Below, piece by piece: positions 1-64,000 of a stretch of 64,000 nt of DNA (position 1 is the first letter of the stretch; each line of letters opens with the position of its first letter). The stretch spans positions 124,001-188,000 of the forward strand of contig OZ251247.1 of NCBI GenBank assembly GCA_965240325.2, in the 5' to 3' direction. The stretch is from Rebecca billardiae RCC1528 (lineage: Eukaryota; Protista; Haptophyta). Made by a program: the position numbers and the translations under genes. The notes below the pieces were generated by a model. That model saw only the letters and a list, made by a program, of their open reading frames with translations, did no database searches and was not told the DNA's origin.

Positions 1-757
1 CCATTCGAATCGATGGCGCGCTCCGAGCGGCGGGCGTGCGCGCATGACTGCCGCGAGGGGGGCTGCGAGGCGTCGGCCGGCTTGCCAAGGCGGTTCCCTG
101 GGGCGGCGTCACCCTCCCCCGCCCCTCCTCGCCCACCCTCGCCCCACGGGCGGCCACACGTGACCTGTTAAGATGAGGTCACGGGGGCCGCGCGGCACGC
201 GCGCGGAGAGGCGAGGAAGTGGTGTTTCGCGGAAAAACGCAACGTCGCATTGTGCTCAACCCATGTGGGCACCCGCTCCACAAGTTTGCGGTACGCCAAA
301 CCGCACACAGCGGCCTGAGCAGCTCCCAGACTGACTTTCGCTCTTGAAGCCTGTTTTGGGGCCAGATCTTGGTGTGGATGTAGCGCGGCGAGGAGGCGCC
401 GGGCGCGCGCCCGAGCTGCGTGCTGCCACTCGTCATGACCCATAGACATCGTCCGTCGCGAACGACCCGGCTCGCCTCGACCTCTCCGACCCGCCGGGCA
501 GCCACGACCGAGCGCGCAGCCAACGGTGTCCAAACAGAGGCTTCTCAGACCGCGTGGGATGGGCATAGGCGCGAGAGAGGGCGCCCAGCGCGCTCTTGAG
601 ATGCACAGGAGCACGCACTGATGCGTATGGAACCATCCCATCACGATCGCCCCGACCTGGCGCGCCCTATCTGGCCCGTCAGGCTGCCCGCGCCGCCGCC
701 GCCGCGCCACGCCGCCGCCCAGGGGCGCCGCCGCACCGCGGGCACATGGGTAAGTCC

Positions 758-1053
758 GTATTCAACAAATACAGAATTTCCGGTGCGGCCCTCTTTTGGG
801 CGGCAAGGTCGGTCTGGTCGACACCTGCCGCGCGGCATGGGCCACGGCGCGGCGAGGTGGCGGCTGGCGCACCGCGGCGTGGGCGGGATGGCTCGAGGAC
901 ACCACCGCCCCGCCTCCCACGCCGCGCCGTGCGCGTGCGCCGTGCTCTCGTCGCGTACCGATTTTCCTGCGGCGAGCGACGTCCAACAGCGCGACCATGC
1001 CATCGCGCGACGAGGTGCGTTCAGCTCGGCGATTTGTCGTATTTGTTGAATAC
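758..1053. mobile_element. Possible small MITE (15-bp inverted repeats)
   Basis: GTATTCAACAAATAC at 758-772 and its exact reverse complement at 1039-1053. No clear target-site duplication. Confidence 0.35.
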
Positions 1054-2035
1054 ATGCGGGTACGAATCGACCGCAAGGAGCGGCAAGGACGCCCTCGACG
1101 CACACGTCGAGAGCCACGCGCGCGGCGTGGACTGGCACGCGACGCGGAGATGGCGGGCGCGGTGCCGCGGGCGCGCGACTGGTCTAGAACATCCCAATGA
1201 AGCACGGGACGGCGCTGCGCGCCTGTGCTCGCCGCCATCTCCTCGCAGGCGAAAATATCTGTGCACCCTTCTGTGTGGCTAGTCGACCGGCCGGCACGCG
1301 GCACGCGAGCAGTGTGTGTGGGGAGGAGTGTGACATGGCAGGCTGTGGCGAGGTGGATGGCCGTGCAGGTATACGCTAGGAAGGGCCGCTCCCGCGCTCG
1401 CGCGGTGCCTCGCGCACGCCTCGTCGAGGACGAGCGTGTTTGAATGGCTCCGGAGCCAAGGCTTACGATCGCTCGTTGATGGGCAGCGCGCGACACGTGC
1501 ACACGACGAAGGTGACGACCAGGCACTCCGGCGAGGGCGGCTGTGCTGGTAGCAGACTGCATTCGGAGTAAGATGCGCCATCTTACGCGCCGCTTCGCCT
1601 CGCTGCATCGCCGCACTGAGCAGCAGGGCTCCACGCTCACGAATGGCTCACCACGAGCTACGTGACCGCGGCCAGCCGCGTGCCAACCCGGCGAGGCAGA
1701 GAGGGGCGGAGGGATGGGGAGGCTGGGTGGGATGTTGCAGTCCCATGCCCGGGGCACTCGCCAGGCGCCTGCGCGACCACCGTAGCGTCGTCTGTGCGCT
1801 CGTGCGGCCCGCGCGAGAAATTCCCCGAAAATCGGCTCGTGTCGGACGGGTTACGGTAACGATAATCCCGTTTTTGTTCACTCGCCTGCCTGAGCTGTGT
1901 GCGTCTCTTATTCTTAGTAAACTGTAGTGTCAATGAATCATCGTCGTGCGCGCGCATCAGCCTCTGCTCCGTCTGGCAGCTCACGCTGCGCTCGGGCTGA
2001 CCGTACTCATCACGGCTCCGTCATCGCAACACTCA

Positions 2036-3550
2036 TCACTGATGCAACGCGGAGCAGTTGGACGCCGGCAGAGGGTGCTGCGTCAGCATACGCGAGCACG
2101 CCGCCTCGACGCGCGCGGGCGTGTCAATCCGCTGGGTGGGCTCGTCTTGCTCGGCCACGCTCATGCCGAGGCCGAGCGCGGCCGAGCGCTCACCGCACGC
2201 GTGCACGCTGCCTTCCGCACTCACAAACAGCGAGTGGGAGTCGCCCATGGCACATCGCACCACACAGGAAGGGCCGAGGGCAGCCACGCGCGACGGGGCG
2301 CCATGCCCACTCTCTCCAGCCCCCAGCCCCAGCTGGCCGTAGCTGTTGTCCCCAAACGTGTGCACGCTGCCGTCAGCACCCAGCACCGCGCTGCTCTCTG
2401 AGCCTGCACACGCGCGCACGATGCGCACACCCGCGAGGGAGTCGATCCGCCTCGGCGTGAGCTGCTCGCGCGTGTCTGCGTGCCCGTGCGAGCCATTCGC
2501 ACCATACCCAAACGAGTGCACCGCCCCGTCGCTGTCCACCACCAGGCTGTGCGCAGCGCCCGCGCTCACGTGCACGGCGCGCACGCCCGCGAGCGCCTCG
2601 ATGCGCCTCGGCGTGTGCTGAACCTCCTGGTCGCCGTGGCCGAGACGGCCAAACTGGGCACGGCCGCACGAGTAGACGGCGCCGTGCGCAGAGAGGAGCA
2701 GCGTGTGATCACCGCCCGCGGCCACGCCGCCCACGCGCACGCCGTCCAGCGCCTCGATGCGCGTCGGCTCCCACCGCTGCTTGGTGTCGCCGTGGCCGAG
2801 CTGGCCGCAGTTGTTGCCGCCCCAGCTGTACGCGCACCCAGCGGCGGTGAGCGCGAGGCTGTGGCGCGCGCCGGCCGAGATGCCCACGACACAAGCAGCA
2901 CGTAGGCGATCGATCAGCGCGAAGTACCGCCGCTCCTCCGTGTCCCTCAGCCCGAGCTGGCCGGAGCCGTTGCAGCCGCAGCCGTACACGGCGCCGGCGT
3001 CGCTCAGCGCGAGCAGGTGGTCCCAGCCAGCGGCCACAGCGGCTACGCGCACCGCGGAGAGCGAGGGCACGCGCGTCGGCACGCGCACTGCCGGCAAACC
3101 CGAGTGGCCGATGGCCACGTGCGCGCGGTACCCGCCCATCCGCCGCCCGTACTTGTCCCGCACCTTCTCCTCGCCGCACGTGTGCAGCCCGCCCTCCGCG
3201 TCCACAAACGCGCTGAAGCCGTTGCCGGCGGCCACGGGAGGCGAGTGCGCGCGTGCGAGCACGAGCACGCGTTCACGCGCGAAGAGCTCCTCCGCCCAGC
3301 TGCGCACGCCCGCCGGCAGCGACGCCGGCAGCGCGCGCGCGTGCCCCCGCGCGCGCGCGCGCTCGCGCAGCGCGCGCTCGACCGCCGAGCACCCGCCGGG
3401 CGGCGCGGCGTGGAAGAGGCGCGCGGTGGCGTTCAGGCTGGCGAGGTTACCGGGCGGCAGGAGCGAGATGATGCGGTCGAGCACCTCTGACGGCAGGTCG
3501 ACGAGCGCGCGCGTCGGTTGCGCGGCGCCGCCCATCTCGTCGGTGGCCAT
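2036..3550 (-). CDS. F-box + RCC1-repeat protein FR1 (altered C-terminus)
   Basis: LVDLPSEVLDRIISLLP F-box motif followed by RCC1 repeats (AGxxH / YxxGxNxxGQLG). Intronless. A small deletion near the end replaces the usual ...WRARVC*. Confidence 0.9.
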   Translation of the reverse strand: MATDEMGGAAQPTRALVDLPSEVLDRIISLLPPGNLASLNATARLFHAAPPGGCSAVERALRERARARGHARALPASLPAGVRSWAEELFARERVLVLARAHSPPVAAGNGFSAFVDAEGGLHTCGEEKVRDKYGRRMGGYRAHVAIGHSGLPAVRVPTRVPSLSAVRVAAVAAGWDHLLALSDAGAVYGCGCNGSGQLGLRDTEERRYFALIDRLRAACVVGISAGARHSLALTAAGCAYSWGGNNCGQLGHGDTKQRWEPTRIEALDGVRVGGVAAGGDHTLLLSAHGAVYSCGRAQFGRLGHGDQEVQHTPRRIEALAGVRAVHVSAGAAHSLVVDSDGAVHSFGYGANGSHGHADTREQLTPRRIDSLAGVRIVRACAGSESSAVLGADGSVHTFGDNSYGQLGLGAGESGHGAPSRVAALGPSCVVRCAMGDSHSLFVSAEGSVHACGERSAALGLGMSVAEQDEPTQRIDTPARVEAACSRMLTQHPLPASNCSALHQ

Positions 3551-3913
3551 CCCGCCGTTCGCGCTGCTCGCGCCCGGGGCCGATGATTGTGTGCAACACG
3601 GACGTCAGTACCCCCATACGTCACGGTTGGCGACAGTTGCCAGTAGTTGCTGATGCTGTCGGGTCAGGTTGGTTGTCTCACTGATGTGTGCGCAGCCGCT
3701 GCTGCTGCCACTTTCGGCTCTGCTTAGTCTCGCTACCACCGCTATCACTCATCACTGCGCATCGTCTGAAGTCGTCAGTCCGACTACGCCGACTCCGAAC
3801 CGTACAGTACTGCTCAGTAGCTACGCGGAGCAGTCTGCTGATGGCAACTTGGGCCCTTGAGTCTCAGACTCTCAGCAGTCTGGACGCCGGCAGACTGGCG
3901 GCAGAGGCGCGTG

Positions 3914-5389
3914 TCAGCGCACACGCACACGCAACGCCGTCTCGATGAACGCGGGCGTGGCTATCCGCCGGGTGGGCTCGCCTGGCTCGGCCATGCACAG
4001 TCCGAGGCCGAGCGCAGCCGAGCGCTTGCCGCACGCGTACACGTTGCCGTCCGCACTCACAAACAGCGAGTGGGAGTGGCCCATGGCACAGTGCTCCACG
4101 CGGGCTTGGGCGAGGGCATCCACTGACACGCGTGCCGGAGGTGCGTGGGCCGTCTCTCCGCGCCCCAGCCCGAGCTGGCCGTCCTCGTTGTTCCCAAACG
4201 CGTGCACGCTGCCGTTCGCGCCCACCACCGCGCTGCCGTCCAGGCCAGCGCACGAGCGCACGGCGTGCGATGCAGCGAGCGCCTTGACGCGTTTGGGCGT
4301 GAGCCTATCGCGCCGGCCACCGTGCCCGAGCCTCCCATCGAGCCCACGCCCGAACGAGTGCACCCCACCCTGCGCGCCCACCACCAGGCTGTGCGCGTAG
4401 CCTGCGCTCACGTGCACGGCGCGCACGCCCGCGAGCGCCTCGATGCGCCTCGGCGTGTGCTGATCCTGCCCGTCGCCGTGGCCGAGCCGGCCAGAAGAGC
4501 CCCGGCCGCACGAGTAGACGGCGCCTTGTGCAGAGAGCAGTAGCGTGTGGTCAGCGCCCACCGCCACGCCGCCTACGCGCACGCCGTCCAGCGCCTCGAT
4601 GCGCGTCGGCTCCGACCGCCGCTCCGTGTCGCCGTGGCCGAGCTGGCCGTTAACGTTCCAGCCCCAGCTGTACGCGCACCCAGCGGCGCTGAGCGCGAGG
4701 CTGTGCTTGCTTCCAGCGGCAATGCCCACCACCACGACGTCGGCCAGCGCCGCAACCAGGATGAACTCGCGCCGGACCTTGCCGCCGCCCAGCCCGAGCT
4801 GGCCGTGGACGTTCATGCCGCAGCCGTACACGGCGCCGGCCTCGCTCAGCGCGAGCAGGTGGTGCTCGCCAGCGGCCACTGCGCGCACGCGCACCGCACA
4901 GAGCGAGGCCACGCGGGTCGGCACGCGCACTGCCTGCGCGCCCGAGTGGCCGATAGCCACGTGCGCTCGAAACGGGCGACGCCCGTGCTGGTCCCGCCCC
5001 ACCTCCGCCTCCTCGCCGCACGTGTGCAGCCCGCCCTCCGCGTCCACAAACGCGCTGAAGCCGTAGCCGGCCGCGACCGGAGGCGAGTGCGCGTGCGCGA
5101 GCTCGAGCACGCCCTCGCGCAGGAGCAGCTCCGCCGTCCAACTGCGCACGCCCGAGGGCAGCGATGCCGGCAGCGCGCGCTCGTGCCCGCGCGCGCGCGC
5201 GCGCTCGCGCAGCGCGCGCTCGACCGGCGAGCAGCCGCCGGGCGGCGCGGCGTGGAAGAGGCGCGCGGTGGCGTTCAGGCTGGCGAGGTCGGGCAGCGGC
5301 AGGGGCGAGATGATGCGTCCGAGCACGTCTGGCGGCAGGTCGTCGAGCGCGAGGCGCGGCGTGCGCGCCCGATGTGCCGTGCTGGCCAT
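3914..5389 (-). CDS. F-box + RCC1-repeat protein FR2
   Basis: Start placed at MASTAH (ATG 5389) by homology to paralogs. F-box LDDLPPDVLGRII followed by RCC1 repeats. Confidence 0.9.
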   Translation of the reverse strand: MASTAHRARTPRLALDDLPPDVLGRIISPLPLPDLASLNATARLFHAAPPGGCSPVERALRERARARGHERALPASLPSGVRSWTAELLLREGVLELAHAHSPPVAAGYGFSAFVDAEGGLHTCGEEAEVGRDQHGRRPFRAHVAIGHSGAQAVRVPTRVASLCAVRVRAVAAGEHHLLALSEAGAVYGCGMNVHGQLGLGGGKVRREFILVAALADVVVVGIAAGSKHSLALSAAGCAYSWGWNVNGQLGHGDTERRSEPTRIEALDGVRVGGVAVGADHTLLLSAQGAVYSCGRGSSGRLGHGDGQDQHTPRRIEALAGVRAVHVSAGYAHSLVVGAQGGVHSFGRGLDGRLGHGGRRDRLTPKRVKALAASHAVRSCAGLDGSAVVGANGSVHAFGNNEDGQLGLGRGETAHAPPARVSVDALAQARVEHCAMGHSHSLFVSADGNVYACGKRSAALGLGLCMAEPGEPTRRIATPAFIETALRVRVR

Positions 5390-5628
5390 CGCTCCCCGCT
5401 CACGAAGGACGACTGTCGTCGGCGCGCGCGGCCGCTGTTGGAAGCTGGGCAGCCGCCCGCTCCAACCGTCGGTCCGACCACTACATCGTACTTCGTAGTT
5501 TCGTCTACCCCCATATATTTGCGTACTGTACATACTAGTACTACGACTCAGACTCAATCACTCAGACACTCATCAGACACTCATCAGACACTCAGACTCA
5601 GATGCGACTTCACCGGGCGCGCACGATG

Positions 5629-7101
5629 TCAGCAGACACGCGCGCGCCACGCCGTCTCGACGCACGCGGGCGTGGGGATCGGTGGGCCGGACTCGTCTTG
5701 CTCAATGCCATCATACTCGCTCAGCCCGAGGCCGAGCGCAGCCGAGCGCATGCCGCAGGCGTACACGCTGCCGTCCGCACTCACAAACAGCGCGTGGGAG
5801 TCGCCCATGGCGCAGCGCACCACACGGAGAAGAGCCAGGGCAGCCACGCGCGACGGGACGGCATGCCTCGTCTCTTCGGACCCCAGCCCGAGCACGCCGT
5901 CGTCGTTGCCCCCGAACGTGTGCACGCTGCCGTCCGCGCCCAGCACCGCGCTGCTGAGTGCGCCAGCGCACGCGCGCACGATGCGCACAGCGGCGAGGGC
6001 GTCAATCCGCCTCGGCGTGGGCTGCTCGGGCGTGGCTGCGTGCCCGAGCGAGCCATCCTCACCATACCCAAACGAGTGCACCGCTCCCTCGCTGTCCACC
6101 ACCAGGCTGTGCGCACCGCCCGCGCTCACGTGCACGGCGCGCACGCCCGCGAGCGCCTCGATGCGCTGCGGCGTGAGCCGAGGCTCCTCGTCGCCGTGGC
6201 CGAGCTGGCCGCCGTTGCCGCGGCTGCACGAGTAGACGATGCCGCACACCGATAGAAGCAGCGTGTGCACATGCCCAGCCACCACTCCGCCCACGCGCAC
6301 GCCGTCCAGCGCCTCGATGCGCGTCGGCTGCCGCCGCTCCTGCGTGTCTCCCAGCCCCAGCTGGCCGTACCGGTTGAGGCCCCAGCTGTACGCACGGCCG
6401 GCTGCACTGAGCGCGCAGCTGTGAGCGCTTCCAGCGGTGATCGCCACAACCACGACACCGAGCAGCGCCGCGACAGGCTCGCACTCGCGCCGCTCCTCCT
6501 TGTCCCCCAGCCCCAGCTGGCCGTACTCGTTCTTGCCGCAGCCGTACACGGCGCCGGCCTCGCTCAGCGCGAGCAGGTGCTCATAGCCAGCGGCCACCGC
6601 GACCACGCGCGTAGCAGCGAGCGAGGCGACGTGCGTCGGCACGCGCACTGCCGACAAGCCCGAATGGCTGATGGCCGCGTGCGCTCGATACGTCCAACTG
6701 TCCTCGTCCTCCTCCCCCTCCTCACCGCACGCGTGCAGCCCGCCCTCCGCGTCCACAAACGCGCTGAAGCGACCGCCGCACACGACCGGGGATGCGTGCG
6801 CGCGTGCGAGCTCGATCACGCGCTCGCGCGCGAACAGCTCCTCCGTCCACGTGCGCACGTCGGAGGGCAGCGACGCCAGCAGCGCGCGCTCGTGCGCGCG
6901 CGCGCGCGCGCGCTCGCGCAGCGCGCGCTCGACCGCCGAGCACCCGCCGGGCGGCGCGGCGTGGAAGAGGCGCGCGGTGGCGTTCAGGCTGGCGAGGTCG
7001 TGTGGCGGCAGGAGCGAGACGACGCGGTCGAGCACCTCTGACGGCAGGTCGACGAGCGCGCGCGTCGGTTGCGCGCTGCCGCCCATCTCGTCGGTGGCCA
7101 T
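5629..7101 (-). CDS. F-box + RCC1-repeat protein FR3
   Basis: MATDEMGG start at 7101; F-box and RCC1 repeats; ends ETAWRARVC*. Confidence 0.9.
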   Translation of the reverse strand: MATDEMGGSAQPTRALVDLPSEVLDRVVSLLPPHDLASLNATARLFHAAPPGGCSAVERALRERARARAHERALLASLPSDVRTWTEELFARERVIELARAHASPVVCGGRFSAFVDAEGGLHACGEEGEEDEDSWTYRAHAAISHSGLSAVRVPTHVASLAATRVVAVAAGYEHLLALSEAGAVYGCGKNEYGQLGLGDKEERRECEPVAALLGVVVVAITAGSAHSCALSAAGRAYSWGLNRYGQLGLGDTQERRQPTRIEALDGVRVGGVVAGHVHTLLLSVCGIVYSCSRGNGGQLGHGDEEPRLTPQRIEALAGVRAVHVSAGGAHSLVVDSEGAVHSFGYGEDGSLGHAATPEQPTPRRIDALAAVRIVRACAGALSSAVLGADGSVHTFGGNDDGVLGLGSEETRHAVPSRVAALALLRVVRCAMGDSHALFVSADGSVYACGMRSAALGLGLSEYDGIEQDESGPPIPTPACVETAWRARVC

Positions 7102-7324
7102 CGTGCGGCGCCGATGATCGTACCCGCATACGGGCGTCAATCTCGCCTGCCTGAGCTGTGTGCGTCTCTTATTCTTAGTAAACTGCTGTACCGATTACCG
7201 CGCCGCGCCTCTGCTGTTCCCCACTTCCCAAAGCGCTGCAACGAAATAAACGTAGTAAGCATCAGGAGCGATTGAGACCCAGCTGCTCGGGCTGCTGGCC
7301 CTCGCCCCTCGGCGGCAGGCGGCG

Positions 7325-8806
7325 TCAGCAGACGCGCGCACGCCACGCCGCCTCGACGCACGTGGGCGTGCCAATCCGCTGGGTGGGCTCGTCTTGCTCG
7401 GCAGCGCTCATGCCGAGGCCCAGCGCAGCCGAGCGCTTGCCGCACGCGTACACGCTGCCGTCCGCACTCACAAACAGCGAGTGGGCATCGCCCATGGCAC
7501 AGTGCACCACACAGGAAGGGGCGAGGGCACGCACGCGCGTGGGAATCTTGGTAGCCGCTTGCCCGCGCAGCCCGAGCATGCCGGCCCTGTTGTCCCCGAA
7601 CGTGTGCACGCTGCCGTCTGCGCCCAGCACCGCGCTGCTGCATGCGCCAGCGCATGCGCGCACGGCGCGCACGCCGGTGAGGGCGTCAATCCGCCTCGGC
7701 GTGGGCTGCTGGAGCGGCTGGAACGTGGCTCCATACCCGAGCCCGCCAACCTCACCATACCCGAACGAGTACACCGCCCCCTCGCTGTCCACCACCAGGC
7801 TGTGCTCACAGCACGCGCTCACGTGCACGGCGCGCACGCGCGCAAGCGCCTCGATGCGCCTCGGCGTGCGCTGATCCCGCTGGTCGCCGTGGCCGAGACG
7901 GCCAAACTGGCCATCGCCGCACGAGAAGACGGCGCCGTGCGCCGAGAGCAGCAGCGTGTGAGCGCCTCCCGCAGCCACCCCGCCCACGCGCACGCCGTCC
8001 AGCGCCGCGATGCGCGTCGGCTCACACCGGCCCTTCCTGTCGCCGTGGCCGAGCTGGCCGTCACTGTTGTAGCCCCAGCTGTACGCGCACCCAGCGGCGC
8101 TGAGCGCGAGGCTGTGGTAGCCGCCAGCGGAGATGCACACCACCACGACGTCGGCCAGCGCCGCGACCGGAACGAACTCGCGCCGCATCTTGCCACCGCC
8201 CAGACCGAGCTGGCCGCACACGTTCTTGCCGCAGCCGTACACAGCGCCGACCTCGCTCAGCGCGAGCAGGTGGCCAATGCCAGCGGCCACGGAGCACACG
8301 CGCACCGCGCTGAGGGAGGCGACGTGCGTCGGCACGCGCACTGCCTGCATGTCCGAGTGGCCAATGGCCACGTGCGCTCGATACTCGCCCGTCAGACGTC
8401 GGAACTCGTCCAGCACCGCCTCCTCGCCGCACGTGTGCAGCCCGCCCACCGCGTCCACAAACGCGCTGAAGTTGTCGATGCCGTCTGCGCCGGCCGCCAC
8501 GGGAGGCGAGTGCGAGCATGCGAGCTCGAGGAGGCGATCACGCAACAACAGCTCCTCCGTCCACGTGCGCACGCCCGAAGGCAGCGACGCCGGCAGCGTG
8601 CGCTCGTGCCCGCGCGCGCGCGCGCGCTCGCGCAGCGCGCGCTCGACCGGCGAGCGGCCGCCGGGCGGCGCGGCGTGGAAGAGGCGCGCGGTGGCGTTCA
8701 GGCTGGCGAGGTCGCGCGACGGCAAGCATAGGATGATGCGGGCGAGCACTTCCGGGGGCAGGTCGTCGAGCGCGAGGGGCGGCGTGCGCGTCCGTGCCGT
8801 GGCCAT
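7325..8806 (-). CDS. F-box + RCC1-repeat protein FR4
   Basis: 493-aa ORF, MATARTRTPP type, with F-box and RCC1 repeats. Confidence 0.9.
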   Translation of the reverse strand: MATARTRTPPLALDDLPPEVLARIILCLPSRDLASLNATARLFHAAPPGGRSPVERALRERARARGHERTLPASLPSGVRTWTEELLLRDRLLELACSHSPPVAAGADGIDNFSAFVDAVGGLHTCGEEAVLDEFRRLTGEYRAHVAIGHSDMQAVRVPTHVASLSAVRVCSVAAGIGHLLALSEVGAVYGCGKNVCGQLGLGGGKMRREFVPVAALADVVVVCISAGGYHSLALSAAGCAYSWGYNSDGQLGHGDRKGRCEPTRIAALDGVRVGGVAAGGAHTLLLSAHGAVFSCGDGQFGRLGHGDQRDQRTPRRIEALARVRAVHVSACCEHSLVVDSEGAVYSFGYGEVGGLGYGATFQPLQQPTPRRIDALTGVRAVRACAGACSSAVLGADGSVHTFGDNRAGMLGLRGQAATKIPTRVRALAPSCVVHCAMGDAHSLFVSADGSVYACGKRSAALGLGMSAAEQDEPTQRIGTPTCVEAAWRARVC

Positions 8807-9685
8807 CGAGCCGAGCGCGAGAGAAGACGCGAGGGGAAGGGCCGAGCGGAGGGCGGTGCGCGGCGGAGGACAGAGCCTGGACAGTCCGACAGTGGCAAAC
8901 CGTCTCCGATCGAGTCACAGCGAGGGTGCTGACGAGCTGCGTCAGCTCCTGGCCACTGCCAGCAAGGTTGGTACTGTCACTTGTCAGTTCCTGCTGACGC
9001 CGGCTGACTACGCGCATTGATGCCGCGCATATCACTGCTACTGCGCTCGTCTGCGACTTGTGAGCAGTGTCCGGCGCAGTTGATCACTGGCGGGCCGGTC
9101 GTGAACACCGTTGGTAACACGGGGACGGCGTCCGCGGCAGAGCAGACCGGCCGCGCCTTAGGAGTCGCCACTCGGAGTCAGTGACGACGGACGACCCGGA
9201 TGATGAATGACGCCTGCATAGTGCATGGCTGGCTCTGGCCGACACCAGCTCGGCTGCTCACGGCACGCAGTCGGCACTGCGGCCGCGACTGCGACGGCCG
9301 CCGGGCAGCGCTGCTCAGAGCGCACGTACACGCCGCACTGCGCATCGGACTCGGCAGTCCGGACTCGGCGCCTGCAGGCAGGACTCAGCCGCGCGGCGCA
9401 CGTGCCGTCGCGCCGGCTAGCCCACCGCCCCCCCTCCCACCCGCCCCCCGCCGGCAGGGCCCAGGGCGGCACGCGCGGCTTTCGTGCCGCAGCCCTCACC
9501 GCCCGGAGACGCGCGCTGTTGCCCCCTCCGCTGCCCGTGCCGTGCGCACCCGTGCCGCGCCCAGTGCGCCTGGCATGCAGCAGCACCTCCCCTCCTCCCC
9601 CCCCCGCACACCTCCACACTCCCCGCCGCAGGCAGGCCCGCAGCTGCTCCGGCTGCCTGCCCTCGCCCCTCGGAGGCAGGCGGAG
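8807..9685. repeat. Conserved intergenic unit of the array (representative copy): upstream region of the left gene plus 3' flank of the right gene
   Basis: Homologous spacers, with varying promoter-proximal parts, recur at 11147-12240, 13705-14475, 15934-17652, 19117-19990, 21455-22324, 23786-24879, 26326-27223, 35123-36019, 37466-39389 and 40839-42233. Repeat period is about 2.2-2.6 kb where there is no insertion. Confidence 0.85.
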
Positions 9686-11146
9686 TCAGCAGACGCGCGC
9701 ACGCCACGCCGTCTCGACGCACGTGGGCGTGTCAATCCACCAGGTGGGCTCGTCTTGCTCGGCCTCGCTCATGCCGAGGCCGAGCGCAGCCGAGCGCTTG
9801 CCGCACGAGTGCACGCTGCCGTCCGCACTCACAAACAGCGAGTGGGAGTGGCCCATGGCACAGTGCACCACGCGCACGTGGGCGAGGGCACTTACGCGCG
9901 TGGGCAGCGGCGATTCGCCAAGGCCATCGTGCCCCAGCTGGCTGTCCTTGTTGTCCCCGAACGTGTGCACACTGCCGTCCGCGCCCAGCACCGCGCTGCT
10001 GAGTGCGCCAGCACGGGCGCTGACCGCGCGCACGCCCGCCAAGGCCTCTATGCGCTTGGGCGACAGAGACCACGCCCGGTCACCATGGCAGGGGCAGCCT
10101 CCGTACCCCTCTCCAAACCAGCGCACGCCACCCTCCGCGTCCACCACCAGGCTTTGCATGCGGCCCGCGCTCACGTGCACGGCGCGCACGCCCGCTAGCG
10201 CCTCGATGCGCCTCGGCGTGTGCTGATCCTGATAGTTGCCGTGGCCGAGCTGGCCTTGGAAGCCGTAACCGCACGAGTAGACGGCGCCATGCGCAGAGAG
10301 CAGTAGCGTGTGGTCACCACCCGCGGCCACGCCACCCACGCGCACGCCGTCCAGCGCCTCGATGCGCCTCGGCGTGAGCTGAGCCTGCCTGTCGCAGTGG
10401 CCAAGACGGCCGCAGCCGTTGGCGCCCCAGCTGTACGCGCAGCCCGCGGCGGTGAGCGCGAGGCTGTGGTAGCCGCCCGCGGCGATCGCGACGACGAGCT
10501 CACTCGCGGGTAGCTTGACGAGCGCGAATGAGCGCCGCTCCTCCGAGTCCCCCAGCCCCAGCTGGCCGAAGTCGTTGCCGCCGCAGCCGTACACCGTCCC
10601 AGCATCGCTCAGCGCGAGCAGGTGCCAGCTGCCAGCGGCCACGGCGACCACGCGCACACCGCTGAGGGAGGCGACGTGCGTCGGCACACGCACGGCCGGC
10701 GCATCGTGGTGGCCGGCTGCAAAGTGCGCTCGATACTCCCCCGTTCCGTTCCCGCGCTCGTCCAGCACCTCCTCCTCGCCGCACGTGTGCAGCCCGCCCT
10801 CCGCGTCCACAAACGCGCTGAAACGGAGGCCGGCCGCCACGGGAGATGCGTGCGCGCATGCGAGCGCGAGCACACGCTCGCGCACGATCAGCTCCTCCGT
10901 CCACGTGCGCACGCCCGAGGGCAGCGCCGCCGGCAGCGTGCGCTCGTGCCCCCGCGCGCGTGCACGCTCGCGCAGCGCGCGCTCGACCGCCGAGCGCCCG
11001 CCGGGCGGCGCGGCGTGGAAGACGCGCGCGGTGGCGTTCAGGCTGGCGAGATCGCGCAGCCGCAGGAGTGACGTGATGCGGTCGAGCACCTCTGACGGCA
11101 GGTCGTCGAACCCGGGGCGCGGTGCGTGCGTCCGTGCCGTGGCCAT
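9686..11146 (-). CDS. F-box + RCC1-repeat protein FR5
   Basis: MATARTHAPRPGFDDLPSEVLDRI start at 11146; RCC1 repeats; near-identical to FR10. Confidence 0.9.
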   Translation of the reverse strand: MATARTHAPRPGFDDLPSEVLDRITSLLRLRDLASLNATARVFHAAPPGGRSAVERALRERARARGHERTLPAALPSGVRTWTEELIVRERVLALACAHASPVAAGLRFSAFVDAEGGLHTCGEEEVLDERGNGTGEYRAHFAAGHHDAPAVRVPTHVASLSGVRVVAVAAGSWHLLALSDAGTVYGCGGNDFGQLGLGDSEERRSFALVKLPASELVVAIAAGGYHSLALTAAGCAYSWGANGCGRLGHCDRQAQLTPRRIEALDGVRVGGVAAGGDHTLLLSAHGAVYSCGYGFQGQLGHGNYQDQHTPRRIEALAGVRAVHVSAGRMQSLVVDAEGGVRWFGEGYGGCPCHGDRAWSLSPKRIEALAGVRAVSARAGALSSAVLGADGSVHTFGDNKDSQLGHDGLGESPLPTRVSALAHVRVVHCAMGHSHSLFVSADGSVHSCGKRSAALGLGMSEAEQDEPTWWIDTPTCVETAWRARVC

Positions 11147-12240
11147 CGAGTCGAGCGCGAGAGAGGAGGAGGGCTGCCGATGCGTTGAGGTGAGGAACCG
11201 GCAGGGGGGTGGACAGGGCAAGGGCACCCGGCCTGTCTGGTACTCTGCTCCGGACTGCGCCGCCATCGTTACTCGGCGGGCACGGCCCTCCAGTCCTGGC
11301 CTGGCTGGCACGTACCCAGCCGCACGCCTTGGCGTCCGGACTCCTGGCCTCCTCCGCCGCCAAGGGCGGTCCTGGCCACTGTCAGCATCCTGCTGACGCC
11401 AGCTGACGACTACGCGCATTGACGACGATATGAACCGCATATCAAGTGCTGCTGCTATATACTGTCGTCGCCGTCGCCTGTGACTTATTGTATATAAGGC
11501 AGCGAGTCCGGCCGCCGGCGGCGCGGTCATTCTCGCGGTCGCGCGGATCCGCCGCACTCGGAGTGGCCACCGCGTGTCCGTGACTCAGCGCGGGCCGTCC
11601 CGTGTGAATTCGCCGGCGGCCTACTACGCACCGTTGGTAACACGGGGACGGCGTCGGCGGCACGGAGCAGACAGGCCGCCGCCTGAACTGCTCGTCGCCA
11701 CTGATATGTCTGAATCTGATGAGCCCGGACTCCCGGATGACTGTGACGCGACGCCTGCATAGCCATAGTGCATAATGGCTGCGGCCGTCTGCGGACCGAT
11801 ACCCGCCGTAGGCTGCTCACGGCACGCAATCGGCACTGCGGCCGCGACTCCGGCGGCCGCCGGGCAACGCTGCTCAGAGTGCACGTACACGCCGCACTGC
11901 GCATCGGACTCGGCAGTCCGGACTCGGCGCCTGCAGGCAGGACTCAGCCGCGCGGCGCACGTGCCGTCGCGCCGGCTAGCCCATCGCCCCCCCTCCCCCC
12001 CGCCCCCCGCCGGCAGGGCCCAGGGCGGCACGCGCGGCTTTCGTGCCGCAGCCCTCACCACCCGGAGACGCGCGCTGTTGCCCCCTCCGCTGCCCGTGCC
12101 GTGCGCACCCGTGCCGCGCCCAGTGCGCCCGGCATGCAGCAGCACCTCCCCCCTCCCCCCGCGCACCCCCACACTCCCCGCTGCAGGCAGGCGCGCAGTG
12201 GCTCCGGCTGCCGGCCCTCGCCCCTCGGAGGCAGGCGGCG

Positions 12241-13704
12241 TCAGCAGACGCGCGCACGCCACGCCATCTCGACGCGCGTGGGCGTGGCAATCCGCCGGGC
12301 GGGCTCGTCTCGCTCGGCCGCGCTCATGCCGAGGCCGAGCGCAGCCGAGCGCTTGCCGCACGCGTGCACGCTGCCGTCCGCACTCACAAACAGCGAGTGG
12401 GCGATGCCCATGGCACAGCGCACCACGCGCGCTTGCGCGAGGGCACTCACGCACGTGGGAGACTCGACGGCATTGTGCACGTGCCCCAGACCCAGCTGCG
12501 CACTCATGTTGTGCCCGAACGTGTGCACGCTGCCGTCCGCGCCCAGCACAGCGCTGCTGCGATCGCCAGCGCACGCGCGCACGATGCGCACAGCGGCGAG
12601 GGCGTCAAGCTGCCTCGGCGTGGGCTGCTTGCGCGTGTCTCCGTGCCCCAGCCTGCCACCCTCGCCGTGCCCAAACGAGTACACCGCCCCGTCGCTGTCC
12701 ACCACCAAGCTGTGGTACCAGCCCGCGCTCACGTGCATGGCGCGCACGCCCGCCAGCGCCTCGATGCGCTGCGGCGTGCGCTGAGCCTGCCTGTCGCCGT
12801 GACCGTGACGGCCACGGCTACCGTCGCCGCACGAGTAGACGGCGCAATGCGCAGATAGGAACAGCGTGTGAGCACCACCTGCAGCCACCCCGCCCACGCG
12901 CACGCCGTCCAGCGCCTCGATGCGCGTCGGCTCCAGCCGGTGCTCCGTGTCGCCGTGGCCGAGCTGGCTGTAATTGTTGCGGCCCCAGCTGTACGCGCAC
13001 CCAGCGGCGCTGAGCGCGAGGCTGTGATGGTCACCGGCCGAGATGGCGACGATGAGCTCGCTCGCGGGTAGCATGACGCGTGCGAACGACCGCCGCTCCT
13101 TCGTGTCCCCCAGCCCCAGCTGGCCCCAGCCGTTCTCGCCGCAGCCGTACACGGCGCCGGCCTCGCTCAGCGCGAGCAGGTGGTCACAGCCAGCGGCCAC
13201 AGCGACCACGCGCACCGCACTGAGGGAGGCCACGCGCGTCGGCACACGCACTGCATGCACGCCCGAGTGACCGATGGCCATGTGCGCTCGCCACTCGCCC
13301 GTCGGCTGCCAGTCCTCGTCCCACTCCCCCTCCTCGCCGCACGTATGCAGCCCGCCCTCCGCGTCCACAAACGCGCTGAAGCCCCCGCCTGCCGCGACGG
13401 GGGATGCGTGCGCGCATGCGAGCTCGAGCACGCGCTCGCGCATGAACAGCTCCCCCGTCCACGTGCGCACGCCCGAGGGCAGCGCCGCCGGCAGCAGCCG
13501 CTCGTGCCCGCGCGCGCGCGCGCGCTCGCGCAGCGCGCGCTCGACCGGAGAGCACCCGCCGGGCGGCGCGGCGTGGAAGAGGCGCGCCGTAGCGTTCAGG
13601 CTGGCGAGGTCGCGCGGCGGCAGGAGTGAGAGGATGCGGTCAAGCACCTCTGACGGCAGGTCGTCGAGCGCGAGGGGCGGCGTGCGCGTCCGTGCCGTGG
13701 GCAT
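12241..13704 (-). CDS. F-box + RCC1-repeat protein FR6
   Basis: MPTARTRTPP start at 13704; F-box and RCC1 repeats. Confidence 0.9.
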   Translation of the reverse strand: MPTARTRTPPLALDDLPSEVLDRILSLLPPRDLASLNATARLFHAAPPGGCSPVERALRERARARGHERLLPAALPSGVRTWTGELFMRERVLELACAHASPVAAGGGFSAFVDAEGGLHTCGEEGEWDEDWQPTGEWRAHMAIGHSGVHAVRVPTRVASLSAVRVVAVAAGCDHLLALSEAGAVYGCGENGWGQLGLGDTKERRSFARVMLPASELIVAISAGDHHSLALSAAGCAYSWGRNNYSQLGHGDTEHRLEPTRIEALDGVRVGGVAAGGAHTLFLSAHCAVYSCGDGSRGRHGHGDRQAQRTPQRIEALAGVRAMHVSAGWYHSLVVDSDGAVYSFGHGEGGRLGHGDTRKQPTPRQLDALAAVRIVRACAGDRSSAVLGADGSVHTFGHNMSAQLGLGHVHNAVESPTCVSALAQARVVRCAMGIAHSLFVSADGSVHACGKRSAALGLGMSAAERDEPARRIATPTRVEMAWRARVC

Positions 13705-14475
13705 CGAGCCGAGCGCGAGACAAGACGAGGGGCCGAGCGGAGGGCGGTGCGCTGCGGAGGACAGGGCCTGGACAGTCCGACAGTGGCAAACCGTCTCCAC
13801 AGCGAGGGTGCTGAGCTGCGCGGTTGATCACTGGCGGGCCGGCCGTGAACGCCTACTACCGTTGGTAACACGGGGACGGCGTCGCCGGCACGGAGCAGAC
13901 AGGCCGCCGCCTGAACTCGCGTCGCCACTGATGTCTGATGTGGATCCGTGATGTGAGCCGACCCGGATCGGAAGTGATGACGACGCCTGCATACTCTGCT
14001 GCATAGCAGTGCATAATGGCTGCGGCTCTAGCCGATACCCGCTAGGCTGCTCACGGCACGCAATCGGCACTGCGGCCGCGACTCCGGCGGCCGCCGGGCA
14101 GCGCTGCTCAGAGTGCACGTACACGCCGCACTGCGCATCGGACTCGGCAGTCCGGACTCGGCGTCTGCAGGCAGCGCTCAGCCGCGCGGCGCACGTGCCG
14201 TCGCGCCGGCTAGCCCACCGCCCCCCCTCCCACCCGCCCCCCGCCGGCAGGGCCCAGGGCGGCACGCGCGGCTTTCGTGCCGCAGCCCTCACCGCCCGGA
14301 GACGCGCGCTGTTGCCCCCTCCGCGGCCCGTGCCGTGCGCACCCGTGCCGCGCCCAGTGCGCCCGGCGTGCAGCGGCACCCCCCCTCCTCCCCCCGCGCA
14401 CCCCCACACTCCCCGCTGCAGGCAGGCGCGCAGCGGCTCCGGCTGCCGGCCCTCGCCCCTCGGAGGCAGGCGGCG

Positions 14476-15933
14476 TCAGCAGACGCGCGCACGCCACCCC
14501 GTCTCGACGCACGTGGGCTTGGCAATCCGCTGGGTGGGCGCGTCTTGCTCGGCCGCGCTCATGCCGAGGCCGAGCGCAGCCGAGCGCTCACCGCACGCGT
14601 ACACGCTGCCGTCCGCACTCACAAACAGCGAGTGGGAGCCGCCCATGGCACAGCGCACCACACGAGCTTGGGCGAGCACGCCCACTCGTGCGGGGGTCTT
14701 GGAAGCCGCTTTCCCGCGCCGCCCGAGCTGCCCATGCGTGTTGTCCCCGAACGTGTGCACGCTGCCGTCCGCGCCCAGCACCGCACTGCAGCCTGAGCCA
14801 GCGCACGCGCGCACGGCGCGCACAGCGGCGAGGGCGTCAATCCGCCTCGGCGCGAGCTGCTCGTCCCTGCCTGCGTGCCCGAGCACGCCGTCTTCACCAT
14901 CCCCGAACGAGTACACCGCCCCCTCGCTGCCCACCACCAGGCTGTGCGCGTAGCCTGCGCTCACGTGCACGGCGCGCACGCCCGCGAGCGCCTCGATGCG
15001 CCTCGGCGTGTGCTGATCCTGCCAGTCGCCGTGGCCGAGCTTGCCAGAGGAGCCATCGCCGCACGAGTACACGGCGCCGTGTGCAGAGAGCATTAGCGTG
15101 TAAGAATGCCCAGCCGCCACGCCGCCCGTGCGCACGCCGTCCAGCGCCTCGATGCGCGTCGGCTCCCACCGCTGCTCCGTGTCGCCGTGGCCGAGCTGGC
15201 CATACTCGTTGTCGCCCCAGCTGTACGCGCACCCAGCGGCGCTGAGCGCGAGGCTGTGCTGGTCACCGGCCGAGATGGCAAGGATGGGCTCAGTCGCGGG
15301 TAGCTTGGCGAGAGCGAATACTGAAACCTGCTCCGCCGTGCCTCCCAGCCCGAGCTGGCCGAACGTGTTGCAGCCGCAGCCGTACACGGCGCCGGCCTCG
15401 CTCAGCGCGAGCAGGTGTTGTTCGCGAGCGGCCACGGCGACCACGCGCACACCGCCGAGGGAGGCGACGTGCGTCGGCACGCGCACTGCCTGCATGCCAG
15501 TGTGGTCGATCGCCTCGTGTGCTCGAAACAGCCAATGTCCGTGCCCGTCCCACACCGGCTCCTCGCCGCACGTGTGCAGCCCGCCCTCTGCGTCCACAAA
15601 CGCGCTGAAGCCGTTGCCGGTGGCGACGGCGGCGGCATGCACGCACGCGAGCTCGAGCACGCGCTCGCGCAGGAACAACTCCTCCACCCACGTGCGCACG
15701 CCCGCCGGCAGCGTCGGCGGCAGCGCGCGCTCGTGCCCCCGCGCGCGCGTGCGCTCGCGCAGCGCGTGCTCGACCGGCGAGCACCCGCCGGGCGGCGCGG
15801 CGTGGAAGAGGCGCGCCGTGGCGTTGGCAGCGGCAAGGTCGGGCAACGCAAGGAAGGTGGCGACTCGTGTTAGCGCGTCGTGCGGCAGGCCGTCGAGCGC
15901 GGGGGGCGGCGTGCGCGTCCGTGCCGTGGCCAT
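14476..15933 (-). CDS. F-box + RCC1-repeat protein FR7 (divergent F-box)
   Basis: Start at 15933; F-box variant LDGLPHDALTRVATFL; RCC1 repeats. Confidence 0.88.
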   Translation of the reverse strand: MATARTRTPPPALDGLPHDALTRVATFLALPDLAAANATARLFHAAPPGGCSPVEHALRERTRARGHERALPPTLPAGVRTWVEELFLRERVLELACVHAAAVATGNGFSAFVDAEGGLHTCGEEPVWDGHGHWLFRAHEAIDHTGMQAVRVPTHVASLGGVRVVAVAAREQHLLALSEAGAVYGCGCNTFGQLGLGGTAEQVSVFALAKLPATEPILAISAGDQHSLALSAAGCAYSWGDNEYGQLGHGDTEQRWEPTRIEALDGVRTGGVAAGHSYTLMLSAHGAVYSCGDGSSGKLGHGDWQDQHTPRRIEALAGVRAVHVSAGYAHSLVVGSEGAVYSFGDGEDGVLGHAGRDEQLAPRRIDALAAVRAVRACAGSGCSAVLGADGSVHTFGDNTHGQLGRRGKAASKTPARVGVLAQARVVRCAMGGSHSLFVSADGSVYACGERSAALGLGMSAAEQDAPTQRIAKPTCVETGWRARVC

Positions 15934-16226
15934 CGAGCCGCAGCGCGAGAGAAGACGAGGGGAAGGGCCGAGCGGAGGGCGGTGCCGGTGCGCTGGAGGA
16001 CACGGCACGGCACCCCTCCGCCTGGATGCACCAGGGCAAACCGTCTCCCAAGCAAGTCGTACAGCGAGGGTGCTGAGCTGCGTCAGTCCTAGCCACTGTG
16101 AGTCAGTAGCCTGCTGACGACGGCACTACGCGCATTGATACCGCGCATCACTGCTACTGCTCGTCTGCGACTTGTGAGCAGCGTCCGGCGCAGTTGATCA
16201 CTGGCGGGCCGGTCGTGAACACCGCC

Positions 16227-17001
16227 TCCACCCGTTCAGGCGCCCGCTGTCGGGTCGGATCTGGGGGTTGGCCCGCGGCGCTCGCGGAAAACATTTCAGT
16301 TGAAATGGCTTCCGGCTGCGCGCCGGTAAAGTGGCCCTGCCAGTGGCGTGCGCGGCCTCGCCTCGCGTGCGCGCCAGTGAAGACGAAGGCTGGGCGACGG
16401 CGCGCGAGGCGGGTACGTCTGGTCGCACCTACTGACCCCTTCTGACGCTCATGGCTCGCCTCCGTAGCCTCTTCTGCGCCCATGGTCACTGCGTACGTCC
16501 ATGCGTCTGCATGCCGTTGCGGCTGGCGGTGCTTGCGCCGTCGCTTCATCGCACCGGATGTGCTGCAAGGGCAAGACGCGGGCTTCCTGAAGAGAGAACA
16601 TATATATACCAGCCCCATGCGCACCGGTTCAAGCCACGACTCAAGCGCATGTCGCGGACAGAAGCGGGCGCGGTAGGCAACGTTTGGCCTTCTCGGTCGG
16701 TGGCAGTCGAGTAGTGCTCAGAAGCGGAGAAGAGTCTAAAGAAGAGGCTGAGGCGGCACACTTCTGCAGAGCCGGATGTCCCTTGAGCAGTTCTTCAAAT
16801 GATGGCCGCGATGCGCCGTCGCCACGGCCATGCCAGCCGCCGCAGACGACACGCGCGACGGGCGGCGCGACGGGTCTTGGCGCTCATCTCGCAGTGGCGC
16901 GCACTGCGCGCCACTGTGTCCGGGCGGAATTATGCGTACCGGGTACGCATAATTCCGCCCCGGACTCGTGTGAGTTAGGTCGGGTCGCCTGAACGGGTGG
17001 A
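16227..17001. mobile_element. Non-autonomous TIR element (MITE, about 775 bp) inserted in the array spacer
   Basis: 16-bp TIRs TCCACCCGTTCAGGCG / CGCCTGAACGGGTGGA. It interrupts the conserved spacer motif GAACACCG|TTGGTAACAC, with CACCGC repeated on both sides. Confidence 0.8.
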
Positions 17002-17652
17002 CACCGCGCTGGTAACACGCGGGGACGGCGCCCGCGGCAGAGCAGACCAGCCGCGCCTGAGTGCGGCGCCACTCTGAGTCAGAGTACTCTGACTCATCAA
17101 TATATCATGTCTCATTGATGAGTCATATGACTCACTCATGCTGAGACGACCTGACCGGCCGGATTGATGACGCCTGCAGAATAGCAGTGCGTGGCTGGCT
17201 CTGGGTGACACTCCAGCTCGGCTGCTCACGGCACGCAGTCGGCACTGCGGCCGCGACTCCGACGGCCGCCGGGCAGCGCTGCTCAGAGTGCACGTACACG
17301 CCGCACTGCGCATCGGACTCGGCAGTCCGGACTAGGCGCCCGCAGGCAGGACTCAGCCGCGCGGCGCACGTGCCGTCGCGCCGGCTAGACCCCCGCCCCC
17401 CCTCCCCCCCCCGCCCCCCGCCGGCAGGGCCCAGGGCGGCACGCGCGGCTTTCGTGCCGCAGCCCTCACCACCCGGAGACGCGCGCTGTTGCCCCCTCCG
17501 CGGCCCGTGCCGTGCGCACCCGTGCCGCGCCCAGTGCGCCCGGCGTGCAGCAGCACCTCCCCTCCTCCCCCCGCGCACCCCCACACTCCCCGCTGCAGGC
17601 AGGCGCGCAGCGGCTCCGGCTGCAGGCCCTCGCCCCTCGGAGGCAGGCGGCG

Positions 17653-19116
17653 TCAGCAGACGCGCGCACGCCACGCCGTCTCGACGCACGTGGGCTTGGC
17701 AATCCGCTGGGTGGGCTCGTCTTGCTCGGCCGCGCTCATGCCAAGGCCGAGCGCAGCCGAGCGCTCACCGCACGCGTACACGCTGCCGTCCGCACTCACA
17801 AACAGCGAGTGGAAGTAGCCCACGGCACAGCGCACCACACGAGCTTGGGCGAGCACGCCCACTCGTGCGGGGGTCTTGAAAGCCGCTTTCCCGGGCCGCC
17901 CGAGCTGCCCATGCGTGTTATCCCCGAACGTGTGCACGCTGCCGTCCGCGCCCAGCACCGCGCTGCTGCCAGAGCCGGCGCACGCGCGCACGATGCGCAC
18001 AGCGGCGAGGGCGTCAAGCTGCCTCGGCGTGCGCTGCTCGTGCGTGTCGCCGTGCCCCAGCCTGCCCTCCCCGCCGTGCCCAAACGAGTACACCGCCCCG
18101 TCTGCGTCCACCACCAGGCTGTGCTCACTGCCCGCGCTCACGCGCACGGCGCGCACGCCCGCGAGCGCCTCGATGCGCCTTGGCGTGCGCTGAGCCTGCC
18201 TGTCGCCGTGACCGAGACGGCCACGGCTACCGTCGCCGCACGAGTACACGGCGCAATGCGCAGATAGGAACAGCGTGTGAAAGAAACCCGCAGCCACCCC
18301 GCCCACGCGCACGCCGTCCAGCGCCTCGATGCGCGTCGGCTCCCACCGGTTCTTCCTGTCACCGTGGCCGAGCTGGCCGTCACTGTTCCAGCCCCAGCTG
18401 TACGCGCACCCAGCGGCGCTGAGCGCGAGGCTGTGCTGAATGCCCGCCGCGATGCCGACGATGAGCTCGCTCGCGGGTAGCATGACGCGTGCGAACAAGT
18501 GCCGCTTCTCCGTGTCCCCCAGCCCGAGCTGGCCGTACGTGTTGCCGCCGCAGCCGTACACGGCGCCGGCGTCGCTCAGCGCGAGCAGGTGGTCCCAGCC
18601 TGCGGCCACCGCGACCACGCGCACCGCGCTAAGGGAGGCCACGCGCGTCGGCACACGCACTGCATGCACGCCCGAGTGACCGATGGTCATGTGCGCTCGA
18701 TACTCGCCCGTCGGCTGCAGGGTGACCTCGTCCCGCACCTCCTCCTCGCCGCACGTGTGCAGCCCGCCCTCCGCGTCCACAAACGCGCTGAAGCGGAGGC
18801 CTGCCGCCACGGGAGATGCGTGCGCGCATGCGAGCTCGAGGACACCCTCGCGCACAAACAGCTCCTCAGTCCACGTGCGCACGCCCGAGGGCAGCGACGC
18901 CGGCAGCGCGCGCTCGTGCCCACGCGCGCGCGCGCGCTCGCGCAGTGCGTGCTCGACCGGCGAGCACCCGCCGGGCGGCGCGGCGTGGTAGAGGCGCGCC
19001 GTAGCGTTCAGGCTGGCGAGATCGCGCGGCGGCAGGCATACGATGATGCGGGCGAGCACTTCCGGGGGCAGGTCGTCAAGCGCGAGGGGCGGCGTGCGCG
19101 TCCGTGCCGTGGCCAT
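17653..19116 (-). CDS. F-box + RCC1-repeat protein FR8
   Basis: MATARTRTPP start at 19116; F-box and RCC1 repeats. Confidence 0.9.
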   Translation of the reverse strand: MATARTRTPPLALDDLPPEVLARIIVCLPPRDLASLNATARLYHAAPPGGCSPVEHALRERARARGHERALPASLPSGVRTWTEELFVREGVLELACAHASPVAAGLRFSAFVDAEGGLHTCGEEEVRDEVTLQPTGEYRAHMTIGHSGVHAVRVPTRVASLSAVRVVAVAAGWDHLLALSDAGAVYGCGGNTYGQLGLGDTEKRHLFARVMLPASELIVGIAAGIQHSLALSAAGCAYSWGWNSDGQLGHGDRKNRWEPTRIEALDGVRVGGVAAGFFHTLFLSAHCAVYSCGDGSRGRLGHGDRQAQRTPRRIEALAGVRAVRVSAGSEHSLVVDADGAVYSFGHGGEGRLGHGDTHEQRTPRQLDALAAVRIVRACAGSGSSAVLGADGSVHTFGDNTHGQLGRPGKAAFKTPARVGVLAQARVVRCAVGYFHSLFVSADGSVYACGERSAALGLGMSAAEQDEPTQRIAKPTCVETAWRARVC

Positions 19117-19990
19117 CGAGCCGAGCGCGAGAGAAGACGAGGGGAAGGGCCGAGCGGAGGCGTGCGCGGCGGAGGACAGAGCCTGGACAGTCCGACAGTG
19201 GCAAACCGTCTCCGAGTCACAGCGAGGGTGCTGACGAGCTGCGTCAGCTCCTGGCCAACTGCCAGCAAGGTTGGTACTGTCACTTGTCAGTTCCTGCTGA
19301 CGCCGGCTGACTACGCGCATTGATGCCGCGCATATCACTGCTACTGCGCTCGTCTGCGACTTGTGAGCAGTGTCCGGCGCAGTTGATCACTGGCGGGCCG
19401 GTCGTGCACACCGTTATTGGTAACACGGGGACGGCGTCCGCCGGGCAGAGCAGACCGGCCGCGCCTGACTCTGAGTCGCCACTGAGTCAGTGACGAGACG
19501 ACCCGGATGATGAATGACGCCTGCATAGTGCATGGCTGGCTCTGGCCGACACCAGCTCGGCTGCTCACGGCACGCAGTCGGCACTGCGGCCGCGACTGCG
19601 ACGGCCGCCGGGCAGCGCTGCTCAGAGCGCCACGTACACGCCGCACTGCGCATCGGACCCGGCAGTCCGGACTCGGCGCCTGCGGGCAGGACTCAGCCGC
19701 GCGGCGCACGTGCCGTCGCGCCGGCTAGCCCACCGCCCCCCCTCCCCCCCGCCCCCCGCCGGCAGGGCCCAGGGCGGCACGCGCGGCTTTCGTGCCGCAG
19801 CCCTCACCACCCGGAGACGCGCGCTGTTGCCCCCTCCGCGGCCCGTGCCGTGCGCACCCGTGCCGCGCCCAGTGCGCCCGGCGTGCAGCGGCACCTCCCC
19901 TCCTCCCCCCGCGCACCCCCACACTCCCCGCTGCAGGCAGGCCCGCAGCGGCTCCGGCTGCCGGCCCTCGCCCCTCGGAGGCAGGCGGCG

Positions 19991-21454
19991 TCAGCAGACG
20001 CGCGCACGCCACGCCGTCTCGACGCACGTGGGCTTGGCAATCCGCTGGGTGGGCGCGTCTTGCTCGGCCGCGCTCATGCCGAGGCCGAGCGCAGCCGAGC
20101 GCTTGCCGCACGCGTACACGCTGCCGTCCGCACTCACAAACAGCGAGTGGGAGTTGCCTATGGCGCAGCGCACCACACGAGCTTGGGCGAGCGCACCCAC
20201 TCGTGCGGGGGTCTTGGAAGCCGCTTTCCCGCGCCGCCCGAGCTGGCCGTACCAGTTGCACCCGAACGTGTGCACGCTGCCGTCCGCGCCCAGCACCGCG
20301 CTGGTGTGAAAGCTGGCGCACGCGCGCACGGCGCGCACACCCGCGAGGGAGTCGATCCACCTCGGCGTGGGCTGCTTGTGCGTGTCTCCGTGCCCCAGCT
20401 TGCCATCCTCGCCGTGCCCAAACGAGTACACCGCCCCGTCTGCGTCCACCACCAGGCTGTGCTCCTCGCCCGCGCTCACGTGCACGGCGCGCACGCCCGC
20501 GAGCGCCTCGATGCGCCTCGGCGTGCGCTGATCCTCCTCGTCACCGTGGCCGAGCTGGCCGTAGTCGCCGTCGCCGCACGAGTAGACGGCGCAATGCGCA
20601 GATAGGAACAGCGTGTGAAACCAACCCGCAGCCACCCCGCCCACGCGCACGCCGTCCAGCGCCTCGATGCGCGTCGGCTCCCACTGGTCCTTCGTGTCGC
20701 CGTGGCCGAGCTGGCCGCAGTAGTTGCCGCCCCAGCTGTACGCACAGCCAGCGGCGGCGAGCGCGAGGCTGTGGCTCGCGCCGGCCGAGATGGCGACGGC
20801 GGGCTCGCTCGCGGGTAGCATGGCGCGTGCGAACGCGTGCCGCTCCTTCGTGTCCCCCAGCCCGAGCTGGCCCCAGTCGTTCTGGCCGCAGCCGTACACG
20901 GCGCCGGCGTCGCTCAGCGCGAGCAGGTGATACTCTCCGGCGGCCACGGCGACCACGCGCACTGCGCCGAGGGAGGCGACGTGCGTCGGCTCGCGCACTG
21001 CATGCTCGCCCGAGTGACCGATGGCCACGTGCACTCGATACTCGCCCGTGGGCTGCTCGGTTACCTCGTCCAGCAACGCCTCCTCGCCGCACGTGTGCAG
21101 CCCGCCCTCCGCGTCCACAAACGCGCTGATTTCAGGGCCGGTCGCGACGGCGGCGGCATGCACGCACGCCAGCTCAAGCACGCGCTCGCGCAGGAACAGC
21201 TCCTCCACCCATGTGCGCACGCCCGCCGGCAGCGACGCCGGCAGCGCGCGCTCGTGCCCGCGCGTGCGCGTGCGCTCGCGCAGCGCGTGCTCGACCGGCG
21301 AGCAGCCGCCGGGCGGCGTGGCGTGGAAGAGGCGCGCGGTAGCGTTCAGGCTGGCGAGGTCACGCGACGGCAGGGGCAAGACGATGCGGTCGAGAACTTC
21401 CCGGGGCAGGTCGTCGAGCGCGAGGGGCGGCGTGCGCGTCCGTGCCGTGGCCAT
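19991..21454 (-). CDS. F-box + RCC1-repeat protein FR9
   Basis: Start at 21454; F-box and RCC1 repeats. Confidence 0.9.
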   Translation of the reverse strand: MATARTRTPPLALDDLPREVLDRIVLPLPSRDLASLNATARLFHATPPGGCSPVEHALRERTRTRGHERALPASLPAGVRTWVEELFLRERVLELACVHAAAVATGPEISAFVDAEGGLHTCGEEALLDEVTEQPTGEYRVHVAIGHSGEHAVREPTHVASLGAVRVVAVAAGEYHLLALSDAGAVYGCGQNDWGQLGLGDTKERHAFARAMLPASEPAVAISAGASHSLALAAAGCAYSWGGNYCGQLGHGDTKDQWEPTRIEALDGVRVGGVAAGWFHTLFLSAHCAVYSCGDGDYGQLGHGDEEDQRTPRRIEALAGVRAVHVSAGEEHSLVVDADGAVYSFGHGEDGKLGHGDTHKQPTPRWIDSLAGVRAVRACASFHTSAVLGADGSVHTFGCNWYGQLGRRGKAASKTPARVGALAQARVVRCAIGNSHSLFVSADGSVYACGKRSAALGLGMSAAEQDAPTQRIAKPTCVETAWRARVC

Positions 21455-22324
21455 CGAGCCGAGCGCGAGAGAAGACGAGGGGAAGGGCCGAGCGGAGGCG
21501 TGCGCTGCGGAGGACACGGCACCCCTACCCCTCCGCCTGGATGCACCAGGGCAAACCGTCGCTCCCAGCACAGCCAAGTCACAGCGAGGGTGCTGCCAGC
21601 TCAGAGCTGCGTCAGTCCTAGCCACTGTCAGTAGCCTGCTGACGACGGCACTACGCGCATTGATACCGCATCACTGCTACTGCTCGTCTGTGACTTGTGA
21701 GCAGCGTCCGGCGCGGTTGATCACTGGCGGGCCGGTCGTGAACACAGCGTTGGTAACACTAACACGGGGACGGCGTCCACGGCAGAGCAGACCGGCCGCG
21801 CCCTGAGTCGCCACTGAGTCAGTGACGAGACGACCCGGATGATGAATGACGCCTGCATAGTGCATGGCTGGCTCTGGCCGACACCAGCTCGGCTGCTCAC
21901 GGCACGCAGTCGGCACTGCGGCCGCGACTGCGACGGCCGCCGGGCAGCGCTGCTCAGAGCGCACGTACACGCCGCACTGCGCATCGGACTCGGCAGTCCG
22001 GACTCGGCGCCTGCAGGCAGGACTCAGCCGCGCGGCGCACGTGCCGTCGCGCCGGCTAGCCCACCGCCCCCCCTCCCACCCGCCCCCCGCCGGCAGGGCC
22101 CAGGGCGGCACGCGCGGCTTTCGTGCCGCAGCCCTCACCGCCCGGAGACGCGCGCTGTTGCCCCCTCCGCTGCCCGTGCCGTGCGCACCCGTGCCGCGCC
22201 CAGTGCGCCTGGCATGCAGCAGCACCTCCCCTCCTCCCCCCCCCGCACACCTCCACACTCCCCGCCGCAGGCAGGCCCGCAGCTGCTCCGGCTGCCTGCC
22301 CTCGCCCCTCGGAGGCAGGCGGCG

Positions 22325-23785
22325 TCAGCAGACGCGCGCACGCCACGCCGTCTCGACGCACGTGGGCGTGTCAATCCACCAGGTGGGCTCGTCTTGCTCG
22401 GCCTCGCTCATGCCGAGGCCGAGCGCAGCCGAGCGCTTGCCGCACGAGTGCACGCTGCCGTCCGCACTCACAAACAGCGAGTGGGAGTGGCCCATGGCAC
22501 AGTGCACCACGCGCACGTGGGCGAGGGCACTTACGCGCGTGGGCAGCGGCGATTCGCCAAGGCCATCGTGCCCCAGCTGGCTGTCCTTGTTGTCCCCGAA
22601 CGTGTGCACACTGCCGTCCGCGCCCAGCACCGCGCTGCTGAGTGCGCCAGCACGGGCGCTGACCGCGCGCACGCCCGCCAAGGCCTCTATGCGCTTGGGC
22701 GACAGAGACCACGCCCGGTCACCATGGCAGGGGCAGCCTCCGTACCCCTCTCCAAACCAGCGCACGCCACCCTCCGCGTCCACCACCAGGCTTTGCATGC
22801 GGCCCGCGCTCACGTGCACGGCGCGCACGCCCGCTAGCGCCTCGATGCGCCTCGGCGTGTGCTGATCCTGATAGTTGCAGTGGCCGAGCTGGCCTTGGAA
22901 GCCGTAACCGCACGCGTAGACGGCGCCATGCGCAGAGAGCAGTAGCGTGTGGTCACCACCCGCGGCCACGCCACCCACGCGCACGCCGTCCAGCGCCTCG
23001 ATGCGCCTCGGCGTGAGCTGAGCCTGCCTGTCGCAGTGGCCAAGACGGCCGCAGCCGTTGGCGCCCCAGCTGTACGCGCAGCCCGCGGCGGTGAGCGCGA
23101 GGCTGTGGTAGCCGCCCGCGGCGATCGCGACGACGAGCTCACTCGCGGGTAGCTTGACGAGCGCGAATGAGCGCCGCTCCTCCGAGTCCCCCAGCCCCAG
23201 CTGGCCGAAGTCGTTGCCGCCGCAGCCGTACACCGTCCCAGCATCGCTCAGCGCGAGCAGGTGCCAGCTGCCAGCGGCCACGGCGACCACGCGCACACCG
23301 CTGAGGGAGGCGACGTGCGTCGGCACACGCACGGCCGGCGCATCGTGGTGGCCGGCTGCAAAGTGCGCTCGATACTCCCCCGTTCCGTTCCCGCGCTCGT
23401 CCAGCACCTCCTCCTCGCCGCACGTGTGCAGCCCGCCCTCCGCGTCCACAAACGCGCTGAAACGGAGGCCGGCCGCCACGGGAGATGCGTGCGCGCATGC
23501 GAGCGCGAGCACACGCTCGCGCACGATCAGCTCCTCCGTCCACGTGCGCACGCCCGAGGGCAGCGCCGCCGGCAGCGTGCGCTCGTGCCCCCGCGCGCGT
23601 GCACGCTCGCGCAGCGCGCGCTCGACCGCCGAGCGCCCGCCGGGCGGCGCGGCGTGGAAGACGCGCGCGGTGGCGTTCAGGCTGGCGAGATCGCGCAGCC
23701 GCAGGAGTGACGTGATGCGGTCGAGCACCTCTGACGGCAGGTCGTCGAACCCGGGGCGCGGTGCGTGCGTCCGTGCCGTGGCCAT
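22325..23785 (-). CDS. F-box + RCC1-repeat protein FR10
   Basis: Start at 23785; copy of FR5 (offset 12639 bp) with two amino-acid differences. Confidence 0.9.
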   Translation of the reverse strand: MATARTHAPRPGFDDLPSEVLDRITSLLRLRDLASLNATARVFHAAPPGGRSAVERALRERARARGHERTLPAALPSGVRTWTEELIVRERVLALACAHASPVAAGLRFSAFVDAEGGLHTCGEEEVLDERGNGTGEYRAHFAAGHHDAPAVRVPTHVASLSGVRVVAVAAGSWHLLALSDAGTVYGCGGNDFGQLGLGDSEERRSFALVKLPASELVVAIAAGGYHSLALTAAGCAYSWGANGCGRLGHCDRQAQLTPRRIEALDGVRVGGVAAGGDHTLLLSAHGAVYACGYGFQGQLGHCNYQDQHTPRRIEALAGVRAVHVSAGRMQSLVVDAEGGVRWFGEGYGGCPCHGDRAWSLSPKRIEALAGVRAVSARAGALSSAVLGADGSVHTFGDNKDSQLGHDGLGESPLPTRVSALAHVRVVHCAMGHSHSLFVSADGSVHSCGKRSAALGLGMSEAEQDEPTWWIDTPTCVETAWRARVC

Positions 23786-24879
23786 CGAGTCGAGCGCGAG
23801 AGAGGAGGAGGGCTGCCGATGCGTTGAGGTGAGGAACCGGCAGGGGGGTGGACAGGGCAAGGGCACCCGGCCTGTCTGGTACTCTGCTCCGGACTGCGCC
23901 GCCATCGTTACTCGGCGGGCACGGCCCTCCAGTCCTGGCCTGGCTGGCACGTACCCAGCCGCACGCCTTGGCGTCCGGACTCCTGGCCTCCTCCGCCGCC
24001 AAGGGCGGTCCTGGCCACTGTCAGCATCCTGCTGACGCCAGCTGACGACTACGCGCATTGACGACGATATGAACCGCATATCAAGTGCTGCTGCTATATA
24101 CTGTCGTCGCCGTCGCCTGTGACTTATTGTATATAAGGCAGCGAGTCCGGCCGCCGGCGGCGCGGTCATTCTCGCGGTCGCGGATCCGCCGCACTCGGAG
24201 TGGCCACCGCGTGTCCGTGACTCAGCGCGGGCCGTCCCGTGTGAATTCGCCGGCGGCCTACTACGCACCGTTGGTAACACGGGGACGGCGTCGGCGGCAC
24301 GGAGCAGACAGGCCGCCGCCTGAACTGCTCGTCGCCACTGATATGTCTGAATCTGATGAGCCCGGACTCCCGGATCGGACTGTGACGCGACGCCTGCATA
24401 GCCATAGTGCATAATGGCTGCGGCCGTCTGCGGACCGATACCCGCCGTAGGCTGCTCACGGCACGCAATCGGCACTGCGGCCGCGACTCCGGCGGCCGCC
24501 GGGCAACGCTGCTCAGAGTGCACGTACACGCCGCACTGCGCATCGGACTCGGCAGTCCGGACTCGGCGCCTGCAGGCAGGACTCAGCCGCGCGGCGCACG
24601 TGCCGTCGCGCCGGCTAGCCCATCGCCCCCCCTCCCCCCCGCCCCCCGCCGGCAGGGCCCAGGGCGGCACGCGCGGCTTTCGTGCCGCAGCCCTCACCAC
24701 CCGGAGACGCGCGCTGTTGCCCCCTCCGCTGCCCGTGCCGTGCGCACCCGTGCCGCGCCCAGTGCGCCCGGCATGCAGCAGCACCTCCCCTCCTCCCCCC
24801 GCGCACCCCCACACTCCCCGCTGCAGGCAGGCCACAGCGGCTCCGGCTGCCGGCCCTCGCCCCTCGGAGGCAGGCGGCG

Positions 24880-26325
24880 TCAGCAGACGCGCGCACGCCA
24901 CGCCGTCTCGACGCACGTGGGCTTGGCAATCCGCTGGGAGGGCGCGTCTTGCTCGGCCGCGCTCATGCCGAGGCCGAGCGCAGCCGAGCGCTCACCGCAC
25001 GCGTACACGCTGCCGTCCGCACTCACAAACAGCGAGTGGGAGTTGCCTATGGCGCAGCGCACCACACGAGCTTGGGCGAGCGCACCCACTCGTGCGGGGG
25101 TCTTGGAAGCCGCTTTCCCGCGCCGCCCGAGCTGGCCGTACCAGTTGCACCCGAACGTGTGCACGCTGCCGTCCGCGCCCACCACCGCGCTGCTGCCCCA
25201 ACCAGCGCACGCGCGCACGATGCGCACACCGGCGAGGGCGTCAAGCCGCCTCGGCGTGGGCTGCTTGTGCGTGTCTCCGTGCCCCAGTCTGCCATCCCCG
25301 CCGTGCCCAAACGAGTACACCGCCCCGTCGCTGTCCACCACCAGGCTGTGCTCCCTGCCCGCGCTCACGCGCACGGCGCGCACGCCCGCGAGCGCCTCGA
25401 TGCGCCTCGGCGTGCGCTGAGCCTGCCTGTCGCCGTGACCGTGACGGCCACGGCTACCGTCGCCGCACGAGTAGACGGCGCAATGCGCAGACAGGAACAG
25501 CGTGTGAGCACCACCTGCAGCCACCCCGCCCACGCGCACGCCGTCCAGCGCCTCGATGCGCGTCGGCTCCCACCGCTCCTTCGTGTCGCCGTGGCCGAGC
25601 TGGCCGCAGTGGTTGAGGCCCCAGCTGTACGCGCACCCAGCGGCGGTGAGCGCGAGGCTGTACTGATTGCCCGCCGCGATGCCGACGATGAGCTCGCTCG
25701 CGGGTAGCATGACGCGTGCGAACGACCGCCACTCCTCCGTGTCCCCCAGCCCGAGCTGGCCGTACTGGTTGTTGCCGCAGCCGTACACGGCGCCGGCGTC
25801 GCTCAGCGCGAGCAGGTGGTCCAACCCAGCCGCCACAGCGACCACGCGCACCGCGCTGAGGGAGGCGACGCGCGTCGGTACGCGCACTGCATGCATGCCC
25901 GGGTGGCTGATTGCCGCGTGCGCTCGATACGCGCAGCCGTCCTCGTCCAGCTCCTCGCCGCACGTGTGCAGCCCGCCCTCCGCGTCCACAAACGCGCTGA
26001 AGAAACGGCCGGCGGCCACGGGAGGCGAGTGCGCGCGTGCGAGCTCGAGCACGCGTTCACGCGCGAAGAGCTCCTCCGCCCAGCTGCGCACGCCCGCCGG
26101 CAGCGACGCCGGCAGCGCGCGCGCGTGCCCCCGCGCGCGCGCGCGCTCGCGCAGCGCGCGCTCGACCGCCGAGCACCCGCCGGGCGGCGCGACGTGGAAG
26201 AGGCGCGCGGTGGCGTTCAGGCTGGCGAGGTCGGGCGACAGCAAGCATACGATGATGCGGGCGAGCACTTCCGGGGGCAGGTCGTCAAGCGCGAGGGGCG
26301 GCGTGCGCGTCCGTGCCGTGGCCAT
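24880..26325 (-). CDS. F-box + RCC1-repeat protein FR11
   Basis: Start at 26325; F-box and RCC1 repeats. Confidence 0.9.
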   Translation of the reverse strand: MATARTRTPPLALDDLPPEVLARIIVCLLSPDLASLNATARLFHVAPPGGCSAVERALRERARARGHARALPASLPAGVRSWAEELFARERVLELARAHSPPVAAGRFFSAFVDAEGGLHTCGEELDEDGCAYRAHAAISHPGMHAVRVPTRVASLSAVRVVAVAAGLDHLLALSDAGAVYGCGNNQYGQLGLGDTEEWRSFARVMLPASELIVGIAAGNQYSLALTAAGCAYSWGLNHCGQLGHGDTKERWEPTRIEALDGVRVGGVAAGGAHTLFLSAHCAVYSCGDGSRGRHGHGDRQAQRTPRRIEALAGVRAVRVSAGREHSLVVDSDGAVYSFGHGGDGRLGHGDTHKQPTPRRLDALAGVRIVRACAGWGSSAVVGADGSVHTFGCNWYGQLGRRGKAASKTPARVGALAQARVVRCAIGNSHSLFVSADGSVYACGERSAALGLGMSAAEQDAPSQRIAKPTCVETAWRARVC

Positions 26326-27223
26326 CGAGCCGAGCGCGAGACGACGAGAGGCCGAGCGGAGAGCGGTGCGCTGCGGAGGACAGGGCCTGGCCAGTCCGAC
26401 AGTGGCAAACCGTCTCCAAGTCACAGCGAGGGTGCTGACGAGCTGCGTCAGCTCCTGGCCACTGTCAGCAAGGTGAAGGTTGGTACTGTCACTTGTCAGT
26501 TCCTGCTGACGCCGGCTGACTACGCGCATTGATGCCGCGCATATCACTGCTACTGCGCTCGTCTGCGACTTGTGAGCAGTGTCCGGCGCAGTTGATCACT
26601 GGCGGGCCGGTCGTGAACACCGTTGGTAACACGGGGACGGCGTCCGCGGCAGAGCAGACCGGCCGCGCCTCGGAGTCGTCACCACTCGGAGTCTCAGTCT
26701 GAGTCAGCACTAGCAGTGACGCGAGACGACCCGGATGATGAATGACGCCTGCATATAATAGTGCATGGCTGGCTCTGGCCGACACCAGCTCGGCTGCTCA
26801 CGGCACGCAGTCGGCACTGCGGCCGCGACTCCGACGGCCGCCGGGCAGCGCTGCTCAGAGTGCACGTACACGCCGCACTGCGCATCGGACTCGGCAGTCC
26901 GGACTCGGCGCCTGCAGGCAGGACTCAGCCGCGCGGCGCACGTGCCGTCGCGCCGGCTAGACCCCCGCCACCCCCTTCCCCCCGCCCCCCGCCGGCCGGG
27001 CCCAGGGCGGCACGCGCGGCTGTCGTGCCGCAGCCCTCACCACCCGGAGACGCGCGCTGTTGCCCCCTCCGCTGCCCGTGCCGTGCGCACCCGTGCCGCG
27101 CCCAGTGCGCCCGGCGTGCAGCGGCACCCCCCCTCCTCCCCCCGCGCACCCCCACACTCCCCGCTGCAGGCAGGCCCGCAGCGGCTCCGGCTGCCGGCCC
27201 TCGCCCCTCGGAGGCAGGCGGCG

Positions 27224-28675
27224 TCAGCAGACGCGCGCACGCCACGCCGTCTCGACGCACGTTGGCGTGTCAATCCGCTGGGACCCGTGTCGCTCGGCCG
27301 CGCTCATGCCGAGGCCGAGCGCAGCCGAGCGCTCACCGCACGCGTACACGCTGCCGTCCGCACGCACAAACAGCGAGTGGGCGACGCCCATGGCACAGTG
27401 CTCCACGCGGGCTTGGGCGAGGGCATCCAGTCGTTTGGGGGTCTTGGGAGCCGCTTTCACGCGCCGCCCGAGCTGGCCGTACCAGTTGCGCCCGAACGTG
27501 TGCACGCTGCCGTCCGCGCCCAGCACCGCGCTGCTGCGATCGCCAGCGCACGCGCGCACGGCGCGCACAGCGGCGAGGGCGTCAATCCGCCTCGGCGTGG
27601 GCTGCTTGTGCGCGTCTCCGTGCCCCAGTCTGCCACCCCCGCCGTGCCCGAACGAGTACACCGCCCCGTCGCTGTCCACGACCAGGCTGTGCTCCCAGCC
27701 CGCGCTCACGTGCACGGCGCGCACGCCCGCAAGCGCCTCGATGCGCCTCGGCGTGTGCTGATCCTGCCAGTCGCCGTGGCCGAGCGAGCAGCCGTAACCG
27801 CACGAGTAGACGGCGCCGTGGGCAGAGAGCAGCAGCGTGTGCTCACGGCCCGCGGCCACGCCGCCCACGCGCACGCCGTCCAGCGCCTCGATGCGCGTCG
27901 GCTCCCACCGGTCCTCCGTGTCGCCGTGGCCGAGCTGGCCGGAGTGGTTGCGGCCCCAGCTGTACGCACAGCCAGCGGCGGTGAGCGCGAGGCTGTGGGC
28001 AGAGCCCGCGGCAATGCCCACCACCACGACGCCAGCGAGCGCCACGATCGGCTCAAACTCGCGCCGCCCCTCCGCGTCCCCCAGCCCCAGCTGGCCCCAC
28101 CAGTTGTCGCCGCAGCCGTACACGGCGCCGGCGTCGCTCAGCGCGAGCAGGTGGCCGCTGGCAGCGGCCACCGCGACCACGCGCACCGCACTGAGGGAGG
28201 CGACGCGCGTGGGCGCACGCACTGCCGGCGCATCGTGGTGGCCGGTTGCCTCGTGTGCTCGATACTCGCGCGTCAGACGTCGGAGCTCGTCCCGCACCTC
28301 CTCCTCGCCGCACGTGTGCAGCCCGCCCTCCGCGTCCACAAACGCGCTGAAGTCAAAGCCGCACGCGACAGGGGATGCGTGCGCGCGTGCGAGCTTGTGA
28401 AGGCGCTCGCGCAGGAACAGCGCCTCTGCCCACGTGCGCACGCCCGAGGGCAGCGCCGCCAGCAGCGCGCGCTCGTGCCCCCGCGCGCGTGCACGCTCGC
28501 GCAGCGCGCGCTCGACCGCCGAGCGCCCGCCGGGCGGCGCGGAGTGGAAGACGCGCGCGATGGCGTTCAGGCTGGCGAGATCGCGCAGCCGCAGGAGTGA
28601 CGTGATGCGGTCGAGCACCTCTGACGGCAGGTCGTCGAACCCGGGGCGCGGTGCGTGCGTCCGTGCCGTGGCCAT
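27224..28675 (-). CDS. F-box + RCC1-repeat protein FR12
   Basis: Start at 28675; F-box and RCC1 repeats; small in-frame deletions. Confidence 0.9.
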   Translation of the reverse strand: MATARTHAPRPGFDDLPSEVLDRITSLLRLRDLASLNAIARVFHSAPPGGRSAVERALRERARARGHERALLAALPSGVRTWAEALFLRERLHKLARAHASPVACGFDFSAFVDAEGGLHTCGEEEVRDELRRLTREYRAHEATGHHDAPAVRAPTRVASLSAVRVVAVAAASGHLLALSDAGAVYGCGDNWWGQLGLGDAEGRREFEPIVALAGVVVVGIAAGSAHSLALTAAGCAYSWGRNHSGQLGHGDTEDRWEPTRIEALDGVRVGGVAAGREHTLLLSAHGAVYSCGYGCSLGHGDWQDQHTPRRIEALAGVRAVHVSAGWEHSLVVDSDGAVYSFGHGGGGRLGHGDAHKQPTPRRIDALAAVRAVRACAGDRSSAVLGADGSVHTFGRNWYGQLGRRVKAAPKTPKRLDALAQARVEHCAMGVAHSLFVRADGSVYACGERSAALGLGMSAAERHGSQRIDTPTCVETAWRARVC

Positions 28676-29221
28676 CGAGTCGAGCGCGAGAGAGGAGGAG
28701 GGCTGCTGAGGTGGACAGGGCAAGACAGGGCACCCGGCCCGCGGCGCGGCGCCCCCCCCCGCTGCTGCGCTGGTCGTCTGATGATTCCCATCACACTTCA
28801 CACGGGAAGAAAGATTCGAACGAAAGATTCCCCTGGCCGGCCCGGCTGCCACTGCCCTTCTCGCCTGAGCTGTGTGCGTCCAGGGCCAGGCCCAGGCCGG
28901 CAGCCGTTTGAGACTAGGTGCGCCCTCCGCAGGCACAGTACGGACTAGTACGGACTATGGGTGCTGCCACTCGAGCCAGCGGTCCTGACGGCTTACCCAG
29001 TGACCGATATTCGCAGTGCCCGCCGCCGGCTGCCGGCCGTGCTCGCGGCACGCAGTCAGCGCTGCTGCCGCAACGCCGACGGCCGCCAAGCAGCTGCTCA
29101 GAGTGCGCACATGCCGCATGGCGCCCCGGGCTCGGCACCCGTGCCGCGCCCACGGCCACTGCCCCCACAGCTCCACACGCCCTTCTCAGTCCCCCACCCG
29201 CCTGCCCCCTGCTCCTGCCCC

Positions 29222-31122
29222 TCAGAGGTTGAAGGCCACGGATGCGCCCAGGTTGCGCAGCGTGGAGTGGCTCTCGTTGAGCTGCGCCTTCACGTGCAGC
29301 CCCACCGAGCGGGAGAGCTGCGCACACAGCAGCAGCAGCAGCACCACCGCACACACACAGCAAGAGAGAGAGAGTCCGGGGGTTGTGAGAGGGTCCGGGA
29401 GGGGGTAGGGAGGTGGGGATGCACGGGGGGCGGAGGGCGGTGGTGAGGCTGGGCGCACGGCTGCTGCCTCGGTGGTGCACTGACGGCTGCGCGGCCCCAG
29501 CCCGGGAGTGCTTCGGCAGATGTGAGATGTGACCCGCGCGCCACCCCGCGCGCACCTTAAGCGAGTAGAGCATGTTGACGACGCCGTGCCGCTCCGCCGC
29601 CACCTTGAGCGCGTGCGGCCCCGCGGAGAGCGTGCCGCCCAGCAGCAGCCGCTCCACCACGTCCGACTGGCACCCACCGGCAGCGGGGGCAGCGGGGGGG
29701 CAGCAGCCGGGGGGCGGCAGCAGGGGGGCGGCAGCAGCAGGGGGGCAGCAGCAGGGGGGCAGCAGCCGGGGGGCAGCAGCAGGGGGGCAGGGGGGTGGCA
29801 GCAGCAGCACACCGCGGCAGGGGCACACCGGCCAGCCGGGCGGGGAGGGAGGGAGGGGGGTGAGTGCCGTGTGTGGGCGGGCAGCCGTGGGGTGGGCAGA
29901 CGGCGATGTAGGCCGTGGGCGGCGGGCGGTGGGCGGGGCGGGCAGCCGGTGGCGGCGGGGCGGCGGCCGCGCGGGCCGCGCCGCCACCGCCTGCGCTGGG
30001 CGCGCGCGCGGCACGCGCGCGCAGCAGCCGGCTTGCGGGCACGCGCCCGGGGCAGCCCCCAAGCCCACCGCCCCCACGCCCACCCCCACGCCCACACGCA
30101 CGCCCGCACCTGCACGTTGTACGCCACGGACCCCCCCAGCGACAGTCCGGGCCTGAGGCGCACATACAGCGCTGAGCCCACGCGGGAGCCGAGCGTGTTC
30201 GTGCCCAGCGCCATCGCCAGGCGGCCAGAGCGGCAGCTGCGGGGCGGGGGTTGGGGGCGTGCGTGTGTGGGCGTGGGTGTGTCTGGGCGTGAGTGAGGGG
30301 CGGGCGGCCGTGCGTGCGGAGGGGGCGGGGCGGGGCAGCGGGCGGCCGCGCGCCAGTGCAGCTGCTGCCGCAGCGCAGCAGCGCCGCAGCGCGCGTTGCG
30401 CTCGGGCGTGGGCGGGGCCAGCCACGCGGCCCCACGCGTGTGCGTGTGCTCGGGGGCACGCCCGCCCCACAGACACGCGCCCTCGAGGCACGCGCGGTGC
30501 CGCCACCACCACAGACACACACACACACCCGCGCGCGCACACACGCGCGCACAGCGCGCCGGTCGCTACTGCCCCTCACCGCACTGAGAAGTCGGAGGAG
30601 AAAGGGACGTAGATCGACTCCTCGAGCTCGCGCCGCGCGAGCTCGGCCGCGTCGCGCGTGAGCGAGGTGAGGTGCGTCTGCATGCCCTGCGAGCCGCCAC
30701 CGCGCGGCGGGCGTGCGCGCGCGTGGCGCCGGCGGCGGTCGGCCGGCGCGGCGGCGAGCGGCGCACGCGCGCGCGCGCCGCGCGGCGCGCAGCACATCGG
30801 GCGCGCGCGCGCATCCCCGCGGGCGTGCGCACGCACACACACGCGCGCCCGCGCGCACCCCGAACGCCGCCGCGTGCTGCGCCAGCTCCTCCTCGCGCGC
30901 GTGCAGCCGCTGCGTGAGCGCGCCCTCGCGCCGCTTCAGCTCGTCTGCCTCCGCGGTGCGCGCGGCGAGCTCGGCGCGGACGGCGGCGAGCTCGGCGGTG
31001 CGGGTGGTGAGGGTGGACGGGCCGGACCCCTCGCGCGCCGCGCGCACCGCCGCCTCGTGCTCCGCCTTGGTCACGAGCCCGAGCGCGCGCAGCACGCCGC
31101 GCGGCGGCATCGGCAAGCCCGA

Positions 31123-31154
<32 letters not shown>

Positions 31155-31224
31155 CGTCGGCGGCGTCGGGCGCGGGGGGCGAGGTGGAGCCGCCGGGCGG
31201 GGTCGCGCCGTCCGCGTCCGCCAT
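29222..31224 (-). CDS. Duplicate of the coiled-coil + partial VDAC/Tom40-like beta-barrel gene (5 exons; native promoter lost)
   Basis: Exons match those of 45044-46979 (MADADG..., GMQTHL..., CRSGRLAM..., SDVVER..., LSRSVG...VAFNL*), with GT-AG boundaries retained. Confidence 0.65.
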
Positions 31225-31230
31225 GCCGCG

Positions 31231-31459
31231 ACGCCGGCAGCGCGCGCGCGTGCCCCCGCGCGCGCGCGCGCTCGCGCAGCGCGCGCTCGACCGCCGAGCA
31301 CCCGCCGGGCGGCGCGGCGTGGAAGAGGCGCGCGGTGGCGTTCAGGCTGGTGAGGTCGCGCGGCGGCAGGAGCGAGATGACGCGGTCGAGCACCTCTGAC
31401 GGCAGGTCGACGAGCGCGCGCGTCGGTTGCGCGGCGCCGCCCATCTCGTCGGTGGCCAT
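31231..31459 (-). pseudogene. Truncated F-box gene FR13 (FR1-type 5' end only)
   Basis: Matches FR1 3322-3550 plus its upstream sequence (to about 31508). Breaks after ...HARALPAS and joins out of frame to the MADADG gene copy. Confidence 0.85.
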
Positions 31460-31524
31460 CCCGCCGTTCGCGCTGCTCGCGCCCAGGGCCGATGATTGTG
31501 TGCAATACAGTGACGGTATGTTTG

Positions 31525-33267
31525 ACTCGCGTGAAGCCGGCATAGGTGGGTGCGGCCGCCCGGCGAAGCCGCACGAAGCCGGTGAAGCGGGCGCGCGGTG
31601 GCCACGGTCGCGGCGATCCGCGCAGTCTAGCGGGTGGCGAGGCGACAGTGGGCGCGTCCCAGTCGGTCGCCGACGTGCCGCGCCCTGCCGACCAGCCGCC
31701 TTGACGCGATGGCCCGCCGACCCCCGGCGTCCGCCTGGGCCACGTGCACGCGGCGATTTGAATGAGGCGCGCGCTGCCGGCTGGCAAGGAATTCGACGAG
31801 GGCGAGGACGAGGGTGATGAGGAATGGATGGCCGTAGACACTGTGAGCGCTGGCCTCTCTGCTGACTCCACAGCGCCGCACGCGCACACGTGCAAGCACC
31901 CGTCTGGTGCGCCTCTGCATGGCAGAAGGCGGATCGTCCGTGGTGAAGTGATCCGGAGATCCCTGGCGTTGAGTCGCCCCCTTCGGCGGAGGCAAGTTGG
32001 CGATGAGTGTGTGCCGACCCGTGCTTCGCCGCGGACCCGTCCGCGTGTGGCCCCGCGACGTGCGGTCTCGCTGCGCCCCCGCCCAGCATTGCTTGGTGCA
32101 GGGCTACCTGGCCGCACACTCGTCAGCAACAGGCTGACGCGGCGACCTGCGGCTCCAAATGGCAGCAGCGGCGGGGTGCTGGTGGAAGAGCGCCATGCCT
32201 TACATAGCCACGGTGTGCGGTCGGCAGGTGCCATCGCCAGTGACCGCCGAGCGGCGACGGCTGAGCTGAGCTGCATGGCGACTGCGGAGCCCGCCGAGCG
32301 TCGAGCCGCGCGCCGCGCCCGGTCGCCCGAATCGGCGGAGGGCAATCGCGTGGACGGAGTCGGCAGCCTCAGGCAGCCTGCTCGGTTGGTCCGCTCACCC
32401 CGCTGCCGCCAGCAAGGAGACTATGCGCTTAGGCTACCGCACATGAGACAGTATACGTATGATCGTCGCCGTGCGGTGAATCTCTGGCTGCCCGCGCGCG
32501 CAGCGGTCCGCATGCACGGTGGGTGGGCTGATCTGTGATCATCAAGGTCACAGATTCCGCCCGCCGATGTTGCTCAATGGCGGCTGACCGTGGGGGTGAC
32601 TGTGGAGCTGGGGGTGGGAGGTGGGGCATGACGCTCTCCTACTCTTGCCGCAAGGTCCCTCGCGGTCGTCCCGCGCAGCGATTCCCGCACTCGCCCCTCG
32701 CCGTCATCACGCGCCCTCAGCGGCGCGCCGCTGCGCGGCGGCGCGCCCAACCCAGCCGGGCGGGGCACGCGCTCGCGTTTGCTCCCACCTCGCCCTCGAG
32801 ACGAGCGCGGGCGGCGGGGCTCCTCCTCCTCCTCCTCTTCCTCCTCCTCTTGCGCGCGCCGGCGCCGGCGGGGCGGCTCCTCCTCCTCCTCCTCCTCCTC
32901 CTCATCCTCGCCGGCGCCGCGGCCGCCGGCAGCGGCGGCGCCGCTGGCGCCGCCGCTGGAGAGGGGCCGCCGAGGGCCAAGAGGGGCGGGAGGGGCGGCA
33001 AGGAGCGCGGCCTGGAATGACCTGCGCGAGCACGGGTGTCGCCGTCGCCGATGGCGACGGCTGTCGCCGGCTGTCGCCGATGGCGACGGCGCCGGCGCGA
33101 ATGGCAGCACGGACGGTCGCGGGCGCGTCGTCCATGCTGGCTTCAGCGCGGCTTCAGCCCGCTTCAGCGGGCTTCAGCGGGCGTGAAGCCGCGCTGAAGG
33201 CTCACTGCGCGTCGCTTCAACATTGTGCTGTATTGTTGCCCCAAACCGTATCTGGCTTCACCCTCTA
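31525..33267. mobile_element. Putative degenerate hAT-like non-autonomous element carrying an acidic low-complexity ORF fragment
   Basis: GAAGC(C) motifs cluster at 31531-31590 and inverted GCTTCA motifs at 33140-33180. The right end CTGGCTTCACCCTCTA reads TAGAGGGTG on the - strand. A poly-Glu ORF lies at 32574-33110. The left TIR is only partly recognisable. Confidence 0.35.
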
Positions 33268-33339
33268 CTAGTAATAGAACGTATACAGTCAGGTTGGTTG
33301 TCGAGCGAGGTCGGGTCCGGTAACGAGTCTAGTTGCTGA

Positions 33340-33660
33340 CTCCGATACCATGTTCAATGTTAGACTGAAGAAGAAGCGTGGGTGCTCCCTACCGCGCGTG
33401 TGGGCGATACGGGTCCACCGGAAGCGACCAGGCGGGGCTAGGACCACCCCGAAGGGGCGAGGCGGACGGTGTCACATCATCGGATGATGGGTCCGAGGCA
33501 GCCCCAAACTCCCAGGGAGTTTGGGGCTCCGCCGGACTGGCCGAGAAAGTGCCGGATCGTGCCTCCGCCGGTACGTACGGGGTCGGGTAGATGCGGCGGA
33601 AACTTACCCGCGACTCCTGTGGAACGGTGTCTCCGAGGACTGGTGCCCAGACTGACAACA
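33340..33660 (-). mobile_element. 5' LTR (310 bp, 33351-33660) plus primer-binding site of a truncated LTR retrotransposon, probably Ty1/copia
   Basis: On the - strand TGTTGTCAGT...ACATTGAACA is immediately followed by TGGTATCGGAG, close to the canonical tRNA-iMet PBS TGGTATCAGAG. No second LTR or pol seen. Confidence 0.75.
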
Positions 33661-35122
33661 CGCACCAGCTGACACGAGCACGCCACGCCGCCTCGACGCA
33701 CGTGGGCGTGGCAATCCGCTGGGTGGGCTCGTCTTGCTCGGCCGCGCTCATGCCGAGGCCGAGCGCAGCCGAGCGCTCACCGCACGCGTACACGCTGCCG
33801 TCCGCACTCACAAAGAGCGAGTGGAAGTCGCCCATGGCACAGCGCACCACGCGCGCTTGGGCGAGCGCGCCAGCACGCGCGGGCAGCGACCATTCGCCAG
33901 CGCCATCTTGCCCTAGCTGGCCGTACGCGTTGTCCCCAAACGTGTGCACGCTGCCGTCTGCGCCCAGCACCGCGCTGCTGAGTACGCCAGCGCGCGCGTG
34001 CACGATGCGCACAGCGGCGAGGGCGTCAAGCCGCCTCGGCGTGCGCTGCTCGTGCGTGTCGCCGTGCCCCAGCCTGCCCTCCCCGCCGTGCCCAAACGAG
34101 TATACCGCCCCCTCGCTGTCCACCACCAGGCTGTGCCAGCGACCCGCGCTCACGTGCACGGCGCGCACGCCCGCGAGCGCCTCGATGCGCCTCGGCGTGT
34201 GCTGAACCTGCTTGTCGCCGTTGCCCAGCGTGCCGTGGTCGCCATTGCCACACGAGTAGACGGCACCGCGCGCAGATAGGAACAGCGTGTGAGCATACGC
34301 ACCGGCCACTCCGGCAACGCGCACGCCGCCCAGCGCCTCGATGCGCGTCGGCTCCCACCGGTCCTTCGTGTCGCCGTGGCCGAGCTGGCCGTCTAAGTTG
34401 CGGCCCCAGCTGTATGCGCAGCCCGCGGCGGTGAGCGCCAGGCTGTGGTCGTTGCCGGCCGAGATGCCCACGACCACGGCGTCGGCCAGCGCAACGACCG
34501 GAGCGAACGAGAACCGCATCTCCTTGTCGCCCAGCCCGAGATGGCCGTGGTCGTTGTAGCCGCAGCCGTACACGGCGCCGGCATCGCTCAGCGCGAGCAG
34601 GTGGCCATACCCAGCGGCCACCGCGACCACGCGCACTGCGCTGACGGAGGCGACGCGCGTCGGCACGCACACTTCCAGCACGCCCGACTGGCCAGTAGCC
34701 ACGTGTGCTCGATACTTAACCCTCGGCCCGTCCTCGTCCCACCCCAGCTGCTCGCCGCACGTGTGCAGCCCGCCCTCCGCGTCCACAAACGCGCTGAAGT
34801 CCTGGCCGGCCGCAACCGAGGATGCGTGCGCGCATGCGAGCTCGAGGACACCCTCGCGCACGAACAGCTCCTCTGTCCACGTGCGCACGCCCGAGGGCAG
34901 CGCCGCCGGCAGCGTGCGCTCGTGCCCACGCGCGCGCGCGCGCTCGCGCAGCGCGCGCTCGACTGGCGAGCACCCGCCGGGCGGCGCGGCGTGGAGGAGG
35001 CGCGCGGTGGCGTTCAGGCTGGCGAGGTCGCGCGGCGGCAGGAGTGAGAGGATGCGGTCAAGCACCTCTGACGGCAGGTCGTCGAGCGCGAGGGGCGGCG
35101 TGCGCGTCCGTGCCGTGGCCAT
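33389..35122 (-). CDS. F-box + RCC1-repeat protein FR14 with an LTR-derived C-terminal extension
   Basis: 577-aa ORF. The normal stop TGA has become TGG, and about 90 codons are read from the adjacent LTR. Confidence 0.85.
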   Translation of the reverse strand: MATARTRTPPLALDDLPSEVLDRILSLLPPRDLASLNATARLLHAAPPGGCSPVERALRERARARGHERTLPAALPSGVRTWTEELFVREGVLELACAHASSVAAGQDFSAFVDAEGGLHTCGEQLGWDEDGPRVKYRAHVATGQSGVLEVCVPTRVASVSAVRVVAVAAGYGHLLALSDAGAVYGCGYNDHGHLGLGDKEMRFSFAPVVALADAVVVGISAGNDHSLALTAAGCAYSWGRNLDGQLGHGDTKDRWEPTRIEALGGVRVAGVAGAYAHTLFLSARGAVYSCGNGDHGTLGNGDKQVQHTPRRIEALAGVRAVHVSAGRWHSLVVDSEGAVYSFGHGGEGRLGHGDTHEQRTPRRLDALAAVRIVHARAGVLSSAVLGADGSVHTFGDNAYGQLGQDGAGEWSLPARAGALAQARVVRCAMGDFHSLFVSADGSVYACGERSAALGLGMSAAEQDEPTQRIATPTCVEAAWRARVSWCVLSVWAPVLGDTVPQESRVSFRRIYPTPYVPAEARSGTFSASPAEPQTPWEFGAASDPSSDDVTPSASPLRGGPSPAWSLPVDPYRPHAR

Positions 35123-36019
35123 CGAGCCGAGCGCGAGAGAAGACGAGGGGAAGGGCCGAGCGGAGGCGTGCGCTGCGGAGGACAGAGCCTGGACAGTCCG
35201 ACAGTGGCAAACCGTCTCCAGTCACAGCGAGGGTGCTGAGCTGCGTCAGCTCCTGGCCACTGCCAGCAAGGTGAAGGTTGGTACTGTCACTTGTCAGTTC
35301 CTGCTGACGCCGGCTGACTACGCGCATTGATGCCGCATGTCACTGCTACTGCGCTCGTCTGCGACTTGTGAGCAGTGTCCGGCGCAGTTGATCACTGGCG
35401 GGCCGGTCGTGAACACCGTTGGTAACACGGGGACGGCGTCCGCGGCAGAGCAGACCGGCCGCGCCTGAGTCGTCACCACTGCATGACTGAGTCAGCACTA
35501 GCCGACTAGGCCTAGCAGTGACGCGAGACGACCCGGATGATGAATGACGCCTGCATAGTGCATGGCTGGCTCTGGCCGACACCAGCTCGGCTGCTCACGG
35601 CACGCAGTCGGCACTGCGGCCGCGACTCCGACGGCCGCCGGACAGCGCTGCTCAGAGTGCACGTACACGCCGCACTGCGCATCGGACCCGGCAGTCCGGA
35701 CTCGGCGCCTGCAGGCAGGACTCAGCCGCGCGGCGCACGTGCCGTCGCGCCGGCTAGCCCACCGCCCCCCCTCCCACCCGCCCCCCGCCGGCAGGGCCCA
35801 GGGCGGCACGCGCGGCTGTCGTGCCGCAGCCCTCACCACCCGGAGACGCGCGCTGTTGCCCCCTCCGCGGCCAGTGCCGTGCGCACCCGTGCCGCGCCCA
35901 TTGCGCCCGGCGTGCAGCGGCACCCCCCCTCCTCCCCCCGCGCACCCCCACACTCCCCGCTGCAGGCAGGCCCGCAGCGGCTCCGGCTGCCGGCCCTCGC
36001 CCCTCGGATGCAGGCGGCG

Positions 36020-37465
36020 TCAGCAGACGCGCGCACGCCACGCCGTCTCGACGCACGCGGGCGTGTCGATCCGCTGGGCGGGCGCGTCTTGCTCGGCCTC
36101 GCTCATGCCGAGGCCGAGCGCAGCCGAGCGCTTGCCGCACGCGTACACGCTGCCGTCCGCACTCACAAACAGCGAGTGGGCGCCGCCTATGGCGCAGCGC
36201 ACCACACGAGCTTGGGCGAGCGCACCCACTCGTGCGGGGGTCTTGGAAGCCGCTTCCCCGCGCCACCCGAGCTGGCCGTACCAGTTGCGCCCGAACGTGT
36301 GCACGCTGCCGTCCGCGCCCAGCACCGCGCTGCTGCGATCGCCAGCGCACGCGCGCACGGCGCGCACAGCGGCGAGGGCGTCAATCCGCCTCGGCGTGGG
36401 CTGCTTGTGCGCGTCTCCGTGCCCCAGTCTGCCACCCCCGCCGTGCCCGAACGAGTACACCGCCCCGTCGCTGTCCACGACCAGGCTGTGCTCCCAGCCC
36501 GCGCTCACGTGCACGGCGCGCACGCCCGCAAGCGCCTCGATGCGCCTCGGCGTGTGCTGATCCTGCCAGTCGCCGTGGCCGAGCTTGCCAGAGGAGCCAT
36601 CGCCGCACGAGTACACGGCGCCGTGTGCAGAGAGCATTAGCGTGTAAGAGAACCCAGCTGCCAGCCCGCCCACGCGCACGCCGTCCAGCGCCTCGATGCG
36701 CGTCGGCTCCCACCGCTCCTCCGTGTCGCCGTGGCCGAGCTGGCCGTTGCAGTTGTCGCCCCAGCTGTACGCGCACCCGGCGGCGGTGAGCGCGAGGCTG
36801 TGGGACCCGCCAGCGGCGATGCCGACGATGAGCTCGCTCGCGGGTAGCATGACGCGTGCGAACGACCGCCGCTCCTCCGTGTCCCCCAGCCCCAGCTCGC
36901 CGCACCAGTTGTCGCCGCAGCCGTACACGGCGCCGGCCTCGCTCAGCGCGAGCAGGTGGCCAATGCCAGCGGCCACGGAGCACACGCGCACCGCGCTGAG
37001 GGAGGCGACGTGCGTCGGCACGCGCGCCACCTGCATGCCCGAATGGCCAACAGCCATGTGCGCTTGATACAGCCAGCCGTCCTCGTCCAGCTCCTCGCCG
37101 CACGTGTGCAGCCCGCCCTCCGCGTCCACAAACGCGCTGAAGCCACCGCCGGCGGCCACGGGAGGCGAGTGCGCGCGTGCGAGCTCGAGCACGCGTTCGC
37201 GCAGGAACAGCTCACCGACCCACGTGCGCACGCCCGCGGGCAGCGACGCGGGCAGCGCGCGCTCGTGCCCACGCGCTCGCGCGCGCTCGCGCAGCGCGTG
37301 CTCGACCGGCGAGCACCCGCCGGGCGGCGCGGCGTGGAAGAGGCGCGCGGTGGCGTTCAGGCTGGCGAGGTCACGCGACGGCAGGGGTAAGATGATGCGG
37401 TCGAGCACCTCTGACGGCAGGCCGTTGAGCGCGGGGCGCGGGGCGTGCGTCCGTGCCGTGGCCAT
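36020..37465 (-). CDS. F-box + RCC1-repeat protein FR15 (clear mosaic)
   Basis: Start at 37465; F-box and RCC1 repeats. Confidence 0.9.
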   Translation of the reverse strand: MATARTHAPRPALNGLPSEVLDRIILPLPSRDLASLNATARLFHAAPPGGCSPVEHALRERARARGHERALPASLPAGVRTWVGELFLRERVLELARAHSPPVAAGGGFSAFVDAEGGLHTCGEELDEDGWLYQAHMAVGHSGMQVARVPTHVASLSAVRVCSVAAGIGHLLALSEAGAVYGCGDNWCGELGLGDTEERRSFARVMLPASELIVGIAAGGSHSLALTAAGCAYSWGDNCNGQLGHGDTEERWEPTRIEALDGVRVGGLAAGFSYTLMLSAHGAVYSCGDGSSGKLGHGDWQDQHTPRRIEALAGVRAVHVSAGWEHSLVVDSDGAVYSFGHGGGGRLGHGDAHKQPTPRRIDALAAVRAVRACAGDRSSAVLGADGSVHTFGRNWYGQLGWRGEAASKTPARVGALAQARVVRCAIGGAHSLFVSADGSVYACGKRSAALGLGMSEAEQDAPAQRIDTPACVETAWRARVC

Positions 37466-37582
37466 CGAGCCGAGCGCGCGAGAAGACGAGGGGAAGGGCC
37501 GAGCGGAGGCGTGCGCTGCGGAGGGCGTCCGACAGTGGCAAACCGTCTCCACTCCAAGTGAAAGTCACAGCGAGGGTGCTGA

Positions 37583-38606
37583 GGGTCGTTCTTCCGAGCC
37601 CCCGCAAGCTCGCCCAGACGGGTATCTGTCCTGAAGCATTTGTCTAGGGTGGCTTACAAAAATGTTCGGGCTCAAAACGAGGGGCCGCGGGCGTTCTTGC
37701 GAGCATTTCCTTTCCGTTTTGGAGTTGCGCCGGTAGCTATTGAGATTGCGGGAGGATCGGCACCTGCTCGCCCAAGGGAGCCTAGGAGAAGCTCAGCGAG
37801 GGCAGCCCGCGACCCTAGCGTCCCTGTCGTGCACGTGCAGGCCCTTCTCGTGCGCATGATGTCGGCGAGGGGCGGCAGTCAGAGCGCCAACGCACACTTG
37901 ATCTGCAAAGAGAAGCTCGTGTGTGCAATGTAGGCAACCAGGTGTCCCACCGACCGACCGCGCAAGCGGGCGCCGACAGCCGAGCACGGTGGAGCTGGTC
38001 GCGTGTGCGCAGACAGCTAAGCGAGATGATATGAGGAGATTGTGGGCATGCCACGGTCGAGCCCTGCTCGTAAGTGTCTTCTGGAGACACGCACGACCGT
38101 GTGCATCGTGGCTGAGTCGAAATCTTCTACGAATTCAAACGCTCCGGGCGCAAGGCGCGACGAGTGCATTCTGCGCACGTCAGATCACACAACGGAGGCT
38201 TGCGCCGCACAAGCTGCGCTCAAGCACGCGAGCGCAGCCAGGCGTCACACGTGACTGGCCAGCCTCAACACCACCGCCGCCGAGCATACGAGCGCGCGCG
38301 CGAACGCGCCGGTCGTACTTGTCTCCGCCGACCGCCGCACGCACGCACGGCATGCTCTCGACCCTCTCGTGGGCCGATGTTGGAAGTCACAGAAGCTTCC
38401 GTCCTGCGATCTTTCGGGACGAGATAGTATGTGACGAAATTTGGCCGGGACCAAGTGTTGTTTGGATTTCCAACAACACTTGGTCCCGGCCAAGTTTCGT
38501 CATCATGGGGAGGCCTCCACGCCCCCGCGTTCGCAATAGGTCCTCATACAACAATGTTCGGGCTCGGGCTGGGGAAAAAGCGTGGGGGGGCTCGGAAGAA
38601 CGACCC
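37583..38606. mobile_element. PIF/Harbinger-type (Tourist-like) MITE, 1024 bp
   Basis: 21-bp perfect TIRs GGGTCGTTCTTCCGAGCCCCC, with a 3-bp TSD TGA at 37580-37582 and 38607-38609. Interrupts the conserved spacer. Confidence 0.85.
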
Positions 38607-39389
38607 TGAGCCAAGGGTAGTACCCTTGGCTGAGTGCGTCAGCTCCTGGCCACTGGCATCAGCAACTGAGCAAGGTTGGTACTGTCACTTATGTCAGTTC
38701 CTGCTGACGCCGGCTGACTACGCGCATTGATGCCGCAGCATATCACTGCTACTGCGCTCGTCTGCGACTTGTGAGCAGAGTGTCCGGCGCAGTTGATCAC
38801 TCTCAGGCGGGCCGGTCGTGAACACCGTTGGTGAACACGGGAACGGCGTCAGCGGCAGAGCAGACCGGCCGCGCCTGAGTCGCCACTGCTGAGACGACCC
38901 GGATGATGAATGACGCCTGCATAGTGCATGGCTGCTGGCTCTGGCCGACACCAGCTCGGCTGCTCACTGCACGCAGTCGGCACTGCGGCCGCGACTCCGA
39001 CGGCCGCCGGGCAGCGCTGCTCAGAGTGCACGCGTACACGCCGCACTGCGCATCGGACTCGGCAGTCCGGACTCGGCGCCTGCAGGCAGGACTCAGCCGC
39101 GCGGCGCACGTGCCGTCGCGCCGGCTAGACCCCCGCCCCCCCCTTCCCCCCGCCCCCCGCCGGCCGGGCCCAGGGCGGCACGCGCGGCTGCAGTGCCGCA
39201 GCCCTCACCGCCCGGAGACGCGCGCTGTTGCCCCCTCCGCGGCCAGTGCCGTGCGCACCCGTGCCGCGCCCAGTGCGCCCGGCGTGCAGCGGCACCTCCC
39301 CTCCTCCCCCCGCACCCCCACACTCCCCGCTGCAGGCAGGCGCGCAGCGGCTCCGGCTGCCGGCCCTCGCCCCTCGGAGGCAGGCGGCG

Positions 39390-40838
39390 TCAGCAGACGC
39401 GCGCACGCCACGCCATCTCGACGCACGTGGGCTTGGCAATCGACGAGCGCTCGGCCAAGCTCATGCCGAGGCCGAGCGCAGCCGAGCGCTTGCCGCACGC
39501 GTACACGCTGCCGTCCGCACTCACAAACAGCGAGTGGGCATCGCCCATGGCACAGTGCACCACGCGAGCTTGGGCGAGGACGCCCCGTCGTGTGCGGGTA
39601 TTGGGAGCTGCTTTCCTGCGCCGCCCGAGCGGGCCGTGCCCGTTGTCCCCGAACGTGTGCACGCTGCCGTCCGCGCCCACCACCGCGCTGCTGCCAGAGC
39701 CGGCGCACGCGCGCACGGCGCGCACACCCGCGATGGTGTCAATCCGCCTCGGTGTGGGCTGCGTGTGCGTGTCTCCGTGCCCCAGCCTGCCATCCGCGCC
39801 GTGCCCAAACGAGTACACCACCCCGTTGCTGTCCACCACCAGGCTGTGCATATAGCCCGCGCTCACGTGCACGGCGCGCACGCCCGCGAGCGCCTCGATG
39901 CGCCTCGGCGTGAGCTGATCCTCCTCACCGCCGTGGCCGAGCTGGCCCATGTAGCCATGGCCGCACGAGTAGACGGCGCCGTGCGCCGAGAGCAGTAGCG
40001 TGTGGAATGCGCCCGCGGCGACGCCGCCCACGCGCACGCCGTCCAGCGCCTCGATGCGCGTCGGCTCCCACCGGTCCTCCTTGTCGCCGTGGCCGAGCTG
40101 GCCGTCCCCGTTCCAGCCCCAGCTGTACGCGCACCCAACGGCGCTGAGCGCGAGGCTGTGGTAGGTGCCAGCGGCGATGCCCACCACCACGACGCCAGCG
40201 AGCGCCACGATCGGCTCAAGCTCGCGCCGCTCCTCCGCGTCCCCCAGCCCCAGCTGGCCCCTGCTGTTGTGGCCGCAGCCGTACACGGCGCCGGCCTCGC
40301 TCAGCGCGAGCAGGTGCTCGCCGGCGGCCACCGCAGCTACGCGCACCGCGCTGAGGGAGGTGACGCGCGTCGGCACGCGCACTGCCGGCGCATCGCGGTG
40401 GCCGGTTGCCGCTCGCGCAATATACTCGCCCGTCAGTCGCCTGGTGTCCTCGTCCTCCGCCTTCTCCTCGCCGCACGTGTGCAGCCCGCCCTCCGCGTCC
40501 ACAAACGCGCTGAACTCAGCGCCTGCCGAGACCGGGGATGCGTGCGCGCGTGCGAGCTTGTGAAGGCACTCGCGCAGGAACAGCTCCTCTGCCCACGTGC
40601 GCACGCCCGAGGGCAGCGCCGCCGGCAGCGCGCGCTCGTGCCCCCGCGCGCGTGCACGCTCGCGCAGCGCGCGCTCGACCGCCGAGCGCCCGCCGGGCGG
40701 CGCGGCGTGGAAGACGCGCGCGGTGGCGTTCAGGCTGGCGAGATCGCGCAGCCGCAGGAGTGACGTGATGCGGTCGAGCACCTCTGACGGCAGGTCGTCG
40801 AACCCGGGGCGCGGTGCGTGCGTCCGTGCCGTGGCCAT
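39390..40838 (-). CDS. F-box + RCC1-repeat protein FR16
   Basis: Start at 40838; F-box and RCC1 repeats; short in-frame deletions. Confidence 0.9.
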   Translation of the reverse strand: MATARTHAPRPGFDDLPSEVLDRITSLLRLRDLASLNATARVFHAAPPGGRSAVERALRERARARGHERALPAALPSGVRTWAEELFLRECLHKLARAHASPVSAGAEFSAFVDAEGGLHTCGEEKAEDEDTRRLTGEYIARAATGHRDAPAVRVPTRVTSLSAVRVAAVAAGEHLLALSEAGAVYGCGHNSRGQLGLGDAEERRELEPIVALAGVVVVGIAAGTYHSLALSAVGCAYSWGWNGDGQLGHGDKEDRWEPTRIEALDGVRVGGVAAGAFHTLLLSAHGAVYSCGHGYMGQLGHGGEEDQLTPRRIEALAGVRAVHVSAGYMHSLVVDSNGVVYSFGHGADGRLGHGDTHTQPTPRRIDTIAGVRAVRACAGSGSSAVVGADGSVHTFGDNGHGPLGRRRKAAPNTRTRRGVLAQARVVHCAMGDAHSLFVSADGSVYACGKRSAALGLGMSLAERSSIAKPTCVEMAWRARVC

Positions 40839-40916
40839 CGAGTCGAGCGCGAGAGAGGAGGAGGGCTGATGAGTTGAGGTGAGGAACCGGCAGGGGTGGA
40901 CAGGGCAAGACAGGGC

Positions 40917-41600
40917 CAGGGATGGCACAAGCGATTCGCCGAATTGCCAAATGCCAGCCAATTCGCCGAATTCGCCGATTCGCGAGAACGCTGGGCGCGT
41001 TCGGCGAAAGTGATGGCGAAAATAATGCCCGCCCGATCCGGGCGGTACCACTCGAGACCCCTCATTGGGAACGGATAACTCGACGGGTGGGCGCGGGCAA
41101 AGGTGGCTCGATGGCCGCATCCCGACGCATGGACGTGTTCTCCTCGTCGTGCTCGACACGGCAATACCGGTCTCGCCGCCGCCGGATGTCCCGTTGGAGA
41201 GCGCCGTGCGCTTGACGGAGGGCAGGTTTTGCAGGTGTCCGCCAGTGCTGACCCCTCATTGGGAACGCTCGCGCACGCGCGCGCACTGTGAGCACCACTG
41301 CGGCCGACAGTGTTGCACAGGTTTGAGGAGCGGTTCACTGCGTGGGACCGCTCGAGGTGAGGGCATGGGCAATGGGGGGTGTAGAACTCTTCCCAAATGC
41401 GAGATGTGGGCATGCCTCTGCATCTCGCAACGCAGTGGTGTCACCCGGCGCGCGCTTGCCCTTGGTACGGCACGCGGATGAAGCGGTCGGCTGCATCGTC
41501 GTGCTCGTGTTTGACACGTGAGATCGCGCTGCTCTCCAGACGACGTCGGTGCAGTCTTCAACCCACTGACTTGACTATGGCATCGCCGCTGGTTGGCGCC
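40917..41600. mobile_element. Truncated hAT-like element end upstream of FR16 (right boundary uncertain)
   Basis: Begins CAGGGATGGCA (Ac-like terminus) where spacer homology stops. ATTCGCCGA subterminal repeats at 40934-40978 and an 18-bp direct repeat at 41056/41250. Opposite TIR not found. Confidence 0.5.
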
Positions 41601-42233
41601 CAGCGCCGTCTGATGAGAGCCCCCAAATCCGAGTATCATTACCGCAAGTGCTGCCGTATTAGTCTGCTGCTTCGGATACTGCTCGCCTGTAGTGACTTGT
41701 GAGCAGCGTCCGGCGCGCGGTTTCAGATCATAGGCGGGCCGGCCGTGAACGCCTACTACCGTTGGTAACACGGGGACGGCGTCCGCGGCACGGAGCAGAC
41801 AGGCCGCGCCGCCTGAACTCGTCGCCACTGATGATGCGCGCTGTCATCTGAATCTGATGATGAGCCCGGACCCGCGGAATCACCCGGTGACGACCCGGAT
41901 GACTATGCTGCTAGTCGGACGACGCCTGCATATAGTCGGCATAATGGCGGCTATGCGCGGCTTATCTTATGGCCGATAACCCGCTAGGCTGCTCACGGCA
42001 CGCAATCGGCACTGCGGCCGCGACTCCGACGGCCGCCGGGCAGCGCTGCTCAGAGTGCACGCGTACACGCCGCACTGCGCCCCGGACTCGGCAGTCCGGA
42101 CTCCGCGCCTGCAGGCAGGACTCAGCCGGCCAGCCCCCGTCCCCTCCGGCCCCGCGCACCTCGACACTCCCCGCCTCAGGCAGGCCCGCAGCGGCTCCGG
42201 CTGCCTGCCCTCGCCCCTCGGAGGCAGGCGGCG

Positions 42234-43697
42234 TCAGCAGACGCGCGCACGCCACGCCGTCTCGACGCACGCGGGCGTGTCAGTACGCCGGGTGGGCTCG
42301 TCTTGCTCGGCCGCGCTCATGCCGAGGCCGAGCGCAGCCGAGCGCTTGCCGCACGCGTGCACGCTGCCGTCCGCACTCACAAACAGCGAGTGGGAGTCGC
42401 CCATGGCACAGTGCACTGCGCGATCTTGGGCAAGGGCAGGCGCTCGCGTGGGCGCTTTGACGTCCGCCTCTCCGTGCCCCAGCCCGAGCTGGCCGTCCTC
42501 GTTGCACCCGAACGTGTGCACGCTGCCGTCCGCGCCCAGCACCGCGCTGCTGCCCAGACCAGCGCACGCGCGCACGGCGCGCACACCAGCGAGCGCCTTG
42601 ACGCGCTTGGGCTTGCGCCGACCGACAGTGTCGCCGTGCCCGAGATTGCCTCCCGATTCACATCCAAACGAGTGCACCGCCCCCTCGGCGTCCGCCACCA
42701 GGCTGTGCGCGTAGCCCGCGCTCACGTGCACGGCGCGCACGCCCGCGAGCGCCTCGATGCGCCTCGGCGTGTGCTGAGACTGCCGGTCGCCGTGGCCGAG
42801 CTGGCCCACGTAGCCATGGCCGCACGAGTAGACGGCGCCGTGCGCCGAGAGCAGTAGCGTGTGGAATGCGCCCGCGGCGACGCCGCCCACGCGCACGCCG
42901 TCCAGCGCCTCGATGCGCGTCGGCTCCCGCCGCTTCTTCGTGTCGCCGTGGCCGAGCTGGCCGTCGTCGTTGAAGCCCCAGCTGTACGCACACCCAGCGG
43001 CGGTGAGCGCGAGGCTGTGGTCGTCGCCAGCGGCGATGCCCACCACCACGACGCCAGCGAGCGCCACGATCGGCTCAAACTCGCGCCGCTCCTCCGCGTC
43101 CCCCAGCCCGAGCTGGCCGTACCTGTTGTTGCCGCAGCCGTACACAGCGCCGGCCTCGCTCAGCGCGAGCAGGTGGCAGCTGCCAGCGGCCACCGCGACC
43201 ACCCGCACCGCACTGAGGGAGGCGACGCGCGTCGGCACGCGCACTGCCGGCGCATCGTGGTGGCCGGCTGCAAAGTGCGCTCGATACTCGCCCGTCAGAC
43301 GTCGGAGCTCGTCCCGCACCTCCTCCTCGCCGCACGTGTGCAGCCCGCCCTCCGCGTCCACAAACGCGCTGAAGTCAAAGCCGCACGCGACAGGGGATGC
43401 GTGCGCGCGTGCGAGCTTGTGAAGGCGCTCGCGCAGGAACAGCGCCTCTGCCCACGTGCGCACGCCCGAGGGCAGCGCCGCCAGCAGCGCGCGCTCGTGC
43501 CCCCGCGCGCGTGCACGCTCGCGCAGCGCGCGCTCGACCGCCGAGCGCCCGCCGGGCGGCGCGGCGTGGAAGACGCGCGCGGTGGCGTTCAGGCTGGCGA
43601 GATCACGCAGCCGCAGGAGTGACGTGATGCGGTCGAGCACCTCTGACGGCAGGTCGTCGAACCCGGGGCGCGGTGCGTGCGTCCGTGCCGTGGCCAT
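42234..43697 (-). CDS. F-box + RCC1-repeat protein FR17
   Basis: 487-aa ORF; N-terminal third nearly identical to FR12. Confidence 0.9.
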   Translation of the reverse strand: MATARTHAPRPGFDDLPSEVLDRITSLLRLRDLASLNATARVFHAAPPGGRSAVERALRERARARGHERALLAALPSGVRTWAEALFLRERLHKLARAHASPVACGFDFSAFVDAEGGLHTCGEEEVRDELRRLTGEYRAHFAAGHHDAPAVRVPTRVASLSAVRVVAVAAGSCHLLALSEAGAVYGCGNNRYGQLGLGDAEERREFEPIVALAGVVVVGIAAGDDHSLALTAAGCAYSWGFNDDGQLGHGDTKKRREPTRIEALDGVRVGGVAAGAFHTLLLSAHGAVYSCGHGYVGQLGHGDRQSQHTPRRIEALAGVRAVHVSAGYAHSLVADAEGAVHSFGCESGGNLGHGDTVGRRKPKRVKALAGVRAVRACAGLGSSAVLGADGSVHTFGCNEDGQLGLGHGEADVKAPTRAPALAQDRAVHCAMGDSHSLFVSADGSVHACGKRSAALGLGMSAAEQDEPTRRTDTPACVETAWRARVC

Positions 43698-43800
43698 CGA
43701 GTCGAGCGCGAGAGAGGAGGAGGGCTGCCGATGAGTTGAGGTGAGGAACCGGCAGGAGGGTGGAGGACTGGTGGACAGGGCAAGACAAGGGCACCCGGCC

Positions 43801-44550
43801 CCAACCGGTCCAGACCTCAGGATTTGGGAAACTCGGAAAATGAGAAAAATTCAAAACCCGCCGCGTGCGCCCGCCACAGCCATCCGCCGCGAGGCGCCGC
43901 CCGCTGCCGCGCCGCCGCGGTCGTAGACGTGCACGCGGCGATGGCGCACGCGGTCGGGCAGAGGCATAGGGCCTTTCTGCGCCGCCCTGCGCCGGGCAAC
44001 TCGCGTCTGACCATCTTCTCGGCGCCTTGAGCCCGCACGGGCGTGTGCGCCGCCTCTCGGCTTCAGCCGTGCTGTCGTCCCCGCAAAGTATGCGCGCGCT
44101 GAGCGCAACCCGAGGCGCGCATCCCAGGACGGCGTGAGCCATGTGACAGTACGGTCATGGGCGCGCGCCATGGCGCCCAGCGGCTTCACGTGCGTGCCTC
44201 TTCGCTGCCTCGGCAGGCAAGGCGCGGCATGTCTCTGGCTGAATGTGGCGGCGGCACACCGGCTCGCGCTCGCGCGGGCCTGCAGCTGACCGTCGAGGTG
44301 CGAGGGCGCGAAGCGCTGCGCCACGCGCAAGCGACAGTAGTTCACCGCTTCGCTACCGCCCCGCTGCGTCCCATCGGAAGATCTACTGGACTTCGCGCGG
44401 CCTCGCCCTGGCGGCGGAAGGCGAGAGCGAGGTGGCGGCGGGAGCGTCCGCCCCAGCGCGCGCCAACCTGACGAAACCCTTAACCTGCACGCCAGTGGGC
44501 CGCCCACTGGCGTGCAGGTTAAGGATAATCCTGAGGTCTGGACCGGTTGG
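43801..44550. mobile_element. MITE (750 bp) with 24-bp perfect TIRs upstream of FR17
   Basis: CCAACCGGTCCAGACCTCAGGATT ... AATCCTGAGGTCTGGACCGGTTGG. The paralogous site upstream of FR12 (about 28740) is empty. Confidence 0.85.
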
Positions 44551-45043
44551 AGGGGCGCGGCGCGTCCCCGGCCCGGCTGCTGCGCTGGTCGTCTGATTCC
44601 CATCACACTTCACACACGGGAAGAAAGATTCGAACGAAAGATTCCCCTGGCCGGCCCGGCTGCCACTGGCCTTCTCGCCTGCGGCCTGAGCTGTGTGCGT
44701 CCAGGGCCAGGCAACAGCCTTTTGAGACGACTCCGAGGTGCGCCCTCCGCAGGCACAGTACGGACTAGTACGGACTATGGGTGCTGCCACTCGAGCCAGC
44801 GGTCCTGACGGCTTACCCGCAGTGACCGATATTCGCAGTGCCCGCCGCCGGCTGCCGGCCGTGCTCGCGGCACGCAGTCAGCGCTGCTGCCGCAACACCG
44901 ACGGCCGCCAAGCAGCTGCTCAGAGTGCGCACACGCCGCACGGCGCCCGGACTCTGTACCCCGTGCCGCGCCCACGGCCACTGCCCCCACATCTCCACAC
45001 GCCCTTCTCAGTGCCCCACCCGCCTGCCCCCTGCTCCTGCCCC

Positions 45044-46979
45044 TCAGAGGTTGAAGGCCACGGATGCGCCCAGGTTGCGCAGCGTGGAGTGGCTCTCGTT
45101 GAGCTGCGCCTTCACGTGCAGCCCCACCGAGCGGGAGAGCTGCGCACACAGCAGCAGCACCAGCACCACCGCACACACACAGCAGGAGAGAGAGAGTCCG
45201 GGGGGTGGTGAGAGGGTCCGGGAGGGGGTAGGGAGGTGGGGATGCACGGGGGGCGGAGGGCGGTGGTGAGGCTGGGCGCACGGCTGCTGCCTCGGTGGTG
45301 CGCTGACGGCTGCGCGGCCCCAGCCCGGGAGCGCTTGCGCAGACGTGAGATGTGACCCGCGCGCCAACCCGCGCGCGCACCTTGAGCGAGTAGAGCATGT
45401 TGACGACGCCGTGCCGCTCCGCCGCCACCTTGAGCGCGTGCGGCCCCGCGGAGAGCGTGCCGCCCAGCAGCAGCCGCTCCACCACGTCCGACTGACACCC
45501 GGCGGCACGGGGGCAGCGGGGGCAGCAGCAGGGGGGCAGCAGCAGGGGGGCAGCAGCAGGGGGGCGGCAGCAGCAGCACACAGCGGCAGGGGCACACCGG
45601 CCAGCCGGGCGGGGAGGGAGGGAGGGGGGTGAGTGCCGTGTGTGGGCGGGCAGCCGTGGGGTGGGCAGACGGCGGTGTGGGCGGCGGGCGGCGGGCGGTG
45701 GGCGGGGCGGGCAGCCGGTGGCGGCGGGGAGCCGGCCGCGCGGGCCGCGCCGCCACCGCCTGCGCTGGGCGCGCGCGCGGCCCGCGCGCGCAGCAGCCGG
45801 CTTGCGGGCACGCGCCCGGGGCAGCCCCCACGCCCACCGCCCCCCACACCCACCCCCACGCCCCCCCGCACGCCCGCACCTGCACGTTGTACGCCACGGA
45901 GCCGCCCAGCGCCAGTCCGGGCCTGAGCCGCACGTACAGCGCTGAGCCCACGCGCGAGCCCAGCGTGTTCGTGCCCAGCGCCATCGCCAGCCGGCCCGAG
46001 CGGCAGCTGCGGGGCGGGGGGTTGGGGGCGTGGGTGGGCGTGATGATGGGCGTGAGTGAGGGGCGGGCGGCCGTGCGTGCGGAGGGGGCGGGGCGGGGCA
46101 GCGGGCGGCCGCGCGCCACTGCAGCTGCTGCCGCAGCGCAGCAGCGCCGCAGCGCGCGCTGCGCTCGGGCGTGGGCGGGGCCAGCCACGCGGCCCCACGC
46201 GTGTGCGTGTGCTCGTGGGCACACCCGCTCCACAGACACGCGCCCTCGAAGCACGCGCAGTGCCACCACCACCACCACAGACACACACACACCCGCGCGC
46301 ACACACGCGCACACAGCGCGCCGGTCGCTACTGCCCCTCACCGCACTGAGAAGTCGGAGGAGAAAGGGACGTAGATCGACTCCTCGAGCTCGCGCCGCGC
46401 GAGCTCGGCCGCGTCGCGCGTGAGCGAGGTGAGGTGCGTCTGCATGCCCTGCGAGCCGCCACCGCGCGGCCGGGCGTGCGCGCGCGTCGCGCCGGCGGCG
46501 GTCGGCCGGCGCGGCGGCGAGCGGCGCACGCGCGCGCGGCGCGCGGCGCGCAGCACATCGGGCGCGCGCGCGCATCCCCGCGGGCGTGCGCACGCACACA
46601 CACGCGCGCCCGCGCGCACCCCGAACGCCGCCGCGTGCTGCGCCAGCTCCTCCTCGCGCGCGTGCAGCCGCTGCGTGAGCGCGCCCTCGCGCCGCTTCAG
46701 CTCGTCCGCCTCCGCGGTGCGCGCGGCGAGCTCGGCGCGGACGGCGGCGAGCTCGGCGGTGCGGGTGGTGAGGGTGGACGGGCCGGACCCCTCGCGCGCC
46801 GCGCGCACCGCCGCCTCGTGCTCCGCCTTGGTCACGAGCCCGAGCGCGCGCAGCACGCCGCGCGGCGGCATCGGCAAGCCCGAGCCGCCGCCGCCGCCGC
46901 CGCCACCGTCGTCGGCGGCGTCGGGCGCGGGGGGCGGGGTGGAGCCGCCGGGCGGGGTCGCGCCGTCCGCGTCCGCCAT
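45044..46979 (-). CDS. Coiled-coil protein with C-terminal VDAC/Tom40 (porin_3)-like beta-strands, 5 exons
   Basis: Exon 1 is 46979-46620 and exon 2 is 46448-46342, followed by three more exons with phase-consistent GT-AG introns. The C-terminus GSRVGSALYVRLRPGLALGGSVAY...KVAAERHGVVNMLYSLKLSRSVGLHVKAQL...NLGASVAFNL resembles the last VDAC strands and ends in a beta-signal. Confidence 0.7.
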
Positions 46980-47287
46980 GCCGCGCGCCTCGTGGGCTCG
47001 GCCGCGCGCGCCGATGCGCCCCGCGGTGTCAGCGCGTGCCGCTTCGCGGAGCGGCGGCGGCGGTCGGTGGTCCGGTTCTGCGAGGGCGCGCGCAGTCGCG
47101 CATTCGCTGCCTCCACAAAGGCGGCAGTCCGGCGCGCAGTCGCCAACTCCCGGACCAGGGAGTCCAGACGCGCCAGTCCGGGCGTGCGCTCGAAAGAAAG
47201 TCCGGCCTAATCAATCTTAATTAGGTGCCGCGCCCCTGCGCCCGTGCACAGCGCGTCTCGTCTGCCGCCCCGCGTCGACCAGCAGCC

Positions 47288-48017
47288 ATGTTCGCCCTCC
47301 GCAGCCTCGTCGCCGCGGCCCTGGTGGCCTCGGCGAGCGCGTTCTCGGCGGCGCCCCGCCTCGCGGCGAGCACCAAGCTGGCGCTCTCCAAGGCCACCCC
47401 CGCGCGCGCCGCCGCCGCCGCCCCGGTGTCCATGGCGCTCAGCCCGCTGGAGAGCGCCGTCTCCGCGTCCTCGCTCACCACGGCGATGGGGCTGGAGGTG
47501 AAGGGCGAGGCGTACCTCGCGGTGATCCTCGGCGTGCTCGTGCCGGTGATCTTCCTCGTCCTCCTCTTCATCAAGGTGCGACGCCACGCGCGCCCACGCG
47601 CGACGCGCTCGCCGGCCGCGCGCACGTTGCGCGCGACGCGCCGCGTCGCGCGCCGCTTGCTGGCGCGCCGCCAGCCGGCGCGCCGCGCCCGCGGCTGTGG
47701 GCGCACGCCTCTGCCGCGGCGGCGGTGGCGGCAGCGAGTGGCCCGTGGCAGCTCGAGCGTGCACGCGCGACCGGGTGTCGCGCACGCTCCGTCCGCCGCA
47801 CCCGCCGCTCACGCACACCGCCCCGCCCCCCTTGCGCGCGCCCCGCTGCCCCCGCCGCCGCCGCCGCCCCTCGGCCGCGCGCCGCTGCGCTCCCCTCCGC
47901 CGACAGTCGAACGCGGAGGGCACGGCGACGTCGTTCCGCTGGCCGGACCTGGACGGCGGGGGTCTCTACGACACCACGGGCGAGCAGAGCCGCTTCGGCA
48001 CCAAGAACTCCAAGTAA
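47288..48017 (+). CDS. psbM: Photosystem II subunit PsbM, nuclear-encoded, with bipartite plastid-targeting presequence
   Basis: Signal peptide ending ASA|F followed by a transit peptide; mature LEVKGEAYLAVILGVLVPVIFLVLLFIK. Intron 47576-47906. Confidence 0.85.
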
Positions 48018-48691
48018 GCGCTGCCGGACCGACGCCCTGCGCCACCGTAAACACTCGAGAGCTGACAGCAGCGGACGGGCGGCGGCGCGCGCGCGCGGCG
48101 CTGCCGGCGGCTGGTTGGCCGAGCTCGAGCGTTGGGCGGGGCCGTGCCGAGCGCCGAGCGGCTCCTCGATAGCAGCGCGTGCTTGAATGACGCCTGAGCC
48201 AGACTACCCACCACGCGTGACTCTTACTGATCGTCTGTGCCGAGGGGCCGCTCACATGTGAATAGCACGGAGCCGAATGCAATGACTCGATCGATGACGC
48301 TAAAAAGCGCTGGCCCCGTCAAAACTCAAACGCATCAGCAGCGCGCGCTGCCGACGCGTCGCGCAGAAACGAAGGCGAATAAAAGCCCTAAAAGCCGCCG
48401 AATGAAAAACTGAAAATGAGTGATAAAACGGCGAGCGTCGGACTCTTGACTCGTTGGCCAAGAGTCCGGCCCGGCCGGCGCGCTGATTGGCTGCCACCGC
48501 TGCCCCCACTGAACAGTGGACGGGCTTCAAAGGGGGACGGGCGGTGGCACCCTCGCTCGGAATTGGCAGCAGCTGCAGGCGCTGCTGGGTAGGGGCGGGG
48601 CGCGCCGCCACCAGAGGCGCAGCGGGCACACGCCCGAGCGCGGCGCGCAGGGCGCGGACCGCGCGAGCGGCGCAGCGCGCCACCCACCGCC

Positions 48692-49129
48692 ATGCGCGCT
48701 GAGCAGGCGCCATCGTGCGAGCCGCGCACCGCGCGGTCGCCCGGCGCCGGCGCCGGCGCCGGCGGCGGCGGCGGCAGCGGCGGCGGCAGCCCGTCGAGCT
48801 CGAAGATCGAGCAGCTGCGCGCGGACATCCGCGCGATGCAGGCCGTGCTGCGCGAGCCCGCCGCCACCGAGCGCGCCGCCCAGCCCCCCGCCGTCCTCGA
48901 GACGGCGGCGGCGACGGCGGCGGCCGCGGCGGACGCGCGCGCGCGCGCGCCGCCGCTCTCGTTTCCGCCGCCGCCGCCCGGCTGCGGGCGCGAGGCGGCG
49001 CACTTCCGACTGCGCGCGGAGGGGTCCGAGCCTGCCGGGCCGGCCGTCCTGCCCGCGCTCAAGCCGCCGCCGCCGCCGCCGCGCCCGCCCGCCGGCGCGG
49101 CCGCGCGGCGCGGCGCCGCCGACAGCACA

Positions 49130-49162
<33 letters not shown>

Positions 49163-49288
49163 TACGCGACGCGCGCGACGGCGGCGGCGGACGCGCGCGC
49201 GGTGGCGGGCCGCGGGCGCGTGCGCGCCTCCGGCTCCGCCCCCGCCGCGCCGCTCTCGCGCCGCAGCGCTGCCACGGCCAACAGCGGC

Positions 49289-49319
<31 letters not shown>

Positions 49320-49499
49320 GCGGCGCGGGCGCGCGGCCGCAGCGCGCGTCGGCTGACGGCTGGGCCGCCGGCGGCGGCGGCGGCGGGGCGTACGGCCGTG
49401 GCGCGCGTGCGTGGGGCGCGTGGTCGGCGCTCGAGCCCGCGTGCGCCTCGCACACCGAGCCGCACCGCCCGTACGGCGCCGCCTACTGCGGGCCTGCGC

Positions 49500-49542
<43 letters not shown>

Positions 49543-49975
49543 AGGCGGCGGCGGCGGCGGCGCGGGCGCGCCCGCGGGCGCGCCCGCCGGCGCGGCGGCG
49601 CCTGCGGAGCTGCGCAAGGCGGCGGCGCGCGCGCGGAGCGAGCGGCTCGGCCGCCGGCTGTGCCTCCTCTGCTGCGCCCTCGCCCTCCTCGCGCTGCTGC
49701 TCCTCGCGGTGGCGATGGCGGCGGCGGCGGGCGCGCGGCGCGCGCCGGGCGGCGCGGCCGGCGCGGCCGGCGCGGCCGGCGGCGCGGACGGCGGCGACGG
49801 CGGGGGTGACGGCGGCGGCGACGGCGGGAGCGGCGGTGACGGCGACGTGGGCTGGTACGCGGGCTACTCCGCCGACAGCTACTACGCCGCGGAGCACGGC
49901 GCGGGCGCAGGCCACGCTCTTCTCGGCGCCGCGCGGCCGGGCGGCGGCGGCGGCGGCGGGGGGCGCGCGGCGAGC

Positions 49976-50006
<31 letters not shown>

Positions 50007-51927
50007 GCGGCGCGGATCGGGCGGCGGCGGCGGCGGACGCGGCGGCGGGGCGCACGCCGCCGCCGCTGCCCTCCACCGCCGTCTTCCGCGGCCTCGCCGA
50101 CCTGCCCCCGTGGCTGCTCCCGCCGCCCCCGGACTCGATGGCCGCACAGCCGGACCTCGACCCTGCCTCGCACGTGGCCACCGCCTACAAGGCCGCGGCG
50201 GGCGTGGCGGCGGGCGGCGGCGGCGGCGGCGGTGGCGGTGGCGGTGGCGGTGGCGGTGGCGGTACTGGTGGCCGGGGCGGTGCCGACGGCGGTGGCGAGG
50301 GCGGCGGCGAGACCGTCTCCGCGCCCTCCGTCAACGGCTGGCGCAGCGCCGCCGCCGCCGCCGCCGTGCTCTGCGACCCGCCCCGCGAGGGCGACGTCGC
50401 TCTGAGCGCCTATCCCACCGGCTACCTGCAGCTCTACGCGCAAGGTGGGTACCGTGCGGGTAATGCGGGTACTGCGGGTACGGTGGGGAGCGGGGTGAGG
50501 GTGGGCCTCCCACGCGGGAGGCGCGTGTGTGCGTGTGCGTGTGCGTGTGCGTGTGCACAGGGGGGCGGAGGCGGAGGCGCTGTGCCGCCCCCTGCGCCCC
50601 GCCCCGCACCGCACACACACACACCCTAACCCTAACCCAAACCCTAACCCCGCCCTGCACACGCACGCACACGCGCGCACACACGCGCGCACAGGCGCGT
50701 GGGGCTCGGTGTGCGGCCACTACTTCTGGGACTCGCCCCGCGCCGCCGACATCGCGTGCAAGCAGCTGGGCTACGCGTACGGCGCCGCCATCCACACCGA
50801 GCCCACGCCCGCGGCGGTGGCGCTGCCCCGGGCGGCGTATTGGGGGGCGGGGGCGGGGGCGGGGGCGGGGGGGGCGCAGCCGCACGGGGCGGCGGCGTGG
50901 TCGGGCGAGTGGTACGCCCCGCTCACGCCCGGCCTCGGCGCCGCGCTCCCCCCCGGCGTGCGCTGGGGCGGGCCCCTCAGCCGCGCGCTCGGCATAGCGC
51001 CCCTCCAGCCGGCGGATTTTGAGCCGCCGGCGGCAGCGGCGGCGGAGGCGCGCGCGCTCGACGCGGCGGGGGCGCGCGGCGTGGAGGCGGTGTACTCGCT
51101 GCCCGTCTCGGGTGCGCGCGCGCGCGCGCGCGCGAGCACGCGCGGTCGGTGCCGTGCGCCCGCGAGCCCGCCGCCAGGCGGCGGCGCCGGCTGGGCCGCC
51201 GCCGCTGCGGGCCGGCAGCGGCGGCGGCAGCGGCGGCGGCAGCGGCCGTGCGCGTGCCGCGGCTGGCGCGCGCCCCGCTCGGCCCCGGACCGACCGCCCG
51301 GACCGACCGCCCCCCTTCGCACCCCGCGCCCCTCGCCGCCCCCAAACGCTACGCTCGCCGTGACGCCTGCCGTGCCGCTGACCGTTCCGCTGCCCGTTCC
51401 GCTGACCGTTACGCTTGCCGTTACGCTTGCCGTTACGTTGACCGTTACGCTCTCCACCTCAGGCGCGCGCGGGTTTGAGTGCCACGGGGAGGAGCCGGAC
51501 CTGCTGGCGTGCAGGGCGCACCACTCGGTGCACGGCACCGCGCTCACGCGGCTGTGCGCGCACAGGCTCGACCAGGTGCGCGCGCGCGCGCACGCCGTCC
51601 CTCCCGCGCGGCTCTGGGCGCGCGTGCGCGCCCGCCGTCGCTGCGCGCGGCGCGCGCGGCGGCGCGCGCTCCCCCCTGCCCCGAACGCGCGCTGAGCGCG
51701 GCGGCGGCGCGGCGGCGGTGCGCGCGCGATGGCAGATTGTGACGTGCGGCGGCGGCGCGCCGCATGACCCGCTCTGCGGCTCGCGCCCGCGCGCCGCGCC
51801 CTCCGTCGCGCTCGAGCACGCGCGTGCGCTGCTGTCCGCGTGGAACGCAACCGAAGCCGCCGCGCGCGCCTCGGGCGCGGCGAGCGCGCGGCAGCGGCAG
51901 CGGCGGCGGGGGCGGCGGCGGGCGTGA
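48692..51927 (+). CDS. Gly/Ala-rich single-pass membrane protein with an SRCR domain
   Basis: TM segment LCLLCCALALLALLLLAVAM. Spliced SRCR motifs GYLQLY..GAWGSVC..W..AADIACKQLGY..FECHGEEPDLLAC..CAHRLDQIVTC. Introns 50445-50694, 51112-51462 and 51576-51735. Confidence 0.75.
50623..50650 (+). repeat. Short interstitial telomere-like (CCCTAA)n tract in an intron
   Basis: ACCCTAACCCTAACCCAAACCCTAACCC. Confidence 0.6.
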
Positions 51928-52343
51928 CGGCGGCGAGGCGGGGTGTGCTCGGCTCCCGCTGGGAGGCGTGTGGTCCCGAGGTCGCGCCGCGCGGCCGCGC
52001 CGGCACCGCGGCACGGCCAATTGCTCGCGCCGGCGGTGCCGGGGGCGGAGCCGCCATCGTGCCTCGGCCGGCACTACTGTGAAAGAGGCGCTCGTCTTGA
52101 CATCGCGCAAATTGACAGTCCGCCAACTGTCGTAATAACTTGGCTGTCGGACTCACCGTTCAAAGTGTACTCGCCGCGGCTGCGCAGGTGTGCAAGCACT
52201 GCTGGCCGGGCCGGGCGTGAGATCTCGAGGGTTCGAGATCCGCCGGTGGCACGCGGCCGCATCGCCACTTGGCACCGCCGCCCGGCAGCAGCAGCGCGCG
52301 GCATCGGCAGCGGACGCGTGGAGCGCGTGCACACGGCGCAGCG

Positions 52344-55082
52344 ATGGGCGCGGACGGCGGCGGGAAGGGCGGCTCGGGCAAGACGGGCGGGCGCATGCTC
52401 GGCTCCGCCGTGGCCGGCGCCTCCGAGCTGATGGTGCGCCGCCGCCGCCACCGCACGCCGCCGCCGCCACCGCGCAAAGCGCGGCGCGCACTCGCCCGCG
52501 CGACGGGCACACCGCGCGCGCGCACCGCTGCGCGCGCGCGCGTGGCCACGCGCGCGCGCGCGCGCGCTGAGGTACGTGCCTCCAACCGACCGTCCCCCGC
52601 CCCCGCATCGCGACGCGCGCGCACACCGCGCCCGCCCCGCGTGCCGCGGCGGCGCCGCCGCACGCCGCGCGACCGCGCGATCGCGCACACCCGCGCGCGA
52701 CCGCCCGGACTGGCTCGTCTGCGCGGCTCCGGCGTCGGCGCCCCGCACACACACCCCGCCCCCCCCCCCCCCCCCCGCCAGTTCTTCCACCCCGTCGACA
52801 CCATCGCCAAGCGGCTGATGACCAACACCGCCCCCATCGCCACCTCCGCGGACATGTCCGCCGTGCTGTTCAGGGAGGCGGCGGGGGCGGGCTGGGCGGA
52901 GCGCGGGCGCAGCCTGTTCCCCGGGCTGGGCTGGGCGGCGGGGTACAAGGTGCGCCGCGGGCTGGGCGCGCGCGTGCTGCGGTGGGGCGGGGTGTGCACC
53001 GCCCCGCCTACCCCTGCGCTACCCCCCATACCCCTCATACCCCCAATACCCGTACTGCGTGCTACCCCCATGCGGTGACCCCTATGTGTATGTACTGTTA
53101 CTACCCGCGTACAGGTGCTGCAGCGCGTGTACAAGTTCGGGGGGCAGCCGTTCGTGAAGGACGCGCTGCAGGCGAACGTCGGAGGTGCGCGCGCGCCGCG
53201 CCCTCTGCGCCGCCAGCCAGCACCGCGCGCGCGCGCAGCCGCCGACCGCGGTTGCGCGCGCGCCCACTGCGGCACCGCGCCCGCCGCGGCACCAGGCGGC
53301 TTCGAGGCGGTGTTCGGCAAGCGGCAGGCGAAGGGGTGGATGCACGCCACCGCCGGCTCCATCATCGGCGTGGGCGAGGTGCGCCGCGCCCCGCCCCGCC
53401 CAGCCCGACCCACGCCGCCCGCCGCCGCCCGCCGCCGCCCGCCGCCGCGCTCGGCGCCGCGGCCGTTGCTCAGCCGGCCGCGCCCGCGCCCGCCCCCGCC
53501 GCCGCCCGTCCGGCCGCCGCCTGCCGCGCGCGCCCTCCCCGCCGCGCCGCGCGCAGGTGGCGCTGCTCCCCCTGGACGTGCTCAAGATCCGCGCGCAGAC
53601 CAACCCCGAGTCGCTGAAGGGCAAGGGCGTCGTCACGCTCTTCTGGACCGAAGGTGCGCAGCCCTGGGTGCGCCCCTGGGTGCACTGTGTGTGTGTGTGT
53701 GTGTAACAGACCGACGGTGCGCAGCCCTGGGTGCACCCCTGGGTGTGGAACCACCCTGTGTGTGTGTGGAGCACTGTGTGCACACAGTGCGCGTGCGTGT
53801 GGAGCACTGTGTACTGTGTGTGTGTGTGGAGCAAGGGGGTGTGTGCCACACGTGCGCGTGCGTGTGTGTGTGTGCGGAGGACGGGTGGGTGAAGGGCGCG
53901 AGCCACCACGGCCGCCGCCGCCGGCTCGCTGCGCCACCGCCGCCGAGGGGCCCAGCGCGGCAGTGCGCGCGCAAGGCGCGCGGCGCGCGGCGCGCCGACC
54001 GACCGCCAACCGACGCCACCGCTTCTCCCTCGCCGCCCCCCCCCCCCCCGCAGGGGCGGGGCTGTACCGTGGCGCGGGCTGGACGGCGCTGCGCAACGCG
54101 CCCGGCTCGTTCGCGCTGTTCGGCGGCAGCGCGCTCGTGAAGGACGGGCTGTACGGCCTGCAGGACTACAACCAGGTGCGCACATATAGGCACTTACACA
54201 CGCACTCACATAGGCACACACGGCTGGGTGCGGGGAGGTGGATACCCATCGCGGGTATATGTGGGTATATGCGCGCGAGTGCATGGGCACACACCGCCCG
54301 CGGGCGCGCGTGTGTGCCGATGGCCGCCCTCGCCCCCGCGCGTGCGTGCCCTGCGGCAGCCTGCGTGACGCCCGCCGCAGACGCGCGGGGGCGGAGGGCG
54401 CGCGCGCGCTGCGGCCGCGCGCCCTCGCACGCCCGCCCCGCGGCCCGGCCTGCCGCCCTGCCGTCATCCTGCGAGCCCAGCCGCGGCACGCTCTCACCCC
54501 CCGCTCCCCGCCCCTCCCCCCACCCCCCGCAGGCCACCTTCCTGCAGACGACCGTCGCCTCGCTGGTGGGCGCCGCCGCCTCCATCACCGTCGCCGCTCC
54601 GATGGACGTGATCAAGACGCGCATCCAGAGCCGCTCGCACGACGACCCAAAGTCGGTGAGAGCGGAGGGGGGGGGGGGGGGTCGGCGCGCGGCGTGGGCG
54701 TGAGCGTGGGCGTGCGTGTGCGTGTGTGTGTGTGTGTGCATGCGCGTGCAGGGTGGGCGTGGGGTGCGGGCGCGGGGGGGGGGGGGGGGGGGGGGGGGGG
54801 CTGCGCAGGGCGGCTCTGCGCGCCCCCTGCCTGCGCGCGCGCCGCCCTCCACCGCGGCCGCCGCCCAGCTCACACGGGCCCACGCCCCCGCGCGCACGCC
54901 CAACCCCGCGCGCCGGCGAGCAGGGCGTGCGGCTGGTGGCCGAGCTGCTCGCCACCGAGGGCCCCACCGCCTTCTTCAAGGGCCTCGCGCCCAAGCTGCT
55001 CACCGTCGGCCCGAAGCTCGTCTTCTCGTTCACGGTCGCGCAGTACCTCATCGCCATCACCGACAGGATGGCAGGCGCCTGA
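52344..55082 (+). CDS. GGC1: Mitochondrial GTP/GDP carrier (yeast Ggc1/Yhm1-like), multi-exon
   Basis: Spliced FHPVDTIAKRLM, LFPGLGWAAGYKVLQRVYKFGGQPF, LPLDVLKIRAQTNPES, RNAPGSFALFGG, APMDVIKTRIQ and AFFKGLAPKLLTVGPKLVFSF. Three carrier signatures and close resemblance to yeast Ggc1. Confidence 0.9.
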
Positions 55083-57192
55083 GCGGGCGGACCGCGAGTA
55101 CGGGCGGCGCGGGGTACGTCGCGCAGAGTATACTGCGCTCGTCCGCTCGCGCTATCACGATCGATGACCGACTACATCATCAGGGGCGGCCCGACAGCAG
55201 GCTGCTGCGGGACAGTCCGGGCGCCGCACTCGGACGGGTCCGCGGTCCGTGCTCGGCACTGCTGCTGCCATCATCAGATCGATATATCGACGACGATCGA
55301 TATATCGCGATGATGATGACTACGCGATGCACCGCCGGCCGCCGCCACGCTACGGCCTGATGATGAATCTCAGCAGCTAGCAGGCATCACGACGCATCTG
55401 TCCTAGCTAGAGTGCCGATTCAGTCTGCCGCGCGCAATCTAAGTAGTAAGTATAGCAGTACCGGTCGGTTTATTTGCGTTATCCCGCGGCTCGTCAATAA
55501 TAACTGATGACTGCTACTACGTGTATACGGTCGCCGCGGCCTTCGGCTGCATGGCGGACGCGGGCCCTCGGCCGGCCGCCCCCTGGACTGATCCCGTCAG
55601 GGATGCGCCGCGCGGTGCGGGGCATGCAGGCACGACCGCCGTCAGGACTCAGGCGGAGCGGCGTCACTGCCCGTCAGTCTTATTGATCCAAGTAGGCTGA
55701 TATGGGCGTGTCAAGTGACGCGTCATGACGTGACGGGCACGTCATGACCGGTCACGACGTGACGCAAGGAATGGCGCAACGTGACGCCCGGATAGCGCTC
55801 TGCCCACGCCTGGCACACCCGGACTCACCAGTACGGTGCCACAGGCGCGGCTACGACTCGCCTGAATGCGCGCGCGCGCGCGCCGAGTCGGCGCCACGGC
55901 GCCGTCGGCGCGGCGGATGCAGCCCTGCCCCCCAACACCAGCTCATAATGGATCCTCCATCAGCTCCACGGCCACAAGGGTGCGTGCGGGAGCAGGAGCC
56001 CTCGCCTTTGGGCGACGAGCCCACCTCCTCTGTGCAGTCCGGCCAGCTGGAACCGGCCGACGCATTTCCCCGCGTACGGGACTGGGAACCCCTCAGAAAC
56101 AACCCAATAATATATTTATAAATATATATAGCCAATAATATATTAACGACGTGGTATGCAACGGGCAGGCGTCAAAGTCAGCAAGCTGTAGCAGCATCAG
56201 ATCGAGCAGCAGAGACAAACACCAGGATCAGCGCTCCTCGCCGTCGTCCCCCCCCCCCCCCCCTCGTAGTCGCCCATCACTCCATCGCCGAGCGGAAGCT
56301 CGACGCACCGTCTGGCGTCGACGCGCACGCGCCACCGCGGTGGTCGCGGCCCTGCCCGTGACGCGTCGTAGCCAATAGTATATATATATAGTACAAGACG
56401 AATATACATGCTTAACGCTCGACGACAGGTTCCCGCGCCAAAAGGCGTGTTGCTATGACGCGTAAATTACGCGTAATAAAACGCATGACGTCTTAGAATG
56501 ACGTGACGCGCTAGATCGAAATTAAGTGGGCGTCATAATGACGCGATAATCATAGCCCGCATCAGGCCGCTGGACTCTTATCGGCGGCGCGGGCGGGCCG
56601 AGCGCGCGGGTCGTCAGCTGTCGAGCTCGGACCCCGCGACCGCCGGTTGATCGGTTCGACTGCATGCGCTCTGCGCTGCGCGGCTGCGGCATGTGCACGC
56701 GGACGAGATCAACCACTACGACATGCGACCAATCACGCCACCACATTCGTGGTGGCGGTGATTGGTGCATCGAGCCCGACGCGGGAGTTGTTACCCCCTT
56801 CCTTATATTGTCTATAATGCATGCATTATGAATTATATGACCGAATGATGGTATGTGGGGGTAGTGTCAATAAACAGGCCGCCTCATATATATATAAACC
56901 GTTGGTCAGACGAGGTACGACCGGGTCATCGGGAGACGGGAAGTGGCGGGTTGGGTACTAAGCACGTACTCTTGTAAATGGAGTAGTGCACAGCGCCTAC
57001 GTACTCGTCACTCTATGATGATTCAATGACGCGGGTGGGCGGCTGATTGCCTACTGATAATTACGGGCTGATTGCCTGCAGCTGCTGGGTTGATTGCGGA
57101 TTGCTGTGTGGGGGTGGTGGTGATGCCTTTCGGGTTGGCCGCCTCCCGCCCCGTCCGCTCGGCATTCATCTTCTCGTCTCGCGCTCGGCTCG

Positions 57193-58791
57193 ATGATGGC
57201 CACCGACGCGTGCGGGGCGACGCCGCTCGGGTTCGACGACCTGCCGCCGGAGGTGCTCGACCGCATCACGTTACTCCTGCGGCTGCGCGATCTCGCCAGC
57301 CTGAACGCCACCGCGCGCCTCTTCCACGCCGCGCCGCCCGGCGGCTGCTCGCCGGTCGAGCTCGCGCTACGCGAGCGCGCGCGTGCGCGGGGGCACGAGA
57401 GCGCGCTGCCGGCGTCGCTACCGGAGGGCGTGCGCACGTGGGCCGGGGAGCTGCTCGTCCGCGAGCGCGTGCTCGAGCTCGCATGCGCGCACGCATCTCC
57501 CGCGGCGGCCGGCGACGGCTTCAGCGCGTTTGTGGACGCGGATGGCGGGCTGCACACGTGCGGCGAGGAGAAGGCGGAGGACGAGGACGGGGAGCCGACG
57601 TATCGAGCTCACGTGGCTTCGGACCACTCGGGCATGCCCGCCGTACGCGTGCCGACGCACGTCGCCTCCCTCAGCGCGGTGAGCGTGTGCTCCGTGGCCG
57701 CCGGCTACAACTACCTGCTCGCGCTGAGCGAGGCCGGCGATGTGTACGGCTGCGGCAACAACGACGAGGGCCAGCTCGGGCTGGGGGATACGGAGGACCG
57801 GCACTCGTTCGCCCTCGCCGAGCTACCCGCGAGCGAGCCCGTCGTCGCCATCTCGGCCGGCCACTGCCACAGCCTCGCGCTCAGCGCCGCGGGCTGCGCG
57901 TACAGCTGGGGCCACAACTACTACGGCCAGCTCGGCCAAGGCGACAGGGATGACCGGTGGGAGCCGGCGCTCATCGAGGCGCTGGACGGCGTGCGCGTGG
58001 GCGGGATGGCTGCAGGCGCTGAGCACACGCTGCTCATCTCGACCACCGGCGCCGTTTACTCGTGCGGCCGGGGCCAGTTCGGCTGTCCCGGCCACGGCGA
58101 CGGGCAGGCTCAGCGCACGCCGAGGCGCGTCGAGGCGCTCGCGGGCGTGCGCGCCGTGCACGTGAGCGCGGGCAGGGGCCACAGCCTGGTGGTGGACGCA
58201 GAGGGTGGCGTGCTCTCCTTCGGGAGTGGACGCCATATGAAGCTCGGGCACGGCGACCAGCAGGACCAGCACGCGCCGAGGCGCGTCGAGGCGCTCGCTG
58301 GTGTGCGCGCCGTGCGCGCGTGCGCGGGCGTGCACACCAGCGCGGTGCTGGGCGCGGACGGCAGCGTGCACACGTTCGGGGACAACGGGGACGGCCAGCT
58401 CGGGCTGGGGCACGGAGAGTCGGCCGAAGATGCCGCAGATGGCGACGCCGCCTTCGCCGCGGCGCACGACCTCCCGCCCCAGGACTACCACTCGCTGCTC
58501 GAGAGCGTGCAGCGGCGCCGGGCGGTCGAGTTCTCCGCCAACGCGCCGTCCAAAGTGGGCGCGCTCGCGCACGCGCGCGTGGTGCGCTGCGCCATGGGCC
58601 GCTCCCACGCGCTGTTCGTGAGCTCGGAGGGCAGCGTGTACGCGTGCGGCAAGGAGTCGGCGGCCCTCGGCCTCGGCATGGGCACGCCCGCGCCACCCGC
58701 GCGGGTCCGGGTGATCGACACGCCCGAGTGCGTCGAGACGGCGTGGTCCGCGCGTCTGCTGGCGTCGCCGTCGGGCGCGCCCGGGGACTGA
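57193..58791 (+). CDS. F-box + RCC1-repeat protein FR18 (divergent; loop insertion)
   Basis: 532-aa ORF; F-box FDDLPPEVLDRI; RCC1 repeats; roughly 36-aa insertion; distinct C-terminus. Confidence 0.9.
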   Translation: MMATDACGATPLGFDDLPPEVLDRITLLLRLRDLASLNATARLFHAAPPGGCSPVELALRERARARGHESALPASLPEGVRTWAGELLVRERVLELACAHASPAAAGDGFSAFVDADGGLHTCGEEKAEDEDGEPTYRAHVASDHSGMPAVRVPTHVASLSAVSVCSVAAGYNYLLALSEAGDVYGCGNNDEGQLGLGDTEDRHSFALAELPASEPVVAISAGHCHSLALSAAGCAYSWGHNYYGQLGQGDRDDRWEPALIEALDGVRVGGMAAGAEHTLLISTTGAVYSCGRGQFGCPGHGDGQAQRTPRRVEALAGVRAVHVSAGRGHSLVVDAEGGVLSFGSGRHMKLGHGDQQDQHAPRRVEALAGVRAVRACAGVHTSAVLGADGSVHTFGDNGDGQLGLGHGESAEDAADGDAAFAAAHDLPPQDYHSLLESVQRRRAVEFSANAPSKVGALAHARVVRCAMGRSHALFVSSEGSVYACGKESAALGLGMGTPAPPARVRVIDTPECVETAWSARLLASPSGAPGD

Positions 58792-59293
58792 GGGCTAGTT
58801 TGAGGCTGGCGTGAACGGCGCCGCTGCTGGCGCAATGCTGATCGTCGAAATATCGCGCGCGGGGGGGAGAGAGAGAGCGCGCGCGCGCGCGCGCGCGACT
58901 ATGGCGGACCGACCGACGGTTGGCGAGGGGCCGCGAGGGTGGCCGTTCTGCACCGGTCGTGAGACACCGCAACTCACGCAAGCGGGCAAGCAGATACGAT
59001 GCATGACGACCGTAAAGTACCGGCGGCGCAGCCATCGGCGACGGCTTCATGGGCGGTGACAGTTGGCGGGCGTCGATCTCGCCTGCCTGAGCTGTGTGCG
59101 TCTCTTATTCTTAGTAAACTGTAACACTGTAGCACGGCCCTTGACTGTAGTCAGGGTACTGTGTGCACGTTAATCATAGTAAACTGTAGTATCTGTAGCA
59201 AAGCTTCAAGCACGGCGTTGGTCAAGCAGTGTATCCGCCGGGCGGGCGGCCGCGCCGACCGCTCCTTTCCAGGGGGGCGGGCGGGAGCGATCG

Positions 59294-60760
59294 ATGGCCA
59301 GCACGGCGCAGGCGCACGCGCGCCGCCTCGCGCTCGACGACCTGCCGCGCGAGATGCTCGACCGCATCATCTCACTCCTGCCGCCGCGTGACCTCGCCAG
59401 CCTGAACGCCACCGCGCGCCTCTTCCACGCCGCGCCGCCCGGCGGGTGCTCGCCGGTCGAGCGCGCGCTGCGCGAGCGCGCGCGAGCGCGTGGGCACGAG
59501 CGCGCGCTGCCGGCGTCGCTGCTTTCGGGCGTGCGCACGTGGACGGAGGAGCTGCTTGTTCGCGAGCGCGTACTCGAGCTCGCATGCGCGCACGCATCCC
59601 CGGTTTCGGCAGGCGAGGGCTTCAGCGCATTTGTGGACGCGGAGGGCGGGCTGCACACGTGCGGCGAGGAGGAGGAGGAGGACGAGGACACAGGCGAGCC
59701 GACGGGCGAGTTCCGAGTGCACGAGGCCATCGGCCACACGGACGTGCATGTAGTGCGTGTGCCGACGCACGTCGTCTCCCTCAGTGCGGTGCGCGTGGTC
59801 GCGGTGGCCGCTGGCAGCTGCCACCTGCTCGCGCTGAGCGAGGCAGGCGCTGTGTACGGCTGCGGCGACAACGGCTGGGGCCAGCTCGGGCTGGGCGACA
59901 CGGAGGAGCGGCGCGCATTCGTTTTTGTCGAGCTACCCGTGTGTGAGCCCGCCGTCGGCATCTCGGCCGGCAACTACCACAGCCTGGCGCTCAGCGCCGC
60001 TGGGTGCGCGTACAGCTGGGGCTACAACGACTTCGGCCAGCTCGGCCACGGCGACAAGAAGGCGCGATGGGAGCCGACGCGCATCGAGGCGCTGGACGGC
60101 GTGCGCGTGGGCGGCGTGGCCGCGGGCCGTGAGCACACGCTGCTGCTCTCTGCACACGGCGCCGTGTACTCGTGCGGCGATGGCTTCTCTGGCAAGCTCG
60201 GCCACGGCGACCGGCAGGATCAGCACACGCCGCAGCGCATCGAGGCGCTTGCAGCAGTGCGCGCCGTGCACGTGAGCGCGGGCCACATGCACAGCCTGGT
60301 GGTGGACGCAGACGGGCTGGTCTACTCGTTCGGATTCCATGGGCAAGGCCAGCTCGGCCACGGTGCCCTTGGGTTCCGTGCCACGCCCCGGCGCATCGAG
60401 GCGCCCGCTGATGTGCGCGCCGTGCGCGCGTGCGCTGGCTTTCGCAGCAGCGCGGTGCTGGGCGCGGACGGCAGCGTGCACGCGTTCGGGGACAATGAGC
60501 ACGGCCAGCTCGGGCGGCGCGGGGATGCGGCTCCCGAGACCCCCGCACGAGTGAGCGTCCTCGCACAAGCTCACGTGGTGCGCTGTGCCATCGGCGCCTC
60601 CCACTCGCTGTTTGTGAGTGCTGACGGCCGCGTGTACGCGTGCGGCAAGCGCTCGGCTGCGCTCGGCCTCGGCATGAGCGCGGCCGAGCGAGCCGAGCCC
60701 ACACAGCGGGTTGCCACGCCCACGTACGTCGAGACGGCGTGGCGTGCGCTTGTCTGCTGA
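59294..60760 (+). CDS. F-box + RCC1-repeat protein FR19
   Basis: 488-aa ORF with a MASTA-type N-terminus shared with FR2. Confidence 0.9.
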   Translation: MASTAQAHARRLALDDLPREMLDRIISLLPPRDLASLNATARLFHAAPPGGCSPVERALRERARARGHERALPASLLSGVRTWTEELLVRERVLELACAHASPVSAGEGFSAFVDAEGGLHTCGEEEEEDEDTGEPTGEFRVHEAIGHTDVHVVRVPTHVVSLSAVRVVAVAAGSCHLLALSEAGAVYGCGDNGWGQLGLGDTEERRAFVFVELPVCEPAVGISAGNYHSLALSAAGCAYSWGYNDFGQLGHGDKKARWEPTRIEALDGVRVGGVAAGREHTLLLSAHGAVYSCGDGFSGKLGHGDRQDQHTPQRIEALAAVRAVHVSAGHMHSLVVDADGLVYSFGFHGQGQLGHGALGFRATPRRIEAPADVRAVRACAGFRSSAVLGADGSVHAFGDNEHGQLGRRGDAAPETPARVSVLAQAHVVRCAIGASHSLFVSADGRVYACGKRSAALGLGMSAAERAEPTQRVATPTYVETAWRALVC

Positions 60761-61444
60761 TGGCATCGCGCGCGCCCGCTGAGGCGCGCCGTTGCGCGCT
60801 TTTTCTTCGTCACTGTCGTCGGGCGCTGGCCGGACAAAGGCAGGCGGCGGTGCTGAGGGCGCGCAGGTGATGAAATGCATTCCGATGACCGATGACGAGC
60901 AGCCATCGTCATCACTACTCCCCGCCCCGGCAGCGCCCGAGCTCTCGGACCGCGCGGGACGTACTACGACGACGACTATATACGACGATCCGCCCTGCTG
61001 CTGATGACTGCTAGCTCTATGCGTACGCGCGCGCGCGCGCTGATATATGACGACGGGCATGCACGCGCGCAGCGCACTATGACGATGACTATATATAGAC
61101 GAGGCGGCCCCGGAGCGACGCGGTCCGACCGTGGCGCGGCCGGTGATAATAACGGGCCGGATGAGCGCGAGCCGGTGCATGAGCGGCGCGCCGCCGGCGG
61201 GACGCCGCCCGATTTTGGCGCCGCATCGTCATCGTGCGTCCGCCCAGACGTGTCCGGGCTGCGCCATGGCGCAGCGGGCCCCGAGACCTCGAGTCGGCAG
61301 CGATGGCTGAGCCTGCGCCGTCGTCTCGGCTCCACCTCACCACCGTGGCAACGCCGCCGCCCGGCCGCGTCCCGCCCGCGCCACCGCACGCCCCGCGCCG
61401 ACTGGCCCTCCGCGCTCAGCTGCCGCCAGGCCCGGCGCTAGGCG

Positions 61445-64000
61445 TTAGGCGAAGGCGGCCTCGACCGCTGCGCGCTGCTCTGCGCTCAGCTCCGCCGGGA
61501 ACGTAACCGCCACCTTCACGTGCAGCTCGCCCGCGGTGGAGGGCACGGTGTGCACGGGCATGCCCTCGCCGCGCAGCCGGACCACCTGGAACGGCTTGGT
61601 CACCAGCCCGGGGCGGGAGACCTGCGCGGGGCAGGGCAGGGGAGGGGCGGGGGCGGGCGGGGGCGCGGGGAACGGTGGGCGGGCGCGCGGCGCCGCATGC
61701 GCGCGCGCGCAGGGCTCAGCCCGCAGCGCCCGCGGCGGGGCGGCCGCGTGCCCTCGGCGGCGTGCGCGCCCGCGCGCACGGAAGGGCACGGGCGGTGCGC
61801 GCGCGCGCGTGCGCGTGCCTTGACCGCGTGCCCGTCGAGGTGGGTGAGCGTCTTCTCAAAGCCGAGCAGCGCCTCCCGCAGCGAGATTGCAATCTCGGCG
61901 TGGAGGTCGTCCCCGCGCCGCTCGAAGGTCCGGTGGCGCGCCACCTTGAGCGTGAGGTGCACGTCGCCCGGGATCAGTCCGGGCGTCTGGCGCGCACGGC
62001 ACGGAGGCAGGCAGGCGGGCGGGGGCCCACGCTACTCAGCGGCGCGGCGCGGCGCCAGCCCCGGGGAGCGTCGCGCGCGCATGCGCGCGACGCGCGGCCG
62101 TGGCGGCGGCGCGCCCGGCGCGGCGGCGCGGCGCGCGCGCCCCGCCGCCCGCGCCCGGGCGCCCGCCTGCCCCCCCTGGCCCTATCGCTCGCCCTGCCCG
62201 CCGCGCACCTGCTCGCTCATCCGCTCGAACGTGAGCTGCGCGCCGTCCGCCATCCCCCGCTCGATCTGCGCGTCCAGCGTGGTGCGCTCCTGCTTGCAAA
62301 AGTCTTTGGAAGGCACCTGCGTCCGGGCAGTCCGGGGGGTCCGGGGAGTCCGGGAGTCGGAGAGGCGGCGAGTGTTGCGTCGGTGGCGAGCGGGTGGAGC
62401 CGTGCGAGGGAGGCGGCGGTGCGAGCAGGTGCGAGCAGGAGGGCAGCGGCGCGCGCGCGAGCAGACAGACACACGCACACGCACACGCGCGCGCGCACAC
62501 GGCCGCGCGCCGCCGCGGGGGCAGCAGGCGGGCGGGGCCAGGGTGGCGCGCGCGAGGTGGGCGCAGGAGAGGGCGAGGGCGGGGCGAAGGTGAGGAGAAC
62601 GGGGCGCGGCTCGGGCGGGCAGCCCACCGGCGTGCGTGCCGGGGGCTCGCGTCCAGGCCGGCAGCCATCGTGCGGCCCTCGCGTCTTCTCTTCCGTTGGC
62701 GGAAAAGTCCGGTGCTGGGCGAGGCCGCAGCGCACGCACCTGCTCCTGCTGCTGCACGACGAAGCCCGGCGCCATCTGCCGCTGCACCATCCGCACCTCC
62801 GGCGGGCACCGGCTGCACGCGTTGCACCCCTGCGCACGCGCACACGCACGCGCACGCACGCGCACGCGCCGCCCCGGAGTGAGTGGCCGTGAGCGCCGCC
62901 GCCGCGGCCAGCCGGCGGGCGCGCGCCCCGCGCGCCCGCGCCCGCCAAGCCGCCCGGCCGGAAAGTCCGGCGCTTGTCCGGTGCGAGCTCGGCCCGCGCG
63001 CACGGCGGCACCTTGGCGTTGAACTGCGTCGAGCCCGGGGTGAGGTCCTTGCAGCCGCGGCACACGACGCGCCGCGCGATCGACGCCTGCTTCACCGCGC
63101 CTGCGGTCGGGTGAGGGGCCCACAGCCGCGGCAGACACGGCCGCAGCAGCAGCGGTGCGCGGGGCCGGTGCGCAGCCCACCCGGGGGGTCGGCGGGTGAG
63201 ACACGCCGCCAGGCCGCGTGCGCTGCACTCGGCGGGGGCCGCACGCGGGCACGCGCACGCAGCTGCACAGACGCACGCACACGCGTCTGCATATACCCAC
63301 ACATAGAGACACTGCACACACATATGCCCACATCATATGTGCGCACTACCCACGTGGGTACGCGCGCATAGGCGCGCACCGTTGTAGATGTCCTCGAGCG
63401 TGACGCGCAGCTCGACGTTCGCGTCCGGCCCGCGCTTGCCCCCGCGCCCGCCGCCGCGCCCCCCGCCGCCACGCCCGCCGCCGCCGCCTGCATGCGCGCG
63501 GTGGGGCGCGCGCCGCGCGCCGTCAGCGGCAGCCGTGCGCGGGGCAGCAATCGACGCCCGGGTCAGCGCGCGCGTGCGCGTGTGTGCGTGCCCGCGTGCA
63601 GCGGTCCCGCTGCCGTGCCACAGCCCGCCCCGCTGTGCAGCGCTGCGCAGCGCGGTGTCACACGCACGCCGAAGACCGCCCCGAGCACGGCGCCCCCCTA
63701 CCCCTACCCCTACCCCTACCCGTACCCCTACCCGCACCCCTACCCCTAGTGCAGCGCACGCACCGAAGAACATCTCGAACGGGTCGAAGGCGTCCATGCC
63801 GCCGCCCCCCTCGCCCTCGCTCACCGCGCTCAGGCCGCCGTGGTCGTACAGGATGCGCTTGTCCTGCAGGGGGGCAGGGGGGAGGCGTGGAGACAGGGGC
63901 GGAGGTCGGGAGGCGGCGGGGTGAGCGCGGCTGCGCGCCCGACTGCTGCCGCGCTGGCACACACTGTGGCGCACGGGTGCGCACGCGTACACACACAGCG
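61445..64000 (-). CDS. DnaJ/Hsp40 co-chaperone, ERdj3/DNAJB11-like (5' part outside the window)
   Basis: Spliced exons: end of J domain KRILYD, G/F region DPFEMFFG, VTLEDIYNG, CRGC..CNAC..C, PGDVHLTLK, FERRGDDL..ISLREALLGF..THLDG, GEGMP..GELHVKVAVTFP. Confidence 0.88.

Follow-up and report, generated by a model that had tools for sequence, protein, structure and literature searches.

A tandem array of F-box/RCC1 genes with a hypervariable propeller face in the haptophyte Rebecca billardiae

The SLF genes of the Solanaceae form a group of many linked F-box paralogs, each of which recognizes some of the polymorphic targets and commits these to degradation. The fast-evolving F-box families studied by Thomas were reportedly proposed to target foreign proteins. 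An F-box followed by an RCC1 domain, the domain order of the proteins described here, is found in vertebrate FBXO24 and yeast Saf1. These two are encoded by single genes and are not known to have a hypervariable face, whereas the haptophyte array is multi-copy, carries such a face and has a linker module that defines a family of its own. In the ESM Atlas, the nearest neighbors of the array protein in feature space include an FBXO24 cluster. For nematodes, the account of Thomas 2006 (PMC1524861) given in PMC8120010 describes fast-evolving F-box adaptors whose substrate-binding domain is under positive selection, and the same article mentions that SCF may be connected with antimicrobial immunity.

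No published description of the present F-box/RCC1 family was found in the literature, and the array is regarded as a variant, itself new, on the rapidly evolving F-box families that nematodes and plants possess. Like them, it has expanded in tandem within its lineage, has an F-box that is fairly constant and shows positive selection concentrated in the domain that binds substrates. The features of the Thomas 2006 type are all present, namely tandem copies (18), loop omega above 1, and an invariant LP motif with invariant core F-box residues. In contrast, the binding domains of the nematode and plant families are FTH, FBA, Kelch or LRR, whereas that of the array is a seven-bladed RCC1-like propeller. 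Only in the array do the variable residues occupy a regular two loops per blade, which appear to lie on one face. The host is an alga, and dense exchange among the copies maintains the scaffold.

The window analyzed is a stretch of 64,000 nucleotides from R. billardiae RCC1528 (assembly GCA_965240325.2, contig OZ251247.1, positions 124,001 to 188,000 of the forward strand). Here the family consists of 18 intact, intronless open reading frames (ORFs) of 481–577 amino acids, 16 on the minus strand and two on the plus strand. A fuzzy six-frame motif search of the window returned exactly 18 occurrences of the FSAFVDAEGGLHTCGEE-type motif, alongside the other blade cores quoted in the first-pass annotation. 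Every occurrence lies inside an uninterrupted ORF, with a conserved MATART-like start. The motif search and the reading frames agree with the 18 intact paralogs that this annotation had claimed. Arithmetic from the base composition (72% GC) gives a probability of ~3e-4 that a random 485-codon frame is open; therefore, 18 open frames are not a product of chance.

On the minus strand, the genes are c01 (2036–3550, 504 aa, with a variant C-terminus), c02 (3914–5389, 491 aa), c03 (5629–7101, 490 aa), c04 (7325–8806, 493 aa), c05 (9686–11146, 486 aa), c06 (12241–13704, 487 aa, the copy used for the structure model), c07 (14476–15933, 485 aa), c08 (17653–19116, 487 aa) and c09 (19991–21454, 487 aa). 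These are followed by c10 (22325–23785, 486 aa), c11 (24880–26325, 481 aa), c12 (27224–28675, 483 aa), c13 (33389–35122, 577 aa), c14 (36020–37465, 481 aa), c15 (39390–40838, 482 aa) and c16 (42234–43697, 487 aa). The two plus-strand genes are c17 (57193–58791, 532 aa, again with a variant C-terminus) and c18 (59294–60760, 488 aa). A truncated nineteenth copy (31236–31459, minus strand) retains the F-box only, corresponding to the first ~76 codons. As c10 is a near-exact duplicate of c05, 17 distinct copies were compared.

Certain copies depart from the common length. In c13 the family stop codon is gone and the C-terminus is longer by about 93 residues. Small in-frame deletions occur in the variable loops of c12 and c15, that of c15 being one codon in an AGxxH loop. 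The last 3-4 loop of c17 carries an in-frame insertion of 37 residues; it was considered as a retained intron and this was rejected because no GT..AG boundaries fit its ends.

Each protein comprises an N-terminal F-box of three short helices, two linker helices and the propeller. The first-pass annotation had identified the constant module as an F-box, and this identification is upheld by Pfam F-box-like (PF12937), which every one of the 17 distinct copies matches with E <= 1, as well as by profile matches to Skp1-bound F-boxes. The highest score among them is 29.9 bits, the cut-off being 24.3, and PF00646 is matched by 8 distinct copies. Within the F-box, the copies do not differ in the LP motif or at the hydrophobic core positions. 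A profile of the N-terminal region built from the wider family matches almost exclusively solved F-box proteins in the PDB, Skp1-bound ones included: FBXO31 (E 2.6e-5), AnkB, FBXW7, cyclin F, FBXO22, FBXO3, Skp2 and FBXL5. A Foldseek search with the N-terminal model places Fbw7-Skp1 first, followed by FBG3, FBXO3 and Fbs1, with weak E-values of 0.2–1 for these best matches and 0.2–4 for the matches overall. The linker module defines its own family, with 264 cluster representatives at E <= 1e-10.

The helices could also have another purpose, acting as a structural cap or binding some other partner, with the face working as a scaffold, inhibitor or sensor in the absence of ubiquitylation. Such a role would suit the observations that most copies, scored singly, fall below the Pfam F-box-like cut-off, that the match spans only profile positions 1–33 of 47, and that a PDB search with a profile restricted to the paralogs retrieved no F-box chain. 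However, the nearly exclusive F-box matches of the wider profile, the invariant LP motif and hydrophobic core, and a best fold match that comprises the Fbw7 F-box plus linker make a non-SCF function improbable.

The C-terminal domain is assigned by Pfam to WD40_RLD (PF25390, E 2.6e-77) and RCC1 (PF00415, E 4e-69). The AlphaFold model of c06 has a pLDDT of 94.5, and its strand pattern forms seven four-stranded blades. The best structural match to the modelled propeller is UVR8 (target TM-score 0.9, ~30% identity), and the RLDs of HERC2, HERC1 and RPGR score 0.8–0.86. In UVR8, the residues W233/W285/W337 and W198/W250/W302 belong to the dimer interface (PMC7455749). The variable positions of the array correspond to these GWRHT and GWx interface residues, the loop positions aligning with both tryptophan sets. 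The array proteins differ from UVR8, which has no F-box, and the tryptophan triad is not conserved among them since those very positions are hypervariable; tryptophan is only sporadic there. A UVR8-type UV-B photoreceptor was therefore rejected, as the GWRHT triad aligns to the hypervariable xx of AGxxH.

The variable positions were set by hand from the motifs, as the xx of AGxxH and the x/xx of GxNxxG. The 17 strings listed earlier for the first GxNxx site correspond one-for-one to the alignment, c10, the near-duplicate of c05, being the eighteenth copy; the length-variable acidic loop described after CGEE is present as well. On average, 7.6 different residues occur per column in the 29 core loop columns versus 2.3 in the remaining 315 propeller columns, 125 of which do not vary at all. 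Differences are found at all three positions of the variable codons, with all four bases in use. The variable sites show a 2- to 5-fold excess of Asp, Tyr, Trp, Asn and Phe, a richness that resembles the composition of binding hot spots.

Selection was studied with nucleotide trees for nine segments and purpose-written codon likelihood code. A recombination-aware codon alignment with site-wise dN/dS had been suggested in the first-pass annotation, and in the comparison of M2a with M1a, using a separate tree for each segment, the likelihood ratio (LRT) was 266, with omega2 of 4.9 on 8% of sites; dense recombination can inflate tree-based tests of this type. Posterior probabilities above 0.95 were obtained for 24 sites, 16 of which are motif positions, and F-box positions 18 and 26 likewise score as selected under M2a. 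When the 35 motif sites are masked, the LRT falls to 47. Per-site rates were placed on a 28 x 28 grid of synonymous and non-synonymous values; three loop sites are ‘negative’ on this grid, with a synonymous rate fitted very high. Single-site grid tests are weak at saturated sites, and thus the pooled class test was relied upon. With its own synonymous rate, this model gives an omega of 1.8 for the motif sites (LRT 14.5) versus 0.31 elsewhere, and a tree-free one-step estimate gives 1.7 at loop positions versus 0.5 elsewhere. Across three more conservative estimates, loop omega is only 1.5–1.8 versus 0.3–0.6 for the remainder. The claim of dN/dS > 1 at the variable positions is borne out by the M2a, pooled and tree-free estimates alike. 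Between identical flanking codons, 135 of the differences at loop codons change the amino acid and 1 is synonymous only; the corresponding counts for control sites are 152 and 121. Synonymous divergence is also raised at loop codons, by ~1.8-fold.

By DSSP, 18 of the 22 selected propeller sites are in loops 1-2 or 3-4 and none is in loop 2-3; an enlarged loop definition places 19 of 22 there (binomial p 7e-6). Strand topology and homology to the UVR8 interface residues put the 1-2 and 3-4 loops on one face of the modelled propeller, as the first reading of the DNA had held for the variable sites. Because the loops share this face and dN/dS exceeds 1, the variable sites are not scattered over the structure at a dN/dS of 1 or less. 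The rate of change at ~30 residues of the 1-2 loops (AGxxH) and 3-4 loops (GxNxxGQLGxGDxxx) exceeds the neutral one, and the propeller scaffold is under purifying selection.

The same data bear on another account, ‘genomic drift’, whereby SCF adaptors that serve ordinary substrates or are redundant undergo birth and death, and their loops are weakly constrained with occasional adaptation and no immune role. Large polymorphic plant F-box families are so interpreted in PMC3030570, and omega outside the loops is fairly high in the array, at 0.5–0.6 by counting methods. Nonetheless, loop omega is significantly above 1, and the 135:1 ratio of amino-acid to synonymous-only differences between identical flanks is hard to reach by relaxation alone. 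The enrichment of aromatic and acidic residues and the 18 open frames also speak against drift, which is considered unlikely.

The F-box/RCC1 copies are recombination mosaics. Which paralog is nearest depends on the part of the gene that is compared, and copies with 87% overall identity have tracts of up to 319 nt without a single difference; c12 has such a tract of 319 nt in common with c14 and one of 263 nt in common with c16. A PHI-like permutation test for recombination gives p 0.0005, and among pairs of sites separated by less than 30 nt, 34% are incompatible, indicating dense recombination. As the copies exchange segments, each gene sets its own assortment of loop variants on a common scaffold. 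Duplication extends to larger tracts: a 3 kb segment that includes c05 (9240–12235) is at least 98% identical, and mostly 99–100%, to 21879–24874. The segment 27224–31235 is an en-bloc duplicate of 42234–46989, with the truncated nineteenth copy ending at its junction (31235). The non-coding 3′ flank of the genes is 97% identical between copies, versus 82% for third codon positions.

Exchange of this density raises the question of a homogenization artefact. Conversion would keep the scaffold uniform, and old neutral differences would persist in short loop codons that it skipped, mimicking positive selection. The dense recombination itself, the raised synonymous rate at loop codons and the 97% to 82% disparity between flank and third positions are what such a process could leave behind. 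Neutral survival, however, predicts an omega of ~1 as opposed to 1.7–4.9, along with many synonymous-only differences, of which 1 in 136 was observed. Conversion tracts carry loop codons too, as in the c12/c14 tract, and neutrality does not account for the enrichment of D, Y, W, N and F. The artefact is thus very improbable.

It is fairly probable that the window represents part of a large, tandemly amplified, recombining family of SCF substrate receptors. The F-box would dock on Skp1/Cul1 while the variable face would bind protein ligands, and the bound ligands may then be ubiquitylated. Such ligands are expected to be diverse or fast-evolving, such as pathogen or viral proteins or polymorphic proteins of the host. 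Degradation of viral targets by the array proteins is a guess, one hypothesis among several. A bolder and rather doubtful version is that the family is a germline-encoded, recombination-shuffled intracellular immune repertoire in which each face would recognize a giant-virus or parasite protein that SCF ubiquitylation would destroy. The array resembles lamprey VLRs, the LRRs of plant NLRs and TRIM5-type restriction factors in its constant scaffold, its aromatic-rich, exposed hypervariable positions and its conversion-reshuffled diversity. It differs from them in fold and effector arm and shows no sign of somatic assembly; for the array an immune role is hypothetical. If the immune reading were true, NLR/TRIM5-type receptors would have in this family a counterpart based on ubiquitin ligases, on a fold not known to be so used in any organism, and the RCC1 propeller would join the short list of variable-recognition scaffolds. 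Almost nothing is known of how haptophytes and other marine algae recognize viruses and parasites, infections by which shape blooms and carbon flow, and predicted ubiquitin-ligase adaptors with an antibody-like variable face are concrete, testable candidates for this recognition. The propeller, with seven blades each bearing two or three variable loops of fixed length, may also serve as a scaffold for binder engineering.

The polymorphic ligands could instead come from the same species. Haptophytes have sexual cycles, and an SLF-like system, in which linked paralogs degrade polymorphic partners in self/non-self or mating recognition, or neutralize toxins, would also show F-box paralogs linked in tandem, a binding domain under diversifying selection and segments exchanged among the copies. 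The Solanaceae SLF system likewise has many linked F-box paralogs; its binding domain is different, and no linked target gene was seen near the array. No RNase- or toxin-type partner domain was detected in the 20 other long ORFs of the window, a scan in which intron-bearing genes could be missed, and a recognition system of this kind is given a low probability.

As regards the surroundings of these probable SCF receptors, Rfam and tRNA scans of the window returned nothing, and no target, virus or defense gene is linked to the array within it. A diversity-generating retroelement or templated mutagenesis was rejected, as the scanned window ORFs hold no reverse transcriptase domain and the variation is not adenine-specific but involves all four bases. 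The GC pattern by codon position that the F-box genes display recurs in no other open frame of the window. Pfam matches among the 20 other long ORFs were confined to one weak SRCR hit, one mitochondrial-carrier hit and one sub-threshold PsbM hit. Elsewhere, two related metagenomic/Logan contigs carry single copies as opposed to arrays.

The blade motifs described by the first-pass annotation, which include AGxxH and GxNxxGQL (x being the variable loop residues), were recovered at 18 places by a six-frame motif search of the window. Every one of these lies inside an uninterrupted open reading frame (ORF) with a conserved MATART-like start. Sixteen of the F-box/RCC1 genes, numbered c01 to c16 by position, are arranged in tandem along the minus strand (2036-43697), and c17 (57193-58791) and c18 (59294-60760) are on the plus strand. 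The intergenic spacers measure 223-1924 nt, with the exception of two larger ones, 4.7 kb and 13.5 kb long. Introns are unnecessary to read any of the 18 ORFs. The GC content is 68-80% per 2 kb across the 64 kb and, by arithmetic, a 485-codon frame would stay open at this base composition with a chance of approximately 3e-4; the presence of 18 open frames thus indicates that the genes are maintained. GC by codon position in c06 is 0.75/0.57/0.88, the pattern expected of coding DNA. The high GC and intronless genes fit a Pavlovales haptophyte, comparable to Diacronema lutheri, whose genome has 73.25% GC and 45% single-exon genes (PMC8379373).

Departures from the common gene plan occur in a few copies. 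The family stop codon has been lost in c13, and c12 and c15 carry small in-frame deletions within variable loops. In c17, the 3-4 loop of the last blade is extended by an in-frame stretch of 111 nt (37 residues; 58429-58539); this stretch was considered as an intron and rejected, with no GT..AG ends that fit, and is a true loop insertion. The gap of about 13 kb between c16 and c17, where GC reaches 80%, holds two open frames on the plus strand, one with a weak SRCR match (50529-51695; E 4e-6) and one with a mitochondrial-carrier repeat (53654-54703; E 3e-9). Both are probably exons of intron-containing genes.

Pfam assigns a very strong RCC1-like domain to the proteins (WD40_RLD at E about 1e-77, with six RCC1 repeats) and an F-box-like motif at the N-terminus. 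When the first 105 residues were scanned alone, all 17 distinct copies matched F-box-like at E <= 1; the highest score was 29.9 bits, above the cut-off of 24.3. A profile of the window paralogs alone returned nothing useful from the PDB. Once 37 N-termini of relatives from public data were added, the resulting profile matched almost exclusively F-box proteins solved with Skp1, the best match being FBXO31 (E 2.6e-5), along with Legionella AnkB, FBXW7, cyclin F, FBXO22, FBH1, FBXO3, Skp2 and FBXL5. An AlphaFold2 model of c06, built on 53 sequences (pLDDT 94.5, pTM 0.92), begins with three short helices that form the F-box; a linker of two longer helices comes next, and then seven blades of four strands each. 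The top solved structure for the propeller is UVR8, the UV-B photoreceptor (target TM-score 0.9, approximately 30% identity); the RLDs of HERC2, HERC1 and RPGR rank next and RCC1 after them. Modelled separately (pLDDT 87), the first 105 residues have their best fold matches in Fbw7-Skp1, FBG3, FBXO3, Fbs1 and FBXO4, at E-values that are weak (0.2-1), as would be expected of a domain this small. Fbw7 shares the overall plan of the window family: F-box, helical linker and propeller. Any function assigned to the family, including a link to viruses, is an inference.

Since the loops are of fixed length and have invariant neighbours, the 18 proteins align without ambiguity. Pairwise nucleotide identity is 76-91% between copies, with c05 and c10 near-identical. 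The variation is concentrated at two places per blade, namely the xx of AGxxH and the x and xx of Gx(N/G)xxG. Across 17 copies, the 29 core loop positions hold a mean of 7.6 different residues versus 2.3 in the remaining propeller, where 125 of 315 columns are invariant. The 17 GxNxx strings listed in the first reading are exact. Relative to the scaffold, the loops are enriched in Asp (3.6-fold), Tyr (5.1-fold), Trp (5.4-fold), Asn (3.6-fold) and Phe (2.2-fold), and Val, Leu, Pro and Thr are depleted at the variable positions. Such a composition is typical of protein-binding hot spots.

Because the copies recombine, selection was assessed by four approaches. The Nei-Gojobori dN/dS was 1.5 over 35 loop sites, chosen by motif and independently of variability, versus 0.58 for the rest; the value of 1.5 is a floor, as these sites are near saturation (pN 0.51). 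A codon mixture model (our own implementation of M0, M1a and M2a) was fitted with each of nine segments, 48-66 codons long, having its own tree, a crude recombination correction. M2a was preferred over M1a (LRT 266, p about 1e-58), and the sites fall into three classes with omega 0.09 (64%), 1 (28%) and 4.9 (8%). A posterior above 0.95 was reached at 24 sites, 16 of them motif sites. Masking the 35 motif sites reduced the LRT to 47 and left seven sites selected (26, 128, 302, 304, 368, 409 and 416). A rate grid, in which each site class has its own synonymous rate, put omega at 1.8 for the motif class (LRT 14.5 with one degree of freedom, versus omega = 1) and at 0.31 for all other sites. Motif codons also have a synonymous rate that is approximately 1.8-fold higher. 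A tree-free count of distinct codons one step apart in each column gave omega of approximately 1.7 at loop sites versus 0.5 elsewhere. In addition, copy pairs with eight DNA-identical codons on either side were compared; the pairs are non-independent. Loop codons showed 135 amino-acid differences, 1 synonymous-only difference and 69 identities, and control sites showed 152, 121 and 1639, respectively. Taken together, the loops evolve faster than neutral and the scaffold is constrained, with the size of the excess dependent on the method.

Two columns in the F-box helices, 18 and 26 (the same residue numbers in c06), were also positively selected in the mixture model, and site 26 remains so even with the loop sites masked. 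A fit to different Skp1 paralogs could explain this, as could noise.

DSSP on the c06 model places AGxxH in the turn between strands 1 and 2 of the blade and GxNxxGQLGxGDxxx in the long connection from strand 3 to strand 4. With the antiparallel topology of a four-stranded blade, the 1-2 and 3-4 connections lie on one face and the 2-3 and 4-1 connections on the other. Among the 22 propeller sites with a posterior above 0.95, nine are in loop 1-2, which totals only 21 residues, and nine in loop 3-4; loop 2-3 holds none, and loop 4-1 and the strands hold two each. When the loops are defined more broadly, to cover 147 of 375 residues, 19 of the 22 sites are included (binomial p 7e-6), as are 31 of 37 at a posterior above 0.5 (p 3e-8). 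In alignment with UVR8, the first x of AGxxH falls on W233, W285 and W337. The x of GxN corresponds to W250 and W302, to which blade equivalence adds W198. These two sets of tryptophans lie at the UVR8 dimer interface, and the ring of W39, W92, W144, W196, W300 and W352 is buried (PMC7455749). Selected site 304, outside both motifs, aligns by our count with D107, a residue mutated in the UVR8 interface mutants 6xzl and 6xzm. The alignment is an independent check on the predicted placement of the variable loops on a shared face. Strand topology and homology to UVR8 agree with the earlier proposal of a single interaction face.

The array itself bears the marks of exchange between copies. The nearest paralog switches between successive 50-codon windows, and identical tracts that include variable codons are shared by c12 with c14 (319 nt) and with c16 (263 nt), at overall identities of 87-89%. 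A PHI-like permutation test gave p 0.0005. Four-gamete incompatibility was 34% for sites less than 30 nt apart and reached about 50% at distances above 300 nt; Rmin was 93. A three-gene block of 6.5 kb (7280-13814) is repeated at 19946-26438, with flanking genes 70-95% identical. Its 3 kb central tract, comprising c05 or c10 and both spacers (9240-12235 and 21879-24874), is at least 98% identical, mostly 99-100%, which points to very recent conversion or duplication within an older 6.5 kb duplication. Likewise, c16 and approximately 3.3 kb of upstream flank (42234-46989) have an en-bloc copy at 27224-31235, with 89% identity over the gene, 93% over the flank and an indel of about 820 nt. Of the F-box gene interrupted at the junction (31235), only the first ~76 codons remain, as a nineteenth copy (31236-31459, minus strand).

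The last ~55 codons and ~430 nt of downstream non-coding sequence are 93-98% identical among the core copies (c05-c15; e.g., 11810-12400, minus strand). In the same genes, the propeller is 71-91% identical and third codon positions 82%. Conversion may homogenise the flank while variation within the gene is retained, or drawn in from a larger pool; alternatively, the 3' block may itself be functional.

Expansions of F-box genes in nematodes and plants have been proposed to target foreign proteins. They are lineage-specific tandem families in which positive selection acts on the substrate-binding domain (Thomas 2006 via PMC8120010; PMC3030570), and both features are shared by the family in the window. 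A literature search on F-box and RCC1 in haptophytes, or on positively selected F-box expansions, found no such family. What is new is that the variable scaffold is an RCC1 propeller with a regular loop-by-loop architecture, that the host is an alga and that the copies undergo mosaic exchange.

The best match in the collections searched is 53% identical, and the proteins of the window are therefore absent from them. Relatives carry the same N-terminal module, an F-box followed by a conserved VEEALRLRA...LP..E.SW...ERR linker. Among 1.84 billion, this module retrieved 264 cluster representatives at E <= 1e-10, a number that rises to 900 at E <= 1e-3. Clusters with F-box and RCC1 in the ESM Atlas are mostly labelled Haptophyta, and a vertebrate FBXO24 cluster is also near. 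In groups of relatives that are 50-65% identical to one another, variation is again highest at these loop positions. The closest public relative, at 53%, is L001, a single-copy gene on a Logan contig of 5469 nt and 70% GC from ERR14847148, a sign that this sample contained a related alga of high GC.

Follow-up and report, generated by a model that had tools for sequence, protein, structure and literature searches.

Introduction

In lettuce, the RGC2 'type I' NLR genes are chimeric paralogs produced by frequent sequence exchange. Like such plant NLR clusters, the locus described here consists of complete receptor-like genes in tandem that are chimeras of one another, and its products present a repeat-domain binding surface whose solvent-exposed residues are hypervariable; the scaffold, however, is a seven-blade RCC1 propeller preceded by an F-box-like domain, where NLR proteins carry LRR and NB-ARC domains. 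Lineage-specific tandem growth and positive selection in the substrate-binding domain also mark the F-box expansions of nematodes and plants and the S-locus F-box genes. The present locus likewise holds lineage-specific tandem genes for putative SCF substrate receptors whose binding domain is apparently under positive selection, except that this domain is an RCC1 propeller and that the F-box match falls below the cutoff in the two genes FR15 and FR18. Papers in the field of rapidly evolving F-box families include PMC10118302 and PMC3984280.

Interlocus gene conversion in tandem duplicates such as the MHC and resistance-gene clusters has been reviewed (PMC3924837, PMC3966223). In common with those systems, the present locus shows short tracts exchanged between paralogs of the same chromosome and trees that disagree along the gene; in both, exchange homogenises copies while making new combinations, without erasing the divergence of regions under diversifying selection. 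What differs is the family, here a haptophyte-like array of F-box-like/RCC1 propellers. The var genes of Plasmodium falciparum form in-frame mosaics by mitotic ectopic recombination of full-length paralogs (PMC4270465, PMC6532940), and in both cases the partners are complete genes and the chimeras keep frame and domain architecture. In contrast to var, where chimeras were seen directly in clonal lines, the array is known from its historical footprint only, forms one local tandem array and encodes probably intracellular adaptors instead of surface antigens. Lamprey VLR genes and the VSG and pilin cassettes also diversify a repeat-protein binding surface by copying related segments. However, the copying is somatic there, and those systems use an incomplete or single expressed gene and many silent partial cassettes, neither of which occurs in the 64-kb window (the whole stretch of DNA that we analysed). 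Our literature search on F-box, RCC1 and haptophytes found no paper on this propeller array family.

Results

A tandem array of F-box-like/RCC1 propeller genes

Open reading frames, alignment and tblastn together identify 18 full-length intronless genes and one 231-nt 5' fragment in the window. Each gene product has an F-box-like N-terminus followed by a seven-blade RCC1 propeller. Sixteen full-length paralogs (FR1-FR12 and FR14-FR17) form a direct tandem array on the minus strand (2036..43697), inside which lies the truncated 5' fragment FR13p (31229-31459, in the minus-strand array). Two further paralogs, FR18 and FR19, are inverted (57193..60760, plus strand) and have tracts in common with the direct array, as detected by exact repeats and permutation. 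All 18 full-length copies are intact ORFs, both in the ORF list and in a tblastn search of the 64 kb with all 18 proteins. FR15, the gene on which the initial annotation had centred its mosaic proposal, is indeed found at 36020..37465 on the minus strand and encodes 481 aa. Over whole genes, identities are only 80-89%. Long ORFs also begin in the spacers on the plus strand (for example 35537-36640), but these were rejected as genes: their sequence is of low complexity, their frame shifts from one unit to the next and no Pfam family matches them. Scanning metagenomes with the family alignment found no relatives, and the nearest database protein, at 53% identity, stands alone on a 5.5-kb contig.

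FR15 matches the Pfam RCC1 and WD40_RLD families at E = 7e-62 to 8e-75. Its F-box-like Pfam match (residues 14-45, E = 0.036) reaches 14.3 bits where the cutoff is 24.3, and the match was under the Pfam cutoff in both window genes inspected singly (FR15 and FR18); across the family, 19 of 20 members match the F-box-like model at E <= 1, with a best E of 5.4e-6. The AlphaFold2 model of FR15 (pLDDT 90.4) contains seven four-stranded blades and a helical N-terminal domain, and its best fold match in Foldseek is UVR8 (TM 0.93 normalised to UVR8, E = 1e-39, ~30% identity). The seven-blade fold is common to the array proteins and the RCC1-like domains of UVR8 and HERC2 (PDB 4dnw, 3kci). In alignment with UVR8, the variable dipeptide of the A-G-x-x-H motif falls on the Trp-Arg of the GWRHT motif, a pair of residues on the face through which UVR8 dimerises and binds partners. 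In UVR8 these Trp-Arg residues are fixed and form the chromophore, whereas the equivalent positions are the most variable of all in the array proteins. The variable codons look positively selected, with dN/dS = 1.54 at sites picked after the fact. The array genes probably encode SCF-type substrate adaptors, and their products are likely to be intracellular adaptors rather than surface antigens. The family looks like a recognition repertoire with a putative immune role.

FR15 is a patchwork of segments related to different paralogs

The proposal that FR15 and other genes are assembled from blocks of different paralogs had been based on shared peptides. A string search recovered 17 of 17 quoted blocks in every gene named for them; the only occurrences outside the named genes are HGDWQDQ in FR7 and AGDRSS in FR6. 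The sharing also holds at the DNA level, where FR15 has exact tracts in common with FR12 and FR7 and near-exact ones in common with FR4, FR11 and FR9. Exact tracts were located by an exact-repeat scan of the window.

The largest tract of FR15 (36266..36584, minus strand) is identical over 319 nt to positions 27467-27785 of FR12 (gene at 27224..28675, minus strand). It spans 174 sites that are polymorphic in the family (global permutation p < 1/3000) and includes four of the variable loop clusters, all in blades 4 and 5. The tract is an internal patch: identity is 100% inside, 84% and 87% in the 150-nt flanks, and 83% between the two genes outside it. Silent mismatches between FR12 and FR15 follow the same pattern (0/24 within the tract vs 13/60 outside; silent-run p = 0.0008). 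Outside this pair, the tract sequence is closest to FR11 (92.5%) and FR9 (90.6%). These are FR15's own relatives, which suggests that FR12 was the recipient of a transfer from FR15, probably the reverse of the direction that the wording of the initial annotation had implied.

A second exact tract (36531..36649, minus strand; 119 nt, global p = 0.003) matches FR7 14987-15105 and overlaps the FR12 tract by 54 nt; in the tree of the blade-3/4 block, FR7 and FR15 are joined with 99% bootstrap support. Further upstream in the gene, painting assigns 36938..37070 (minus strand), which includes the variable dipeptide IG of blade 1, to an FR4-like segment with 9 mismatches in 133 nt, and identity to FR4 reaches 99% in the 90-nt alignment window 451-540. 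The adjacent segment (37076..37198, minus strand), with the short ELDEDG variant of the insertion loop, is FR11-like (3 mismatches in 123 nt vs FR11 25936-26058), and FR11 and FR15 are joined at 90% bootstrap in the tree of block B1. At the C-terminal end, 36069..36288 (minus strand) resembles FR9 and FR11 (7 mismatches in 220 nt vs FR9 20040-20259), and a 71-nt exact run is common to FR15, FR9 and FR11 (global p = 0.011); FR15 is 97% identical to FR11 and to FR9 in other 90-nt alignment windows. In 100 tree-only simulations that retained the site-rate landscape, the longest run of identity was 83 nt on average and never exceeded 144 nt, compared with the 319 nt observed, so the FR15 tracts do not arise by chance.

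Recombination signal across the family

Exchange is not restricted to FR15. Over 467 informative coding sites, the PHI statistic was strongly negative (z = -13.7 and -14.3, p < 1/2000), while z values in tree-only simulations with matched site rates ranged from -0.3 to +4.0. In a permutation test, 23 pairwise fragments reached global significance (p < 0.05), the foremost being FR12=FR15 (319 nt), FR12=FR17 (277 nt), FR5=FR16 (207 nt) and FR9=FR11 (187 nt). Congruent block trees, which would have spoken against exchange, were not obtained: the ML trees of eight gene blocks differ, and each block rejects the trees of all others (AU p <= 0.015, mostly < 1e-4; delta lnL 27-273). The signal is retained at silent sites only (136 sites; PHI z = -4.5, p < 2e-4), where significance was reached after fourfold third positions had been added to the invariant-codon set; the 40 informative silent sites in codons of invariant residues were non-significant by themselves (PHI p = 0.15-0.28). 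Runs of silent identity reached p < 0.05 in 21 of 136 pairs vs 6.8 expected.

Double-switch patches with diverged flanks (72-89%) were found in FR12-FR15, FR1-FR11 (100% inside vs 72% and 84% in the flanks), FR8-FR14 and FR7-FR15. Painting with a copying model left a residual of 0.42 of the mismatches to the best single donor, whereas the tree-only null left 0.68 (0.65-0.71); segment counts from the painting (24.4 vs 24.8 in that null) are no evidence of exchange. The inverted copies participate as well. The peptides reported as shared by FR19 were found, and FR19 and FR12 have an 86-nt exact inverted repeat (pairwise permutation p = 0.0002, 31 pairs); FR16-FR18 gave p = 0.001 (31 pairs). Altogether, PHI, fragment permutation, AU tests, silent sites and double-switch patches bear out gene conversion or unequal crossover between the paralogs.

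Tract ends and loop variants

The shuffling had been described as 'blade-level', with switches tending to fall in the invariant stretches between blades. Neither feature was observed. High-confidence switch ends are scattered across the 156-nt blade period without any register or phase preference, the spacers are mosaic as well as the genes, and tract ends are not enriched in invariant stretches (breakpoint intervals 19.8 nt vs 28.9 nt expected under a uniform distribution, p = 0.21).

Combinatorial reassortment had also been put forward as the main source of loop diversity, which the variants do not bear out. In the 17 genes compared, 12-17 different DNA variants occur at each of the 14 variable loop clusters, and when loops are compared in pairs, just 1.8% of the comparisons give identity. 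Loop variants are for the most part confined to a single gene; therefore, copying within this window is not their main source. Where variants are shared, sharing falls with distance along the gene (0.21, 0.12, 0.04, then 0).

Larger events and spacers

Exact repeats in the array reach up to 1267 nt. FR5 together with both of its spacers (9165..12260, minus strand) constitutes a 3.1-kb segment that is >99.8% identical to 21805-24900, around FR10; this segment is a recent long conversion or segmental duplication. FR12 and FR17 are 96-100% identical over the 5' half of the gene and its upstream flank, and 28025-31200 on the FR12 side matches 43047-46965 on the FR17 side at 93-100% in most 100-nt windows, while identity drops to 71-88% over the 3' two-thirds of the genes. 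Judged from this alignment, the FR12/FR17 structure is a hybrid or duplicated one.

The spacer between FR14 and FR15 (35123..36019, minus strand) is one of six mutually similar spacers and is 97-99% identical to other spacers in 120-nt windows. The pooled difference among the six is 6.0%, vs 15-16% at fourfold sites of the adjoining genes. Recombination also leaves a signal in these well-aligned spacers, though a weaker one (PHI p = 0.008-0.03), and 36% of their informative site pairs are incompatible. Homogenisation of the six spacers fits with selection that removes conversions erasing loop differences. Silent divergence, however, does not change with how far a site lies from the variable codons (Spearman -0.09, p = 0.26, in a weak test since loops lie only 50-100 nt apart), which lends no direct support to a step in which selection resists homogenisation.

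Discussion

We conclude that the mosaics are very probably the footprint of ectopic homologous recombination within a tandem gene array. A break in one copy would be repaired from a neighbouring paralog, and the repair would paste in a short non-crossover conversion patch; the patches themselves, which account for most of the events, are observed at ~50-320 nt. Occasional long events and unequal crossovers would copy whole units or yield hybrid genes, as with the 3.1 kb of FR5/FR10 and the 5' half of FR12/FR17. The whole repeat unit is exchanged, spacers included, and the two inverted copies are reached too, so this is generic recombination without a blade-specific device. Conversion may sometimes shift one to about five adjacent loop clusters between receptors and so create new combinations, and the homogenisation of six spacers beyond silent coding sites may reflect selection against loop-erasing conversions. 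Thus, the part of the original interpretation that stands is exchange between paralogs; blade register, combinatorial loops and the analogy with antigenic cassettes or VLR assembly do not, the latter because 18 of 18 genes are complete ORFs, with no partial donor library and no single incomplete expression gene.

Could the patchworks be chimeras of assembly or polishing, in which an assembler or consensus step jumped between near-identical paralogs? The array is repetitive enough, as the long exact repeats attest, for such errors to be conceivable. FR15 alone, however, would need about ten in-and-out switches, all of them frame-preserving, all 18 genes have intact ORFs, and a partner region with 17% divergence would not attract another paralog's reads during polishing. 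Moreover, the tracts form an age series (mismatches of 0/319, 4/310 and 9/133 nt), which evolution predicts and mis-joins do not, as these would be exact. We therefore regard chimeras as highly improbable. Still more improbable, to the point of being nearly negligible, is that no exchange took place and that convergent selection on a few allowed loop sequences, or uneven rates along the gene, produced the similarities. The apparent positive selection at the variable codons (sites chosen post hoc) and the fact that two-residue loop variants can recur by chance speak for convergence, but the long identity runs take in silent and scaffold sites (as in FR12/FR15), PHI is significant at silent sites alone, and single-tree simulations with the real site-rate landscape never came near the observed statistics.

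Other readings accept exchange and differ on its nature. Unequal crossing-over during array growth, leaving hybrids at duplication junctions, would by itself account for FR12 and FR17, which are alike (93-100%) over the 5' half and ~2.4 kb upstream and then diverge within the gene, and the truncated 5' fragment FR13p lies at a boundary of this kind. A single crossover makes one switch, though: internal patches with diverged DNA on both sides need non-crossover conversion, and so does exchange with the inverted FR18 and FR19. An account by crossovers without gene conversion thus has very little probability. We hold equally little for a programmed or high-rate somatic process of the VLR, VSG mosaic or pilin kind, by which the patchworks would have been made in the lifetime of the clone. 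The zero-difference 319-nt tract and the >99.8% identical 3.1-kb segment do represent very recent events, and the family resembles a recognition repertoire. In contrast to what such a process would leave, tblastn shows complete genes and one 5' fragment in place of partial cassettes or a single incomplete recipient, exchange extends beyond the variable parts into the spacers, tract ends have neither register nor preferred site, and the loop variants are mostly unique, so that in-window copying is not their main source. The FR mosaics are very probably the product of ordinary copy-and-paste repair, as in many tandem families, and not of programmed assembly. A further reading, in which the array is a self-diversifying receptor repertoire with frequent (possibly mitotic, var-like) recombination in clones and with selection keeping coding DNA apart while some spacers become nearly homogenised, we consider unlikely.

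Ectopic recombination in the array has practical consequences. The whole-gene tree is rejected by every block, and therefore gene trees and dN/dS for arrays of this kind need to be estimated per segment; copy-specific primers and read mapping should steer clear of the shared tracts. Neither an immune-like function nor a programmed mechanism is established by the finding. It does show how a large, apparently lineage-specific family of hypervariable propellers evolves in a GC-rich marine alga: surface loops undergo point changes, and neighbouring genes copy and paste from each other, the same toolkit as in MHC, plant resistance and parasite antigen genes. Homogenised spacers beside divergent coding DNA offer a testable handle on whether this diversity is actively maintained.

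A tandem array of F-box-like/RCC1 propeller genes

The F-box-like/RCC1 propeller paralogs of the window (FR1-FR19) comprise 16 full-length genes in direct tandem (FR1-FR12 and FR14-FR17, 2036-43697, minus strand), two inverted full-length copies (FR18, 57193-58791, and FR19, 59294-60760, both plus strand) and a 231-nt 5' gene fragment (FR13p, 31229-31459, minus strand). Each FR gene is one unbroken ORF of 481-577 codons, and G+C is ~72% across the window. RCC1 repeats and the RCC1-like domain were recognized by Pfam (E = 7e-62 to 8e-75). Its F-box-like profile matched 19 of 20 family members at E <= 1, over residues 14-45; in FR15 and FR18, window genes inspected singly, this match is under the Pfam cutoff. 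FR14 (33389-35122) has a ~90-residue C-terminal extension past the usual family stop, and FR18 a 37-residue insertion at the boundary of blades 5 and 6, a blade being one of the seven propeller repeats. The stretch between the direct array and the inverted pair (46000-54000) has 76-81% G+C, long low-complexity ORFs on both strands (Gly, Ala and Arg runs) and CA/GT-type microsatellites. The nearest database protein, 53% identical, stands by itself on a short contig. A metagenome scan yielded no relatives, and a full-text literature search no paper related to a haptophyte F-box/RCC1 family.

The AlphaFold2 model of FR15 (36020-37465, minus strand, 481 aa; pLDDT 90.4, pTM 0.90) is a seven-blade propeller with a helical N-terminal domain, for which UVR8 is the best solved match (TM 0.93 normalised to UVR8, E = 1e-39), the RCC1-like domains of HERC2 also being matched. 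Across the family, variability peaks every 52 codons, within A-G-x-x-H and G-x-N/G-x-x-G motifs. Aligned to UVR8, the variable dipeptide of A-G-x-x-H (FR15 residues 326-327 and 378-379, with counterparts in each blade) corresponds to the Trp-Arg of GWRHT. In UVR8 this Trp-Arg sits on the face used for dimerization and partner binding, and supplies the UV-B chromophore and residues of the dimer interface. Trp occupies one such position in both FR15 and FR12 (GWEH). dN/dS was 0.34 in the scaffold vs 1.54 at variable codons, the latter figure being biased upward because these codons were picked post hoc by their variability.

FR genes are mosaics of one another

The initial annotation had described FR15, FR17 and FR11 as patchworks of blocks from different paralogs. 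By string search, each peptide it quoted is present in each gene named, and the sharing extends to the DNA; its descriptions of FR17 and FR11 match their painting by a copying model, in which each gene is drawn as a mosaic of other paralogs. When FR15 was scanned along a 483-codon alignment, 90 nt at a time, its best partner changed along the gene from FR19 and FR9 to FR11, FR4, FR6/FR11, FR7, FR12 and finally FR9/FR11, with local identities of 93-100% vs 80-89% over whole genes. An exact-repeat scan found 319 nt shared with FR12 (FR15 36266-36584, FR12 27467-27785) and 119 nt shared with FR7 (FR15 36531-36649, FR7 14987-15105), all on the minus strand, as well as identical tracts between FR12 and FR17 (272 nt), FR5 and FR16 (237 nt), FR9 and FR11 (187 nt) and FR1 and FR11 (146 nt). 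FR12 is probably the recipient of the 319-nt tract, because this sequence most resembles FR11 (92.5%) and FR9 (90.6%), the relatives of FR15 on both flanks, and is distant from FR17 (82%).

A single tree does not account for these patterns. PHI on 467 informative sites gave z = -13.7, a value that none of 2000 permutations reached, and a GENECONV-style permutation of 763 polymorphic sites yielded 23 pairwise fragments at global p < 0.05, 25 of 136 pairs being significant after Bonferroni correction. In maximum-likelihood trees of the N-terminal part and seven ~52-codon blocks, the partner of FR15 depended on the block: it was FR11 for block 1 (bootstrap 90%), FR7 for block 4 (99%) and FR12 for block 5 (98%). 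The block trees, whose congruence would have spoken against mosaicism, are not congruent: AU tests on the data of each block rejected the whole-gene tree and the trees of the other seven blocks (p <= 0.015, mostly < 1e-4). As a parametric control, 100 alignments were simulated along the whole-gene tree, the posterior mean rate of each site being held in place. For the 30 on which PHI was computed, z lay between -0.3 and +4.0. Over all 100, the mean length of the longest identical run was 83 nt (maximum 144) vs 319 observed. Painting of simulated genes left 0.65-0.71 of the mismatches of the best single donor vs 0.42 in the real genes. The number of painted segments equalled the tree-only null and carries no evidence.

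Convergent protein selection might also produce shared peptides, but silent sites rule it out as the cause. Silent polymorphic differences between FR12 and FR15 numbered 0/24 within the tract vs 13/60 outside. PHI was not significant on 40 informative silent sites in codons for invariant residues; with fourfold third positions added (136 silent sites), z was -4.5 (p < 2e-4), and silent runs reached p < 0.05 in 21 of 136 pairs (6.8 expected). An assembly origin of the mosaics is unlikely, being argued against indirectly by the intactness of every FR ORF, the graded age series that the tracts form, the many frame-preserving double switches that FR15 would need, and the spread of the silent-site signal across many pairs.

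Internal patches and long exchanges

Patches of 100% identity lie between diverged flanks in FR12-FR15 (flanks 84% and 87%), FR1-FR11 (72% and 84%) and FR8-FR14 (81% and 75%), a pattern typical of non-crossover conversion. The inverted copies join the exchange (FR12-FR19, p = 0.0002; FR16-FR18, p = 0.001). Simple unequal crossover cannot yield exchange with inverted copies. Altogether, PHI, fragment permutation, AU tests, silent sites and internal patches uphold the gene conversion or unequal crossover between paralogs that had been proposed, and exchange between FR genes is strongly supported.

Longer events are also apparent. FR5 with both its spacers, the DNA between array genes (9165-12260), is > 99.8% identical over 3.1 kb to FR10 with its own (21805-24900), the offset staying at 12,639 nt throughout, the product of a very recent long conversion or of a segmental duplication; the neighbouring genes are merely 84-88% alike. 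FR12 and FR17 share a block of 93-100% identity (28025-31200 and 43047-46965) that comprises the 5' gene half and ~2.4 kb of upstream sequence very rich in G+C; their 3' two-thirds are 71-88% identical, divergence beginning within the gene, which fits a hybrid gene at a duplication junction. FR13p lies at the edge of this block and matches the FR1 5' end at 96% identity.

Spacers are more alike than the genes

Six non-coding spacers of ~880 nt (8807-9685, 13705-14475, 19117-19990, 21455-22324, 26326-27223 and 35123-36019) differ from one another by 6.0% on average (2-10%) vs 15-16% at fourfold third positions of the adjoining genes; the remaining spacers, whose alignment is less reliable, are 74-90% alike. 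No sign of coding was seen in the spacers. The array appears homogenised outside coding DNA and divergent inside it. Homogenisation may proceed unhindered in spacers and meet resistance in coding DNA, since it would wipe out differences between loops there, but silent divergence showed no gradient around variable codons, a weak test. Faster mutation of coding DNA, or constraint on the spacers, would be alternative readings of the same contrast. The FR15/FR16 spacer carries a ~1-kb insert (37580-38540) unlike all else in the window and without a convincing ORF.

Exchange does not follow blades or cassettes

The initial annotation had further placed the exchange at the level of blades and likened it to VLR assembly or antigenic-variation cassettes; neither part of this interpretation is supported. 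For 23 high-confidence switches, the breakpoint-bearing interval averaged 19.8 nt vs a uniform expectation of 28.9 nt (p = 0.21), and switch phases were dispersed through the 156-nt blade period: tract ends are set by where differences occur, not by blade borders. Nor is exchange restricted to coding DNA, since spacers are mosaic too (six well-aligned spacers, PHI p = 0.008-0.03). The combinatorial reassortment of loops held in part: loops do move, one to about five clusters of variable residues together, but copying between neighbours in the window does not account for most of the loop diversity. Across 17 genes, the 14 loop clusters have 12-17 DNA variants apiece, and only 1.8% of all pairwise loop comparisons are identical; given one shared variant, the chance of sharing a further cluster falls with distance from 0.21 to 0.12, 0.04 and then 0. 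Partial cassettes are part of the defining architecture of the VLR, VSG and pilin systems, whereas tblastn found no partial blade cassettes within the window; that architecture is therefore absent from the FR array.

Interlocus gene conversion that leaves selectively favoured divergence in place is well established for tandem duplicates (PMC3924837, PMC3966223), and var genes are a documented case of in-frame mosaics between full-length paralogs (PMC4270465, PMC6532940). The FR family is of interest in its own right; its mosaicism belongs to a kind of process already known.
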